Shown here: in pieces, positions 1 through 32,000 of the stretch
Layout of the letters: the number at the start of each line of letters is the position of its first letter
How positions within the stretch are numbered: position 1 is the stretch's first letter
Assembly: GCF_000016745.1 (NCBI RefSeq)
Contig: NC_009483.1
Span: forward strand, 570,001 to 602,000
Direction of reading: 5' to 3'
From: Geotalea uraniireducens Rf4
GTDB taxonomy: Bacteria; Desulfobacterota; Desulfuromonadia; Geobacterales; Geobacteraceae
DNA: 32,000 nucleotides
Translations under genes and position numbers: made by a program
The notes under the pieces: model-generated
The model's input: only the letters and a program-made list of their open reading frames with translations
What the model was told of the DNA's origin: nothing
The model's database searches: none

Positions 1-1
1 C

Positions 2-2005
2 AATATCTACCCCGATGAGCATGGCACGTCGAATCTCGTCGATGCCCCGGCCTCTTCCTGTATATCTTGCCACAACCACGACACACCTGCACCGGAGGGT
101 TCATTTGCCGCGAGCTGTACCAGCTGTCATGGTCAGCCGCCGACGGCCACTTCGGCAGCGGCCGGTTACACCGGCAACGAGGCCGTGTCTGCGCACCTGC
201 GCCATACCGGTTACTCATACGGATGTAAGGAATGTCATTATTCCGGTGCCCCTTCCGACCTGCACAGGAATGGCAGTTTCAAGGACGTATTTACGACCTA
301 CACCTCAGGTATGATCGCGCGTAAATTTGGCGCTAATCCTCAGTATAATCCTGATAACACATGTTCCACAGTCTATTGCCACAGCAATGGTGCAGTACCA
401 CCCGTATATCAGACGCCCCCCAACTGGTTCGGCGGCAATATCACCACCTGCGATGCCTGCCACGAAGCATCACCGACAACCAATGCCCATGCGAAGCATA
501 TTGGCGCACCGAATAATTATAGCTGTGAGAACTGCCATGCGGCCACTGCAACCGGTTCGACGGTCATCAAAGACAAAACGAAGCACGCTAACGGCGGTAA
601 GGAAGTACAATTTTCCTCAACAGCGCTTCCATTCGTAAACACGGGAAGTTTCGCTTCAGCAACTTGTTCGGCTGTCTACTGCCACAGTGACGGGGCCGAA
701 ACCTATGCGACGCCTGTCTGGACAAACAGCAGCACTGGCGCGTGCGGCACCTGTCATGCCACAACAACGAGGGCTACCGCTGCTCACCAGCCGCACCTTT
801 CGACATCTGTGGCGTACGGTCCGAAACTCAACAATTTGCCGGTGGCTGCTGCCTGTAATAGCTGCCATGGACCCGATTACACGGTCAATCACATTAACGG
901 CTCCGTGCAGCTTGTTGCTGATACGTCATGTACTGCTTCTTGTCACAAAAATGGCCTCGGAACGTCAACTTGGACTTCCGGTATACGCCCAACCTGCGAA
1001 AGTTGCCATGCCGGCTTGCTTTCCGTGATTGATGGCAAAACTGCCCCGGATAAGGGCTTGTTCCAGACCTTAGGTCACGGCAAGAACTCCAGCAGTACCA
1101 GCGTGGTCATGAATTATGTCTGTACATCGTGTCATGATTCCAACGCTGCACATATCAATCCGCCGGTGCGTGACGGCAGGTTGCAGTCGAATCTTACCTC
1201 GTCTTTCAACGCACAATGTAACTACTGTCACAATGATTCGTTAAAGGTTACGACGTTATCCAAGCTGAATTTGCCATCTCACGTTCTGGATAAAAATGCT
1301 TCTCCTACAGCAAGCAGTTGTAGTCTCTGTCATGATCTCCATGGTTCATCCAATAGGTCTATGATCAGAGATATCATCAACGGTCAGTCGGTCAGCTTCA
1401 AAAACTCGACTTGTGTCACGACTTCTCTGAATGCCAATGGCGTCTACGCCGGTTTGTGTCAAGTATGTCATACGCTTACCAGGTTCTATAAAAACTCTGT
1501 TGCAGAAGGCAGTCACTATACAACGGGTTGTCTGAGTTGCCACAAGCATACCGATAATACTAATGGCCAACCTGCGGATGCTGCTTTCTATGCCTTCAAG
1601 CCGACTGGCAACTGCAACGATTGTCATGGCTATCCGCCGGTTCAGAGCCTTGACGGCATTGCTGTCCAGGGTAATTACTCCGGTGCCCGGCTCAATGATT
1701 ACATCGGTGGTGGCGGTGCCCATAGTGTTGCCGGTCATATACCGAAAACCGTCAAGCCAGCGGATGGCTGGGCTAACTGTGCCAAGTGTCACTACGGTGC
1801 AAATGATGCTATTCACATGACACGTGATTACACGAAACCAAGCAACATAAGGGTTGCTGTTGATCCGCAGTACAAGTTCAACGCGGCACTGCAGATCAGG
1901 TACAGCAGCAACCAGGTTGATCCGCCGCTTGTGAATTCAACTGGCACCTGTTCTAATGTCAGCTGTCACTTCCAGCCGACACCACGCTGGAGTACGATAA
2001 GGTAG
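2..2005 (+). CDS. multiheme c-type cytochrome, 5'-truncated at window edge
   Basis: The frame of the listed 185..2005 ORF stays open back to nt 2 (NIYPDEHG..CISCH..CTSCH), so the GTG at 185 is not the true start. I count ~19 heme-attachment-type motifs (15 CXXCH, 3 CX4CH, 1 CX3CH). The last ~125 aa (CNDCHGYPP..GGGGAH..CSNVSCHF..PRWST) are homologous to the C-terminus of the 2750..6595 product. A strong terminator follows. Confidence 0.9.
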   Translation, partial: NIYPDEHGTSNLVDAPASSCISCHNHDTPAPEGSFAASCTSCHGQPPTATSAAAGYTGNEAVSAHLRHTGYSYGCKECHYSGAPSDLHRNGSFKDVFTTYTSGMIARKFGANPQYNPDNTCSTVYCHSNGAVPPVYQTPPNWFGGNITTCDACHEASPTTNAHAKHIGAPNNYSCENCHAATATGSTVIKDKTKHANGGKEVQFSSTALPFVNTGSFASATCSAVYCHSDGAETYATPVWTNSSTGACGTCHATTTRATAAHQPHLSTSVAYGPKLNNLPVAAACNSCHGPDYTVNHINGSVQLVADTSCTASCHKNGLGTSTWTSGIRPTCESCHAGLLSVIDGKTAPDKGLFQTLGHGKNSSSTSVVMNYVCTSCHDSNAAHINPPVRDGRLQSNLTSSFNAQCNYCHNDSLKVTTLSKLNLPSHVLDKNASPTASSCSLCHDLHGSSNRSMIRDIINGQSVSFKNSTCVTTSLNANGVYAGLCQVCHTLTRFYKNSVAEGSHYTTGCLSCHKHTDNTNGQPADAAFYAFKPTGNCNDCHGYPPVQSLDGIAVQGNYSGARLNDYIGGGGAHSVAGHIPKTVKPADGWANCAKCHYGANDAIHMTRDYTKPSNIRVAVDPQYKFNAALQIRYSSNQVDPPLVNSTGTCSNVSCHFQPTPRWSTIR

Positions 2006-2033
2006 TCAAGTAGTCTTGTATGTGATGAAATTT

Positions 2034-2065
2034 ATGGCCGGGGGCATCCCCCGGCCATTTTCTTT
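2034..2065 (+). terminator. Rho-independent terminator after cytochrome gene 1
   Basis: Perfect 11-bp GC-rich stem ATGGCCGGGGG (2034-2044) / CCCCCGGCCAT (2048-2058) with loop CAT, followed by TTTCTTT. It lies 29 nt after the stop at 2005. Confidence 0.8.
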
Positions 2066-2200
2066 ATGAAAATGTTCAATATTGTTTTTACCCTTGAAGC
2101 TATTTGCTCGTATCAGCATTTGTCCATGAGAAGGCTGATTTCTCGCAAAGAACCGAAATCAAACCACTCAGCCAATTTATCCTAGAATAAGCAGTTCATT

Positions 2201-2327
2201 ACCGCAAAGCCGCAAAGTTCGCAAAGAAATCAAAGAGTTAATAAACAGCCTGTGATCACCTTTTGGGTAAGAAGGTTTTCTGTATCAATTGTATTGATTT
2301 TCTTCGCGTTCTTGGCGTCTTTGCGGT
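2201..2327. repeat. imperfect inverted repeat built from degenerate CGCAAAG heptamers (REP/MITE-like palindromic element)
   Basis: The left arm 2201-2228 (ACCGCAAAGCCGCAAAGTTCGCAAAGAA) pairs with the right arm 2300-2327 (TTCTTCGCGTTCTTGGCGTCTTTGCGGT) at 23 of 28 positions across a 71-nt spacer. A further CGCAAAG lies at 2144-2150. The element sits in a 744-bp AT-rich intergenic region. Confidence 0.5.
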
Positions 2328-2672
2328 TCAAATGCCGTTTTTAGGTTTATTCGAGTTTAAATGCGGTACAAGTAAATGTTTTGCCATGCGACCTTTTAAC
2401 TTTTCGTTCATATAATTAAGGTCCGGTATTTGCGATGGATTAGAAAATGATAAGTTTAATATAATGATATCAGAACTGTGTTTGGTGTTTATTTTGCATA
2501 ATATTGTGTGCGATGAAGCGCTAGGGTCAGCGTTGTTACGCACAGATTTGATGTATGGTGTGTAACTACTTGGAATATGTAGTTTCTGGTTGGTCGCTTT
2601 GGATTGTAATAATATTCGAATGGCACTGGTGCACGTGCTCTGTTTCGTTAAATAACTATTAAATGCTGTTTT

Positions 2673-2701
2673 TTGCCGAAACAGTATTGAAGATTTAAAA
2701 T
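2673..2701 (+). promoter_or_regulatory. candidate sigma70-type promoter for cytochrome gene 2 (weak)
   Basis: TTGCCG (2673-2678), a 17-nt spacer, then TAAAAT (2696-2701), ~50 nt upstream of ATG 2750. Matches like this arise by chance in AT-rich DNA, so confidence is low. Confidence 0.2.
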
Positions 2702-2749
2702 TCCATTTGAAGTTTATCGAGTGTGATATCTCTAATTTAGGAGTCAAGA

Positions 2750-5700
2750 ATGAAGAAAAAGCTGGGGTGGGGATCTGCTGGTAAGTTGTTTTTGTTTCTG
2801 GCTTTGTCGTTCGTCAATCTTTGCGTGACTGCTGGGAATGCAAGTGCCGCGCTGGATTGTAATGGCTGTCATGGTACTTCGAGCCCAACCGATTATCGGC
2901 CGGTTGATGCCGGATATCGAAATATTACAACAGGTGGCATCCAGGGTAACCATCGGACGCATATGGCTTTGACGTCCAATCAGTCAAGCTGTACGCCTTG
3001 TCACAATAGTGCCGGATTTACCAGCAGCCACCGTGACGGCAAGATCAGCTTCCAGGCAAACATCAACGGGTCGCCGCTTGCCGCTACTTACGGTAAAGGC
3101 GTATTCGTCAATCAGACATCGAACCCGGTGATGACTAATGCAAACTGTTCGAATGCCAACTGTCACTTCGAATCTATTACCCCCACATGGGGTTCGTCAG
3201 CGGCTTCGACAAACTGTGATACCTGCCATGCGGCACAGCCGTCTACCCTGAGTCATCCAAAGCACGTGACCGCTTTTGGCGGAACAGCTTCCTGTATAAA
3301 ATGCCATCCGAATCGGACCACCTTCGAGCATGCGACCAGCGCCGGTAATGCCGGCCGCAATATAGCCGTGACGATCGGCAGCTATGCCGGCTCCAACTAT
3401 AATTACCTCCCCAGTCAGTCGGCCACCCGGACAGCCGGTAGCTGTTCCGCCCTTTATTGCCACAGCTCCGGTCAGTCGGCAACCGGTGGAGCACTTACCG
3501 GTGGTGATTATGTGACCGCAACCTGGGATAGTGCTGCGAGCGGCGCCTGCGGCACCTGTCATAAAAACACTGCGGCGACCATCGCCAGCGGCAGCCACAA
3601 CAAACACCTTAATGCAGCCGGTTCGGCCGGATGCGTAGACTGTCACGTCGGCGTAACAGGCGACGGCGTATCCTACAACTCGACCCGTCACGTCGATACC
3701 TTCATCAACGTCACCGGCGCATACAGCCAGGGCAAGGCAAGCACCCCCGGCAACGGCTACGGCACCTGTTCGGCCGCCGCCTGTCACGACAACGGTACCG
3801 GCACCAAAGTGATAACCCCGACCTGGGGCAACACGGCAGCCGCCTGTACAGCCTGTCATGCATTGCAGCCCGCAACCGGCAGCCACACCAAACATCTCAG
3901 CACCACACAGTACACCAAGGCAAATTGCGCCTCCTGTCATGCCAGCGCAGTGGAAGGCTCCAATGGCGGCACAGGGCACCTTGACGGAAACATAGACGCA
4001 ATCAATGGCTATCCCGCCAACAAGACCAAGGGGAGCGCCTACGCAACATGTAATGCCGCATACTGCCACAGCCCCGGCCAGTCGGTCACCGGCGGCGCCC
4101 TGACGACCGAGTATGCCACCATCACCTGGGGCGGCACCGCAGCCTGCGGCAGCTGTCACAACGCCACCAAGGCGACCATCGCCAGCGGCAGCCACAACAA
4201 ACACCTTAATGCAGCCGGTTCGGCCGGATGCGTAGACTGTCACGTCGGCGTAACAGGCGACGGCGTATCCTACAACTCGACCCGTCACGTCGATACCTTC
4301 ATCAACGTCACCGGCGCATACAGCCAGGGCAAGGCAAGCACCCCCGGCAACGGCTACGGCACCTGTTCGGCCGCCGCCTGTCATGACAACGGTACCGGCA
4401 CCAAAGTGATAACCCCGACCTGGGGCAACACGGCAGCCGCCTGTACAGCCTGTCATGCATTGCAGCCCGCAACCGGCAGCCACACCAAACATCTCAGCAC
4501 CACACAGTACACCAAGGCAAATTGCGCCTCCTGTCATGCCAGCGCAGTGGAAGGCTCCAATGGCGGCACAGGGCACCTTGACGGAAACATAGACGCAACC
4601 AACGGCTATCCCGCAAACAAGACCAAGGGGAGCGCCTATGCAACATGTAATGCCGCATACTGCCACAGCCCCGGCCAGTCGGTCACCGGCGGCGCCCTGA
4701 CGATCGAGTATGCCACCATCACCTGGGGCGGCACCGCAGCCTGCGGCAGCTGTCACAATGCCACCAAGGCGACCATCGCCAGCGGCAGCCACAACAAACA
4801 CCTTAATGCAGCCGGTTCGGCCGGATGCGTAGACTGTCACGTCGGCGTAACAGGCGACGGCGTATCCTACAACTCGACCCGTCACGTCGATACCTTCATC
4901 AACGTCACCGGCGCATACAGCCAGGGCAAGGCAAGCACCCCCGGCAACGGCTACGGCACCTGTTCGGCCGCCGCCTGTCACGACAACGGTACCGGCACCA
5001 AAGTGATAACCCCGACCTGGGGCAACACGGCAGCCGCCTGTACAGCCTGTCATGCATTGCAGCCCGCAACCGGCAGCCACACCAAACATCTCAGCACCAC
5101 ACAGTACACCAAGGCAAATTGCGCCTCCTGTCATGCCAGCGCAGTGGAAGGCTCCAATGGCGGCACAGGGCACCTTGACGGAAACATAGACGCAATCAAT
5201 GGCTATCCCGCCAACAAGACCAAGGGGAGCGCCTATGCAACATGTAATGCCGCATACTGCCACAGCCCCGGCCAGTCGGCCACCGGCGGCGCCCTGACGA
5301 CCGAGTACGCCACCGTCACCTGGGGCGATACAGTTGGCTGCGGCAGCTGTCACAACGCCACTTCTGCAACATTGAACAGCGGCACCCATGCCAAGCATCT
5401 TGCCGTCGATGCTAATTGCGCCAACTGTCATGCCGGCGCTGTGGGCAATGGTGTCTCATACAACTCCACCAATCATGTCAACTCTCTTATTGAGGTTTCG
5501 GCTGGTGCATACAACGGAGCCGGCACTCCCGGCAACGGCTACGGTTCCTGTTCAACTACACCTTGTCACTTCTCCAGCACGGGCAGCGTAACATGGGGTG
5601 CTGATACGGTTACGACTTCCTGCGAGAAGTGTCACGGCTCTGCGAATACTGCCCAGCCTGCTGCAGGCGGCACATTCAAGTCCACGGCAGGTGCTACCGC

Positions 5701-6595
5701 CAACACCGATGTCAAGGTCGGTGCCCACGTCGCCCACCTTGGCTCCAATACGACTGCAGGTCACCAGATTACGGTGAACCTCTCCTGCGCCGACTGTCAT
5801 AAATCTGTGAGCAGCTTCAATGATGCTAATCACATCCACGCCGGCCAGAGTGTCGGGGAGGCTGGTATGGCCTGGAGTGCACTCGCTGCTACTGGTGGCG
5901 TAACGCCCAGCTACGACCCGGTCACCGGCAACTGTACCAACTACTGCCACGGTGCAACACTTGCCGATGGCACAACAGCGACCAAGCAGACAGCCAAATG
6001 GAACCAGCCGCTTCTTTCAGGGGCTCCTGCACTGACCAACTGCGGTGTCTGTCACGGTAACCCACCGGCAACAAGCGGCCATATCTCAAATCCGGTCGGT
6101 CCGGTTTATGTAGCGCAAAACTCCTGTAACGGCTGTCACAGCGATGTAAATACCGATGGTATGACCATTGCTGACAAAACAATGCATGCGAACGGTGTTG
6201 TTGACGGCGGCAGCTGTAATGCTTGTCACGGTTACCCGCCGGTCAAGGATATGGCAGGTCTCGGTATACAAAACAGCTACACCACTGCCCGCCTCCAGAA
6301 CTACTCCGGTGGTGGCGGAGCACACAATGTTCCCGGTCATATCGCTCTCATGGCGAAGGCAACCGACTCCTGGTCGCCATGCTTGATCTGCCATCCATCT
6401 GCCAGCCATAACCAGGGTAGCGGCGTCTTTGTTCCGGGTAATGTTCAGGTTTCGGTTGATTCTAAATTCAAGTTTGACTCGAAGCTGCCGATTACGTATA
6501 CTGGCAACCAAACTGGGTCCCCTCTCTCTACCGGTTCATGTTCAAACGTAAGCTGTCACTTCAAAGCATCGCCTAAGTGGAGTACAGAAAGATAA
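2750..6595 (+). CDS. giant exported multiheme c-type cytochrome (~35 heme-type motifs, CX4CH..CXXCH Geobacter-type modules)
   Basis: AGGAG at 2739-2743 lies 6 nt before ATG 2750. The N-terminus is a Sec-type signal peptide (MKKKLGWGSAGKLFLFLALSFVNLCVTAGNASA). I count 24 CXXCH, 10 CX4CH and 1 CX3CH (CTNYCH, nt 5933-5950). Composition is rich in Gly/Ala/Thr/Ser/Asn/Cys/His, and the gene contains a 597-bp tandem repeat array. Confidence 0.95.
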   Translation: MKKKLGWGSAGKLFLFLALSFVNLCVTAGNASAALDCNGCHGTSSPTDYRPVDAGYRNITTGGIQGNHRTHMALTSNQSSCTPCHNSAGFTSSHRDGKISFQANINGSPLAATYGKGVFVNQTSNPVMTNANCSNANCHFESITPTWGSSAASTNCDTCHAAQPSTLSHPKHVTAFGGTASCIKCHPNRTTFEHATSAGNAGRNIAVTIGSYAGSNYNYLPSQSATRTAGSCSALYCHSSGQSATGGALTGGDYVTATWDSAASGACGTCHKNTAATIASGSHNKHLNAAGSAGCVDCHVGVTGDGVSYNSTRHVDTFINVTGAYSQGKASTPGNGYGTCSAAACHDNGTGTKVITPTWGNTAAACTACHALQPATGSHTKHLSTTQYTKANCASCHASAVEGSNGGTGHLDGNIDAINGYPANKTKGSAYATCNAAYCHSPGQSVTGGALTTEYATITWGGTAACGSCHNATKATIASGSHNKHLNAAGSAGCVDCHVGVTGDGVSYNSTRHVDTFINVTGAYSQGKASTPGNGYGTCSAAACHDNGTGTKVITPTWGNTAAACTACHALQPATGSHTKHLSTTQYTKANCASCHASAVEGSNGGTGHLDGNIDATNGYPANKTKGSAYATCNAAYCHSPGQSVTGGALTIEYATITWGGTAACGSCHNATKATIASGSHNKHLNAAGSAGCVDCHVGVTGDGVSYNSTRHVDTFINVTGAYSQGKASTPGNGYGTCSAAACHDNGTGTKVITPTWGNTAAACTACHALQPATGSHTKHLSTTQYTKANCASCHASAVEGSNGGTGHLDGNIDAINGYPANKTKGSAYATCNAAYCHSPGQSATGGALTTEYATVTWGDTVGCGSCHNATSATLNSGTHAKHLAVDANCANCHAGAVGNGVSYNSTNHVNSLIEVSAGAYNGAGTPGNGYGSCSTTPCHFSSTGSVTWGADTVTTSCEKCHGSANTAQPAAGGTFKSTAGATANTDVKVGAHVAHLGSNTTAGHQITVNLSCADCHKSVSSFNDANHIHAGQSVGEAGMAWSALAATGGVTPSYDPVTGNCTNYCHGATLADGTTATKQTAKWNQPLLSGAPALTNCGVCHGNPPATSGHISNPVGPVYVAQNSCNGCHSDVNTDGMTIADKTMHANGVVDGGSCNACHGYPPVKDMAGLGIQNSYTTARLQNYSGGGGAHNVPGHIALMAKATDSWSPCLICHPSASHNQGSGVFVPGNVQVSVDSKFKFDSKLPITYTGNQTGSPLSTGSCSNVSCHFKASPKWSTER
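3157..5279 (+). repeat. segmental duplication copy A (partner 7114..9236)
   Basis: It aligns with 7114-9236 at a constant offset of 3957 nt. I found only three mismatches by eye: T3253/C7210, T4704/C8661 and T5236/C9193. Confidence 0.95.
3581..5279 (+). repeat. in-frame tandem repeat, period 597 bp (199 aa), about 2.85 copies
   Basis: Unit starts fall at 3581, 4178 and 4775, checked against the identical out-of-frame ATGs at 3631, 4228 and 4825. Copies differ at only about 7 positions per unit. The array degrades after 5279. Confidence 0.95.
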
Positions 6596-6607
6596 AATCT
6601 GAGTCAT

Positions 6608-6633
6608 GGGAGGGGGTAGTTCCCACCCCTCCC
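6608..6633 (+). other. GC-rich intergenic hairpin without U-tract between cytochrome genes 2 and 3
   Basis: GGGAGGGG (6608-6615) pairs with CCCCTCCC (6626-6633) over a 10-nt loop. No T-run follows, so it may be an mRNA stability or attenuation element rather than a full terminator. Confidence 0.3.
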
Positions 6634-6691
6634 TATTGAGGATGCCAGTATGAGAATACAATCGTCTTTAGTTATAGGTAAGGAGTCAAGT

Positions 6692-9600
6692 ATGAAGACA
6701 TTTTACAGCGCAGGATATTTCAGAAAACCGGCTTTATTCTTGCTGTTGTCCTTGATGACTATATTCGTCTTTGCAGCTTCGGCGTTTGCGTTAACCGGCA
6801 ACAAGATTGATCAGTGTTATGATTGTCACGGCAGTCCGGGCGATAACCGGCCATTGGACGCCGTATACAGGGATATGACAAGTGGCGCGTTCCCCGGTAA
6901 CCATCGGACGCATATGGCTTCGACGGCTACTGCTTCATCGTGTGTCCCCTGTCATAACAACAGTGGATTTACGATCGACCACCGTAACGGAAAGATCCAG
7001 TTCGCGGCGAATGTCAACACATCGCCTGCAACCGGTAAGTACATGAAGTACGGCTTCCAGGCTTTCACCTCCAGTCAGGTTTCCAGCCCTACCCTCGGCA
7101 CATGTGCCACCGTCAACTGTCACTTCGAATCTATTACCCCCACATGGGGTTCGTCAGCGGCTTCGACAAACTGTGATACCTGCCATGCGGCACAGCCGTC
7201 TACCCTGAGCCATCCAAAGCACGTGACCGCTTTTGGCGGAACAGCTTCCTGTATAAAATGCCATCCGAATCGGACCACCTTCGAGCATGCGACCAGCGCC
7301 GGTAATGCCGGCCGCAATATAGCCGTGACGATCGGCAGCTATGCCGGCTCCAACTATAATTACCTCCCCAGTCAGTCGGCCACCCGGACAGCCGGTAGCT
7401 GTTCCGCCCTTTATTGCCACAGCTCCGGTCAGTCGGCAACCGGTGGAGCACTTACCGGTGGTGATTATGTGACCGCAACCTGGGATAGTGCTGCGAGCGG
7501 CGCCTGCGGCACCTGTCATAAAAACACTGCGGCGACCATCGCCAGCGGCAGCCACAACAAACACCTTAATGCAGCCGGTTCGGCCGGATGCGTAGACTGT
7601 CACGTCGGCGTAACAGGCGACGGCGTATCCTACAACTCGACCCGTCACGTCGATACCTTCATCAACGTCACCGGCGCATACAGCCAGGGCAAGGCAAGCA
7701 CCCCCGGCAACGGCTACGGCACCTGTTCGGCCGCCGCCTGTCACGACAACGGTACCGGCACCAAAGTGATAACCCCGACCTGGGGCAACACGGCAGCCGC
7801 CTGTACAGCCTGTCATGCATTGCAGCCCGCAACCGGCAGCCACACCAAACATCTCAGCACCACACAGTACACCAAGGCAAATTGCGCCTCCTGTCATGCC
7901 AGCGCAGTGGAAGGCTCCAATGGCGGCACAGGGCACCTTGACGGAAACATAGACGCAATCAATGGCTATCCCGCCAACAAGACCAAGGGGAGCGCCTACG
8001 CAACATGTAATGCCGCATACTGCCACAGCCCCGGCCAGTCGGTCACCGGCGGCGCCCTGACGACCGAGTATGCCACCATCACCTGGGGCGGCACCGCAGC
8101 CTGCGGCAGCTGTCACAACGCCACCAAGGCGACCATCGCCAGCGGCAGCCACAACAAACACCTTAATGCAGCCGGTTCGGCCGGATGCGTAGACTGTCAC
8201 GTCGGCGTAACAGGCGACGGCGTATCCTACAACTCGACCCGTCACGTCGATACCTTCATCAACGTCACCGGCGCATACAGCCAGGGCAAGGCAAGCACCC
8301 CCGGCAACGGCTACGGCACCTGTTCGGCCGCCGCCTGTCATGACAACGGTACCGGCACCAAAGTGATAACCCCGACCTGGGGCAACACGGCAGCCGCCTG
8401 TACAGCCTGTCATGCATTGCAGCCCGCAACCGGCAGCCACACCAAACATCTCAGCACCACACAGTACACCAAGGCAAATTGCGCCTCCTGTCATGCCAGC
8501 GCAGTGGAAGGCTCCAATGGCGGCACAGGGCACCTTGACGGAAACATAGACGCAACCAACGGCTATCCCGCAAACAAGACCAAGGGGAGCGCCTATGCAA
8601 CATGTAATGCCGCATACTGCCACAGCCCCGGCCAGTCGGTCACCGGCGGCGCCCTGACGACCGAGTATGCCACCATCACCTGGGGCGGCACCGCAGCCTG
8701 CGGCAGCTGTCACAATGCCACCAAGGCGACCATCGCCAGCGGCAGCCACAACAAACACCTTAATGCAGCCGGTTCGGCCGGATGCGTAGACTGTCACGTC
8801 GGCGTAACAGGCGACGGCGTATCCTACAACTCGACCCGTCACGTCGATACCTTCATCAACGTCACCGGCGCATACAGCCAGGGCAAGGCAAGCACCCCCG
8901 GCAACGGCTACGGCACCTGTTCGGCCGCCGCCTGTCACGACAACGGTACCGGCACCAAAGTGATAACCCCGACCTGGGGCAACACGGCAGCCGCCTGTAC
9001 AGCCTGTCATGCATTGCAGCCCGCAACCGGCAGCCACACCAAACATCTCAGCACCACACAGTACACCAAGGCAAATTGCGCCTCCTGTCATGCCAGCGCA
9101 GTGGAAGGCTCCAATGGCGGCACAGGGCACCTTGACGGAAACATAGACGCAATCAATGGCTATCCCGCCAACAAGACCAAGGGGAGCGCCTACGCAACAT
9201 GTAATGCCGCATACTGCCACAGCCCCGGCCAGTCGGTCACCGGCGGCGCCCTGACGACCGAGTATGCCACCATCACCTGGGGCGGCACCGCAGCCTGCGG
9301 CAGCTGTCACAACGCCACCAAGGCGACCATCGCCAGCGGCAGCCACAACAAACACCTTAACGCAGCCGGTTCGGCCGGTTGCGTAGACTGTCACGTCGGC
9401 GTAACAGGCGATGGCGTATCTTACAACTCGACCCGTCACGTCGATACCTTCATCAACGTCACCGGCGCATACAGCCAGGGCAAGGCAAGCACCCCCGGCA
9501 ACGGCTACGGCACCTGTTCGGCCGCCGCCTGTCATGACAACGGTACCGGCACCAAGGCGGTAACCCCGACCTGGGGCGACACGGCAGCCGCCTGTACCGC

Positions 9601-10831
9601 CTGTCATATACTTCAGCCCGCAACCGGCAGTCACACCAAGCACCTCACGGGTCTTGCGGGTAAATTCTTTGCAAACGCTGTCTGCGCTGATTGCCATAAC
9701 GGCGCAGTCCAGGGTACATCAGTCAACGCAAACCATCTTGATAGCAACATCGATGTCTACAAGACAACAGCCGGCGACCTCGGCTATTCCGCAAATAAGC
9801 TCAAGGGGAGCCCCTACGCATCCTGTACCACAACCTACTGCCATTCAAACGGTAGGGGGGGGTATCAGTCGCAACTCTGGGGTGCTACCAATCTCAACTG
9901 TTCATCATGTCACCCGAATCTTACCGGCGCCCATGGCAAGCATGTGAAGGACCTTCTCACTACAGTGACCTTCTACGCCTATACGTCAAACAAATCGGCA
10001 GGCGACGACACATTGGCCGGATGGGGATATAAGTTCGGTTGCGCCAACTGCCATCCTACGGCTGCTACAAGTCATCTGAACGGTTCCATTGATGTCCAGG
10101 TTAATAACGTAGCCGGTGTAGGCACACTGAGATCCAAGAACCCAGTGGGTGCTGCGGTGAATGTGGTTGTCACAGGATCGAATGTTACCTGTACGGCAGT
10201 TTATTGCCATAGCGACGGTAAGGCCACCCCAACCGGCACCAGTCCTAACTGGTATGCGACCTTCCCGGCCGGCAGTGACCGTTGCGCACAATGCCATGGC
10301 AACTCGCCGACAACCGGTGCCCATCAGGCCCATGTGGTTGGCATCCACCAGGATAACATCTTCAATGGCGCAAGCGGCAAACTGCTAGCTGGTACTACCA
10401 ACTCAAGCCATGGCGATGCCACCCAGTCCACCACCATAAACTGTAATATCTGTCATAGCCTGACCGTCACATCGGCCCGCAATGATGAGAACCTGGCCTG
10501 TATCGGTTGTCACTCTGCAAAGACAAACAAGGCATCCATCGCTTATCTGGGTAACCATGTCAATGGCCAGGTCAATTTCAGCTTCGCAGCGGTAGCTGTA
10601 AAATCCAGGGCACAGGTCAGAGATGGCAGCTTCGACAGCTACTCAGGTGCATGGGGACGGAATGCCAATTCTTATAAGGCTGGCGCCACACCGTATGACG
10701 CCGCGAAGAAAGCCCTTGACAATACCATGTGGAGTGCTGGAAACTGCTCGAACATAGCTTGCCACAACGGCAAGACGGTTAACTGGAACGATACGACGGT
10801 TACTTGTGAAAGCTGTCACACCGGCCTGTAA
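6692..10831 (+). CDS. giant exported multiheme c-type cytochrome (~38 heme-type motifs), paralog of 2750..6595
   Basis: The ORF opens at 6650, but ATG 6692 has the same AGGAGTCAAG RBS-spacer context as gene 2 and starts a signal peptide (MKTFYSAGYFRKPALFLLLSLMTIFVFAASAFA). I count 26 CXXCH and 12 CX4CH. The gene contains a 597-bp repeat array of about 3.5 copies. Confidence 0.93.
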   Translation: MKTFYSAGYFRKPALFLLLSLMTIFVFAASAFALTGNKIDQCYDCHGSPGDNRPLDAVYRDMTSGAFPGNHRTHMASTATASSCVPCHNNSGFTIDHRNGKIQFAANVNTSPATGKYMKYGFQAFTSSQVSSPTLGTCATVNCHFESITPTWGSSAASTNCDTCHAAQPSTLSHPKHVTAFGGTASCIKCHPNRTTFEHATSAGNAGRNIAVTIGSYAGSNYNYLPSQSATRTAGSCSALYCHSSGQSATGGALTGGDYVTATWDSAASGACGTCHKNTAATIASGSHNKHLNAAGSAGCVDCHVGVTGDGVSYNSTRHVDTFINVTGAYSQGKASTPGNGYGTCSAAACHDNGTGTKVITPTWGNTAAACTACHALQPATGSHTKHLSTTQYTKANCASCHASAVEGSNGGTGHLDGNIDAINGYPANKTKGSAYATCNAAYCHSPGQSVTGGALTTEYATITWGGTAACGSCHNATKATIASGSHNKHLNAAGSAGCVDCHVGVTGDGVSYNSTRHVDTFINVTGAYSQGKASTPGNGYGTCSAAACHDNGTGTKVITPTWGNTAAACTACHALQPATGSHTKHLSTTQYTKANCASCHASAVEGSNGGTGHLDGNIDATNGYPANKTKGSAYATCNAAYCHSPGQSVTGGALTTEYATITWGGTAACGSCHNATKATIASGSHNKHLNAAGSAGCVDCHVGVTGDGVSYNSTRHVDTFINVTGAYSQGKASTPGNGYGTCSAAACHDNGTGTKVITPTWGNTAAACTACHALQPATGSHTKHLSTTQYTKANCASCHASAVEGSNGGTGHLDGNIDAINGYPANKTKGSAYATCNAAYCHSPGQSVTGGALTTEYATITWGGTAACGSCHNATKATIASGSHNKHLNAAGSAGCVDCHVGVTGDGVSYNSTRHVDTFINVTGAYSQGKASTPGNGYGTCSAAACHDNGTGTKAVTPTWGDTAAACTACHILQPATGSHTKHLTGLAGKFFANAVCADCHNGAVQGTSVNANHLDSNIDVYKTTAGDLGYSANKLKGSPYASCTTTYCHSNGRGGYQSQLWGATNLNCSSCHPNLTGAHGKHVKDLLTTVTFYAYTSNKSAGDDTLAGWGYKFGCANCHPTAATSHLNGSIDVQVNNVAGVGTLRSKNPVGAAVNVVVTGSNVTCTAVYCHSDGKATPTGTSPNWYATFPAGSDRCAQCHGNSPTTGAHQAHVVGIHQDNIFNGASGKLLAGTTNSSHGDATQSTTINCNICHSLTVTSARNDENLACIGCHSAKTNKASIAYLGNHVNGQVNFSFAAVAVKSRAQVRDGSFDSYSGAWGRNANSYKAGATPYDAAKKALDNTMWSAGNCSNIACHNGKTVNWNDTTVTCESCHTGL
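7114..9236 (+). repeat. segmental duplication copy B (partner 3157..5279)
   Basis: See copy A. The copy-specific variants DAINGYP / DATNGYP / DAINGYP occur in the same order in both genes. Confidence 0.95.
7538..9640 (+). repeat. in-frame tandem repeat, period 597 bp (199 aa), about 3.5 copies
   Basis: Unit starts fall at 7538, 8135, 8732 and 9329. The fourth copy carries several substitutions (for example GGATGCG to GGTTGCG near 9379) and diverges after about 9640. Confidence 0.95.
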
Positions 10832-10850
10832 CTGCTAATTTAATCTGCCT

Positions 10851-10871
10851 GGTTCACCTCATGGGTGGACC
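10851..10871 (+). other. weak intergenic hairpin between cytochrome genes 3 and 4
   Basis: GGTTCACC (10851-10858) pairs with GGTGGACC (10864-10871) with one G-U pair and loop TCATG, followed by GGGTTTC. The U-tract is poor. Confidence 0.25.
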
Positions 10872-10927
10872 GGGTTTCATTCAAATCGTTCCTGTTTGAT
10901 ACAATTCCATTACGAGGTGAAGTCACC

Positions 10928-13900
10928 ATGGGAAAGAAGATAGCAAAAAAAATTCGAGGCATGAATCTGGGCGCCAAGATTAGCCTGATAACGCTGGCGA
11001 CCCTGCTGGTCTCTGTGTTCATGTATGAGGGATGGTATAAACCGTATTCAGTACACGCGGTTGCGAAGACCTACAACATAGACGATAGTACCGGTGTTAC
11101 TATCGCGACAGGTGTTACGACTAATACGGTCAGTGGCACAAACCCTACATCAGCTACGCCAACGCCTGATGTGAATGAGATGAAAACGGTTGCGGCGACC
11201 ACTACCTCAAACAGAACAACCGGCACTTACACGGCTGGGGCTACAATGCTTGAGTCGATCTACAACACTGCCTATGCAACTTCAACGACAGTGACCGGCA
11301 CGTCTTATTTTGGAAGACTTAGAGATGGTTCTGGTGGATATACCGTTGGTTTCCAGCTGTTTTATGTTGCCGCAAACGGAACAAAGACAAACTTTACCGG
11401 TGCTCAGGCTACACAGGCACTTACTTCTGGCGCAAGCGCTGATTATACCGTAAGTCTTGCCGCTCAGTCTGCTACGGTGCCTGCTGGCTCCAAGCTTGGT
11501 ATACGTATAATTTACGTTTCTGGTGCTTCAACTGACGCACGTGTATATTACGGCAGCACAGCTTCGTCAACCAGCACTCCTGGCGGGGTTGTAACTGTAG
11601 ATGAGGTTGCTGCTGACGCCACTAAGCCAACAGTGACGGCCTTTACCGTGCCATCCACCTCAAGTTCACTGACTATTTCCGGGATTACCTTCACAGCATC
11701 CGACAATGTCGGTGTAACAGGTTACCTGATCAACGAGAGCGCAACCCCTCCTGCGGCCGCTTCCATTACTTCCAGTACCGCACCAACTTCCTACACAGCC
11801 GCCACAGAGGGTACAAAAACCCTGTACGCCTGGGTCAAGGACGCCGCCGGTAACGTTTCCAATGTCTATACCGGTCAGACGTGCACAATTACCCTGCCTG
11901 ACACCACCAAGCCGACGGTTACGGCATTTACCGTGCCTGCCACTTCAAGCTCACTGACTATTTCCGGGATTACCTTCACCGCATCCGACAATGTGGGCGT
12001 AACCGGTTACCTGATAAACGAGAGCGCCACCCCCCCTGCGGCCGCTTCCATTACATCCGGTACCGCACCAACTTCCTATACCGCTGCCACAGAGGGTACA
12101 AAAACCCTGTACGCCTGGGTCAAGGATGCAGCGGGGAACGTTTCCAATGTCTACACCAGTCAGACCTGCACCATAACATTAGCTGATACGACCAAGCCAA
12201 CTGTGACGACTTTTACCGTACCTGCCACCTCTAGCTCGCTGACTATTACCGGGATTACCTTCACCGCATCCGACAACGTGGGCGTAACCGGTTATCTGAT
12301 CAACGAGAGCGCTACACCACCCGCAGCGGCGGCGATTACCCTCGGCACTGCACCAACTTCCTACACCGCTGCTTCAGCCGGGGCAAAAACCCTTTACGCC
12401 TGGGTCAAGGACGCCGCCGGGAACGTGTCAAACGCCTTCACCGGGCGGGCGTGTACCATTACCCTGGACACGACCAAACCGACGGTAACGGCCTTTACCG
12501 TGCCTGCCACCTCAAGCTCCCTGACTATTTCCGGGATTATCTTCACTGCATCCGACAATATCGGCGTAACCGGTTACCTGATCAACGAGAGCGCCACCCC
12601 CCCTGCGGCCGCGGCGATTACTCTCGGCACTGCGCCAACTTCATACACCGCAGGTTCAGCCGGGACAAAAACCCTGTACGCCTGGGTCAAGGATGCCAAT
12701 GGGAATGTTTCCAATGCCTATGCTGGTCAGTCCTGTACAATTACTGTAGTCATAACCAGCCCGCTCATGCATAACGCCGCCAATGTCAACCCGACAAACA
12801 CAAAAGGGTACGGTGCCGACTGGGGCTCGACCTTCACCTGCGCCACCTGCCACGCTGAGAACACCAGCAACGTAAAAATCGTCGCTACCACTGTTGCCAC
12901 CCCGAATGGTAACCGAAACGTCGTGTTTACCCGGATGACCTCGACCTCCAACGCCCTGAACGGCGTGTTCGGTAACGACAATCGTACTTACGCCGGTAAC
13001 GGTACAGGCGGCTCTTCCAACATCTGCGAGGTCTGTCACCGGAAGACAACGTTCCATCGCTACAGTGCCAACGCCCCGGACACGACCCACTACAACAACA
13101 AGCTTTGTCTTACATGCCATCCCCACGGGGCCGGCTTCAAGGGTAGTGGTCATACCGTGCCATATTATGCAACAAGCACCGGCCACACCGGCTGTGCCAC
13201 CGGCATCGGTTGCCACACCAACAGCACTCCCGGAGGAACCTATCCAACTGCAGGCACACCGCCTGATTGTCAAGCCTGCCACACCAAGGGCGATCCCACA
13301 ACTGCCGGCATCGGTTGTGGCAGCTGTCACGGTGCGGCCGGTGGTACGGGCGAGCCGAATGGCACTGTCCATCCTGATGCAGTGGGGAGTCACCCCAAGC
13401 ATACTGCTCTTACCACTTGTACCAACTGTCATGATGTCGGCGGTGATGTCGGCGGCAATGCTGACCATGGCAGAGGAAACAGGGATACGAATCCAAAGAC
13501 CGTTAATCTTGCCGCAGGCCTTGGGTGGAATGGCACCAACACTAACTGTACCACGGCCAGCTGCCATGCGAACCCATATAGTACAACTGGGTCCATAACA
13601 TCTCCTGCCTGGGGCACGATCGCAGGTTGTTCTGCCTGTCATACCGGAACCGGCCTGTTCCAGGCAAACGGAGCTCCTAATACCGGTGGTCATGCAATCC
13701 ATATGACAGCAGGCGCTGCATGTGGTGACTGTCACACCGGTGCTGTATCAGGTACAAGCGGTGGAGCAAATCATGCCAATGGCGTGGTCAATGTGGCGAA
13801 CGGCTACAACGGTGGTTTGCCTGTCACCAAGCATGCCGCTGGTTCTGGATACTCTACCTGTACGGCAGCTACATGTCACGCCAACCCATACGCTTCCGGA

Positions 13901-15418
13901 TCTATTACCACAAATGTGTGGAGCCCGACCAGCAGCGGATGCGGAGCTTGTCATAAAAATGATGCTACCAACGGCAACCTTGGTGCATTTGTTGCGTATT
14001 CGTCTCCCTCAACACAGCTTGGCCCCAAAACCGCCAGTCATGAGGAACACCTGAATTATAATCGTTACGTTTGCGCTGATTGTCATTCAGGCGCCGTGTC
14101 CGGATCGACCGGTGGTGCCGCCCATGGCAATAGCGTGGTTAATGTAATCCAGTATGCAAGCACTATAACCAAGCACCAATCTCCGTTTACGTATCTAGCA
14201 AACGGCTGTACTACGTCATGTCATGGTGCTGCAACATGGGGTGCCACGCTTGGGTGTATTAATTGCCATTCAGCTTCAATTACTCGTACAAAAGGGCGTG
14301 CAGGCAAGACATTGGCAGCTGTTACGACTGAATTCGGCCTGGCTTGGGGACACAAGAAGACCGGACGGGGCGCGGTAACCGACGCAGACTGTATCGTTTG
14401 CCACCTGGAGGGTAATTTTACCACTAAAAGAACGTCCAAATTCCACGCGAACGGCAACATCGACCTGCGTGACCCGGATGTCCAAGGGGAAACGCCAATT
14501 ACCGATATATCCGGCGCGGCGTTTACCTTCCAGCGCTTCTCAACATCCTATGCCGCCGGTTCCAGAACTACTACTGTTAACAACACAATTGCCAACGTAA
14601 TTTCCCAGAAATTCTGCATGAAATGCCATGACTCAGGTGGGGCAGCCAATACGACAGCTCGGACAACGGGTGGTACAAATGCCATGCCGTTTGGCGGCAT
14701 CGCTTTGGGTACAAACTACACCGCGGCGAATAACGCAATTGGAACCCAAGGTACTATTGACGTCGCGACACAGCTTGCCACCACTAACGCGTCGTTCCAC
14801 CCGGTACTCGGGCCGCGCAATGCCGGGTATCCGACTCCCAGCTTGATGAAAGCGCCATATAACAACTTCACCCGGACCGCCGGCACCAAGGCGAACAGTG
14901 TTGTGATCAACTGCTTCGACTGTCACAACACGCCGACACCAATGACGCTTCGTACCGTTTCCGCACACGGTAATGCGGTAACGCTGCGCGGCAATGCAAC
15001 GGCAAGCGGCAGTTCGCCGAATGCGACAACTGGAGCCACGCTGTGTCTTGCCTGCCATGCGGTGCTGGCAAACAGCTATCATGGGGTTGGCTCTGCAATA
15101 GGGTCCAGTACCAACAGCGGGATGACCGCCACCATGAGCTACGGCTGCAACATGTGCCACGGCGCTTCATACAACACTGCAACGGTGCGTCCGGTACGCG
15201 CTCAGGATGTCCATGGCTACCCGAGCACGGTCAGTGGCGCGACGACCTATAAAAAGGCCTTTATCCGAGGCAATACTTCCGAGGGGTATATAACAGCTCA
15301 TCAGCCAAAGAGCATTACAACTCCTGCGTATAGCGGTACTGCTTCCTGTACCGGCATGGGCGGTACTATCTGCGGCGGTTCCCGTACTAAAACGTACACC
15401 CCGGGGGGTGTCTATTAA
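10928..15418 (+). CDS. membrane-anchored fusion protein: N-terminal TM helix, Thr/Ser-rich beta-sandwich-like region, four Ig-like repeats, C-terminal ~20-heme cytochrome domain
   Basis: The ORF opens at GTG 10865, but ATG 10928 is preceded by GAGGTGA (10914-10920) and yields MGKKIAKKIRGMNLGAKISLITLATLLVSVF, a basic N-terminus followed by a TM segment. The C-terminal ~900 aa carry 16 CXXCH, 2 CX4CH, 1 CX3CH and 1 CX5CH (CATGIGCH, nt 13193-13216). A strong terminator follows. Confidence 0.9.
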   Translation: MGKKIAKKIRGMNLGAKISLITLATLLVSVFMYEGWYKPYSVHAVAKTYNIDDSTGVTIATGVTTNTVSGTNPTSATPTPDVNEMKTVAATTTSNRTTGTYTAGATMLESIYNTAYATSTTVTGTSYFGRLRDGSGGYTVGFQLFYVAANGTKTNFTGAQATQALTSGASADYTVSLAAQSATVPAGSKLGIRIIYVSGASTDARVYYGSTASSTSTPGGVVTVDEVAADATKPTVTAFTVPSTSSSLTISGITFTASDNVGVTGYLINESATPPAAASITSSTAPTSYTAATEGTKTLYAWVKDAAGNVSNVYTGQTCTITLPDTTKPTVTAFTVPATSSSLTISGITFTASDNVGVTGYLINESATPPAAASITSGTAPTSYTAATEGTKTLYAWVKDAAGNVSNVYTSQTCTITLADTTKPTVTTFTVPATSSSLTITGITFTASDNVGVTGYLINESATPPAAAAITLGTAPTSYTAASAGAKTLYAWVKDAAGNVSNAFTGRACTITLDTTKPTVTAFTVPATSSSLTISGIIFTASDNIGVTGYLINESATPPAAAAITLGTAPTSYTAGSAGTKTLYAWVKDANGNVSNAYAGQSCTITVVITSPLMHNAANVNPTNTKGYGADWGSTFTCATCHAENTSNVKIVATTVATPNGNRNVVFTRMTSTSNALNGVFGNDNRTYAGNGTGGSSNICEVCHRKTTFHRYSANAPDTTHYNNKLCLTCHPHGAGFKGSGHTVPYYATSTGHTGCATGIGCHTNSTPGGTYPTAGTPPDCQACHTKGDPTTAGIGCGSCHGAAGGTGEPNGTVHPDAVGSHPKHTALTTCTNCHDVGGDVGGNADHGRGNRDTNPKTVNLAAGLGWNGTNTNCTTASCHANPYSTTGSITSPAWGTIAGCSACHTGTGLFQANGAPNTGGHAIHMTAGAACGDCHTGAVSGTSGGANHANGVVNVANGYNGGLPVTKHAAGSGYSTCTAATCHANPYASGSITTNVWSPTSSGCGACHKNDATNGNLGAFVAYSSPSTQLGPKTASHEEHLNYNRYVCADCHSGAVSGSTGGAAHGNSVVNVIQYASTITKHQSPFTYLANGCTTSCHGAATWGATLGCINCHSASITRTKGRAGKTLAAVTTEFGLAWGHKKTGRGAVTDADCIVCHLEGNFTTKRTSKFHANGNIDLRDPDVQGETPITDISGAAFTFQRFSTSYAAGSRTTTVNNTIANVISQKFCMKCHDSGGAANTTARTTGGTNAMPFGGIALGTNYTAANNAIGTQGTIDVATQLATTNASFHPVLGPRNAGYPTPSLMKAPYNNFTRTAGTKANSVVINCFDCHNTPTPMTLRTVSAHGNAVTLRGNATASGSSPNATTGATLCLACHAVLANSYHGVGSAIGSSTNSGMTATMSYGCNMCHGASYNTATVRPVRAQDVHGYPSTVSGATTYKKAFIRGNTSEGYITAHQPKSITTPAYSGTASCTGMGGTICGGSRTKTYTPGGVY
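11621..12750 (+). repeat. four diverged tandem coding repeats of 285/285/282/~280 bp (94-95 aa Ig-like units)
   Basis: The TKPTVT(A/T)FTVP(S/A)TSSSLTI(S/T)GI(T/I)FTASDN(V/I)GVTGYLINESATPPAAA..KTLYAWVKDA(A/N)GNVSN unit starts at 11621, 11906, 12191 and 12473. Many synonymous differences separate the copies, so the repeats are old, unlike the 597-bp arrays. Confidence 0.85.
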
Positions 15419-15474
15419 TCATCCAGAAACTGGTGACTTGAGTAATAATTGCTTTCCTGCATTGTTATAACAAC

Positions 15475-15508
15475 ATGCCCCCCTTGGACTAAAGGGGGGC
15501 ATTTTTTT
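15475..15508 (+). terminator. Rho-independent terminator after cytochrome gene 4
   Basis: Perfect 11-bp stem ATGCCCCCCTT (15475-15485) / AAGGGGGGCAT (15492-15502) with a 6-nt loop, then a T-run through 15508. Confidence 0.85.
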
Positions 15509-15533
15509 GAATCACAATGGAGATATCTTCAGC

Positions 15534-16907
15534 ATGAAACCAAATATTGCCTATAGCCTCGCCCACGCTCTGCTTCTTTGCGTACTTGCAGTCACAATTG
15601 GATGCGATAGCTATCATACGGGTACTAACCTAGAGACTGCTTTCAGGTACACGACCGCCGTCTCGGAGCGGGCCGGCATCCTCGAGATATTAGAACCGGC
15701 ACTGCTTGACTCGGCATCGGCAGCAGAGAGTGACGGATTGACGTCGTACTTTAATGAGACGGGGACTGGTGCTGCTTCCGTCGTCAAAACAGGACCATCA
15801 TCTTTCCGGGTGCTTCACAAGCACAAGGTCAGTGGCGAATACGCCGGGGTCGAGTCTGTTACCTTAAGCCCGGACGGCCGCCGGTTAGCCTTTGTCATTC
15901 CTGAAAACGGCAAGTTCCGTATGGTCATCGATGGCAGAATGGGGAGGCCATTCGAGCAGATCGGGTCACCGGTCTTCACGCCGGATTCGCGTCATCTTGC
16001 CTATAAAGTGAAATCAGGTGCACTCTGGCGGCTGATTGTCGACGAGAAGCTGGCGGATGAGCGTTTTCTTGTCTATGGAGAACCTCGCATGAGCAAGGGA
16101 CTGTCCAGGATCATCATTATGGAAAAGGCATCGGAACAGAGTCCGTACGCCATCGTTGCCTATACGTCAGACCTGAAACGGACGGTGATCAAGGAGATTC
16201 CGGCCCAGGACGTCTATTTTGATCAGGACGTAATGACAGCTGCTGCAATAGTTGTAAAGGACAACAAAAAGCGGGTGGTTGTCTTCACCCTGAGGGAACC
16301 GGGTACGGTTCGTGAGGGTGCGGAATTTGATGAGATCACGCAACTGGTTTTTGATAAGACCGGCAGATCCCTAGCGTATGTAGGCCAAAAAGGTGCTGAG
16401 AAATATCTTGTTCTGGATGGTCAAATCGAGCCGTTGTCCGGTGCGAGTCTGGGAGAACACCCGGTAATCAGCCCGAACCAGAAAAGCCTTGGCACAGTGC
16501 TGGTGACCGATTTGGTGTATTATCATCAGGCGTTTATGCCACAGGCCTCCGACGAGAAGAAGTATGATGCGATAAACGAACTGACGTTCGCGCCGGATGG
16601 GCGCCGGCATGTGTATACGGCCGAAAAAAAAGGGCGTTGTTTCGTGGTAGTCAACGGCAAGGAAGGGCCTCCGTTTGACCGCGTCGTCTCGCCTCGATTC
16701 AGCCCTGACGGGCGGTTCTTGACCTATCGTGCTCGCCAGGACGGCAAACGATTTCTCGTGGTTGCGGATGCAGACGGCCGAATGATCAGGCGGCACCCGG
16801 CATTTGACATGGTGTTCGAGCAGGTTTACACAGCCGATGGGAAATCTGTGGCATATGGTGTGAAGGATGGAAACAAACTGGCATGGCGGGTGGAAAAGCT
16901 CGATTAG
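15534..16907 (+). CDS. PD40/TolB-like beta-propeller repeat protein, probable lipoprotein
   Basis: The TTG at 15507 lies inside the terminator T-tract. ATG 15534 has GGAGA 10 nt upstream and gives MKPNIAYSLAHALLLCVLAVTIGC, a signal peptide with a non-canonical lipobox. About 7 repeats of the type (S/T/A)PDG(R/K)xxA(F/Y) follow, for example SPDGRRLAFV, TPDSRHLAYKV, APDGRRHVYTA, SPDGRFLTYRA and TADGKSVAYGV. Confidence 0.8.
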   Translation: MKPNIAYSLAHALLLCVLAVTIGCDSYHTGTNLETAFRYTTAVSERAGILEILEPALLDSASAAESDGLTSYFNETGTGAASVVKTGPSSFRVLHKHKVSGEYAGVESVTLSPDGRRLAFVIPENGKFRMVIDGRMGRPFEQIGSPVFTPDSRHLAYKVKSGALWRLIVDEKLADERFLVYGEPRMSKGLSRIIIMEKASEQSPYAIVAYTSDLKRTVIKEIPAQDVYFDQDVMTAAAIVVKDNKKRVVVFTLREPGTVREGAEFDEITQLVFDKTGRSLAYVGQKGAEKYLVLDGQIEPLSGASLGEHPVISPNQKSLGTVLVTDLVYYHQAFMPQASDEKKYDAINELTFAPDGRRHVYTAEKKGRCFVVVNGKEGPPFDRVVSPRFSPDGRFLTYRARQDGKRFLVVADADGRMIRRHPAFDMVFEQVYTADGKSVAYGVKDGNKLAWRVEKLD

Positions 16908-17089
16908 ATGTAGCCTTTAAATTTGCATAAATATGGCCCGTCACTGAGGACATGGAGTCATACAAAGAACTCTCTTAATAATGGCGGTCGGAATAACACA
17001 GAGCGCTAATCTTCAGCCAGATTTTATTCCTTCCCTTGAATGTGAAAACAGAAAGAAATGCCCGGATGTGACATCAAGGAGAATTGCCA

Positions 17090-18334
17090 ATGCTGCACTG
17101 CAATGATTCAGTAAATTTCAAGGTATTGCTGGCAATCCTCATTGTGTCGGCATGTCTGCGGCTATGGGGGGCTTTTGACATTACCGGCTATACGGGTGAT
17201 GAGTCGTTTCATGTGCCGTCCGCCATCAGCTTGGGACAGTATGGCACTCCCCTTTCATCCAACTGGACGCATCCTCCAGCCGGGGCGCTGATTCTGCTCG
17301 GGACGATTACACTCTTTGGCGATAACCCGGTGGGCTGGAGGATTGGCGGCATTGTCTTTGGTACCGTATCAGTGGGACTACTGTATCTGGTTGCTTTCCG
17401 GTTGTACCGCAATGAAATGGCTGCGCTGCTGGCGGCGACGCTGTTGGCGATGGATCCGTTTCATATCTATTTTTCCCGGACGACCTTTATGGAAATCCCG
17501 GTGCTCTGCTTCTTTCTCATGTTTCTCTATTTCATGCTGGAGTACGCAGAAGATGGGAGCAGGTGGTCGCTCCCATTGGCCGGGGTTGCGCTGGGGCTGA
17601 CGGCGGCGACGAAGAGTTATTTTGTCTGCAGCATGCTGTTGGTGATTGGCTATGCCTGGTGGAAAAAGTGGCAGCAAAAGGACGGCCAAGCCACCCATGT
17701 TTTAGATTTTCTCTGCTATTTGCTCTGTCTGCCCGTTGCCATCTATCTTCTTTCCTATTACCACTGGTTCGGCAGGGGATTCACTCTGCAGGAGTTTTTC
17801 CAGATGCGGGGGGATGCGCTGTGGACGTTACGCAATATCACCATTGATTCGTTCGAAAACAAATGGTTCCTGGAGGTGGGGGGGCAGCCGTGGGAGTGGT
17901 TCGTAAAGCCGATAGTGTTTGGTTATCAGTTTGAAACCAACCGCTATCTGCTGGAGATCAATAATTTCCCCATACGGCTGTTTTCGTTGTTCTCGCTGAT
18001 TGCGCTCACTGTCCACGGCTGGCGGAGGCGACTAGCTCCACTCCTTGTGCCGCCGATATTGTTCGCGAGCGTCTACCTGCTCTTCCTCCTGTTGAATCGC
18101 CCCATGTCGAGCAGCTCTGCGCTGGTCGTGCTCCCTTTTGCATATCTTGCCCTGGCCCGGGCGGTTGTGTTGCTGGAGGAACAGTATTGCAGGGCGTGCA
18201 GATTGAGTCTCATCGCTCTCGTATTGATTGTGTTCTGGGAGGCTTACCTCTATCCCCTGGCGACGGGAAGAGTTGTTTCCGACTTTTTATATTCACCGAT
18301 ACTCTCTAGTACAAAAATAATGCGGATGCAGTGA
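17090..18334 (+). CDS. GT-C fold polytopic glycosyltransferase, PMT/GT39-like (polyprenyl-phosphate-sugar dependent)
   Basis: AAGGAGA lies 7 nt before ATG 17090. The protein has many hydrophobic segments. The first-loop motif YTGDESFHVPSA resembles the Asp-Glu motif of protein O-mannosyltransferases, and WTHPPAG resembles their HPPLxK motif. Confidence 0.7.
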   Translation: MLHCNDSVNFKVLLAILIVSACLRLWGAFDITGYTGDESFHVPSAISLGQYGTPLSSNWTHPPAGALILLGTITLFGDNPVGWRIGGIVFGTVSVGLLYLVAFRLYRNEMAALLAATLLAMDPFHIYFSRTTFMEIPVLCFFLMFLYFMLEYAEDGSRWSLPLAGVALGLTAATKSYFVCSMLLVIGYAWWKKWQQKDGQATHVLDFLCYLLCLPVAIYLLSYYHWFGRGFTLQEFFQMRGDALWTLRNITIDSFENKWFLEVGGQPWEWFVKPIVFGYQFETNRYLLEINNFPIRLFSLFSLIALTVHGWRRRLAPLLVPPILFASVYLLFLLLNRPMSSSSALVVLPFAYLALARAVVLLEEQYCRACRLSLIALVLIVFWEAYLYPLATGRVVSDFLYSPILSSTKIMRMQ

Positions 18335-18939
18335 TGAGCCCACGAATTTACACGATTGGCTGTATGATAGTGCTGTTAGCCGGTATTCTTGTTCTTACTT
18401 TGGGATATGGTCCCTTAACTCGGGTGTTTGTTTCGCCGCCACGCTGTGAGGTTGCGGGTTCCTCTGCGGATATCTTTCGGTTTTGGAAGTCCATTGGGGT
18501 AAAAGGACGGGTTGCAGTTGTGTTTACCCGCCGGCTGAATGGTGAGGTGGTAGGCAAAGAAGTAGAATCATCGGTCAAGTATGTTGAGGCTGCCCTGCAG
18601 CAAGGAATGGTGCGGACAGTGTACCATGTCGTGCCTGATGGGGCATGGAGCGAGGTATCGGAGAAACTCTCGCGGATGCCGGGGGTAAGGCCAATTGAGT
18701 CGGGCTTTGCCATCCTGTTCGGCGCCGGGAGGGTGCATGTGCTCCCCTTGTCACACTTCACGCCGATCCAGGAAAAGGCGCTCGTGGTGGTTGCACCAGC
18801 TGAATGGACGATAGATGAATATGGAGTGATTGTCAATTTGATAAAACAGCAGCGGGTTCCAGCGGATCTGCTGGCGGTGCTGCGGGGCTCTGATGCCGAG
18901 GTGGCCAGATTGTGTGAGGCGCTGGCAGTATCCCGATAG
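18334..18939 (+). CDS. hypothetical single-pass membrane protein, translationally coupled to the PMT-like gene
   Basis: The start (GTG 18331 or ATG 18334) overlaps the upstream TGA stop (GTGATG). The product has an N-terminal TM helix (IYTIGCMIVLLAGILVLTLGY) followed by a ~170-aa soluble domain in which I recognise no motif. Confidence 0.6.
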   Translation: MSPRIYTIGCMIVLLAGILVLTLGYGPLTRVFVSPPRCEVAGSSADIFRFWKSIGVKGRVAVVFTRRLNGEVVGKEVESSVKYVEAALQQGMVRTVYHVVPDGAWSEVSEKLSRMPGVRPIESGFAILFGAGRVHVLPLSHFTPIQEKALVVVAPAEWTIDEYGVIVNLIKQQRVPADLLAVLRGSDAEVARLCEALAVSR

Positions 18940-18987
18940 TGAACGTTCCCAATGTCTCGACGTTTTTCTGATAGGGGAACGGGGCCG

Positions 18988-20403
18988 TTATGATCGTTTT
19001 TTATCATTACCGGCCAGAATTCCGACCGCGCCACTGAAGAGCCGCCTGAACTCACCAAACGAGCGCAGTTTCTTGAATCGATCCCAGATGATCCGCGGTC
19101 TGAAGAAAAACCTCCTATAGGCTGTGACAGCGTATTCCGAGGCTTCTGCACGCGTAACGCCGGTATCGATGAACTCGATCAACTCATCCTTTGATTCGTC
19201 CAGGGTATACTCCGCCCAGTAATCGCCGAAACCGCGCTTCCAGTAATATTCATATATTTCGGTTTCAGGTTGCGGTAGAAGGATGGAGAAGAGCGCATAA
19301 TCAAGCGGAAGCTTGAGGGCAAAATTAATGGTATCCTCAATGGTCTCGCGGTTTTCACCGGGAAAGCCGAACAGGAAGAAACCAAGCGCCTTGATGCCGC
19401 TTTGGTGGGTGTACTGCACTTTCTCCATGACAAGTTCCGGCGTTATGCCCTTGTTCATCCGTTTGAGAATTTCCGGGTTGCTCGATTCTATGCCATACAT
19501 GATGGTGTGGCATCCAGCGGCCTTCAGGCTGTCGATCATATCCCTGGTAATGACATCCACCCGGCTTCTTACGGTGAACCCGACCTTTAGCTTCCTGCGG
19601 TGAATCTCTTCGCAGATGGCAATGACCCGCTTACGGTCCGCGGTAAAGGTGGAGTCATAGATATCAAAGTCCCGAATGCCGAATTGCTTGAGGTTCATTT
19701 CGATTTCATCAACAACGTTCTGGACTGACCTGGTGCGGTACTTCTGGTGATTATGGTTGCAGAAAGCGCAGTTGAAGGGGCAGCCGCGGGACGACACAAA
19801 GGCGGTGAAATTCTTCCTGCGGGTGAGTATGTTCTCGTAGAGTTCATTTCTTATCAGATGCCGGGCGGGGAACGGTACAGTATCCAGGTCTTCGACGAAC
19901 TGCAGCGTGCGGTCAATGATGACCTCCCCATCTTTTCTGTATCCCAGCGACTTGATTCCTTCATACGGCCGCTTTTCACGAAAAGCCCGGATGAACTCGG
20001 GGAGTGGAAGCTCTGCTTCCCCGATGATGCAGAAGTCGATTTCATTGTGCGACATGGTTTCGAACGGATATATCCTGACGTGCTCCCCGCCGACCATAAC
20101 AGGGATACCAGTATCCTGCTTCAGTTTTCTTATCCATTCCAGGGTCGCGTGAAAACTCAACGTGGTAATCGTGAAGCCAAGCAAGTCAGGTGAAAACCGC
20201 CTGATACGCTCGAGTGCCGCTTCATGGCTGAGCCTTTCGGCCTCCATGTCGATGAGATCGACTTCAACCCCTTCTTTCTCCATGATTGCGGCGACAACCA
20301 GCAGGCTGACGGGCGGAATAAAGCCTAAGCGTTCATCCCTGAAGGCTACCGGCTTGTAGTGGGGGTTGATCCTGTTGGGTGTAAATATGAGGCTGACTTT
20401 CAT
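18988..20403 (-). CDS. class-B radical SAM enzyme (N-terminal cobalamin-binding-type domain + radical SAM core)
   Basis: GGAG lies 7 nt before ATG 20403. The N-terminal Rossmann-like domain (MKVSLIFTP..VSLLVVAAIMEKEGVEVDLIDME..IPVMVGGEH) is followed by SSRGCPFNCAFC (CX3CX2C). It is the last gene of the minus-strand operon. Confidence 0.85.
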   Translation of the reverse strand: MKVSLIFTPNRINPHYKPVAFRDERLGFIPPVSLLVVAAIMEKEGVEVDLIDMEAERLSHEAALERIRRFSPDLLGFTITTLSFHATLEWIRKLKQDTGIPVMVGGEHVRIYPFETMSHNEIDFCIIGEAELPLPEFIRAFREKRPYEGIKSLGYRKDGEVIIDRTLQFVEDLDTVPFPARHLIRNELYENILTRRKNFTAFVSSRGCPFNCAFCNHNHQKYRTRSVQNVVDEIEMNLKQFGIRDFDIYDSTFTADRKRVIAICEEIHRRKLKVGFTVRSRVDVITRDMIDSLKAAGCHTIMYGIESSNPEILKRMNKGITPELVMEKVQYTHQSGIKALGFFLFGFPGENRETIEDTINFALKLPLDYALFSILLPQPETEIYEYYWKRGFGDYWAEYTLDESKDELIEFIDTGVTRAEASEYAVTAYRRFFFRPRIIWDRFKKLRSFGEFRRLFSGAVGILAGNDKKRS

Positions 20404-20454
20404 TGGTGCTCCACTGGCGACTCAGTTCAAAATCTGTATTGATTGGCAAACATA

Positions 20455-21558
20455 CTACATGCGCCTGCGCAGGTCAAAGAGTAGATTCAACTCAGTCTGG
20501 CAGTTGAGGTAGCAGTCGTGGCATTGTGAGGTGATTTCTCTCTGCCGCTGGTAGTCTGGAGAATGCCACAATTCTCCAAGGGTTATGCTCCTGATGTTTC
20601 CGGTTGTCTTTCCCCAGTTGATCCAGGGTACGCAGGGAAATACGTTCCCATAACAGTCAACCGCCAGGGAGTTGTATCCGGCACTGCATCTGACAGGCGA
20701 GGGATGTCCGGCAAACGAGTCGCGGAACAGCCGCAGGTGTGCCGGCGAGTTCTCGATTGCAACGCTGAAGAGCTGTTTTCCCTGCAAATATTCAACGAGT
20801 CTGTCAACTTTGGCAAGCAGTTCAGGTTCAGTCCCGGTCTCCTGCGGTATTGCGGCAAACGGCTGCCGGGGAATGAGTTCGATGCAGTCGGTGCCGAGTG
20901 TGCGGGCAAGGGCAAGCATCTGCGGCACCTCGTCGATGTTGGTCTCGTCGATGACCGCAACGGTTTTTATCCTGACATGGCTGCCGTGTTTCTGTTTGAG
21001 GTTAACGAGTCTTTTAACTGCGCGCACCGCTCTGTCAAATGATCCTTGAGTACGTCTGATCCGGTCGTGGGTGGCTGCGACCGCGCCATCAAGTGATACG
21101 TTGACCGAATCCACGCCGATGTCGATGATTCTCTGCGCCTGATCATCACCCAGCAGCCAACCGTTGGTGTTCAGGTGGGCGATCATGCCGAGCCTCCTGG
21201 TTTCAGTCAGAAGGTCGAAGATGTCGTCCCGCAGCAGAGGCTCCCCTCCCGTAAAGCCGATCCCCGGCACCCCCAGTTCGGCAAACTCATTGATGATCCC
21301 CAAAAAACGGGCGGTATCGAATTCGGTCATGCCGCTTCGGGCCTGCGCAGATGCTTGCAAAGGCATGTCGCACATGGCGCAGTGAAAGTTGCAGCGGTAG
21401 GTGACCATCAGCGTGCCGAGGGCCGGGCCGCACAGGGGGCGATGGAGCGCACCGGAAAGCTGCAACAGGAGATACTGGCGGCATCGCTTGAGCAGCCAGC
21501 CCGGGCCGCTCTCGCGGAGCTTGCGCAGGATCAGATCGCTATAGACCTTTCTGATCAT
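20455..21558 (-). CDS. radical SAM enzyme with SPASM/twitch-like C-terminal Cys-rich domain (paralog C)
   Basis: It carries YRCNFHCAMC (CX3CX2C) and FTGGEPLL. The C-terminus has CSAGYNSLAVDCYGNVFPC (CX12GX4C) and CHDCYLNC (CX2CX3C). Its start overlaps the upstream stop as ATGA (21555-21558). Confidence 0.85.
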   Translation of the reverse strand: MIRKVYSDLILRKLRESGPGWLLKRCRQYLLLQLSGALHRPLCGPALGTLMVTYRCNFHCAMCDMPLQASAQARSGMTEFDTARFLGIINEFAELGVPGIGFTGGEPLLRDDIFDLLTETRRLGMIAHLNTNGWLLGDDQAQRIIDIGVDSVNVSLDGAVAATHDRIRRTQGSFDRAVRAVKRLVNLKQKHGSHVRIKTVAVIDETNIDEVPQMLALARTLGTDCIELIPRQPFAAIPQETGTEPELLAKVDRLVEYLQGKQLFSVAIENSPAHLRLFRDSFAGHPSPVRCSAGYNSLAVDCYGNVFPCVPWINWGKTTGNIRSITLGELWHSPDYQRQREITSQCHDCYLNCQTELNLLFDLRRRM

Positions 21559-22622
21559 CGATTTTTTCCTTTCAGCTGAAGCAGATTCGCCAGGATGGTC
21601 TGATATGCCTCGCAGGGGGTCCAGCAGCCGGGGCAGGCGTCATCATGGACTTGCTTCCTCGTGTGCAAACGGATCGGGGAGCGCCAGATGCGGTAGAGGT
21701 CCATATCGTTCTCACTGAGCGACCCCAGCAGGGAGGCAAAACCGGAACAGGGGAAGACATTGCCTGTCGGGTCGATGAAGCATGAAGCGGCGGCTGCCTG
21801 GCAGGTGAGGGGCACCGTGCCGTCCTTGAGGTATATTCGTGCCAGTTGCTGATAACGCCGTTCGATAAAGGCAATCGGGCTGAATGGTTTGTGCCGACGC
21901 TGCGTGTTGATACGGACGAGCAGCCGGGATGCTTCGGCAGGTTCGGGTGTGCCATCAAACGTGTTGTTGCCGTAGTAGAGCCCGGACACATGGGCAAGGT
22001 TGATATGGAGGTCGTCAGCGGACAATGCTCCCAGCTCTTCACGGCAGGCGGCAAATGTCTTGTCGAATTCACCCAGGTTGGCCACCTGCAGGGTGTGCCC
22101 GAGAAAAACCGAAAAACGCCGGGATCGCCGTTCCCGTAACTGCCGGAAGGTGCCCAACGCCCGATCCCAGCAGCCGGGCAGGTTGCGGATGCGGTCATGA
22201 AGCTCGCGTGGACCATCAAGGCTCACTGAGACGATCAGGCGGGGGAGAGCGGTCTGTTTCAGTATGGCATCGACGGCTGCAACGATCTCTTCGGTCTGAA
22301 AACCGTTGGTGGGAAAATTGAGCAGGTACAGGTCGCGGCTCCTCTGGATGACCGTGAGGAAGATGTCGCTGATATCGGGGCGCTGGAACAGCTCGCCACC
22401 GGTCAGGTTGATCCAGGAGAAGCGGTTGGCCCGGGTGAAAAGGGCATCTATCTCTGCCAGCGTCAGTTCGTTCTCCGCAGGTTTTCTCCAGATATCGCAC
22501 ATTGTGCAGCGGGCCTGGCAGCGGTTTGTTACCGCGTAGGTCAGGCGGTAAGGACGGGGAAGTTCGCGCAGATTACTATGAGTTATTCGATACGCTAGTC
22601 GTGCAATCCGCTGCATGCTCAT
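21555..22622 (-). CDS. radical SAM enzyme with SPASM/twitch-like C-terminal Cys-rich domain (paralog B)
   Basis: It carries TNRCQARCTMC (CX3CX2C) and LTGGELF. The C-terminus has CQAAAASCFIDPTGNVFPC (CX12GX4C) and CPGCWTPC (CX2CX3C). ATG 22622 forms an ATGA overlap with the GT9 stop, whereas the longer ORF start at 22673 would overlap GT9 by 55 nt. Confidence 0.85.
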   Translation of the reverse strand: MSMQRIARLAYRITHSNLRELPRPYRLTYAVTNRCQARCTMCDIWRKPAENELTLAEIDALFTRANRFSWINLTGGELFQRPDISDIFLTVIQRSRDLYLLNFPTNGFQTEEIVAAVDAILKQTALPRLIVSVSLDGPRELHDRIRNLPGCWDRALGTFRQLRERRSRRFSVFLGHTLQVANLGEFDKTFAACREELGALSADDLHINLAHVSGLYYGNNTFDGTPEPAEASRLLVRINTQRRHKPFSPIAFIERRYQQLARIYLKDGTVPLTCQAAAASCFIDPTGNVFPCSGFASLLGSLSENDMDLYRIWRSPIRLHTRKQVHDDACPGCWTPCEAYQTILANLLQLKGKNR

Positions 22623-23839
22623 GCGTCTGATCCTCCCAGCTTTGTCAGACGAAAGGGGGCTTGCGGAGCGCAATAGGCACCCTCAATTGCCGCAAATGTG
22701 TCTTCGACAGTAAGTGCCAGCATACAGGCGCCACGCCCATCGGGATGCCGGCAGGTGTTGATCTTGGCGTTAAAGTTGGTGATGCAGGGACTGCAGTCGT
22801 ACCCAGCGAAGAGCGCCAGACCATTCCTGCCCCATGGGCCGTACAGATGGGGTGAGTTGGGGCCGTACAGGCCGACCACCGGGGTGTTGACCGCAGATGC
22901 GAGATGGACGGCGGCCGTATCTGCCGATATCACCAGATCTGACACAGTTATAAGCGCAAAATAGTCGGTAAAAGACATTTGCCCCCCGAGATCGATGACC
23001 CGCTCAGGTTTTTTCAGCCTTTGCCAAGTTTCACGGGTCAGGAATGCTTCCTCCGGCAGGCCGGTCAGGATGACCCGTATGCCGCACTGTCCGGTCAGGA
23101 GGTCGGCAAGTGCAGCATACCGTTCCGGTGGCCAACGACGTTCCCGGAAGTTATCACTGGTGCCGATATGCATTATTACAACCGGTTCTTCAGGTGAAAT
23201 ACCGAGTTCGACCAGAAAGCGCCGCCCTGTATCGCGCAGCATTTTCAGGGGGCCAAGCTGAACTTCGGGTGAAAAGAGGGTGGCGACGCCGGCTCCCATG
23301 GCAAGAGCGTAGAACGAGCGGGTGATGTGGATATCGTTGTCATAGGCGATGGTGCGGGTGTAGAGGTGGTGGCGGTGCTGTCCACGGGTTTCAAAACCGA
23401 TGGTTTGTCCAGCACTGATCTGATGAGTCAGCAGGGCGGAAAAACGGGCGAACTGCTCGAAGTCAACAATCAGGTCGTAGCGGTTGTGGCGAAGAAGCGT
23501 CGCTGCAAGTCGCCAGGTACGGAGGAAGAGATCGGGGCTGCGGGTGTCAAGAGTGACTATGTCGTCAACGGCGCCGGTCATGGCCAGGGCTTCACGATTG
23601 TTTTCAAGTGTCAGAAAGTCAATGGTCGCGCCCGGCCAAGTCGATCGAATTGCCTGAATTGTGGGGAGCAGCATGAACAGGTTGCCGATGCCCCAGAATT
23701 TTATCAGCAGGATCCGCCTGGCAGTAGAATTATTCAGGCTAAACGGTTCACGATGCCGGAACAGTGCGAGATTTCGAAAGCACCAGATCAGTGGAATTCC
23801 GATACAGGCGTCTATGATGCGGATCAGTTTCCAGTTCAT
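22619..23839 (-). CDS. glycosyltransferase family 9 (ADP-heptose:acceptor heptosyltransferase-like)
   Basis: ILLIKFWGIGNLFMLLP, RRWPPERYAALADLL and ISADTAAVHLASAVNTPVVGLYGP resemble the conserved GT9 N- and C-domain motifs. A C-terminal Cys349-X2-Cys352-X10-Cys363-X8-Cys372 cluster is present. The start forms an ATGA overlap with the GT2 stop (23836-23839). Confidence 0.8.
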   Translation of the reverse strand: MNWKLIRIIDACIGIPLIWCFRNLALFRHREPFSLNNSTARRILLIKFWGIGNLFMLLPTIQAIRSTWPGATIDFLTLENNREALAMTGAVDDIVTLDTRSPDLFLRTWRLAATLLRHNRYDLIVDFEQFARFSALLTHQISAGQTIGFETRGQHRHHLYTRTIAYDNDIHITRSFYALAMGAGVATLFSPEVQLGPLKMLRDTGRRFLVELGISPEEPVVIMHIGTSDNFRERRWPPERYAALADLLTGQCGIRVILTGLPEEAFLTRETWQRLKKPERVIDLGGQMSFTDYFALITVSDLVISADTAAVHLASAVNTPVVGLYGPNSPHLYGPWGRNGLALFAGYDCSPCITNFNAKINTCRHPDGRGACMLALTVEDTFAAIEGAYCAPQAPFRLTKLGGSDA

Positions 23840-24891
23840 GATGGCGGCTCACCAGCAGGGCCTTTTTGTTGTCTGACAACAAGCGGGATGACTCCTGCCG
23901 GACGGTTTGAGTAGAAGCGTTTTAAGTTCGGCTCAATTCCCACAAGAGCGAGGATTTGGCCGATGGTTGTCCCCAGGTAGCAGAGCAGTATGGCTGCCAG
24001 TGTGAGCGGTATTTCCCGTATTGATATACAGGCTTGTGCCGCCATAACAGCAGCGACTGCAAGGTTGATAAAAGCAAATATCATGGACGCTAACATACTT
24101 CCGGCGCTGCACATTTCGTACACGAAAAGGGCAAGAAACAGCCCCAGCCAGCCTAGAGGCAGGTACAGTGCCACGTTGAAGCGGTTGAACTGTCGCTTGC
24201 CGATGGCGACCGAACCATGGCCGTAAGTGATCCGCTGTAGCAAAAAGGGTATCCACAAGGAACGGTTGTGGTGATATACGATAACGTCCCGATGAAAATA
24301 GATCCGCTTTCCGGTTTCCCGGATACGGTCACATAGGTTGCGGTCTTCGCCGGTGAAAAGTGTTTCGTCAAAGCCTCCCAGAGTATCGAAGGCATGTCGG
24401 GACAGTATCAGGTTGCATGAGTGCAGACTGGAGCAATCTCGGCTCGCGGAGAGCTTTTTTGCGAAATGGAGCGGACCGGATACCAGGAATGTCTGCTGTG
24501 CATTCCCGACGACCCTCTGCAGCAGCGGTTCATCCGGTGGGGTGATATTGGGGCCACCAACGGCCCAGACGTCAGGGTGGTTGGCAAGGTATGCAACCCC
24601 GTTTTTCAGCCAGTTAACGTCGGGGTAGGCGTCGGAATCAATAAGGGCAAAATAGTCTGCACCGCTGAAATGGCGAATGGCGATGTTCCGTTTAGCAGCA
24701 ATGGTGAGGTCGCCGGTGACAATGATGGAAATGTTGTCGTGTAGAAACTCCGGCGGGAGAGAAACGGGCTGGTCTGGCAGCAAAATGATGTGAAATTGGG
24801 GATAGTCGAGTGCTTGGCACTCTTTAAGGCATTGGAGCAGATATTCGTTCATTGAGACGAACGGTATGACAATAACGCAACTCCCGTTCAT
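23836..24891 (-). CDS. glycosyltransferase family 2 with C-terminal transmembrane helices
   Basis: It has a GT-A start (CVIVIPFVSMNEY), an IDSDAY (DxD-type) motif, FTGEDRNLCDRI, a QxxRW-like LLQRITYG and 3-4 C-terminal hydrophobic helices. ATG 24891 forms an ATGA overlap with the upstream stop, whereas the longer ORF to 24969 would overlap by 82 nt. Confidence 0.8.
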   Translation of the reverse strand: MNGSCVIVIPFVSMNEYLLQCLKECQALDYPQFHIILLPDQPVSLPPEFLHDNISIIVTGDLTIAAKRNIAIRHFSGADYFALIDSDAYPDVNWLKNGVAYLANHPDVWAVGGPNITPPDEPLLQRVVGNAQQTFLVSGPLHFAKKLSASRDCSSLHSCNLILSRHAFDTLGGFDETLFTGEDRNLCDRIRETGKRIYFHRDVIVYHHNRSLWIPFLLQRITYGHGSVAIGKRQFNRFNVALYLPLGWLGLFLALFVYEMCSAGSMLASMIFAFINLAVAAVMAAQACISIREIPLTLAAILLCYLGTTIGQILALVGIEPNLKRFYSNRPAGVIPLVVRQQKGPAGEPPS

Positions 24892-26036
24892 GCTAGCTCT
24901 TTCAACGTGTTGAGTGCCAGGCTGGGCCAGTATGAAGGTGTTGTCAGGATGTTGACCGTCCAGGCGCATTCAAAGGTGCAGTGACATTTTGTTTTACTTA
25001 TTTCGTGTCGTGCATTTTGGGCACGCTGGCTATTCAAAAGTTTCAGGAAGTTCATTTCGTAGTCTCGCAGGTTTCCCAGCGGCATCCTCTCTGTTAACAG
25101 TTCGCACGGTGCTACGGTGCCGTCAGCAGTGATAGTCACGAAGAGAGAGCCTGCCTTGCATGGCGATATGAAGCGTGGATTGAGGCATGAGTCATGCAAA
25201 ATGCGATGGGATATCCGCTTTTTTGCACGGTGTAAGGCACGGGTGAATTCTCCCGGTGCAGCAGAACCTGTTTCTTCCGTCAGCCGGGTCAGTTCTCGGT
25301 ATGCAGACGCCAGTTTCTGTTTGTTCGCGATAGAGTTCTGAACACCTTCCTCGCGCAGCATGATCGGGGATACTGTGTTTATACCAGTCTGCTGCAGGCG
25401 GTGGTATATTTCGGTGATAGTGTCAGCGTTTTCCGGTGTGACAGTCAGTGCGATATCAGCATTGATACGCGGATCTTTGCATGCGGCGACAGCTCGGTAT
25501 GATTCAATGGCATGGGCATAGAGCCCCGCTAATTGCCTTCCGGAATCATGTTTCTGCTCGATGTTATCGATTGAGATCGAAATCGTAAGGCTGCATGGGG
25601 TGTCAAGGCGTGAATAGCGTTTGAGAAGCGTTCTGATCGCATCGGTAAACCAGCCGTTGGTGGTAATGACAATTGAACGGACAGGTGTGTGCTGAATATA
25701 GCAAGAAACGATGTCGAACAGGTCGTCCCGGAGGAATGGCTCACCGCCGGTCAGGTTGACATTGTAGAGAGTTTTACCCAAGTTCCGGGCGAGTCGTACG
25801 ATCTCGTCAAGCGCCAATTCATTCGCACGGTCTATTGGGGTACTGAAATCAATGAAGCAGTGTTTACACCGGGCATTGCATCTAGTCGTCACGAAGTGCA
25901 CAACGCTGAATGGTTCGTGACGTTGTATGAATCGATTATGGAGCAATGCTGTAATGTGGGGACGCATGAAGGTATATGTAATTCCGATTGAGTCGAGTAA
26001 AAAAATGCCGTTAATTTGATTTAGATATAGTATCAA
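24888..26036 (-). CDS. radical SAM enzyme with SPASM/twitch-like C-terminal Cys-rich domain (paralog A), first gene of operon
   Basis: It carries TTRCNARCKHC (CX3CX2C) and LTGGEPFL. The C-terminus has CKAGSLFVTITADGTVAPC (CX12GX4C) and CHCTFEC. The start is ambiguous between TTG 26036 and ATG 25967 (MRPHITALL..), and neither has a clear Shine-Dalgarno sequence. Confidence 0.8.
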   Translation of the reverse strand: MILYLNQINGIFLLDSIGITYTFMRPHITALLHNRFIQRHEPFSVVHFVTTRCNARCKHCFIDFSTPIDRANELALDEIVRLARNLGKTLYNVNLTGGEPFLRDDLFDIVSCYIQHTPVRSIVITTNGWFTDAIRTLLKRYSRLDTPCSLTISISIDNIEQKHDSGRQLAGLYAHAIESYRAVAACKDPRINADIALTVTPENADTITEIYHRLQQTGINTVSPIMLREEGVQNSIANKQKLASAYRELTRLTEETGSAAPGEFTRALHRAKKRISHRILHDSCLNPRFISPCKAGSLFVTITADGTVAPCELLTERMPLGNLRDYEMNFLKLLNSQRAQNARHEISKTKCHCTFECAWTVNILTTPSYWPSLALNTLKELA

Positions 26037-26160
26037 AACCGAAGTCTTGCGTACAAGATAATTATCAAAGGTGGAGTGTCTGAATAAAATGCACTCTTCC
26101 TTGCTTATCTTTTTACTATTGTGGTAGTCTTACAGCTCAGTAACCTTTGGATGGAGATTT

Positions 26161-27324
26161 ATGAACGAATTTATTACCCCCCCCGAAGCCGAACCAGAAA
26201 ACGAAGTGTTTCCTGTTGAACCCCGTTATCACCCGGTACATAAAATTCCCCGAAAAATTTACGATTTCTTTGCATCTGCCAAGCTGGCAATGGCTCTGCT
26301 GGTAATTATCCTGGCATGTTGCCTGACAGGGGTTACCATCCTGCGAGGGGCGCGGGCCTGGAGCCTGATCTTTAACACGCTCTGGTTCAATGCCCTGCTG
26401 GTACTGTTGGTGGTGAATGTGGCCTGCTGTTTTTTCGGCAGGATATGGCACAGGAAGCTGACGCTGATTACTTTTGGCATGATCCTGTTTCACCTCAGTT
26501 TTGTGGCGATACTTGGAGGAATCATTTACAACAGCCTGTTCTATTTCAGGGGAAATATCCGGCTGACCGAGGGGGAGGTCCTCCCGAGCGGTGATCCTCA
26601 GAGTTACGATCTGATTGACAAAGGGCGTTTTTTCTCCTTTGCGCGATTGAAGGGCGAGACATCGCTCGTCAAAATGCATGTCGGCTACAAGGTTGCCGGC
26701 GAGGACAAGCGGGCTGCATACGAAGTGGCGGTCGGCGAGGACGGTGACAGGAAGCAGGGTATCATTTACATTACCCATAAGTTGACCCACAAGGGATTCG
26801 ATTACTTCAACGACAAGGAAGGATATTCGCTGCTGGTCACGCTTTCCAACAAGCAGGGGCAGGATCTGTACGGGGCTTATCTGCCGCTGCAGAGCATTCA
26901 GCAGAAGGATGACAGTTACTTGTATACAACCGGTTACAAAGAGGGGGGCTTGGTTAGGGTGGACGCTATTCGGTTTCCGGTTCCTCCTGAGAAGCCACGT
27001 TTTGCCCTGCAGGTTACGTATCAGCCGTCCAAGCTGAAGGAGCGTGGAGGGGATGCGGCGTTCCTGCTTTTTGCGATTGATGAGAAAGGGATGCTGAAAT
27101 CCGACAAGCCAGTTGCCGAAGGAAAGGCCTCCATCGGGGAGCAGTTTGCCGCCGGCGAGTATATCCTGTCGGCCAAGGAGGTGCGTTACTGGGTTGGCAT
27201 GCTGGTGCGCTACGAGCCGGGCAAGCCGATTGTGCTTGCAAGCCTCTGGGTGGGGCTGGCCGGGATGATCATCACGACGATAGGGCGGATGAGGAAAGGC
27301 AAGGCATATGGGAAGGCTTCCTGA
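26161..27324 (+). CDS. ccsB: System II cytochrome c biogenesis protein ResB/CcsB
   Basis: GGAG lies 4 nt before the ATG. FFASAKLAMALLVIILACCLTGVTI (TM1), LWFNALLVLLVVNVACCFFGRIW (TM2) and a His-containing TM3 (MILFHLSFVAILGG) precede a large soluble loop and a C-terminal TM. This is the typical ResB topology and N-terminal signature. Confidence 0.8.
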   Translation: MNEFITPPEAEPENEVFPVEPRYHPVHKIPRKIYDFFASAKLAMALLVIILACCLTGVTILRGARAWSLIFNTLWFNALLVLLVVNVACCFFGRIWHRKLTLITFGMILFHLSFVAILGGIIYNSLFYFRGNIRLTEGEVLPSGDPQSYDLIDKGRFFSFARLKGETSLVKMHVGYKVAGEDKRAAYEVAVGEDGDRKQGIIYITHKLTHKGFDYFNDKEGYSLLVTLSNKQGQDLYGAYLPLQSIQQKDDSYLYTTGYKEGGLVRVDAIRFPVPPEKPRFALQVTYQPSKLKERGGDAAFLLFAIDEKGMLKSDKPVAEGKASIGEQFAAGEYILSAKEVRYWVGMLVRYEPGKPIVLASLWVGLAGMIITTIGRMRKGKAYGKAS

Positions 27325-27561
27325 ACGCGAAAAAATTGACGGATACCAGGAGTTATGTTTAAATGATAAACTTTAGAGCGGACAAGCTGGAACTATGCAG
27401 AAGCAAGCAATAGCACGCAGATAAATTCGGATAGAATCTGATAATATCATGTGTTAGGCCAATAAATACTGGGTTGTAACCCGAAGAAGATTTATACAGC
27501 TTCATTCTTGTTAATGTTTTGTTAATACTGAAGTCATTAATCGCATTTTGGAGGTGAACAA

Positions 27562-28389
27562 ATGAAGCCAGAACTCATGTTGTTTTGGACCGCAGTTTCG
27601 CTGTATGGCATTAGCACCTTCAGCTACATCTTCGGCATGATTGCAAAGCAGGACAAGCTCTTCACCATTGGCCTGTTCAGCGCTGTGGCAGGATTTGTGC
27701 CCCATGTTGCTGTGATTGCCCTGCGCTGGTCTGCGACCGGTATAACTCCTTTCATTGATATTTCCGAATCTCTCACGCTCGGGATATTCATGACGGTACT
27801 GCTGTTTCTGGTGTTCCAGTTCTCCACGAAAAAAGTTCGCCCCCTTGGCGTGTTGGTGATGCCCGTTGCCTTTGTGCTGTTGGGGTGGGCCGGAACGCTG
27901 ATGAAAGAGGTTGCCGCAACCCTGGCGCCTGCTCTGCAGAGCGGCTGGATATGGGTGCATATTGTCGGGGCTTCGGCCGGTTTTGCGTCGGTGCTGATTG
28001 CAGCGGGGCTTGGACTTATGTATCTACTTAAGGAAAATAAATCCGGCGGCATCTATGATAAGCTACCGGATCTTGCAACACTTGATATGTTTTCGTACCG
28101 TTTTGTTGCCGGCGGGTTTATCCTCTATGGTCTGATGATGATATCGGGATGCTTCTGGTCCAACCAGGTCAAGGGGAGTTACTGGGGATGGGATCCGGTG
28201 GAGGTGTGGTCGCTGGTTTCCTGGCTTACCTACGGCATTTATCTGCACCTGCGGGTAACCTTCGGCTGGCGCGGCAGAAGGCTGGCATGGTATGCGCTGA
28301 TTGCACTTATCGCCATGATCGTCAGCTACTGGGGGATACCGTTCACCGTGGAAACATTTCATAGTGGTTTCAGGATCGATCATAAGTGA
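27562..28389 (+). CDS. ccsA: System II cytochrome c synthase subunit CcsA/ResC (heme-handling WWD protein)
   Basis: GGAGGTG lies 6 nt before the ATG. The protein is polytopic and carries the Trp-rich WWD signature WGWDPVEVWSLVSWLTYGIYLHLR with flanking conserved-type His residues. Confidence 0.88.
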   Translation: MKPELMLFWTAVSLYGISTFSYIFGMIAKQDKLFTIGLFSAVAGFVPHVAVIALRWSATGITPFIDISESLTLGIFMTVLLFLVFQFSTKKVRPLGVLVMPVAFVLLGWAGTLMKEVAATLAPALQSGWIWVHIVGASAGFASVLIAAGLGLMYLLKENKSGGIYDKLPDLATLDMFSYRFVAGGFILYGLMMISGCFWSNQVKGSYWGWDPVEVWSLVSWLTYGIYLHLRVTFGWRGRRLAWYALIALIAMIVSYWGIPFTVETFHSGFRIDHK

Positions 28390-28445
28390 ATATAATTTAA
28401 AAACGTAACGTTAATGTAAACAAAAATGTTACGGGAGAAATTGCC

Positions 28446-28928
28446 GTGCGGAAAATAGTTGTTGTTGCCATTTTGTGCTTTTTATTATTTATGGCTGCAT
28501 GTACTGAAAGAAATGTTGAGTCTGTAAAAAAGCCGAATGCGAAGAGTACTGAAATGACGGTGCATGGGGGAGAAGCTGCTAATTCAGAACCTGTCAGTCT
28601 TTCGGGTATTGTCAAAAATCAGTCCTTGCCTGCGTACCCAGCAATGACCGTCGGCAAGGCATTTGACAGTTACTCTCATCTCACGAAAAAGCAATGGAAA
28701 GAGACCCATGGAGCCAATGGTACAGTATACATTGATTTCTCCGGTTGGCTTGATGGCAAAACGCTTGGAGTTGAGGTCAAGTTTGTAATCGATCGGGAGG
28801 GGGTATTTTTTGTCGGCATGGCATCGAAGCTGGAGGCTATGACCGATGGCAGGGTCTTTGCCTATCCGCTGCCAGATGTGAAGGCGGTCTTGGATAGTAT
28901 CTATGCCAACAAGGAGATAGTCCTTTAG
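28446..28928 (+). CDS. small hypothetical lipoprotein
   Basis: GGGAGA lies 7 nt before GTG 28446. The signal peptide has a lipobox-like end (MRKIVVVAILCFLLFMAAC). The stop TAG is immediately followed by the ATG of the next gene. Confidence 0.6.
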   Translation: MRKIVVVAILCFLLFMAACTERNVESVKKPNAKSTEMTVHGGEAANSEPVSLSGIVKNQSLPAYPAMTVGKAFDSYSHLTKKQWKETHGANGTVYIDFSGWLDGKTLGVEVKFVIDREGVFFVGMASKLEAMTDGRVFAYPLPDVKAVLDSIYANKEIVL

Positions 28929-30266
28929 ATGAAACTCGCAATCATATTTCCTCCCCTCCCCTTCGGCTGGACCCCGGTGGCCCCGCCGATCCTGGAGTAT
29001 CTGGCCGCGCTTACCCGCAGGGTCGATCCGTCTATCGAGATTGAACTGATCAGCGCCAGTGCCACACCAGACGCCTTTGACAAGTTGGAGTGCGACTTGG
29101 CGTCCATCAGTATTCTGACGCCGACGGCGGTGCCGGGGTACCATATTGCCGACGGTCTGCGGGCGCGGGGCATCAAGGTCGTGTTTGGCGGTATGCATGC
29201 TTCCGCCATGCCTGAGGAGGCCAAATCCCACGGGGATGCAGTGGTCATCGGTGAGGCGGAGTCGGCTTGGCCCGAGGTGCTGCGTGATTTTCGCGCCGGT
29301 CAGCTGAAACCTTTTTATCGTGGTGAACAACTACCTCTCAACGATCTACCCACGCCTCTCTACGGAAAGTTGGGAGGGGGACATCAGTTCCGCGTCATCA
29401 ATACTTCGCGCGGTTGTCCATACAACTGTACATTCTGTTCAGTGAAGCCTTTCTTCGGGGCAAGTATCCGATTCCGTCCCATCGAGGATGTGGTGCGCGA
29501 TGTATGCGCGATCCCCGAAAAGATGTATATCAACGGGGACGAGAATATCTGGTGGGAAGGCTTTGAGCAGCGGGCAATAGATCTGTTCACAGCACTCAAG
29601 GTGGCGAAAAAAAAGTGGATGGGCTTTGGCAGCCTGCGTCCGGTGCTGTCGCCGGCGGGGTCGCGGATGTTGAACGCGGCCCGTGAAAGCGGCATGCTGA
29701 CCGTCTGGGTCGGCTGGGATGCCATATCTGACGAGTCGCTGACGGCGTATAAGGCCAACGGCAAGGTAGGCGTCGACCGCGAACGAGCAGTGCGCACGCT
29801 TAGGGATCATGGTATCGATGTGTCGCTGTTTTATATGCTTGGCAGCCGCGAGGATTCCCTGGACGATTTCAAGCGCTCCGTAGAGGTCGCCGACAGATTG
29901 GGAGTAAGTATGCATCCTTCGCTGGTAGTCCCCTATCCGGGGACGGAACTGCGCCAGCAGTATGAACCCTATCTGTATAAGGAGCTGGGTTGGGAGTACT
30001 ATACCGGGGCGTACGCGTTGTTTGACCATCCGGATGCGGCCATGACCCCGGAAGCGCGGGAAGAGGCGTTTTACGAAAGTTCGCTGGAGCTGTTGAGTCT
30101 GCCGCGGGTGCTGCGGCACATGTTCAAGGTCCCCTTGTCGGGATTTCCCTATGCCCACATCCTTTCGCTCATGAACCAGCTTCCGGTCCGAAAAGGGATG
30201 AAGATAGCGTATGAGCAATGGAAAGCTTCCAAAAAGGCTGTGGGTGAAAAACAGATCATTGTGTAA
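28929..30266 (+). CDS. class-B radical SAM enzyme (cobalamin-binding-type domain + radical SAM core), second copy in window
   Basis: The N-terminal Rossmann-like domain (MKLAIIFPP..ILTPTAVPGYHIADGLRARGIKVVFGGMH) is followed by NTSRGCPYNCTFC (CX3CX2C). Confidence 0.85.
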   Translation: MKLAIIFPPLPFGWTPVAPPILEYLAALTRRVDPSIEIELISASATPDAFDKLECDLASISILTPTAVPGYHIADGLRARGIKVVFGGMHASAMPEEAKSHGDAVVIGEAESAWPEVLRDFRAGQLKPFYRGEQLPLNDLPTPLYGKLGGGHQFRVINTSRGCPYNCTFCSVKPFFGASIRFRPIEDVVRDVCAIPEKMYINGDENIWWEGFEQRAIDLFTALKVAKKKWMGFGSLRPVLSPAGSRMLNAARESGMLTVWVGWDAISDESLTAYKANGKVGVDRERAVRTLRDHGIDVSLFYMLGSREDSLDDFKRSVEVADRLGVSMHPSLVVPYPGTELRQQYEPYLYKELGWEYYTGAYALFDHPDAAMTPEAREEAFYESSLELLSLPRVLRHMFKVPLSGFPYAHILSLMNQLPVRKGMKIAYEQWKASKKAVGEKQIIV

Positions 30267-30544
30267 CCGACTGGGTTCTTCAAATACCTTGCTAAATTAA
30301 GTCAAAAGCCACCCTCCCCCATATCCTGCCGCAGATTGCCTACTACATCGACCAGCGTAAGGTTGATATCCGGGGACTAAAAAACGACATCAATCCTCGG
30401 ATCTATTTCAGCTAATGCTTATATTTTGTGCAAATCTGCTTTTGTGCCTGCTTGTTGTGCACTTTTCCCGGAGTGGCGGCGTAGTTTGAGAATGCAATTG
30501 CCTTTAACTGGTCGATACTGTTATACTAAAATATCGTTTGTTCT

Positions 30545-30560
30545 TGGCAGGAAGTTTGCT
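30545..30560 (+). promoter_or_regulatory. sigma54 (RpoN) -24/-12 promoter
   Basis: TGGCAG-GAAGT-TTGCT matches the TGGCAC-N5-TTGCW consensus with exact GG/GC spacing. It lies 50 nt upstream of ATG 30610. Three TTGTGC direct repeats (30426-30431, 30442-30447, 30455-30460) sit 85-120 nt upstream and are a possible enhancer-binding-protein site. Confidence 0.55.
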
Positions 30561-30609
30561 TGTTTTTTTTATCCACCCCCGACAATCAAGACATTATTAA
30601 GGAGTTCTT

Positions 30610-32000
30610 ATGTCTACCATTGATAGCGAAAGTCATCGTCTGACTGAAGACATTCTCGGCTTCATCGAGGCTGGCGTCGACGCCGAGCTGCCCGCCTTCA
30701 ACGACTACTCTATGCGACTGTTTGCATTCCAATACGCTAACAACAAGCTCTTTCGGGAGTTCTGTGATGCGAAGAAGGTCCGGCCCGGCGACATCGACCG
30801 ATGGGAGGATGTGCCCATGGTCTACAACGATGTCTTCAAGACACATCTCGTGTCGTCTTTCCCGCTGGAGGAGGCGGTGCTGTCCTGTCTCACCGGCGGT
30901 ACTACCAGCATTACGCAGCGGGGCCGCATCTTCCGTGACGAGGACGGCAAGCGCCTCGTGTTTGCGGCGAACCGCGTTATGACCGGCTCCTACCTCTTCC
31001 CCGACTTCGAGGAAGGGAAGCGTTGCCGCATCCTGATCCTTGCCCCCAGCCCCGAACTCGCCCCCTCCATGGGCATGGCCATCGGCATGGACCAGACCCG
31101 CCAGGCCTTCGGCACGCCGGACAGCATGTTCCTGCTCGGAAAGACAGGCATTGACATCAAGAATCTCCTCAAGGCGTTGCGCGAGTCGGAAGCGAGCGGT
31201 GTACCGGTAGCGCTCATCGGCGCTACGTCGGCGTACGTATATTTCTTTCAGGCCTGCCGTCGCAAAAAGATAAAGTTTCACCTGCCGCCAGGCAGCCGCA
31301 TATGTGACGGTGGTGGCTACCGGGGCCGATTCGGGGTCGTGACCCGCGAAGACTACTACGGGATGGTTCAGGAAATCCTGGCCATACCGGAGAGCCATTG
31401 CGTCAACGTGCTCGGCGAAGCAGAGACGGCGACCAACCTTTTTGACGATGCCCTCCGTCGTCATGTGAAGGGGTTGCCCCCCCGCAAGCGCACACGGCCG
31501 GTGCCGCCCTGGTCGCGTGTTCTGGCCATGAATATCGATGACTTGTCGCCGCTGCCTGACGGAGAGGTCGGTCTTCTCGCGCACTGGGACCTGGCCAACG
31601 TGCCGACGGTTCTGTCGGTGATCACCGACAACCTCGGCTATACCACCGACGGAGGAACCGGCTGCGAGATGGTGGGACGCGCCAAGATCGAGAACGGCAA
31701 GGTGTCGCCGCTGCCTGACGAAACACCCGGCAGCCCCATGGGGGACTCGGCAATCTTCCGCATGCTTGAGACCTATACGAACTTCTCCATCGACTTCAAG
31801 ATGGCGTTGGCCAAGGACCCGAAAGTCGCTCCCAGCGTGCGCGAGGAGATCGAAGCCAGACCCGGTTCTGTTGCGTCGTGCCCGCAGGTCGTTGACGAGA
31901 TTCTCGTAGCACAGGCCGATGATGAGGCTGCAAAGCTGCGGGATGACTCCTTGAAGACTTTCAAGGACCAGACCGAGCGGCCGCTGGATTGGTACAAATC
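30610..32000 (+). CDS. LuxE-like acyl-protein synthetase (adenylate-forming), 3'-truncated by window edge
   Basis: This gene is absent from the ORF track because no stop occurs before nt 32000. AAGGAG (30599-30604) precedes ATG 30610, and 463 codons are open by my own translation. FAFQYANNKLFREFC, WEDVPMV..DVFK, IGATSAYVYFFQACRRKKIKFHLPPGSRICDGGGYRG and RPVPPWSRVLAMNIDDLSPLPDGEVGLL parallel Vibrio LuxE blocks (GGGWK and VPPW..PDG..GL). The listed 332-aa minus-strand ORF 30586..31584 is its antisense shadow. Confidence 0.75.
   Translation, partial: MSTIDSESHRLTEDILGFIEAGVDAELPAFNDYSMRLFAFQYANNKLFREFCDAKKVRPGDIDRWEDVPMVYNDVFKTHLVSSFPLEEAVLSCLTGGTTSITQRGRIFRDEDGKRLVFAANRVMTGSYLFPDFEEGKRCRILILAPSPELAPSMGMAIGMDQTRQAFGTPDSMFLLGKTGIDIKNLLKALRESEASGVPVALIGATSAYVYFFQACRRKKIKFHLPPGSRICDGGGYRGRFGVVTREDYYGMVQEILAIPESHCVNVLGEAETATNLFDDALRRHVKGLPPRKRTRPVPPWSRVLAMNIDDLSPLPDGEVGLLAHWDLANVPTVLSVITDNLGYTTDGGTGCEMVGRAKIENGKVSPLPDETPGSPMGDSAIFRMLETYTNFSIDFKMALAKDPKVAPSVREEIEARPGSVASCPQVVDEILVAQADDEAAKLRDDSLKTFKDQTERPLDWYK

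What the first reader, a model, noticed from the sequence alone, without database searches (positions are those of the whole stretch)
2750..30266. Locus-level hypothesis: a production and decoration island for giant CX4CH-rich extracellular cytochromes
Within 28 kb the window combines three things. First, four giant exported cytochromes with ~112 heme-type motifs, 31 of them non-canonical (27 CX4CH, 3 CX3CH, 1 CX5CH). Second, a complete System II heme-attachment pair, CcsB/CcsA. Third, a set of modification enzymes: a periplasm-facing lipid-linked-sugar transferase (PMT-like), cytoplasmic GT2 and GT9, and five radical SAM enzymes. No housekeeping genes interrupt the region. The co-localisation is observed directly, but a functional link is inference. 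If real, this would be a dedicated maturation system (heme ligation plus glycosylation or other tailoring) for wire-like cytochromes, which to my knowledge has not been described.
Basis: inference. Interest (0 to 1): 0.75.

Follow-up and report, generated by a model that had tools for sequence, protein, structure and literature searches.

The report
Giant-cytochrome maturation and glycosylation island
This stretch of an uncultured metal-respirer-like bacterium encodes four huge many-haem electron-carrier proteins next to their own haem-attachment enzymes and a sugar-attachment kit. The same combination was already listed in Geobacter genomes in 2009, but its function has never been tested.

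Summary
There are four large cytochromes with 112 haem motifs (27 CX4CH, 3 CX3CH, 1 CX5CH). There is also a ResB/CcsA pair, a PMT-like GT-C enzyme, GT2, GT9 and five intact radical SAM genes, with no housekeeping genes between them.

Comparative genomics splits the island into layers:
- **Conserved core:** big cytochrome(s), PD40 propeller, ResB-like, CcsA, small lipoprotein, B12-radical SAM, LuxE. It recurs in most of 77 related loci and in Geobacter pickeringii. It is collinear with GSU2891-2888 and Gmet_0592-0597.
- **PMT-like enzyme and its 200-aa partner:** a tiny subfamily (~68 sequences). Five of seven independently sampled contexts sit beside this core. Its model is closest to protein O-mannosyltransferases.
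- **GT9/radical SAM cassette:** a portable sugar-tailoring module found in 454 species genomes. Most lack nearby cytochromes, and it joins the core only occasionally.

The haem-ligation link is therefore well supported, though Aklujkar proposed it in 2009. Glycosylation of the cytochromes is plausible and unproven. Specificity for CX4CH is not shown. G. metallireducens Gmet_0571-0601 already holds the same gene mix, so this is a new member of a known but uncharacterised kind.

The parts
2..2005 (+). cytA: C-terminal 667 aa of a multihaem cytochrome, cut by the window edge. 19 haem motifs (3 CX4CH, 1 CX3CH).
   Evidence: TIGR01904 at 93.7 bits.
2006..2749 (.). 744-nt low-GC (about 40%) intergenic region upstream of cytB. 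Probable promoter region of the cytB-cytC-cytD unit (inference).
2750..6595 (+). cytB: 1281-aa exported cytochrome with 35 haem motifs (10 CX4CH, 1 CX3CH). Built of three-haem units and contains 3 copies of a 597-nt six-haem repeat.
   Evidence: TIGR01904 at 291 bits.
6650..10831 (+). cytC: 1393-aa paralogue of cytB (80% identical over about 1070 aa). 38 haem motifs (12 CX4CH) and 4 copies of the 597-nt repeat.
   Evidence: TIGR01904 at 342 bits.
10865..15418 (+). cytD: 1517 aa. It has an N-terminal anchor, a Ser/Thr-rich (26%) region of about 650 aa with four 285-nt tandem repeats (11610-12744), and a C-terminal domain with 20 haem motifs. This is the cytochrome type that is conserved next to PD40 and ResB in relatives.
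15475..15502 (+). Intrinsic-terminator-like hairpin (11 pairs, 7 G-C, then a T run) between cytD and PD40.
15507..16907 (+). PD40 beta-propeller protein with an N-terminal hydrophobic, lipobox-like segment. Conserved between the cytochrome and ResB in 31/41 related loci.
17084..18334 (+). PMT-like GT-C glycosyltransferase (GT39-like, 416 aa, no MIR domain). Member of a narrow subfamily tied to this core.
18331..18939 (+). hyp202: single-TM 202-aa protein, translationally coupled to the PMT-like gene and always paired with it in relatives. Function unknown.
18988..20403 (-). B12-binding radical SAM enzyme (class B), last gene of the minus-strand operon.
20455..21558 (-). rSAM_a: radical SAM/SPASM enzyme.
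21555..22622 (-). rSAM_b: radical SAM/SPASM enzyme and marker of the portable cassette (454 species genomes). Closest solved structure is the sugar-nucleoside decarboxylase BlsE.
22619..23839 (-). GT9 (heptosyltransferase-family) glycosyltransferase.
23836..24891 (-). GT2 glycosyltransferase with C-terminal TM helices. Candidate lipid-phosphate-sugar synthase (inference).
24888..25967 (-). rSAM_c: radical SAM/SPASM enzyme, first gene of the minus-strand operon. Start taken from the gene call in L001.
25968..26160 (.). 193-nt divergent intergenic region shared by the GT/radical SAM operon and the resB operon.
26161..27324 (+). ResB-like (CcsB) System II subunit. It has 4 TM helices, a large periplasmic domain and invariant His111. 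73% identical to the G. pickeringii homologue.
27562..28389 (+). CcsA/ResC System II subunit with a WWD motif (YWGWDPVEVW) and candidate haem-ligand histidines (H133, H229, H267).
28446..28928 (+). lipo160: small predicted lipoprotein. It holds the same position as GSU2889/Gmet_0596.
28929..30266 (+). B12rSAM2: B12-binding radical SAM enzyme, 73-87% identical across core loci. It holds the same position as GSU2888/Gmet_0597.
30610..32000 (+). LuxE-family acyl-protein synthetase gene, running off the window end. Counterpart of GSU2893/Gmet_0595.

Best explanation
The window is a metagenomic counterpart of the Geobacter 'cytochrome c biogenesis gene cluster 3' (GSU2887-2893 and Gmet_0571-0601). 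It has three layers.

**(1) Conserved core.** Tandem giant cytochromes built from repeated three-haem units (one CX4CH plus two CXXCH each), a PD40 propeller protein, a divergent extra copy of the System II synthase (ResB-like plus CcsA), a small lipoprotein, a B12-radical SAM enzyme and a LuxE-type adenylating enzyme.
- Inferred mechanism: the apocytochromes are exported. ResB/CcsA export haem and attach it to the many motifs of the neighbouring cytochromes.
- The B12-radical SAM and LuxE enzymes add an unknown further step.

**(2) A protein-O-mannosyltransferase-like GT-C enzyme with its 200-aa partner.** It is almost confined to this genomic context.
- Inferred mechanism: it transfers a polyprenyl-phosphate-linked sugar in the periplasm to Ser/Thr-rich parts of the co-encoded cytochromes (cytD is the best candidate) or of an associated surface protein.

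**(3) A portable cassette: GT2, GT9, three SPASM radical SAM enzymes and one B12-radical SAM enzyme.**
- Inferred mechanism: it makes and tailors the sugar.
- The cassette is used in many lineages for other acceptors and has been recruited here.

Gene content, motifs, folds and synteny are shown. Every catalytic role and every acceptor is inferred.
For: **Core.**
- ResB-anchored scan of metagenomes analysed: cytochrome with at least 5 haems upstream in 26/31 loci, PD40 in 31/41, CcsA in 33/42, B12rSAM2 in 19/27.
- G. pickeringii G13 shows cyt, cyt, PD40, ResB, CcsA, small protein, B12-radical SAM, LuxE with no GT genes.
- Table S5 of PMC2700814 gives the same order for GSU2891-2888 and Gmet_0592-0597. 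It also places GT9, Fe-S/radical SAM and GT2 genes (Gmet_0585-0589) between omcN and ResB.
- CcsA keeps its WWD motif and histidines, and ResB keeps 4 TM helices and invariant His111.

**PMT layer.**
- Only about 68 close homologues among 5.8 billion sequences, then a drop to 29% identity.
- Contexts L168, L169, L172, L173 and L174 have ResB and/or CcsA within 10 kb, in different arrangements.
- The model has pLDDT 94 and is closest to Pmt4 and Pmt1/2 (TM 0.79-0.82), against ArnT at 0.53-0.55 and OST/PglB at 0.5-0.59.
- D39-E40 is invariant.
- Small GT2 genes next to PMT in relatives resemble polyprenyl-phosphate hexose synthases.
- cytD-type cytochromes have N-terminal regions of 400-1260 aa with 24-30% Ser+Thr.

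**Cassette.**
- Translationally coupled operon with four 4-nt overlaps, divergent from resB across 193 nt.
- It lies between resB and ccsA in L008, L011, L013, L017 and L104. It lies between the B12-radical SAM and LuxE genes, on the same strand, in L018 and L157.
- The closest solved structure to rSAM_b is a sugar-nucleoside radical SAM enzyme.

**Precedent.** An OmcE cluster sits next to resB/ccsB and GT2/GT4/GT39/TPR genes, and OmcE carries putative glycan densities.
Against: - No expression, proteomic or genetic data link any of these enzymes to the cytochromes.
- The GT9/radical SAM cassette occurs in 454 species genomes. Cytochromes are absent within 10 kb in all 63 distant loci and in about half of the 17 closest loci.
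- Only 2/28 ResB loci carry the cassette, and only 4/28 carry the PMT-like gene.
- One PMT context (L171) has LuxE and radical SAM genes but no ResB, CcsA or cytochrome within 10 kb.
- Ser/Thr richness of the cytochromes does not differ between loci with and without PMT, so it does not discriminate.
- Five core loci have cytochromes without any CX4CH.
- A terminator-like hairpin separates cytD from PD40 and PMT.
- Many related loci share ancestry, so the counts are not independent events.
- LuxE was seen in only 5/17 loci with at least 6 kb downstream.
Confidence: 0.55

Rival explanations
1. The glycosyltransferase/radical SAM genes (and possibly PMT) build or modify a general envelope glycan such as LPS core, exopolysaccharide or a glycolipid. 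They merely sit in a variable, insertion-prone region beside the cytochrome genes and have no effect on the cytochromes.
For: - The rSAM_b family is in 454 species genomes across many phyla, including CPR bacteria and DPANN archaea.
- 0/63 distant loci have cytochromes nearby.
- Its recurrent neighbours elsewhere are a small GT2, GT9, TPR-bearing GT-C proteins, carbamoyltransferase, epimerase and sulfotransferases.
- GT9 is the LPS heptosyltransferase family.
- Most core loci have no GT genes.
Against: - The PMT-like subfamily is tiny and lies beside ResB/CcsA in 5 of 7 sampled contexts.
- Glycan genes are wedged between resB and ccsA, or inside the same-strand array, in at least four different arrangements.
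- The GT-C model is closest to protein O-mannosyltransferases, not to ArnT.
Confidence: 0.25
2. The glycan module makes a surface polysaccharide or glycoconjugate matrix that anchors or organises the giant cytochromes outside the cell, rather than glycosylating them covalently. This would be analogous to the Xap polysaccharide that anchors cytochromes in G. sulfurreducens (from my own knowledge, not checked here).
For: - Relatives carry many TPR-bearing multi-TM GT-C proteins, carbamoyltransferase and methyltransferases in long arrays next to ResB.
- The linkage to the cytochrome core is real, yet no acceptor-site signature distinguishes the cytochromes.
Against: - The PMT-like fold points to a protein acceptor.
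- No polysaccharide export genes (Wzx/Wzy/Wza, ABC exporter) were seen in the window.
Confidence: 0.12
3. The ResB-like/CcsA pair, together with the very highly conserved B12-radical SAM and LuxE enzymes, does something other than plain haem ligation. One possibility is export of a modified haem, or installation of a further covalent modification on haem or protein.
For: - CcsA, B12rSAM2 and LuxE are the most conserved genes of the locus (68-90% identity). ResB is at 47-79% and PD40 and cytD at 30-44%.
- Both System II proteins fall below or outside the NCBIfam equivalog cut-offs.
- No named family fits B12rSAM2.
Against: - The WWD motif and the haem-ligand histidines are intact.
- The simplest role next to proteins with 20-38 haem motifs is haem attachment.
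- In one locus LuxE and a radical SAM gene occur with the glycan genes and without CcsA. This suggests they may belong to the sugar or lipid side instead.
Confidence: 0.08

Closest known systems
Geobacter 'cytochrome c biogenesis gene cluster 3': GSU2899-GSU2880 and Gmet_0571-Gmet_0601 (Aklujkar et al. 2009, PMC2700814, Table S5)
   Same: - Giant multihaem cytochromes (13 to 34 haem sites in the table).
- Extra ResB-like and ResC/HemX-like pairs.
- The order ResB, ResC, hypothetical protein, radical SAM, plus an acyl-protein synthetase (LuxE).
- In G. metallireducens, also GT9, Fe-S/radical SAM and GT2 genes between omcN and ResB.
- ResB here is 73% identical to that of G. pickeringii, whose locus has the same core.
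- The authors already proposed that each pair serves the cytochromes encoded nearby.
   Different: - Different arrangement. Here the GT/radical SAM operon is inverted and sits between PD40-PMT and ResB.
- A PMT-like GT-C gene with its partner is present, which Table S5 does not list.
- cytB and cytC are recent 80%-identical duplicates with 597-nt repeat expansion.
- The source is an uncultured organism with no species representative in the genome scan (best rSAM_b match 68%).
OmcE nanowire gene cluster with adjacent glycosylation genes (bioRxiv 10.1101/2025.10.22.684050)
   Same: A cytochrome cluster lies next to resB/ccsB and beta-propeller lipoproteins. In Geobacter and Geomonas it is followed by GT2, GT4, GT39 (the PMT family), sugar-modification enzymes, methyltransferases and TPR proteins. 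The authors relate this to putative glycan densities on OmcE.
   Different: - The OmcE cluster is built around a small four-haem filament subunit and a large beta-barrel protein. No such small cytochrome is in this window.
- The ResB/CcsB there is the conserved housekeeping pair (GSU0613/0614 region), not this paralogue.
- Radical SAM enzymes are not mentioned there.
Dedicated System II haem lyase isoenzymes of Wolinella succinogenes (CcsA1 for CX15CH of MccA, NrfI for CXXCK of NrfA). From my own knowledge; the topic is touched on in PMC10663686 and PMC12285233.
   Same: An extra System II synthase paralogue is encoded beside the cytochrome it is thought to serve, and that cytochrome carries non-standard haem motifs.
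   Different: - Those are fused CcsBA proteins with genetically proven motif specificity.
- Here the pair is split and specificity is untested.
- CX4CH is absent from the cytochromes of several related loci.
- CX4CH haem sites are matured by general systems elsewhere, for example in cytochrome c3 (my own knowledge).
Protein O-mannosyltransferases (GT39: fungal Pmt1/2/4, actinobacterial Pmt)
   Same: - Pfam PMT/PMT_2 above cut-off.
- Invariant Asp-Glu in the first loop.
- Predicted fold closest to Pmt4 and Pmt1/2 (TM 0.79-0.82).
- A lipid-phosphate-sugar synthase-like GT2 lies nearby.
   Different: - Only 416 aa, with no MIR domain.
- Always paired with an uncharacterised 200-aa single-TM protein.
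- Sugar and acceptor are unknown.
- Below the NCBIfam PMT and ArnT equivalog cut-offs.
Polymers of c7-type three-haem domains such as GSU1996 (my own knowledge; Pfam PF14522 Cytochrome_C7)
   Same: Repeated three-haem modules strung in one chain. Pfam Cytochrome_C7 hits at 112-124 bits in cytB and cytC.
   Different: - One of the three sites per module here is CX4CH (TIGR01904 domain).
- There are 35-38 haems rather than 12.
- No sequence match to any solved structure at E <= 0.001.

Membership tests
System II cytochrome c synthase (CcsB/ResB + CcsA/ResC) | CcsA carries the periplasmic tryptophan-rich WWD motif. | tested here: met
   YWGWDPVEVW at about residues 208-217 of the 27562-28389 product. 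PF01578 at 109.8 bits against a cut-off of 29.9.
System II cytochrome c synthase (CcsB/ResB + CcsA/ResC) | Conserved haem-ligand histidines: two periplasmic and one TM in CcsA, and one TM in ResB. | tested here: met
   CcsA has H133, H229 and H267 in the expected places relative to WWD. This is by inspection; their conservation was not checked in an alignment. ResB H111 in TM3 is invariant in 30 homologues.
System II cytochrome c synthase (CcsB/ResB + CcsA/ResC) | Reaches the curated equivalog score of the canonical proteins. | tested here: not met
   CcsA scores 169.3 bits against the TIGR03144 cut-off of 187.6. ResB-like matches no NCBIfam model, and its Pfam ResB match is 52.7 bits in two short stretches. 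These are divergent paralogues.
System II cytochrome c synthase (CcsB/ResB + CcsA/ResC) | Attaches haem to apocytochromes; specificity for the neighbouring cytochromes or for CX4CH. | not testable with these tools
   Only synteny is available: 26/31 loci have a cytochrome upstream, and 22/31 have at least one CX4CH.
CxxxxCH/CxxCH-domain c-type cytochromes (TIGR01904 / PF09698) | Repeated CX4CH...CXXCH domain scoring above the curated cut-off. | tested here: met
   cytB scores 291.4 bits (10 stretches), cytC 342.2 bits (12 stretches), cytA 93.7 and cytD 32.7, against a cut-off of 27.
Geobacter cytochrome c biogenesis cluster 3 (GSU2887-2893 / Gmet_0571-0601) | Gene order ResB, ResC, hypothetical protein, radical SAM with LuxE and giant cytochromes; in G. 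metallireducens also GT9, radical SAM and GT2. | tested here: met
   The window order ResB, CcsA, lipo160, B12rSAM2, LuxE matches Table S5 and the G. pickeringii locus L086, with 73-84% identity for ResB, CcsA, B12rSAM2 and LuxE. The G. metallireducens and G. sulfurreducens sequences themselves were not compared.
Protein O-mannosyltransferase (GT39, GT-C fold) | PMT/PMT_2 domain and the Asp-Glu motif in the first extracytoplasmic loop. | tested here: met
   PF13231 at 64.6 bits and PF02366 at 59.9 bits, both above cut-off. D39-E40 is invariant in 46 sequences.
Protein O-mannosyltransferase (GT39, GT-C fold) | Fold closer to PMTs than to other GT-C enzymes. | tested here: met
   The model has pLDDT 94.3. 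Foldseek gives Pmt4 9i5k at E 1.4e-9 and TMq 0.79, and Pmt1/2 6p25 at TMq 0.79-0.82. ArnT gives 0.53-0.55 and OST/PglB 0.49-0.59.
Protein O-mannosyltransferase (GT39, GT-C fold) | Luminal MIR domain (eukaryotic PMTs). | tested here: not met
   The protein is 416 aa against about 700 aa. No MIR hit, and the model covers only the TM core.
Protein O-mannosyltransferase (GT39, GT-C fold) | Transfers mannose from polyprenyl-phosphate-mannose to Ser/Thr of secreted proteins. | not testable with these tools
   Only indirect hints: adjacent GT2 genes resembling lipid-phosphate-hexose synthases in relatives, and Ser/Thr-rich cytochromes.
Radical SAM superfamily (SPASM and B12-binding classes) | CX3CX2C cluster motif, plus SPASM cysteines or a B12-binding domain. 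| tested here: met
   All five genes have CX3CX2C. Three have 6 C-terminal cysteines and PF13186. Two have PF02310.
Radical SAM superfamily (SPASM and B12-binding classes) | Membership of a named, functionally defined radical SAM family (NirJ/AhbD, HpnJ, BchE, PqqE, MftC and others). | tested here: not met
   Every NCBIfam hit is far below its cut-off. The best is HpnJ at 189.7 against 577.6, then NirJ at 113.5 against 515.
LPS heptosyltransferases (GT9) | GT9 domain and the equivalog score of RfaC/RfaF/RfaQ-type enzymes. | tested here: inconclusive
   PF01075 at 106.2 bits is above cut-off. The best equivalog, TIGR02201, scores 108.3 against 170.2. It is in the GT9 family, but not a recognised LPS core enzyme.
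OmcE/OmcS-type cytochrome nanowire cluster | A small (4-6 haem) filament-forming subunit gene in the cluster. | tested here: not met
   Only the four large ORFs in the window carry CXXCH motifs.

The most novel reading that the evidence does not exclude
The conserved set forms a dedicated, multi-step maturation line for giant modular cytochromes. That set is the specialised ResB/CcsA pair, a small lipoprotein, a B12-radical SAM enzyme and a LuxE-type adenylating enzyme, together with a context-specific protein-O-mannosyltransferase-like GT-C enzyme and its unknown partner. In this reading, haem ligation is coupled to a so far unknown radical SAM/adenylation-dependent covalent modification. It is also coupled to O-glycosylation with a radical-SAM-tailored sugar. 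This would be a new class of cytochrome post-translational processing, needed to make or stabilise surface 'wire' cytochromes.
Probability: 0.2. Interest if true: 0.8.

Novelty: new member of a known kind. Interest (0 to 1): 0.55.

Why it matters
Giant multihaem cytochromes are central to metal respiration and microbial electricity, yet how cells load 20-40 haems onto one chain and prepare it for the cell surface is unknown. This work does three things:
- It separates a strongly conserved core (extra ResB/CcsA, B12-radical SAM, LuxE) from a recruited sugar module.
- It identifies a very small PMT-like subfamily that is nearly confined to this context.
- It shows that the same gene mix exists in genetically tractable G. 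metallireducens (Gmet_0585-0597) and G. sulfurreducens (GSU2888-2893).

If it is confirmed, it would extend the recent suggestion of glycosylated OmcE filaments to a general, dedicated cytochrome decoration pathway.

Tried and rejected
- **Left flank.** Look-ups of cytB and cytC as exact proteins found nothing on record. The left boundary and the full cytA are therefore unknown.
- **hyp202.** No Pfam or NCBIfam hit even at E up to 10. A 14-sequence profile against PDB sequences gave nothing. The single-sequence AlphaFold model had pLDDT 50 and was not searched.
- **cytD N-terminal repeats.** Only sub-threshold hints of an Ig-like domain (Big_13 at 19 bits).
- **cytC and cytD against PDB sequences.** No hits.
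- **Ser/Thr test.** I asked whether Ser/Thr richness of cytD-like proteins tracks the presence of PMT. It does not: 24-30% everywhere.
- **Promoters.** The sigma-70 promoter scan was not above the shuffle expectation.
- **Literature.** Searches for Gmet_0585-0597 and GSU2887-2893 returned only the 2009 genome paper and proteomic lists. Searches for glycosylated multihaem cytochromes returned nothing specific.
- **Rejected: the GT9/radical SAM operon is specific to cytochromes**.
- **Rejected: this CcsBA pair is strictly tied to CX4CH**.
- **Rejected: ORF 30586-31584(-) is a gene.** It overlaps the LuxE reading frame.

Full report
**Observation**

On the plus strand:
- A truncated cytochrome, cytA (2-2005).
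- cytB (2750-6595, 1281 aa), cytC (6650-10831, 1393 aa) and cytD (10865-15418, 1517 aa).
- A PD40 beta-propeller protein (15507-16907).
- A PMT/PMT_2 GT-C glycosyltransferase (17084-18334).
- An overlapping 202-aa single-TM protein, hyp202 (18331-18939).

On the minus strand there is a translationally coupled operon with four 4-nt overlaps. In order of transcription:
- Radical SAM/SPASM rSAM_c (24888-25967).
- GT2 (23836-24891).
- GT9 (22619-23839).
- Radical SAM/SPASM rSAM_b (21555-22622).
- Radical SAM/SPASM rSAM_a (20455-21558).
- A B12-binding radical SAM enzyme (18988-20403).

Across a 193-nt divergent gap, the plus strand continues:
- ResB-like (26161-27324) and CcsA (27562-28389).
- A small lipoprotein, lipo160 (28446-28928).
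- A second B12-radical SAM enzyme, B12rSAM2 (28929-30266).

Haem-motif counts are 19, 35, 38 and 20, giving 112 in total. They include 27 CX4CH, 3 CX3CH and 1 CX5CH, exactly as reported.

The motifs form periodic [CX4CH, CXXCH, CXXCH] triads about every 100 aa. They match TIGR01904 at up to 342 bits against a cut-off of 27, so they are a real, curated domain type and not chance.

I make three corrections:
- cytA lies outside the stated coordinates and is incomplete.
- The island continues to the right. A LuxE-family gene starts at 30610, followed by a CopD-like gene and another B12-radical SAM gene.
- ORF 30586-31584(-) is an artefact.

**Source**

The window is 100% identical to Logan contigs SRR9436596_26 and SRR9436595_19 over the stretches they cover. 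Its ResB-like protein is matched at 100% on the JGI contigs Ga0074193_1000012 (354 kb) and JGI24731J21663_1000293, so one of these probably carries the same locus. No species representative in the genome collection is close; the best rSAM_b match is 68%.

**Synteny anchored on the radical SAM cassette**

- rSAM_b has hundreds of homologues and relatives in 454 species-level genomes.
- I annotated the best 80 loci against the window proteins.
- GT9, rSAM_b and rSAM_a, with or without a B12-radical SAM enzyme, form a widespread cassette. It occurs in Geobacterales, Nitrospirota, Planctomycetota, Omnitrophota and Acidobacteriota. rSAM_b alone also occurs in CPR bacteria and DPANN archaea.
- None of the 63 more distant loci has a cytochrome within 10 kb. 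Among the 17 closest loci, about half do.
- Recurrent neighbours elsewhere are a small GT2, multi-TM proteins with C-terminal TPRs, PMT_2 proteins, carbamoyltransferase, epimerase and sulfotransferases.
- The closest solved structure to rSAM_b is the sugar-nucleoside decarboxylase BlsE.

The cassette is therefore a portable sugar-building and sugar-tailoring module, and it is not specific to cytochromes.

**Synteny anchored on ResB**

- The ResB-like protein belongs to a well-conserved subfamily (65-94% identity). It includes G. pickeringii G13 and Geotalea sp. SG265.
- G. pickeringii shows cyt(CX4CH), cyt(CX4CH), PD40, small ORF, ResB, CcsA, small protein, B12-radical SAM, LuxE with no GT genes.
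- Geotalea shows cyt, PD40, ResB followed by three TPR membrane proteins, GT2 and a B12-radical SAM enzyme.

A metagenome scan gave 80 loci. After removing duplicates:

| Feature | Loci with feature / loci with enough flank |
|---|---|
| Cytochrome with at least 5 haems upstream | 26/31 |
| At least one CX4CH | 22/31 |
| PD40 | 31/41 |
| CcsA | 33/42 |
| B12rSAM2 | 19/27 |
| LuxE | 5/17 |
| Any glycan-type gene | 11/28 |
| TPR-bearing GT-C proteins | 8/28 |
| PMT-like | 4/28 |
| GT9/rSAM_b | 2/28 |

CcsA, B12rSAM2 and LuxE are the best-conserved genes (68-90% identity).

The conserved core is therefore cytochrome(s), PD40, ResB, CcsA, lipoprotein, B12-radical SAM, with LuxE often present. Five loci have cytochromes with no CX4CH, so the pairing is with large multihaem cytochromes rather than with that motif as such.

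**Synteny anchored on PMT**

- The PMT-like protein has only about 68 close homologues (40-72% identity) among 5.8 billion sequences. The next hit drops to 29%.
- I sampled seven contexts independently.
- Five contain ResB and/or CcsA within 10 kb, with the gene in different positions:
  - after the B12-radical SAM enzyme (L168);
  - between resB and ccsA, with a small GT2 and a B12-radical SAM enzyme (L169);
  - divergent from ccsA-PD40 (L172, L174);
  - in a long GT-C/TPR array after ResB (L173).
- One context is truncated (L170).
- One has LuxE, radical SAM and GT genes but no ResB, CcsA or cytochrome (L171).
- hyp202 always follows the PMT-like gene.

A 46-sequence alignment gave a confident model with pLDDT 94.3. 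Its best structural matches are protein O-mannosyltransferases: Pmt4 at TM 0.79 and Pmt1/2 at 0.79-0.82. These are well ahead of ArnT (0.53-0.55) and OST/PglB. The Asp-Glu motif is invariant. The small GT2 genes beside PMT in relatives resemble polyprenyl or dolichyl-phosphate hexose synthases.

**Arrangements**

The glycan genes are found in at least four different arrangements relative to the core:
- Here, inverted between PD40-PMT-hyp202 and resB.
- Between resB and ccsA (L008, L011, L013, L017, L104, L169).
- Co-directional between the B12-radical SAM enzyme and LuxE (L018, L157).
- Between omcN and resB in G. metallireducens.

Linkage that persists through rearrangement argues for a functional tie, although shared ancestry inflates the counts.

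**The cytochromes**

- cytB and cytC are 80% identical. They contain 3 and 4 copies of a 597-nt six-haem unit at 94-100% identity.
- cytD has an N-terminal anchor and a 26% Ser/Thr region with four 285-nt repeats. These are possibly Ig-like, at sub-threshold score. Its C-terminal part carries 20 haem motifs.
- cytD is the type conserved next to PD40 in relatives, which have N-terminal regions of 400-1260 aa with 24-30% Ser+Thr.
- This makes cytD a plausible O-glycosylation target. However, the composition does not differ between loci with and without PMT, so the test does not discriminate.
- A terminator-like hairpin follows cytD.

**Literature**

- Aklujkar et al. 2009 (PMC2700814) reported four ResB plus ResC/HemX pairs per Geobacter genome, co-transcribed with multihaem cytochromes. 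They proposed that each pair serves the neighbouring cytochromes.
- Their Table S5 lists GSU2887 (27 haems), 2888 (radical SAM), 2889, 2890 (ResC), 2891 (ResB) and 2893 (acyl-protein synthetase).
- The same table lists Gmet_0571-0601, which also contains GT9 (0585), an Fe-S oxidoreductase (0586), radical SAM (0587) and GT2 (0589).
- No other paper in the library discusses these genes beyond proteomic detection.
- A 2025 preprint links an OmcE cluster beside resB/ccsB with 15-70 GT2/GT4/GT39/TPR genes and with putative glycan densities on OmcE.

**Verdict**

The dedicated haem-ligation link is well supported by synteny but is not new. The PMT-like link is a new and fairly strong synteny signal that points to protein O-glycosylation. 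The GT9/radical SAM operon is a recruited general module.
- CX4CH specificity and extracellular location are unproven.
- The locus is a new member of a catalogued but functionally unexplored Geobacter-type cluster.

Noticed in passing
window 3545-5038 and 7502-9592: A 597-nt (199-aa, six-haem) unit is repeated 3 times in cytB and 4 times in cytC at 94-100% identity, and the two genes are 80% identical overall. This indicates very recent duplication or expansion. Copy number, and so haem count, could be mis-assembled in a short-read metagenome.
   Followed up: partly
window 11610-12744: Four tandem 285-nt repeats in cytD encode Ser/Thr/Pro/Ala-rich modules of about 95 aa (motif ...TASDNVGVTGYLINES...). 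The only family hint is a sub-threshold Ig-like match (Big_13 at 19 bits).
   Followed up: partly
window 15475-15502: A strong terminator-like hairpin (11 pairs plus a T run) lies between cytD and the PD40 gene. The three cytochrome genes may therefore be a separate transcription unit from PD40-PMT-hyp202.
   Followed up: no
window 15507-16907: Residues 81-206 of the PD40 propeller protein match the C-terminal part of the TmcD family, a subunit of the Desulfovibrio Tmc electron-transfer complex. The score is 99 bits, far below the cut-off of 440.
   Followed up: no
window 18331-18939, and L008, L011, L013, L017, L018, L168-L174: hyp202 is a conserved single-TM protein of about 200 aa that always follows, and often overlaps, this PMT-like gene. 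It has invariant R, W, GR, PD and E/D positions. No family, sequence or structure match was found, so it may be an unrecognised GT-C accessory subunit.
   Followed up: partly
window 30610-32000 and L001 1-3304: A LuxE-family acyl-protein synthetase gene runs off the window end. Beyond it lie a 116-aa CopD-like membrane protein and a further B12-radical SAM gene. In locus L171 this LuxE, small protein, B12-radical SAM trio sits with the glycan genes and without CcsA.
   Followed up: partly
L008, L011, L013, L017, L018, L169, L171: MAGs labelled Nitrospirota or Thermodesulfovibrionia carry CcsA, B12-radical SAM and LuxE genes 73-87% identical to those of the window. These in turn resemble those of Geobacter pickeringii (81-84% to the window). 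This suggests either horizontal transfer of the whole island or mis-binning.
   Followed up: no
L037, L041, L043, L049, L053, L072, L075, L085 and others: The rSAM_b family (invariant CX3CX2C plus a CPGCWTPCEAYQ-like C-terminus) occurs in CPR bacteria and DPANN and other archaea. There it sits next to a small GT2, PMT_2 and carbamoyltransferase genes. It looks like an uncharacterised, very widespread sugar-tailoring radical SAM enzyme.
   Followed up: partly
L017 5254-7092 and 13510-17356; L164; L123: Some relatives have tandem duplicates of ccsA (two or three copies) and of the PMT-hyp202 pair within the same island.
   Followed up: no
L086 19725-21158: In G. pickeringii, about 8 kb downstream of the core, a second short ResB-like gene (302 aa) is followed by a NicO/DsbD_2 (CcdA-like) membrane protein. 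This may be the thiol-reduction partner that is missing from the window.
   Followed up: no

Follow-up and report, generated by a model that had tools for sequence, protein, structure and literature searches.

The window analysed here, a 32,000-nt stretch of the Geotalea uraniireducens Rf4 chromosome, carries a cluster of large multi-heme cytochrome genes, which we call A to D (Table 1). Genes B and C are co-oriented and both encode TIGR01904 CxxxxCH/CxxCH cytochromes, scoring 291 bits (B) and 342 bits (C) against that profile (cut-off 27) and 86 bits (B) and 146 bits (C) against PF09698. Gene D is part of the same operon-like cluster as B and C. The B-C intergenic region contains a GC-rich hairpin (~6608-6633) and a ribosome-binding site; no strong terminator-like hairpin of the kind found 3' of A was detected between B, C and D, and B-C-D is thus probably one transcription unit. 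A search for sigma-54 promoters gave no excess over chance, and a TGGCAC at 2621 was rejected by eye as a sigma-54 element because its spacing is wrong. Looking up the exact B and C proteins, in three start variants, returned no other contig.

Table 1 Features of the cytochrome cluster (positions are those of the window).
Feature	Position	Strand	Details
Gene A, CxxxxCH/CxxCH cytochrome	1..2005	+	Truncated by window start; frame open from nt 2; Pfam and NCBIfam matches
Strong terminator-like hairpin 3' of A	2034..2058	+	
Gene B	2750..6595	+	1281 aa; 35 heme-binding motifs; signal peptide; B-type head and B-type tail
Block copy 1	3157..5279	+	Seven complete tri-motif modules (CxxCH, CxxCH, CxxxxCH); 21 heme motifs
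Lead of copy 1	3157..3544	+	388 nt, non-repeated; one module; differs from copy 2 only at 3253 (derived T in B)
Three tandem 597-nt units in B	3545..5335	+	Starts 3545, 4142, 4739; each 199 aa, two modules, 6 heme motifs
Non-homogenised spacer	5280..7113	+	Diverged fourth unit and B tail, B-C intergenic region, C head
Gene C	6692..10831	+	1379 aa from ATG; AGGAG RBS; 38 heme motifs
Block copy 2	7114..9236	+	
C array	7502..9647	+	Units at 7502, 8099, 8696; half unit C4 (9293-~9647)
Gene D	10865..15418	+	1517-aa cytochrome; four 285-nt repeats (11610-12744); outside block

Comparison of the window with itself revealed that, at a constant 3957-nt offset, the two block copies differ at just three positions, 3253, 4704 and 5236 (99.86% identity over 2123 nt), with copy number and mismatches as read from a single assembly. 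The first-pass annotation had described this tract by eye with the same coordinates and the same three sites, and translation confirmed the coding effects it assigned, i.e., synonymous changes at 3253 and 5236 and Ile/Thr at 4704. The 5' edge of the block is sharp, with mismatches at random level from 3156 upstream. The 3' edge is graded: the next mismatches fall at 5280, 5308 and 5315, then from 5328 onward, and roughly the next 100 nt are still 76-92% identical. The aligned flanks of the block show 57% and 70% nucleotide identity, and if the flanks are taken as ~70% identical, three or fewer mismatches in 2123 nt would be expected by chance with a probability of ~1e-321.

Each copy consists of the lead followed by the three tandem units. 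Every module combines its three heme motifs with three further, almost invariant histidines (SHxxH and a single H), which would match what bis-His ligation at the predicted CxxCH/CxxxxCH hemes requires. The block had no meaningful match in a sequence search of the PDB, and an AlphaFold2 model of the lead and unit 1, built on a 41-sequence alignment, reached a pLDDT of only 54. Identity between the B and C units stops at column ~541 of unit 3, where the B array ends; the C array goes on through the rest of unit 3 into C4, and the arrays measure 3.0 units (B) and 3.6 units (C). Within the window the three units are 97-100% alike, or 93-100% when C4 is included, C4 itself being 93-95% identical to the other units (i.e., partly homogenised). 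The order of repeat variants (DAINGYP, DATNGYP, DAINGYP) is the same in both genes, as first annotated. Units within G. daltonii are 99-100% alike, those of the window are 93-96% alike to units of a relative that is 95-97% identical to the window, and window and G. daltonii units are 64-67% alike; the units cluster by genome.

The contrast in synonymous divergence at the block is extreme: dS is 0.004 inside it, and in the flanks it reaches 1.94 (5') and 1.05 (3'). The heads of B and C align end to end at 46.5% protein identity, in line with the earlier estimate that the N-terminal ~135 aa are about half identical, and their fourth units are 57% identical, indicating that the two genes are homologous but old. 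The C-terminal tails, of 437 aa (B) and 530 aa (C), belong to different types, as also proposed on first reading, and are homologous over their first ~115 aa (57%). Only 2123 nt of the 3957-nt period are identical, while the other 1834 nt are at random level when compared ungapped and reach 47-57% protein identity where alignable, which excludes a plain tandem segmental duplication.

The flanks of B and C have separate orthologs. In G. daltonii, whose locus we reached through another cluster member, the ortholog of A (Gd1041, 51% identical in the comparison with L006) is followed by the ortholog of C (Gd1592; ACM19734.1, 'cytochrome c, 44 heme-binding sites'), and no B gene intervenes. The signal peptide of C is ~70% identical to that of Gd1592 (B, 25-45%), and its tail is 49% identical to the Gd1592 tail (B, 24%). 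Metagenome protein P0005 is closer to B in both the tail (40%; C, 27%) and the head (46% against 39%). C thus pairs with the syntenic Gd1592 and B, with weaker support, with P0005. B-type genes are present in a lineage more distant than G. daltonii; scans of genome-contig and metagenome-contig collections found no relatives of the B tail, and a genome-contig scan with P0003 recovered distant loci only. B aa ~96-135 resemble Gd1592 (94% in one 20-aa window) and at first sight suggested an older conversion tract; we give this likeness no weight, since the motif involved, FxNQTSxPx..CSxVNCHFE, is conserved family-wide.

Flanks with separate orthologs, combined with near-zero dS in the block, imply old paralogs and a young block and argue for gene conversion. 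We therefore consider it likely that B and C are old tandem paralogs whose 2.1-kb core was recently converted between them, probably recurrently. The first-pass annotation had allowed for either gene conversion or a very recent segmental duplication; dS and the flank orthologs favor the former, and the latter fails, in its plain tandem form, on the identical share of the period. Under gene conversion, a segment of seven three-heme modules (a 'wire core') would have been copied non-reciprocally from one of the two genes into the other by homologous recombination between direct repeats 3957 bp apart (i.e., intrachromosomal gene conversion), wiping out all synonymous divergence in the block; such exchange may well be selectively neutral. 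Conversion would be limited to this high-identity island, as the heads and tails have diverged too far for recombination. In each of the two genes separately, recombination may likewise keep the 597-nt units 97-100% alike, and their number would vary through unequal recombination. Sequence hints on the direction of transfer conflict: over its first ~50 aa the lead resembles the B type (75-83% to P0005, 20-40% to Gd1592), whereas the array tapers natively in C.

The block could alternatively be the untouched remnant of a recent whole-gene duplication whose heads and tails were afterwards swapped with other family members. Tails in this family are indeed modular: the B type (CHGYPP...GGGG.H...CSNVSCHF) is shared by gene A and also occurs in Gd1041, P0005 and P0004, and the C type occurs in Gd1592 and P0006. 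However, the heads are collinear homologs at 46.5% rather than unrelated sequences, the head and tail of C are both orthologous to one G. daltonii gene, those of B are both closest to P0005, and the window holds no near-identical donor of either tail. Swapping would also need four replacements where conversion needs one event, and we regard it as very improbable.

Metagenome contigs of the 95-97% identical relative bear on the age of the tract and on its assembly. Contig L007 begins exactly at the base equal to 3157/7114, the first base of the block. Contig L008, which aligns from window nt 1, runs from a B head through a collapsed array into a C tail, forming a 777-aa ORF whose protein was absent from the protein database searched. 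This join must reflect either collapse during assembly or a real deletion; its crossover lies inside 128 nt over which the two units of the relative are identical, and L008 is therefore compatible with de Bruijn-graph collapse as well as with true recombination. Both contigs bear out the earlier suspicion that the block is a hotspot for deletion and assembly error.

Contigs L001 and L002, from runs SRR9436595 and SRR9436596 of the same strain, are 100% identical to the window. Because short-read assemblies fail here (L008 is collapsed or chimeric, L007 breaks off where the block begins, and in Logan contigs from strain Rf4 the break falls in the gene D repeats), the reference assembly might itself have placed one block twice or mis-assigned unit numbers or variants. 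We find this scarcely credible, since the unique segment 5280-7113 can only sit between two block copies, the copies differ in length (3.0 versus 3.6 units) and at three sites, and the source is a single finished 5.14-Mb chromosome (5,136,364 bp; PMC2825233). In addition, the junctions of B head with block and of block with C tail (N_B-block and block-T_C) are present in independent metagenome contigs. L007 and L008 also show a fork at the 5' boundary; scans of genome and metagenome contigs recovered neither N_C-block nor block-T_B outside the window. A comparable mosaic also exists in another complete genome, L010, among three tandem cytochrome genes, where a tract of 1983 nt with 5 mismatches lies between flanks that are 66-84% identical; this mosaic also speaks for conversion.

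Across the 388 sites of the lead, the window copies differ from each other at 1 and each differs from the relative, whose two copies are not seen separately in this comparison, at 7-8. Paralogs are thus closer within the genome than between genomes, and all lead differences from the relative are common to both window copies. Together with the L007 boundary, these shared differences suggest that homogenization is later than the strain split and probably recurrent: the last event would be younger than the split from the 95-97% identical relatives, in which the same 5' boundary apparently exists. We infer the relative's two-copy state from the contig end. The first-pass description of the process as ongoing is supported indirectly, through this common boundary and the shared lead differences. 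A one-off replacement, in which a single conversion or segmental copy-paste event took place in just the Rf4 lineage and homogenization did not continue, is unlikely. It would accord with the three differences and the common unit variant order, which indicate that the whole tract moved as one piece, with the passage of L008 from B head into block without a fork, and with the failure to find a B tail or C head in the relative. However, L007 ends as if two upstream contexts converge in the relative too, the graded 3' edge and the 93-95% homogenized C4 suggest older tracts with other ends, and the head and lead resemble Gd1592 and P0005 in a mosaic fashion, pointing to earlier exchanges. Should the relative carry just one, chimeric gene, as L008 reads, the case for recurrence would shrink to one recent event in the lineage of the window.

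A possible but doubtful extension of recurrent conversion is that the block acts as a self-perpetuating 'wire-core cassette', the heme-module core of clustered giant CxxxxCH cytochromes being repeatedly homogenized, lengthened, shortened and re-joined by recombination while heads and tails stay gene-specific. If this were true, natural length and fusion variants would arise, of which the L008 ORF (B head, C tail) would be one, and L010 would be a second case. Such a cassette would also partly explain the reported rapid turnover, apparent 'recent duplications' and high apparent mutation rates of Geobacter multi-heme cytochromes. The multi-heme cytochrome repertoires of Geobacter relatives are noted for low conservation, numerous paralogs and fast sequence change; published surveys discuss duplication, gain/loss and mutation rate, and do not discuss gene conversion. 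Conversion is a familiar process that had not previously been pointed out for these proteins, and the example is new, real but ordinary in mechanism. The locus points to recombination between paralogs within the heme-module core of these giant 'wire' cytochromes, offering a clean natural example and no new principle. Conversion could mislead orthology calls and the dating of duplications, short-read assemblies collapse or fuse these genes, and recombination provides a ready route to altered wire length or swapped ends.

The closest parallel among cytochromes is the '10-kb chromosomal duplication' of G. sulfurreducens (orfR-ombB-omaB-omcB / orfS-ombC-omaC-omcC), which also comprises tandem cytochrome copies of strongly uneven identity in which identical and diverged segments adjoin. 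In those clusters, however, whole genes are identical and have been described as a duplication, whereas the B/C tract is internal to two genes of another protein family (TIGR01904 giant cytochromes) and involves intragenic tandem units. The ends of these two genes show saturated synonymous divergence, and each gene's ends have orthologs of their own.

Concerted evolution by RecA-dependent gene conversion is known from bacterial paralogs such as tufA/tufB and the rRNA operons, essential housekeeping genes that are converted full length. There, as in B and C, a near-identical tract adjoins diverged flanks, synonymous sites are identical, and paralogs within a genome are closer than orthologs between genomes; the B/C tract differs in that it forms the modular repeat core of accessory proteins for extracellular electron transfer. 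Bacterial surface proteins likewise carry near-identical tandem arrays of long in-frame DNA units that vary in copy number and collapse in short-read assemblies. The B/C arrays share these properties (597-nt in-frame units, 97-100% identity, copy-number variation, assembly collapse), but unlike surface-protein arrays they are common to two genes in register, and each unit carries six predicted hemes.

Finally, B and C resemble modular 'wire' cytochromes such as GSU1996, a concatenation of c7 modules, and the long single-chain wires predicted in Desulfuromonadia (PMC11492766), in being very large extracellular proteins built from chains of small multi-heme modules, thought to stem from duplication and concatenation. 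Their module is a different one (CxxCH-CxxCH-CxxxxCH, TIGR01904), which no solved structure matches by sequence. The B/C data point to the recombination process acting now, in addition to its outcome.

Two neighbouring giant multi-heme cytochrome genes, B and C, belong to a run of four (A-D) that all match TIGR01904/PF09698 (the CxxxxCH/CxxCH cytochrome family) far above the cut-offs. The first-pass annotation had proposed that B and C share a nearly identical 2.1-kb block. Ungapped comparison confirmed that, with the offset fixed at 3957 nt, 3157-5279 and 7114-9236 differ only at 3253, 4704 and 5236; the coding effects assigned to these sites (synonymous, Ile/Thr and synonymous, respectively) and the identical DAINGYP/DATNGYP/DAINGYP variant order in both genes were also correct. 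Directly 5' of the block, ungapped identity is at random level, and 3' of it mismatches resume at 5280, 5308, 5315 and 5328 onward. Assuming 70% flank identity, the probability of three or fewer mismatches in 2123 nt is ~1e-321. At all three differing sites B has T and gene C has C. Taking a close relative as outgroup, or comparing the units, two of them (3253 and 4704) have the derived base in B; three sites are too small a sample to interpret this pattern. Besides B and C, no carrier of the block was found among the proteins listed in a large protein database, where the next relative is 54% identical.

Features of the cytochrome cluster (window coordinates)
Feature	Position	Strand	Remarks
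Gene A	ends 2005	+	open from nt 2; cut by window start
Terminator-like hairpin	2034-2058		strong; 3' of A
Gene B	2750-6595	+	1281 aa; 35 heme-binding motifs
597-nt unit starts in B	3545, 4142, 4739
Gene C	6692-10831	+	1379 aa; AGGAG ribosome-binding site; 38 heme-binding motifs
597-nt unit starts in C	7502, 8099, 8696, 9293
Gene D	10865-15418	+

The block consists of a 388-nt non-repeated lead followed by tandem 597-nt units, and it encodes exactly seven modules (94-108 aa apiece), all with CxxCH, CxxCH and CxxxxCH motifs plus three nearly invariant additional histidines. Its 5' edge falls on the N-C-H of a CxxxxCH motif and its 3' edge lies five residues past another. Beyond the 3' edge, B continues with a diverged fourth unit (57% nucleotide identity) and C with a half unit at 93-95% identity. 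Both block copies also contain antisense ORFs (3197-5431, minus strand, 744 aa; 7154-9697, minus strand, 847 aa), most likely by-products of a GC-rich, stop-poor repeat and not genes.

In a global protein alignment, B and C emerge as collinear homologs with an identity of 46.5% in the heads preceding the block, 99.7% in the block and 57% over the following ~115 aa, while their C-terminal tails are of different types. The earlier description of half-identical N-termini and differing C-termini holds. Synonymous divergence (dS, Nei-Gojobori) drops from 1.94 (saturated) in the head to 0.004 in the block and rises again to 1.05 directly 3' of it. Gene conversion or a recent segmental duplication had both been offered as explanations. 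With identity confined to 2123 of the 3957 nt in the period, plain tandem duplication of that period is excluded, and the gene-conversion interpretation is supported. The Geobacter (Geotalea) uraniireducens chromosome is finished at 5,136,364 bp (PMC2825233).

Outgroups date the two gene types. The G. daltonii FRC-32 locus (L006, CP001390.1), reached via a cluster member of the protein P0003, encodes a histidine kinase, a sigma-54 response regulator, an NHL/Big protein and the cytochromes Gd1041 and Gd1592, with no B-type gene between the latter two. A and Gd1041 share 51% identity. Gd1592, annotated with '44 heme-binding sites', is the ortholog of C: it matches C at ~70% and B at 25-45% in the signal-peptide region, and its tail is 49% identical to that of C versus 24% to that of B. 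(Its RefSeq version, WP_195892562.1, 1523 aa, begins 69 residues later than GenBank ACM19734.1, 1592 aa, L006 10001-14779, and loses the signal peptide; this start is probably mis-called.) P0005, a more distant metagenome protein, has the length and architecture of B, a tail 40% identical to that of B and 27% to that of C, and a head sharing the B indel pattern. Because Gd1592 is C-like and P0005 B-like, both gene types are older than these lineages. The five 594-nt units of Gd1592 are 99-100% identical to each other and only 64-67% to the window units, and those of P0005 are 59-70% alike; therefore, each lineage has homogenised its arrays on its own.

Scanning metagenomes with C yielded two contigs from a close relative, L007 and L008, which match each other at 99.5% and the window at 95-97% identity. 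In the 388-nt lead, the window copies differ from each other at 1 site and each from the relative at 7-8 sites (B head, 12/407), so both have in common the changes accumulated since the strains split. The most recent homogenisation therefore came after the split. L007 forms the physical beginning of a 55-kb contig and opens at the base equivalent to window 3157/7114, where the shared block begins; graph assemblers give such an end where two upstream contexts converge. If the relative does have the block in two contexts, as this contig end implies, the boundary predates the split and conversion has been recurrent. L008, within a 354-kb contig, carries A, the B head, the lead, 0.6 unit, the half unit and tail of C, and then D and the following genes E and F. 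Its single 777-aa ORF (12517-14850) lacks the B tail and C head, and the internal switch sits in a 128-nt stretch identical between the relative's two units; this ORF could reflect either collapse during assembly or a natural fusion of B and C by deletion between blocks.

The lead's first ~50 aa are 75-83% identical to B-type P0005 versus 20-40% to C-type Gd1592, and this resemblance hints that C received the lead. Later block parts are closer to Gd1592 and the array tapers natively in C, and transfer both ways over time is plausible. The data are best read as RecA-type non-reciprocal recombination between direct repeats, which would be limited to the island of identity, with the 597-nt units additionally undergoing unequal exchange. 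What is converted is the repetitive heme-module core; gene-specific sequence remains in the signal peptide plus first module and in the C-terminal domains. Published work predicts that family members this large are long single-chain extracellular wires (PMC11492766). No solved structure matched by sequence, and the AlphaFold model (pLDDT 54) was of too low quality for use.

Mosaic homogenisation has a second, independent case, found through the protein P0013 on a 4.23-Mb chromosome (OW818669.1, L010), where the same kinase and regulator again lie upstream. Three or more tandem cytochrome paralogs (14479-24392; 1109, 1002 and 1002 aa) recur there every 3120 nt. Over 16180-18162, copies 2 and 3 differ at just 5 sites, with flanks at 66-84%, and between copies 3 and 4 segments at 100% alternate with one at 77-93%; overall, ~1.9-kb blocks at 99.7-100% alternate with a ~1.2-kb segment at 66-93%. 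No near-identical tract between adjacent paralogs was present in L003 (the P0005 locus), L004 or L009 (Geomonas oryzisoli).

Several further features surround the cytochrome genes. B, C and D are co-oriented with short gaps, and a terminator search detected none in the B-C and C-D gaps. Directly past the B stop codon lies a perfect 8-bp GC-rich hairpin without a T-run (6608-6633; GGGAGGGG...CCCCTCCC), which may act between the two genes in RNA stability or attenuation. In the AT-rich A-B intergenic region, 313 nt (2068-2380) holding short 'CGCAAAG' repeats are absent from L008. Gene D contains four 285-nt tandem repeats (11610-12744; 95 aa, 80-88% identity), non-heme and Ig-like in appearance, and two short-read Logan contigs of the same strain end in or past them. 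Genes at 15507-26036 encode a PD40 beta-propeller (E), a PMT_2 GT-C glycosyltransferase (F), three radical-SAM/SPASM and two B12-radical-SAM proteins, and GT9 and GT2 glycosyltransferases. L009 (21674-24356) again has PD40 and PMT_2, and L003 (22754-23846) has PMT_2/TPR; such recurring accessory genes may point to dedicated maturation or glycosylation. Some 16 kb downstream of the giant cytochromes, ResB-like (26161-27324, plus strand) and CcsA-like (Cytochrom_C_asm; 27562-28389, plus strand) genes represent System II cytochrome c biogenesis, and a ResB gene also adjoins the G. oryzisoli cluster (L009 23029-24177). As an idea only, this pair could serve the CxxxxCH motif as its dedicated heme lyase.

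Geobacter cytochrome surveys treat duplication, gain/loss and mutation rate; one 2026 study does not mention gene conversion or recombination, and our full-text literature search found no paper pairing 'gene conversion' with 'multiheme cytochrome'. The B/C block adds a clean new example of a known process, from a family in which that process had gone unremarked. Within the group, the nearest described parallel is the omcB/omcC tandem clusters of G. sulfurreducens, in which some proteins are 100% identical and OmcB/OmcC 71% (PMC4282303).

What the first reader, a model, noticed from the sequence alone, without database searches (positions are those of the whole stretch)
18988..26036. Six-gene ATGA-coupled operon mixing three paralogous SPASM-type radical SAM enzymes, GT2, GT9 and a B12 radical SAM, with no precursor peptide
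Seen in sequence: the gene order on the minus strand is rSAM-A, GT2, GT9, rSAM-B, rSAM-C, B12-rSAM. Four consecutive junctions are 4-nt ATGA overlaps (24888-24891, 23836-23839, 22619-22622, 21555-21558) and the last gap is 51 nt, which implies stoichiometric co-expression. The three rSAMs share one unusual C-terminal architecture (CX12GX4C followed by CX1-2CX3C), so they are one subfamily triplicated in a single operon. I found no small ORF that could be a RiPP precursor. Established knowledge: SPASM/twitch rSAMs modify peptides or proteins (anSME, QhpD thioether formation), sugars (BtrN) and tetrapyrroles (AhbC/AhbD/NirJ). Class-B rSAMs methylate sugars (GenK-type) or tetrapyrroles (BchQ/BchR) and include the cyclase BchE. 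GT9 enzymes heptosylate LPS or, in the AAH/TibC family, proteins. Inference: the operon most plausibly builds a radical-SAM-tailored glycan or glycoconjugate. Alternatively it tailors a protein or heme substrate encoded nearby, namely the Cys/His-rich cytochromes. I do not recognise this gene combination as any described pathway.
Basis: partly seen in the sequence, partly recalled or inferred. Interest (0 to 1): 0.8.

Follow-up and report, generated by a model that had tools for sequence, protein, structure and literature searches.

The report
Radical-SAM and glycosyltransferase glycan-tailoring operon
This is a real six-gene operon made of two widespread but unstudied "sugar-transferase plus radical enzyme" cassettes, which most likely build an unusual sugar decoration for the cell envelope, perhaps for the giant cytochromes encoded next to it.

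Summary
Six minus-strand genes (18988-25967/26036) are joined by four ATGA overlaps and one 51-nt gap. Pfam confirms three radical SAM/SPASM enzymes, a GT2, a GT9 and a B12-radical SAM enzyme. There is no room for a precursor peptide.

The "triplicated subfamily" reading does not hold. The three rSAMs are only 22-26% identical. They belong to two ancient cassettes:
- **rSAM_A-GT2:** found together in 7 other loci, from Nitrospirota to Nanoarchaeia.
- **GT9-rSAM_B-rSAM_C:** at least one of the two rSAMs lies near the GT9 in 58 of 77 loci, across about ten phyla, including archaea and Parcubacteria.

Several lines point to tailoring of a membrane-associated glycan. Fusions occur (GT2-GT9, GT9-methyltransferase, GT2-rSAM). 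The recurrent neighbours are PMT-like GT-C transferases, a small GT2, epimerases and carbamoyltransferases. One archaeal locus carries a full ADP-heptose pathway. No curated family threshold is met and no paper describing the cassettes was found.

Only in Geobacter and Nitrospirota relatives does the module sit among giant multihaem cytochromes and ResB/CcsB genes. The cytochromes are therefore a plausible but unproven acceptor. The chemistry of the rSAM steps is unknown.

The parts
24888..25967 (-). rSAM_A: radical SAM enzyme with a reduced SPASM/twitch-like C-terminus; first gene of the rSAM_A-GT2 cassette. An alternative TTG start lies at 26036.
   Evidence: Pfam Radical_SAM 2.5e-16 and SPASM 2.1e-8. 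The gene callers start it at the ATG. Orthologs at 39-54% identity lie immediately upstream of, or fused-adjacent to, the GT2 ortholog in L016, L017 and L082-L086. CX3CX2C plus five C-terminal Cys are invariant.
23836..24891 (-). GT2: membrane glycosyltransferase of the NodC/HpnI/MftF-like type, with three C-terminal transmembrane helices.
   Evidence: Pfam Glyco_trans_2_3 and Glycos_transf_2. The best NCBIfam hit is MftF at 106.6 bits against a cut-off of 280. Three TM segments lie at residues 240-319. The motifs DSD, GED and QRITY can be read directly in the sequence. It is fused to GT9 in L016 and P0363.
22619..23839 (-). GT9: heptosyltransferase-fold GT-B enzyme of a distinct non-LPS subfamily. 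It has an N-terminal hydrophobic helix and an invariant C-terminal motif CSPCITN..CRH..G.GxCM.
   Evidence: Pfam Glyco_transf_9 2.2e-30. Invariant residues are listed in alignment A1. The AF2 model has pLDDT 87.5, and its best Foldseek matches are 3TOV, WaaF and WaaC. The family has 661 representatives at E<=1e-30, and 144 of the top 150 keep CSPC.
21555..22622 (-). rSAM_B: radical SAM/twitch-like enzyme and the constant downstream partner of GT9.
   Evidence: Pfam hits. An rSAM_B-type gene lies directly after GT9 in most loci. The AF2 model has pLDDT 91, and its best PDB match is BlsE at TM 0.61. Invariant Cys are C35/39/42 plus C274, C292, C330, C333 and C337.
20455..21558 (-). rSAM_C: radical SAM/SPASM enzyme and third member of the GT9 trio, with eight conserved non-core Cys.
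   Evidence: Pfam Radical_SAM 9.6e-23 and SPASM 6.4e-11. Orthologs reach 45-77% identity. The best PDB sequence hit is BlsE at 4e-19. Cys conservation is shown.
18988..20403 (-). B12a: B12-binding (class B type) radical SAM enzyme, an accessory tailoring gene.
   Evidence: Pfam B12-binding 1.6e-25 and Radical_SAM 1.3e-27. The best NCBIfam hit is HpnJ at 189.7 bits against a cut-off of 577.6. Orthologs at 69-76% identity lie downstream of the trio in Geobacterales loci. The best PDB hits are 9CCB and AprD4.
17084..18334 (+). PMT_2-type GT-C membrane glycosyltransferase. It is convergent with the operon and is the probable periplasmic transferase of the system.
   Evidence: Pfam PMT_2 1.7e-17 and PMT 3.7e-16. 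At least 7 TM segments are predicted. In L005-L007 and L018 its ortholog follows rSAM_C directly on the same strand. Its profile is homologous to the membrane domain of the TPR proteins that accompany the trio elsewhere (hhalign 93%, E 2.9e-7).
18331..18939 (+). 202-aa single-pass membrane protein of unknown family. Its start overlaps the end of the PMT_2 gene and it always travels with it.
   Evidence: No Pfam or NCBIfam hit. One N-terminal TM segment is predicted. Orthologs at 26-38% identity follow PMT_2 in L005-L007, L016 and L018, twice in L007.
25968..26160 (.). AT-rich divergent intergenic region between rSAM_A and the ResB-like gene; the presumed promoter region of the operon.
   Evidence: Sequence read directly. 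The only promoter-like match here is on the + strand at 26062-26090, and the number of matches is not above the shuffled expectation. This is positional inference only.
26161..28389 (+). Context: ResB-like gene (26161-27324) and CcsB (27562-28389), a system II cytochrome c haem-lyase pair.
   Evidence: Pfam ResB 4.1e-14 and Cytochrom_C_asm 1.9e-31; NCBIfam CcsB 169.3 bits against 187.6. These genes lie within 10 kb of the GT9 trio in about 10 Geobacter and Nitrospirota loci only.
185..15418 (+). Context and candidate acceptor: four multihaem CxxCH/CxxxxCH cytochrome genes. Three are giant; the last carries four 95-aa Ser/Thr-rich repeats.
   Evidence: Translations. Pfam/NCBIfam GSu_C4xC__C2xCH and Cytochrome_C7. 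Repeats are shown. CxxCH-rich giant ORFs lie beside the trio in L001, L005, L006, L008, L010, L012 and L018.

Best explanation
**What the operon is**
The operon is the cytoplasmic, membrane-face part of a glycoconjugate pathway. It combines two conserved cassettes, each pairing a glycosyltransferase with its own radical SAM enzyme or enzymes, plus a B12-radical SAM enzyme.

**Proposed steps (all inferred)**
1. The three-TM GT2 puts a first sugar on a membrane lipid acceptor, either a polyprenyl phosphate or another lipid.
2. rSAM_A modifies that sugar by H-atom abstraction. The outcome could be epimerisation, oxidation, deoxygenation or C-C bond formation.
3. The membrane-anchored GT9 adds a heptose-type sugar from an ADP-linked donor.
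4. rSAM_B and rSAM_C tailor the product further. The B12 enzyme then C-methylates or rearranges it.
5. The lipid-linked product is flipped across the membrane. The adjacent PMT_2-type GT-C enzyme, with its 202-aa partner, uses it to decorate a periplasmic or extracellular acceptor.
6. In this lineage the acceptor is plausibly the neighbouring giant multihaem cytochromes. I put that sub-claim at about 0.35-0.4.

**Shown versus inferred**
Shown: the domain identities, operon structure, cassette conservation, fusions and neighbour families. Inferred: the donor, the acceptor, the order of steps and the rSAM chemistry.
For: **Operon and domains:**

**Conservation of the cassettes**
- The GT9 subfamily lies beside at least one SPASM rSAM in 58 of 77 loci, and beside both types in 46. 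The loci span Desulfuromonadota, Nitrospirota, Omnitrophota, Planctomycetota, Myxococcota, Parcubacteria and archaea.
- The rSAM_A-GT2 pair recurs in L016, L017 and L082-L086.
- L082 has the same five-gene order as the window.

**Fusions**
- GT2-GT9: L016 (763 aa) and P0363 (748 aa).
- GT9-methyltransferase: L048.
- GT2-radical SAM: L084 (636 aa).

**Neighbour genes**
- PMT-like GT-C proteins occur in 31 of the 47 core loci of at least 12 kb. Most have C-terminal TPR repeats, and hhalign links them to the window PMT_2.
- Other recurrent neighbours are a small Dpm1-like GT2, methyltransferases, NAD epimerases, carbamoyltransferases, GT1/GT4 and exosortase EpsH/EpsI.

**Donor**
- The GT9 keeps the donor-site DT..H and RRW residues.
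- In Altiarchaeota locus L054 a family member sits with GmhA, GmhB, two HldE kinase genes, an HldE adenylyltransferase, transketolase and transaldolase.

**Membrane placement:** the GT2 has three TM helices and the GT9 has an N-terminal helix.

**Nearest solved rSAM:** for both rSAM_B and rSAM_C it is BlsE, a sugar-nucleoside enzyme.

**Cytochrome link**
- The module stays within 10 kb of giant cytochromes and ResB/CcsB in several different gene orders.
- A preprint reports glycosylation gene clusters (GT2, GT4, GT39, TPR proteins, methyltransferases) next to OmcE and resB/ccsB in Desulfuromonadia. It also reports putative glycan density on G. sulfurreducens OmcE (bioRxiv 10.1101/2025.10.22.684050).
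Against: - No enzyme here has a characterised ortholog. All family hits fall far below the curated cut-offs.
- The similarity to BlsE is weak (TM 0.61, about 19% identity). Peptide-modifying SkfB, CteB and anSME score almost as well, so fold does not separate sugar from peptide substrates.
- The position of the HepI catalytic Asp13 is an invariant Asn in the GT9. Transferase chemistry is therefore not assured.
- The window encodes no flippase, no nucleotide-sugar genes and no ADP-heptose genes.
- The cytochrome association is limited to two phyla and could reflect a shared genomic island.
- The preprint does not mention radical SAM genes.
Confidence: 0.58

Rival explanations
1. The end product is a membrane glycolipid or a secreted polysaccharide, not a protein glycan. 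The GT2 glycosylates a membrane lipid, as HpnI or ceramide glucosyltransferase do. The rSAM and B12-rSAM enzymes then remodel the head group, for example by ring contraction to a cyclitol as HpnJ or calditol synthase do. The cytochromes are only neighbours.
For: - The GT2 belongs to the NodC/HpnI-like group (PF13632), and some homologs also hit PF13506, the ceramide glucosyltransferase family.
- The best NCBIfam hit for B12a is HpnJ, over its full length.
- The rSAM_A-GT2 cassette sits in an exosortase EpsH/EpsI locus (L085) and beside LPG_synthase_TM in a nanoarchaeal locus.
- Most loci have no cytochrome.
Against: - The HpnJ score is 190 against a cut-off of 578. There are no hpn or shc genes in the window.
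- PMT-like GT-C enzymes with TPR domains, the most frequent partners, are typical of transfer to protein or envelope acceptors.
- In Geobacter and Nitrospirota the link to cytochromes persists through rearrangements.
Confidence: 0.17
2. The rSAM/SPASM enzymes are protein or peptide maturases. They would form thioethers or other crosslinks, or modify Cys, in the neighbouring Cys/His-rich cytochromes, in the invariant Cys loop of the GT9 itself, or in a peptide encoded elsewhere. The glycosyltransferases would then glycosylate the modified protein.
For: - The SPASM family is dominated by peptide and protein maturases. NCBIfam hits to StsB, PapB, WgkB, MftC and SkfB score about as high as the others.
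- SkfB, CteB and anSME are among the top fold matches.
- The cytochromes are adjacent.
- The GT9 has an invariant, flexible motif CSPC..CRH..GxC next to its constant rSAM partner.
Against: - There is no precursor ORF and no room for one.
- There is no PqqD/RRE hit, and only 30-56 residues precede CX3CX2C.
- rSAM_A and rSAM_B keep only five auxiliary Cys.
- The cassettes occur in loci without cytochromes and are fused to GT2.
- All curated maturase cut-offs are missed by more than two-fold.
Confidence: 0.12
3. This is an LPS inner-core or lipid A modification operon. The GT9 would be an ordinary LPS heptosyltransferase and the PMT_2 enzyme an ArnT-like lipid A transferase.
For: - The best sequence and structure matches of the GT9 are WaaC, WaaF, WaaQ and 3TOV.
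- PMT_2 weakly hits ArnT.
- The likely host is a diderm.
Against: - All heptosyltransferase equivalog cut-offs are missed: 108 against 170, 95 against 135, and 90 against 185.
- The catalytic Asp13 position is an invariant Asn. The N-terminal helix and the CSPC loop are absent from the solved LPS heptosyltransferases WaaC and WaaF that it aligns to.
- The subfamily occurs in archaea and Parcubacteria, which lack LPS.
- The window has no other LPS core genes.
Confidence: 0.07
4. The operon tailors haem or another tetrapyrrole for the CxxxxCH cytochromes. The rSAMs would act like AhbC, AhbD or NirJ, and the B12 enzyme like BchE, BchQ or BchR.
For: - NirJ, NirJ2 and AhbD are the top NCBIfam names for rSAM_A and rSAM_C.
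- BchE is the second hit for B12a.
- ResB/CcsB and unusual cytochromes are adjacent.
Against: - The scores are 70-153 bits against cut-offs of 480-650.
- This reading gives no role to two glycosyltransferases and a GT-C enzyme.
- The cassettes are conserved in DPANN archaea, Parcubacteria and Omnitrophota loci without cytochrome or haem genes.
- Fusions are to GT2, GT9 and a methyltransferase, never to haem enzymes.
Confidence: 0.04

Closest known systems
LPS heptosyltransferases WaaC/WaaF/WaaQ and the Veillonella GT9 3TOV (CAZy GT9)
   Same: They share the Pfam family and the GT-B fold, and are the best sequence and Foldseek matches. The donor-side DT..H and basic residues are conserved. In L054 the family is genomically linked to ADP-heptose synthesis.
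   Different: The window GT9 misses all equivalog cut-offs. The Asp13-equivalent position is Asn. It has an extra N-terminal helix and an invariant CSPC..CRH..C loop. The subfamily occurs in organisms without LPS. It always travels with radical SAM genes.
Sugar-tailoring twitch/SPASM radical SAM enzymes of antibiotic pathways (BlsE, BtrN, DesII, AprD4)
   Same: BlsE is the nearest solved relative of rSAM_B and rSAM_C by both sequence and fold. DesII and BtrN also match the rSAM_B model, and AprD4 matches B12a by sequence. Like them, rSAM_A and rSAM_B have a reduced auxiliary Cys set. The partners are glycosyltransferases.
   Different: Identity is under 20% and TM-scores are at most 0.61. The known enzymes act on soluble secondary-metabolite intermediates in actinomycete clusters. 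Here the context is envelope-type glycan machinery with GT-C enzymes, across many phyla.
Protein O-mannosylation systems (PMT/GT39, TMTC-type GT-C with TPR, plus a Dpm1-like GT2 donor synthase)
   Same: The window gene 17084-18334 passes the Pfam PMT and PMT_2 thresholds. An acidic pair (D39, E40) is invariant in its orthogroup alignment A4. The accompanying TPR proteins have a homologous membrane domain. Small Dpm1-like GT2 genes recur nearby.
   Different: It is far below the NCBIfam protein O-mannosyltransferase cut-off (20.7 against 800). The donor here would be a radical-SAM-modified sugar, possibly a heptose. The acceptor is unknown.
Hopanoid side-chain pathway HpnH-HpnI-HpnJ (rSAM, GT2, B12-rSAM) and mycofactocin MftC-MftF (rSAM/SPASM plus GT2)
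   Same: The enzyme classes are combined in the same way. HpnJ is the best named hit for B12a, MftF for the GT2, and MftC is among the hits for rSAM_C.
   Different: All scores are two- to three-fold below the cut-offs. The window has no hopene cyclase or hpn genes and no mftA or mftB. The GT9 has no counterpart in either pathway.
Glycosylation gene clusters beside OmcE nanowire and resB/ccsB genes in Desulfuromonadia (bioRxiv 10.1101/2025.10.22.684050)
   Same: The genomic logic is the same: extracellular multihaem cytochromes, a beta-propeller protein, ResB/CcsB, and then GT2, GT39, TPR and methyltransferase genes (one search compared).
   Different: The cytochromes here are giant CxxxxCH/CxxCH proteins, not OmcE. 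The preprint does not mention radical SAM or GT9 genes. No glycan has been characterised in either case.

Membership tests
LPS heptosyltransferase (WaaC/WaaF/WaaQ equivalogs, GT9) | Score at or above the curated NCBIfam cut-off of a heptosyltransferase equivalog | tested here: not met
   TIGR02201 scores 108.3 against 170.2, TIGR02195 95.5 against 134.6, TIGR02193 90.3 against 185.3, and RfaQ/RfaC/RfaF 64-85 against 437-569.
LPS heptosyltransferase (WaaC/WaaF/WaaQ equivalogs, GT9) | GT9 fold with the ADP-heptose donor site | tested here: met
   Pfam PF01075 at 2.2e-30. Foldseek gives 3TOV, 1PSW and 2GT1 at E 1e-18 to 1e-21. D307, T308, H312 and R234-R235-W236 are invariant and align to the WaaC donor site.
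LPS heptosyltransferase (WaaC/WaaF/WaaQ equivalogs, GT9) | Catalytic Asp at the WaaC Asp13 position (its role as base is recalled from the literature) | tested here: not met
   WaaC G12-D13 aligns with the invariant G52-N53. In a rough motif scan of the top 150 relatives, the position after G-x-G was Asn in 63 and Asp in 6.
LPS heptosyltransferase (WaaC/WaaF/WaaQ equivalogs, GT9) | Confined to LPS-producing diderm bacteria | tested here: not met
   Family members occur in Altiarchaeota, Pacearchaeota, Woesearchaeota, Methanocaldococcus, Methanosarcinales and Parcubacteria contigs.
Autotransporter protein heptosyltransferases (TibC/AAH, BAHT) | Detectable sequence or structural similarity to TibC | tested here: not met
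   TibC is absent from the phmmer search (E<=0.001), from the profile search (E<=1) and from the top 50 Foldseek matches.
Autotransporter protein heptosyltransferases (TibC/AAH, BAHT) | Four-Cys metal finger (recalled for TibC) and an adjacent autotransporter substrate | tested here: inconclusive
   An invariant set C349, C352, C363, C372 plus H365 exists, but its equivalence to the TibC finger could not be aligned. The window encodes no autotransporter.
RiPP / protein-maturing rSAM-SPASM maturases | Precursor peptide gene in or beside the operon | tested here: not met
   All ORFs of 20 aa or more overlap the large genes, and the gaps are 48, 51 and about 124-193 nt.
RiPP / protein-maturing rSAM-SPASM maturases | RRE/PqqD-like leader-binding domain, or a separate RRE protein | tested here: not met
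   No PqqD or other RRE Pfam hit was found. CX3CX2C starts at residue 30 (359-aa form), 35 and 56.
RiPP / protein-maturing rSAM-SPASM maturases | Canonical seven-Cys SPASM motif (two auxiliary clusters) | tested here: inconclusive
   Pfam SPASM passes its threshold in all three. rSAM_A and rSAM_B conserve only five Cys (CX17C...CX1-2CX3C), while rSAM_C conserves eight. Cluster content is not testable here.
Haem d1 / alternative haem rSAMs (NirJ, AhbC, AhbD) | Curated equivalog cut-off and neighbouring nir or ahb genes | tested here: not met
   The best scores are 78-113 bits against cut-offs of 500-650. The window has no nir or ahb genes.
Hopanoid side-chain enzymes (HpnH, HpnI, HpnJ) | Curated equivalog cut-off and hpn/shc gene context | tested here: not met
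   HpnJ scores 189.7 against 577.6 and HpnH 36 against 225. There is no squalene-hopene cyclase or other hpn gene in the window.
Mycofactocin system (MftC, MftF) | Curated cut-offs and the mftA/mftB genes | tested here: not met
   MftF scores 106.6 against 280 and MftC 105.3 against 265. There is no small precursor or RRE gene.
PMT-type GT-C glycosyltransferases (GT39/GT83-like) | Pfam PMT/PMT_2 above the gathering score, a polytopic membrane topology and a conserved acidic pair | tested here: met
   PMT_2 scores 64.6 against 26.1 and PMT 59.9 against 22.7. At least 7 TM segments are predicted. D39 and E40 are invariant in A4. Placing this pair in the first extracytoplasmic loop is inference from the TM prediction. 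The curated protein O-mannosyltransferase and ArnT equivalogs are not met, and the acceptor is not testable.
Class B (cobalamin-type) radical SAM enzymes | N-terminal B12-binding domain followed by a radical SAM core | tested here: met
   PF02310 at 1.6e-25 (residues 25-137) and PF04055 at 1.3e-27 (residues 204-362). No specific equivalog is met. Cobalamin use is not testable, and AprD4, one of its closest solved relatives, is recalled not to use cobalamin.

The most novel reading that the evidence does not exclude
Glycosyltransferase-radical SAM cassettes (GT9-rSAM_B-rSAM_C and rSAM_A-GT2) may define a widespread, undescribed way of building prokaryotic surface glycoconjugates. In it, lipid-linked sugars, including a heptose, undergo radical C-H chemistry such as epimerisation, deoxygenation, C-C crosslinking or carbocycle formation. 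PMT/TMTC-like GT-C enzymes then transfer the product to the acceptor. In Geobacter and Nitrospirota relatives this machinery would be dedicated to decorating giant extracellular multihaem cytochromes and would influence their stability or assembly. A more radical variant, at about 0.05-0.1, is that the GT9's invariant Cys loop is itself the substrate of its partner rSAM, as a sulfatase is for anSME.
Probability: 0.3. Interest if true: 0.8.

Novelty: new variant of a known kind. Interest (0 to 1): 0.62.

Why it matters
Radical SAM tailoring of sugars is known almost only from antibiotic pathways. Here the same enzyme classes are tied to glycosyltransferases in envelope-type glycan clusters across about ten bacterial and archaeal phyla. 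The GT9 subfamily has 661 representatives at 50% identity with E<=1e-30. No member has been characterised, no curated family exists, and no description was found in the searched literature.

Working out the chemistry could reveal new sugar structures in cell-surface glycoconjugates. It would also explain what a heptosyltransferase-like enzyme does in organisms without LPS.

In metal-reducing bacteria it would make a current question directly testable: whether and how extracellular cytochromes are glycosylated, and whether that matters for electron transfer. The experiment would be deletion of the conserved trio in a cultured carrier, Geobacter metallireducens, whose GT9 ortholog is protein ABB30828.1.

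Tried and rejected
- **Curated families.** NCBIfam scans of all six proteins and nine neighbours gave no equivalog for any operon protein.
- **TibC-like protein heptosyltransferase.** This idea was prompted by the C-terminal Cys4 loop. It was rejected as a membership claim because TibC did not appear in the sequence, profile or fold searches.
- **Recent triplication of one rSAM.** Rejected: pairwise identity is 22-26%, and each rSAM has its own orthogroup.
- **Hidden precursor peptide.** Rejected on ORF and gap analysis. The window has no Rfam element.
- **Promoter and terminator scans.** The number of matches was at the shuffled background, so they were uninformative.
- **Long rSAM or GT9 ORFs as fusions.** Long ORFs in GC-rich Planctomycetota loci were checked. 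Most are start-codon over-extensions with no extra domain. Only L016 and L048 are genuine fusions.
- **dN/dS against sister contigs.** The operon differs at only 2-9 sites per gene, too few to be informative.
- **Pfam on the membrane domain of the TPR proteins.** This was mostly negative, and profile-profile comparison was needed.
- **Literature.** Ten searches were run, covering Geobacter with radical SAM and heptosyltransferase, SPASM with GT9, twitch epimerase with heptose, archaeal heptosyltransferase, guessed Gmet locus tags, and SPASM with polysaccharide. None found a description of these cassettes. Only the OmcE preprint gave relevant context.
- **Host organism.** It could not be assigned. 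The window matches metagenome contigs at 97.7-99% identity, and its proteins are about equally close to Geobacter and Nitrospirota MAGs.

Full report
**1. Observation**

The region 18988-26036 holds six co-directional minus-strand ORFs. I verified the four ATGA stop/start overlaps at 24888-24891, 23836-23839, 22619-22622 and 21555-21558, and the 51-nt gap before the last gene.

Pfam assigns the domains as follows:
- Radical_SAM+SPASM to three ORFs, here called rSAM_A, rSAM_B and rSAM_C.
- GT2 to 23836-24891.
- Glyco_transf_9 to 22619-23839.
- B12-binding+Radical_SAM to 18988-20403, here called B12a.

Every small ORF in the region overlaps a large gene, and the only gaps are 48, 51 and about 124-193 nt. 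A cluster-encoded precursor peptide is therefore excluded. The window has no Rfam element.

Three corrections apply:
- rSAM_A most likely starts at ATG 25967 (359 aa). This is the start chosen by the metagenome gene callers, and it fits the ortholog lengths.
- The three rSAMs are only 22-26% identical to one another.
rSAM_C has three further conserved Cys.

**2. No known pathway**

No operon protein reaches a curated NCBIfam cut-off. The best names score as follows:

| Protein | Best named hits | Bits | Cut-off |
|---|---|---|---|
| rSAMs | NirJ, AhbD, StsB, MftC | 56-113 | 265-650 |
| GT2 | MftF | 107 | 280 |
| GT9 | heptosyltransferase III | 108 | 170 |
| B12a | HpnJ | 190 | 578 |

The nearest solved relatives are distant:
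- rSAM_B and rSAM_C: BlsE. rSAM_A: SkfB and CteB. B12a: 9CCB and AprD4. GT2: none.
- The AF2 model of rSAM_B (pLDDT 91) matches BlsE at TM 0.61. SkfB, CteB, MoaA, anSME and DesII follow closely. Fold alone therefore does not tell sugar substrates from peptide substrates.

**3. The GT9 is a distinct subfamily**

Features seen in an alignment of 27 orthologs:
- An invariant C-terminal motif CSPCITN(F/Y)N.K...CRH..G.G.CM, comprising C349, C352, C363, H365 and C372.
- A conserved N-terminal segment. In the model it forms a helix at residues 4-25, and it is moderately hydrophobic.
- An invariant Asn53 where WaaC has Asp13.

The donor-side residues DT..H and RRW are kept.

By sequence and fold it is closest to 3TOV, WaaF and WaaC. 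TibC never appears.

A full HMMER scan of 1.84 billion representatives gives 661 relatives at E<=1e-30, and 144 of the best 150 keep CSPC.

**4. Distribution and synteny**

A pattern scan of GTDB species genomes returned 74 loci. They come from Geobacter and other Desulfuromonadota, Nitrospirota, Omnitrophota, Planctomycetota, Armatimonadota, Myxococcota, Parcubacteria and several archaeal groups. Many of these organisms have no LPS.

At the ORF level, counting three further loci:
- The GT9 has at least one of the SPASM rSAMs beside it in 58 of 77 loci.
- Both the B-type and the C-type rSAM are present in 46.

The orthologs of rSAM_A and the GT2 form a second cassette:
- It is inserted between rSAM_B and rSAM_C in L017.
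- rSAM_A lies directly upstream of a GT2-GT9 fusion in L016.
- It stands in the window's exact five-gene order in a distant Nitrospirae genome, L082.
- It occurs as an adjacent or overlapping rSAM_A-GT2 pair without any GT9 in a nanoarchaeal locus, an Omnitrophica locus, an unassigned locus and an Acidiferrobacteraceae-type locus. The rSAMs there are 39-44% identical to rSAM_A over their full length.

B12a has 69-76% orthologs downstream of the trio in Geobacterales loci.

The operon is therefore a composite: [rSAM_A-GT2] + [GT9-rSAM_B-rSAM_C] + a B12-rSAM. It is not a triplication.

**5. What travels with the cassettes**

Clustering the neighbouring ORFs and Pfam scans give these recurrent partners:
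- The commonest partner is a polytopic membrane protein of about 550-700 aa with C-terminal TPR repeats: 57 genes in 29 loci.
- Its membrane domain is homologous to the window's PMT_2 protein (hhalign probability 93%, E 2.9e-7). The alignment includes the acidic motif and a GxNPxG motif.
- Counting all PMT-like GT-C families, 31 of the 47 core loci of at least 12 kb contain one.
- In four Nitrospirota loci the PMT_2 gene and the 202-aa membrane protein follow rSAM_C directly on the same strand. In the window they are convergent with the operon.
- Other recurrent neighbours are B12-rSAMs, a small Dpm1-like GT2, class I methyltransferases, NAD epimerases and carbamoyltransferases (with SxtJ). 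GT1/GT4, Asn synthase, YdjC and an exosortase EpsH/EpsI pair appear in individual loci.

Gene fusions tie the enzyme classes together:
- GT2-GT9: L016 (763 aa) and P0363 (748 aa).
- GT9-methyltransferase: L048 (712 aa).
- GT2-radical SAM: L084 (636 aa).

In Altiarchaeota locus L054 a family GT9 sits beside GmhA, GmhB, two HldE-kinase genes (both above cut-off), an HldE adenylyltransferase, transketolase and transaldolase. That is a complete route to ADP-heptose in an organism without LPS.

**6. The cytochrome context**

The window also encodes the following:
- Four multihaem CxxCH/CxxxxCH cytochrome genes, three of them giant. One carries four Ser/Thr-rich 95-aa repeats.
- A PD40 beta-propeller protein.
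- A ResB-like/CcsB haem-lyase pair.
- A lipoprotein.
- A second B12-rSAM.

CxxCH-rich giant ORFs and ResB/CcsB lie within 10 kb of the trio only in Geobacter and Nitrospirota loci, about 8-10 of them. There the association survives several different gene orders.

A 2025 preprint (bioRxiv 10.1101/2025.10.22.684050) reports two relevant points:
- In Desulfuromonadia, OmcE nanowire clusters next to resB/ccsB are followed by 15-70 glycosylation genes. These include GT2, GT4, GT39, TPR proteins and methyltransferases.
- G. sulfurreducens OmcE shows extra density interpreted as glycosylation.

The preprint does not mention radical SAM or GT9 genes.

**7. Interpretation**

The best-supported reading is a membrane-face glycoconjugate pathway.
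- **Shown:** two GT-rSAM cassettes, their fusions, and a GT-C partner.
- **Inferred:** the GT2 and GT9 act in sequence on a lipid-linked sugar, with an ADP-heptose-type donor for the GT9. The rSAMs and the B12 enzyme perform radical tailoring. The GT-C enzyme transfers the product to a periplasmic or extracellular acceptor.

That the acceptor here is the neighbouring cytochromes is plausible (about 0.35-0.4) but rests only on conserved co-localisation and the preprint's context.

The rivals are:
- a glycolipid or polysaccharide end product;
- protein or peptide maturation by the rSAMs;
- LPS core or lipid A modification;
- haem tailoring.

Each is weighed in its own entry. The last three are disfavoured for these reasons:
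- The cassettes occur in lineages lacking LPS, and in loci with no cytochrome or haem genes nearby.
- There is no precursor peptide and no RRE domain.
- All curated thresholds are missed.
- Fusion partners are always glycan enzymes.

**8. Limits**
- No member of any of these orthogroups has been studied, and no rSAM chemistry can be assigned.
- The Asn at the WaaC Asp13 position leaves the GT9 mechanism open. One possibility, by inference only, is an anionic acceptor such as a phosphate.
- The role of the Cys loop is unknown.
- The host organism of the window is unassigned. The window is 97.7-99% identical to metagenome contigs.
- Synteny counts rest on my own ORF calling and BLAST assignment, and many contigs are short.

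**9. Verdict**

The finding is a new variant of a known kind. Radical-SAM sugar tailoring and GT-C-mediated glycosylation are both known, but this combination, its breadth and the non-LPS GT9 subfamily were not described in anything I could search.

Noticed in passing
window 2750-6595 and 6650-10831: Two adjacent giant cytochrome genes carry 3 and 4 copies of a 597-nt (199-aa) unit that are 94-100% identical. A further pair, 3146-3445 and 7103-7402, is 98% identical. This indicates recent duplication or gene conversion, and repeat copy number may be mis-assembled. The long antisense ORFs 3197-5431 and 7154-9697 are by-products of this repetitive GC-rich coding sequence.
   Followed up: partly
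window 11613-12749: Four tandem 285-nt (95-aa) Ser/Thr-rich repeats, 80-88% identical, lie in the N-terminal half of the third giant cytochrome. They are a conceivable O-glycosylation target, but this was not tested.
   Followed up: no
window 27562-30266; L006, L007, L009, L016, L018, L082: A second B12-radical SAM gene (28929-30266) and a 160-aa lipoprotein travel with CcsB. The B12 enzyme is 80-87% identical in Geobacter and Nitrospirota loci, as conserved as the haem lyase itself or more so. A B12-rSAM linked to cytochrome c biogenesis has no obvious known role.
   Followed up: partly
window 18988-30266 compared with L079 and L081: The six-gene operon is 99.1-99.8% identical in nucleotide sequence to sister metagenome contigs. 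The flanking genes are much more diverged: CcsB 91.8%, B12b 89.8% and the 202-aa protein 94.4%. This mosaic pattern suggests recent recombination or a sweep of the operon.
   Followed up: partly
L004, L020, L024, L025, L028-L030: In Omnitrophota and Planctomycetia-labelled MAGs the GT9-rSAM trio sits inside a housekeeping block of genes, by Pfam DAP epimerase, DHDPS, DapB, an aminotransferase, HPPK, pantoate ligase and aspartate dehydrogenase. It is accompanied by a methyltransferase and a PMT_2-like membrane protein, with no cytochromes.
   Followed up: partly
L054 6224-16339: An Altiarchaeota contig encodes a complete ADP-heptose pathway (GmhA, GmhB, two HldE kinases, an HldE adenylyltransferase) plus a split transketolase and a transaldolase, next to a CSPC-type GT9 and a methyltransferase. 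This points to heptose glycoconjugates in an archaeon.
   Followed up: partly
L084 1149-3059; L016 8927-11218; L048 9037-11175: Natural fusion proteins occur: GT2-radical SAM (636 aa), GT2-GT9 (763 aa; also P0363 at 748 aa) and GT9-methyltransferase (712 aa).
   Followed up: yes
GT9 profile A1 and model m6c2cd033194a: After the bacterial GT9 enzymes, the next best PDB matches are the chloroplast NDH subunit PnsB1 (7WFF, 7EU3/7F9O, 9GRX). This is a GT9-like fold in a photosynthetic complex.
   Followed up: no
window about 30610-32000 (+), running off the end: Sister contigs annotate a LuxE-type acyl-protein synthetase (492 aa) directly after the second B12-rSAM, followed by a CopD-like gene. 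The gene is cut by the window end, so it is not in the ORF list.
   Followed up: no
window 15507-16907: A PD40 beta-propeller protein with an N-terminal hydrophobic segment lies between the cytochromes and the PMT_2 gene. Its best NCBIfam hit is TmcD, at 99 bits against a cut-off of 440. It is conserved beside ResB in Nitrospirota loci, which recalls the beta-propeller lipoproteins reported in OmcE clusters.
   Followed up: partly
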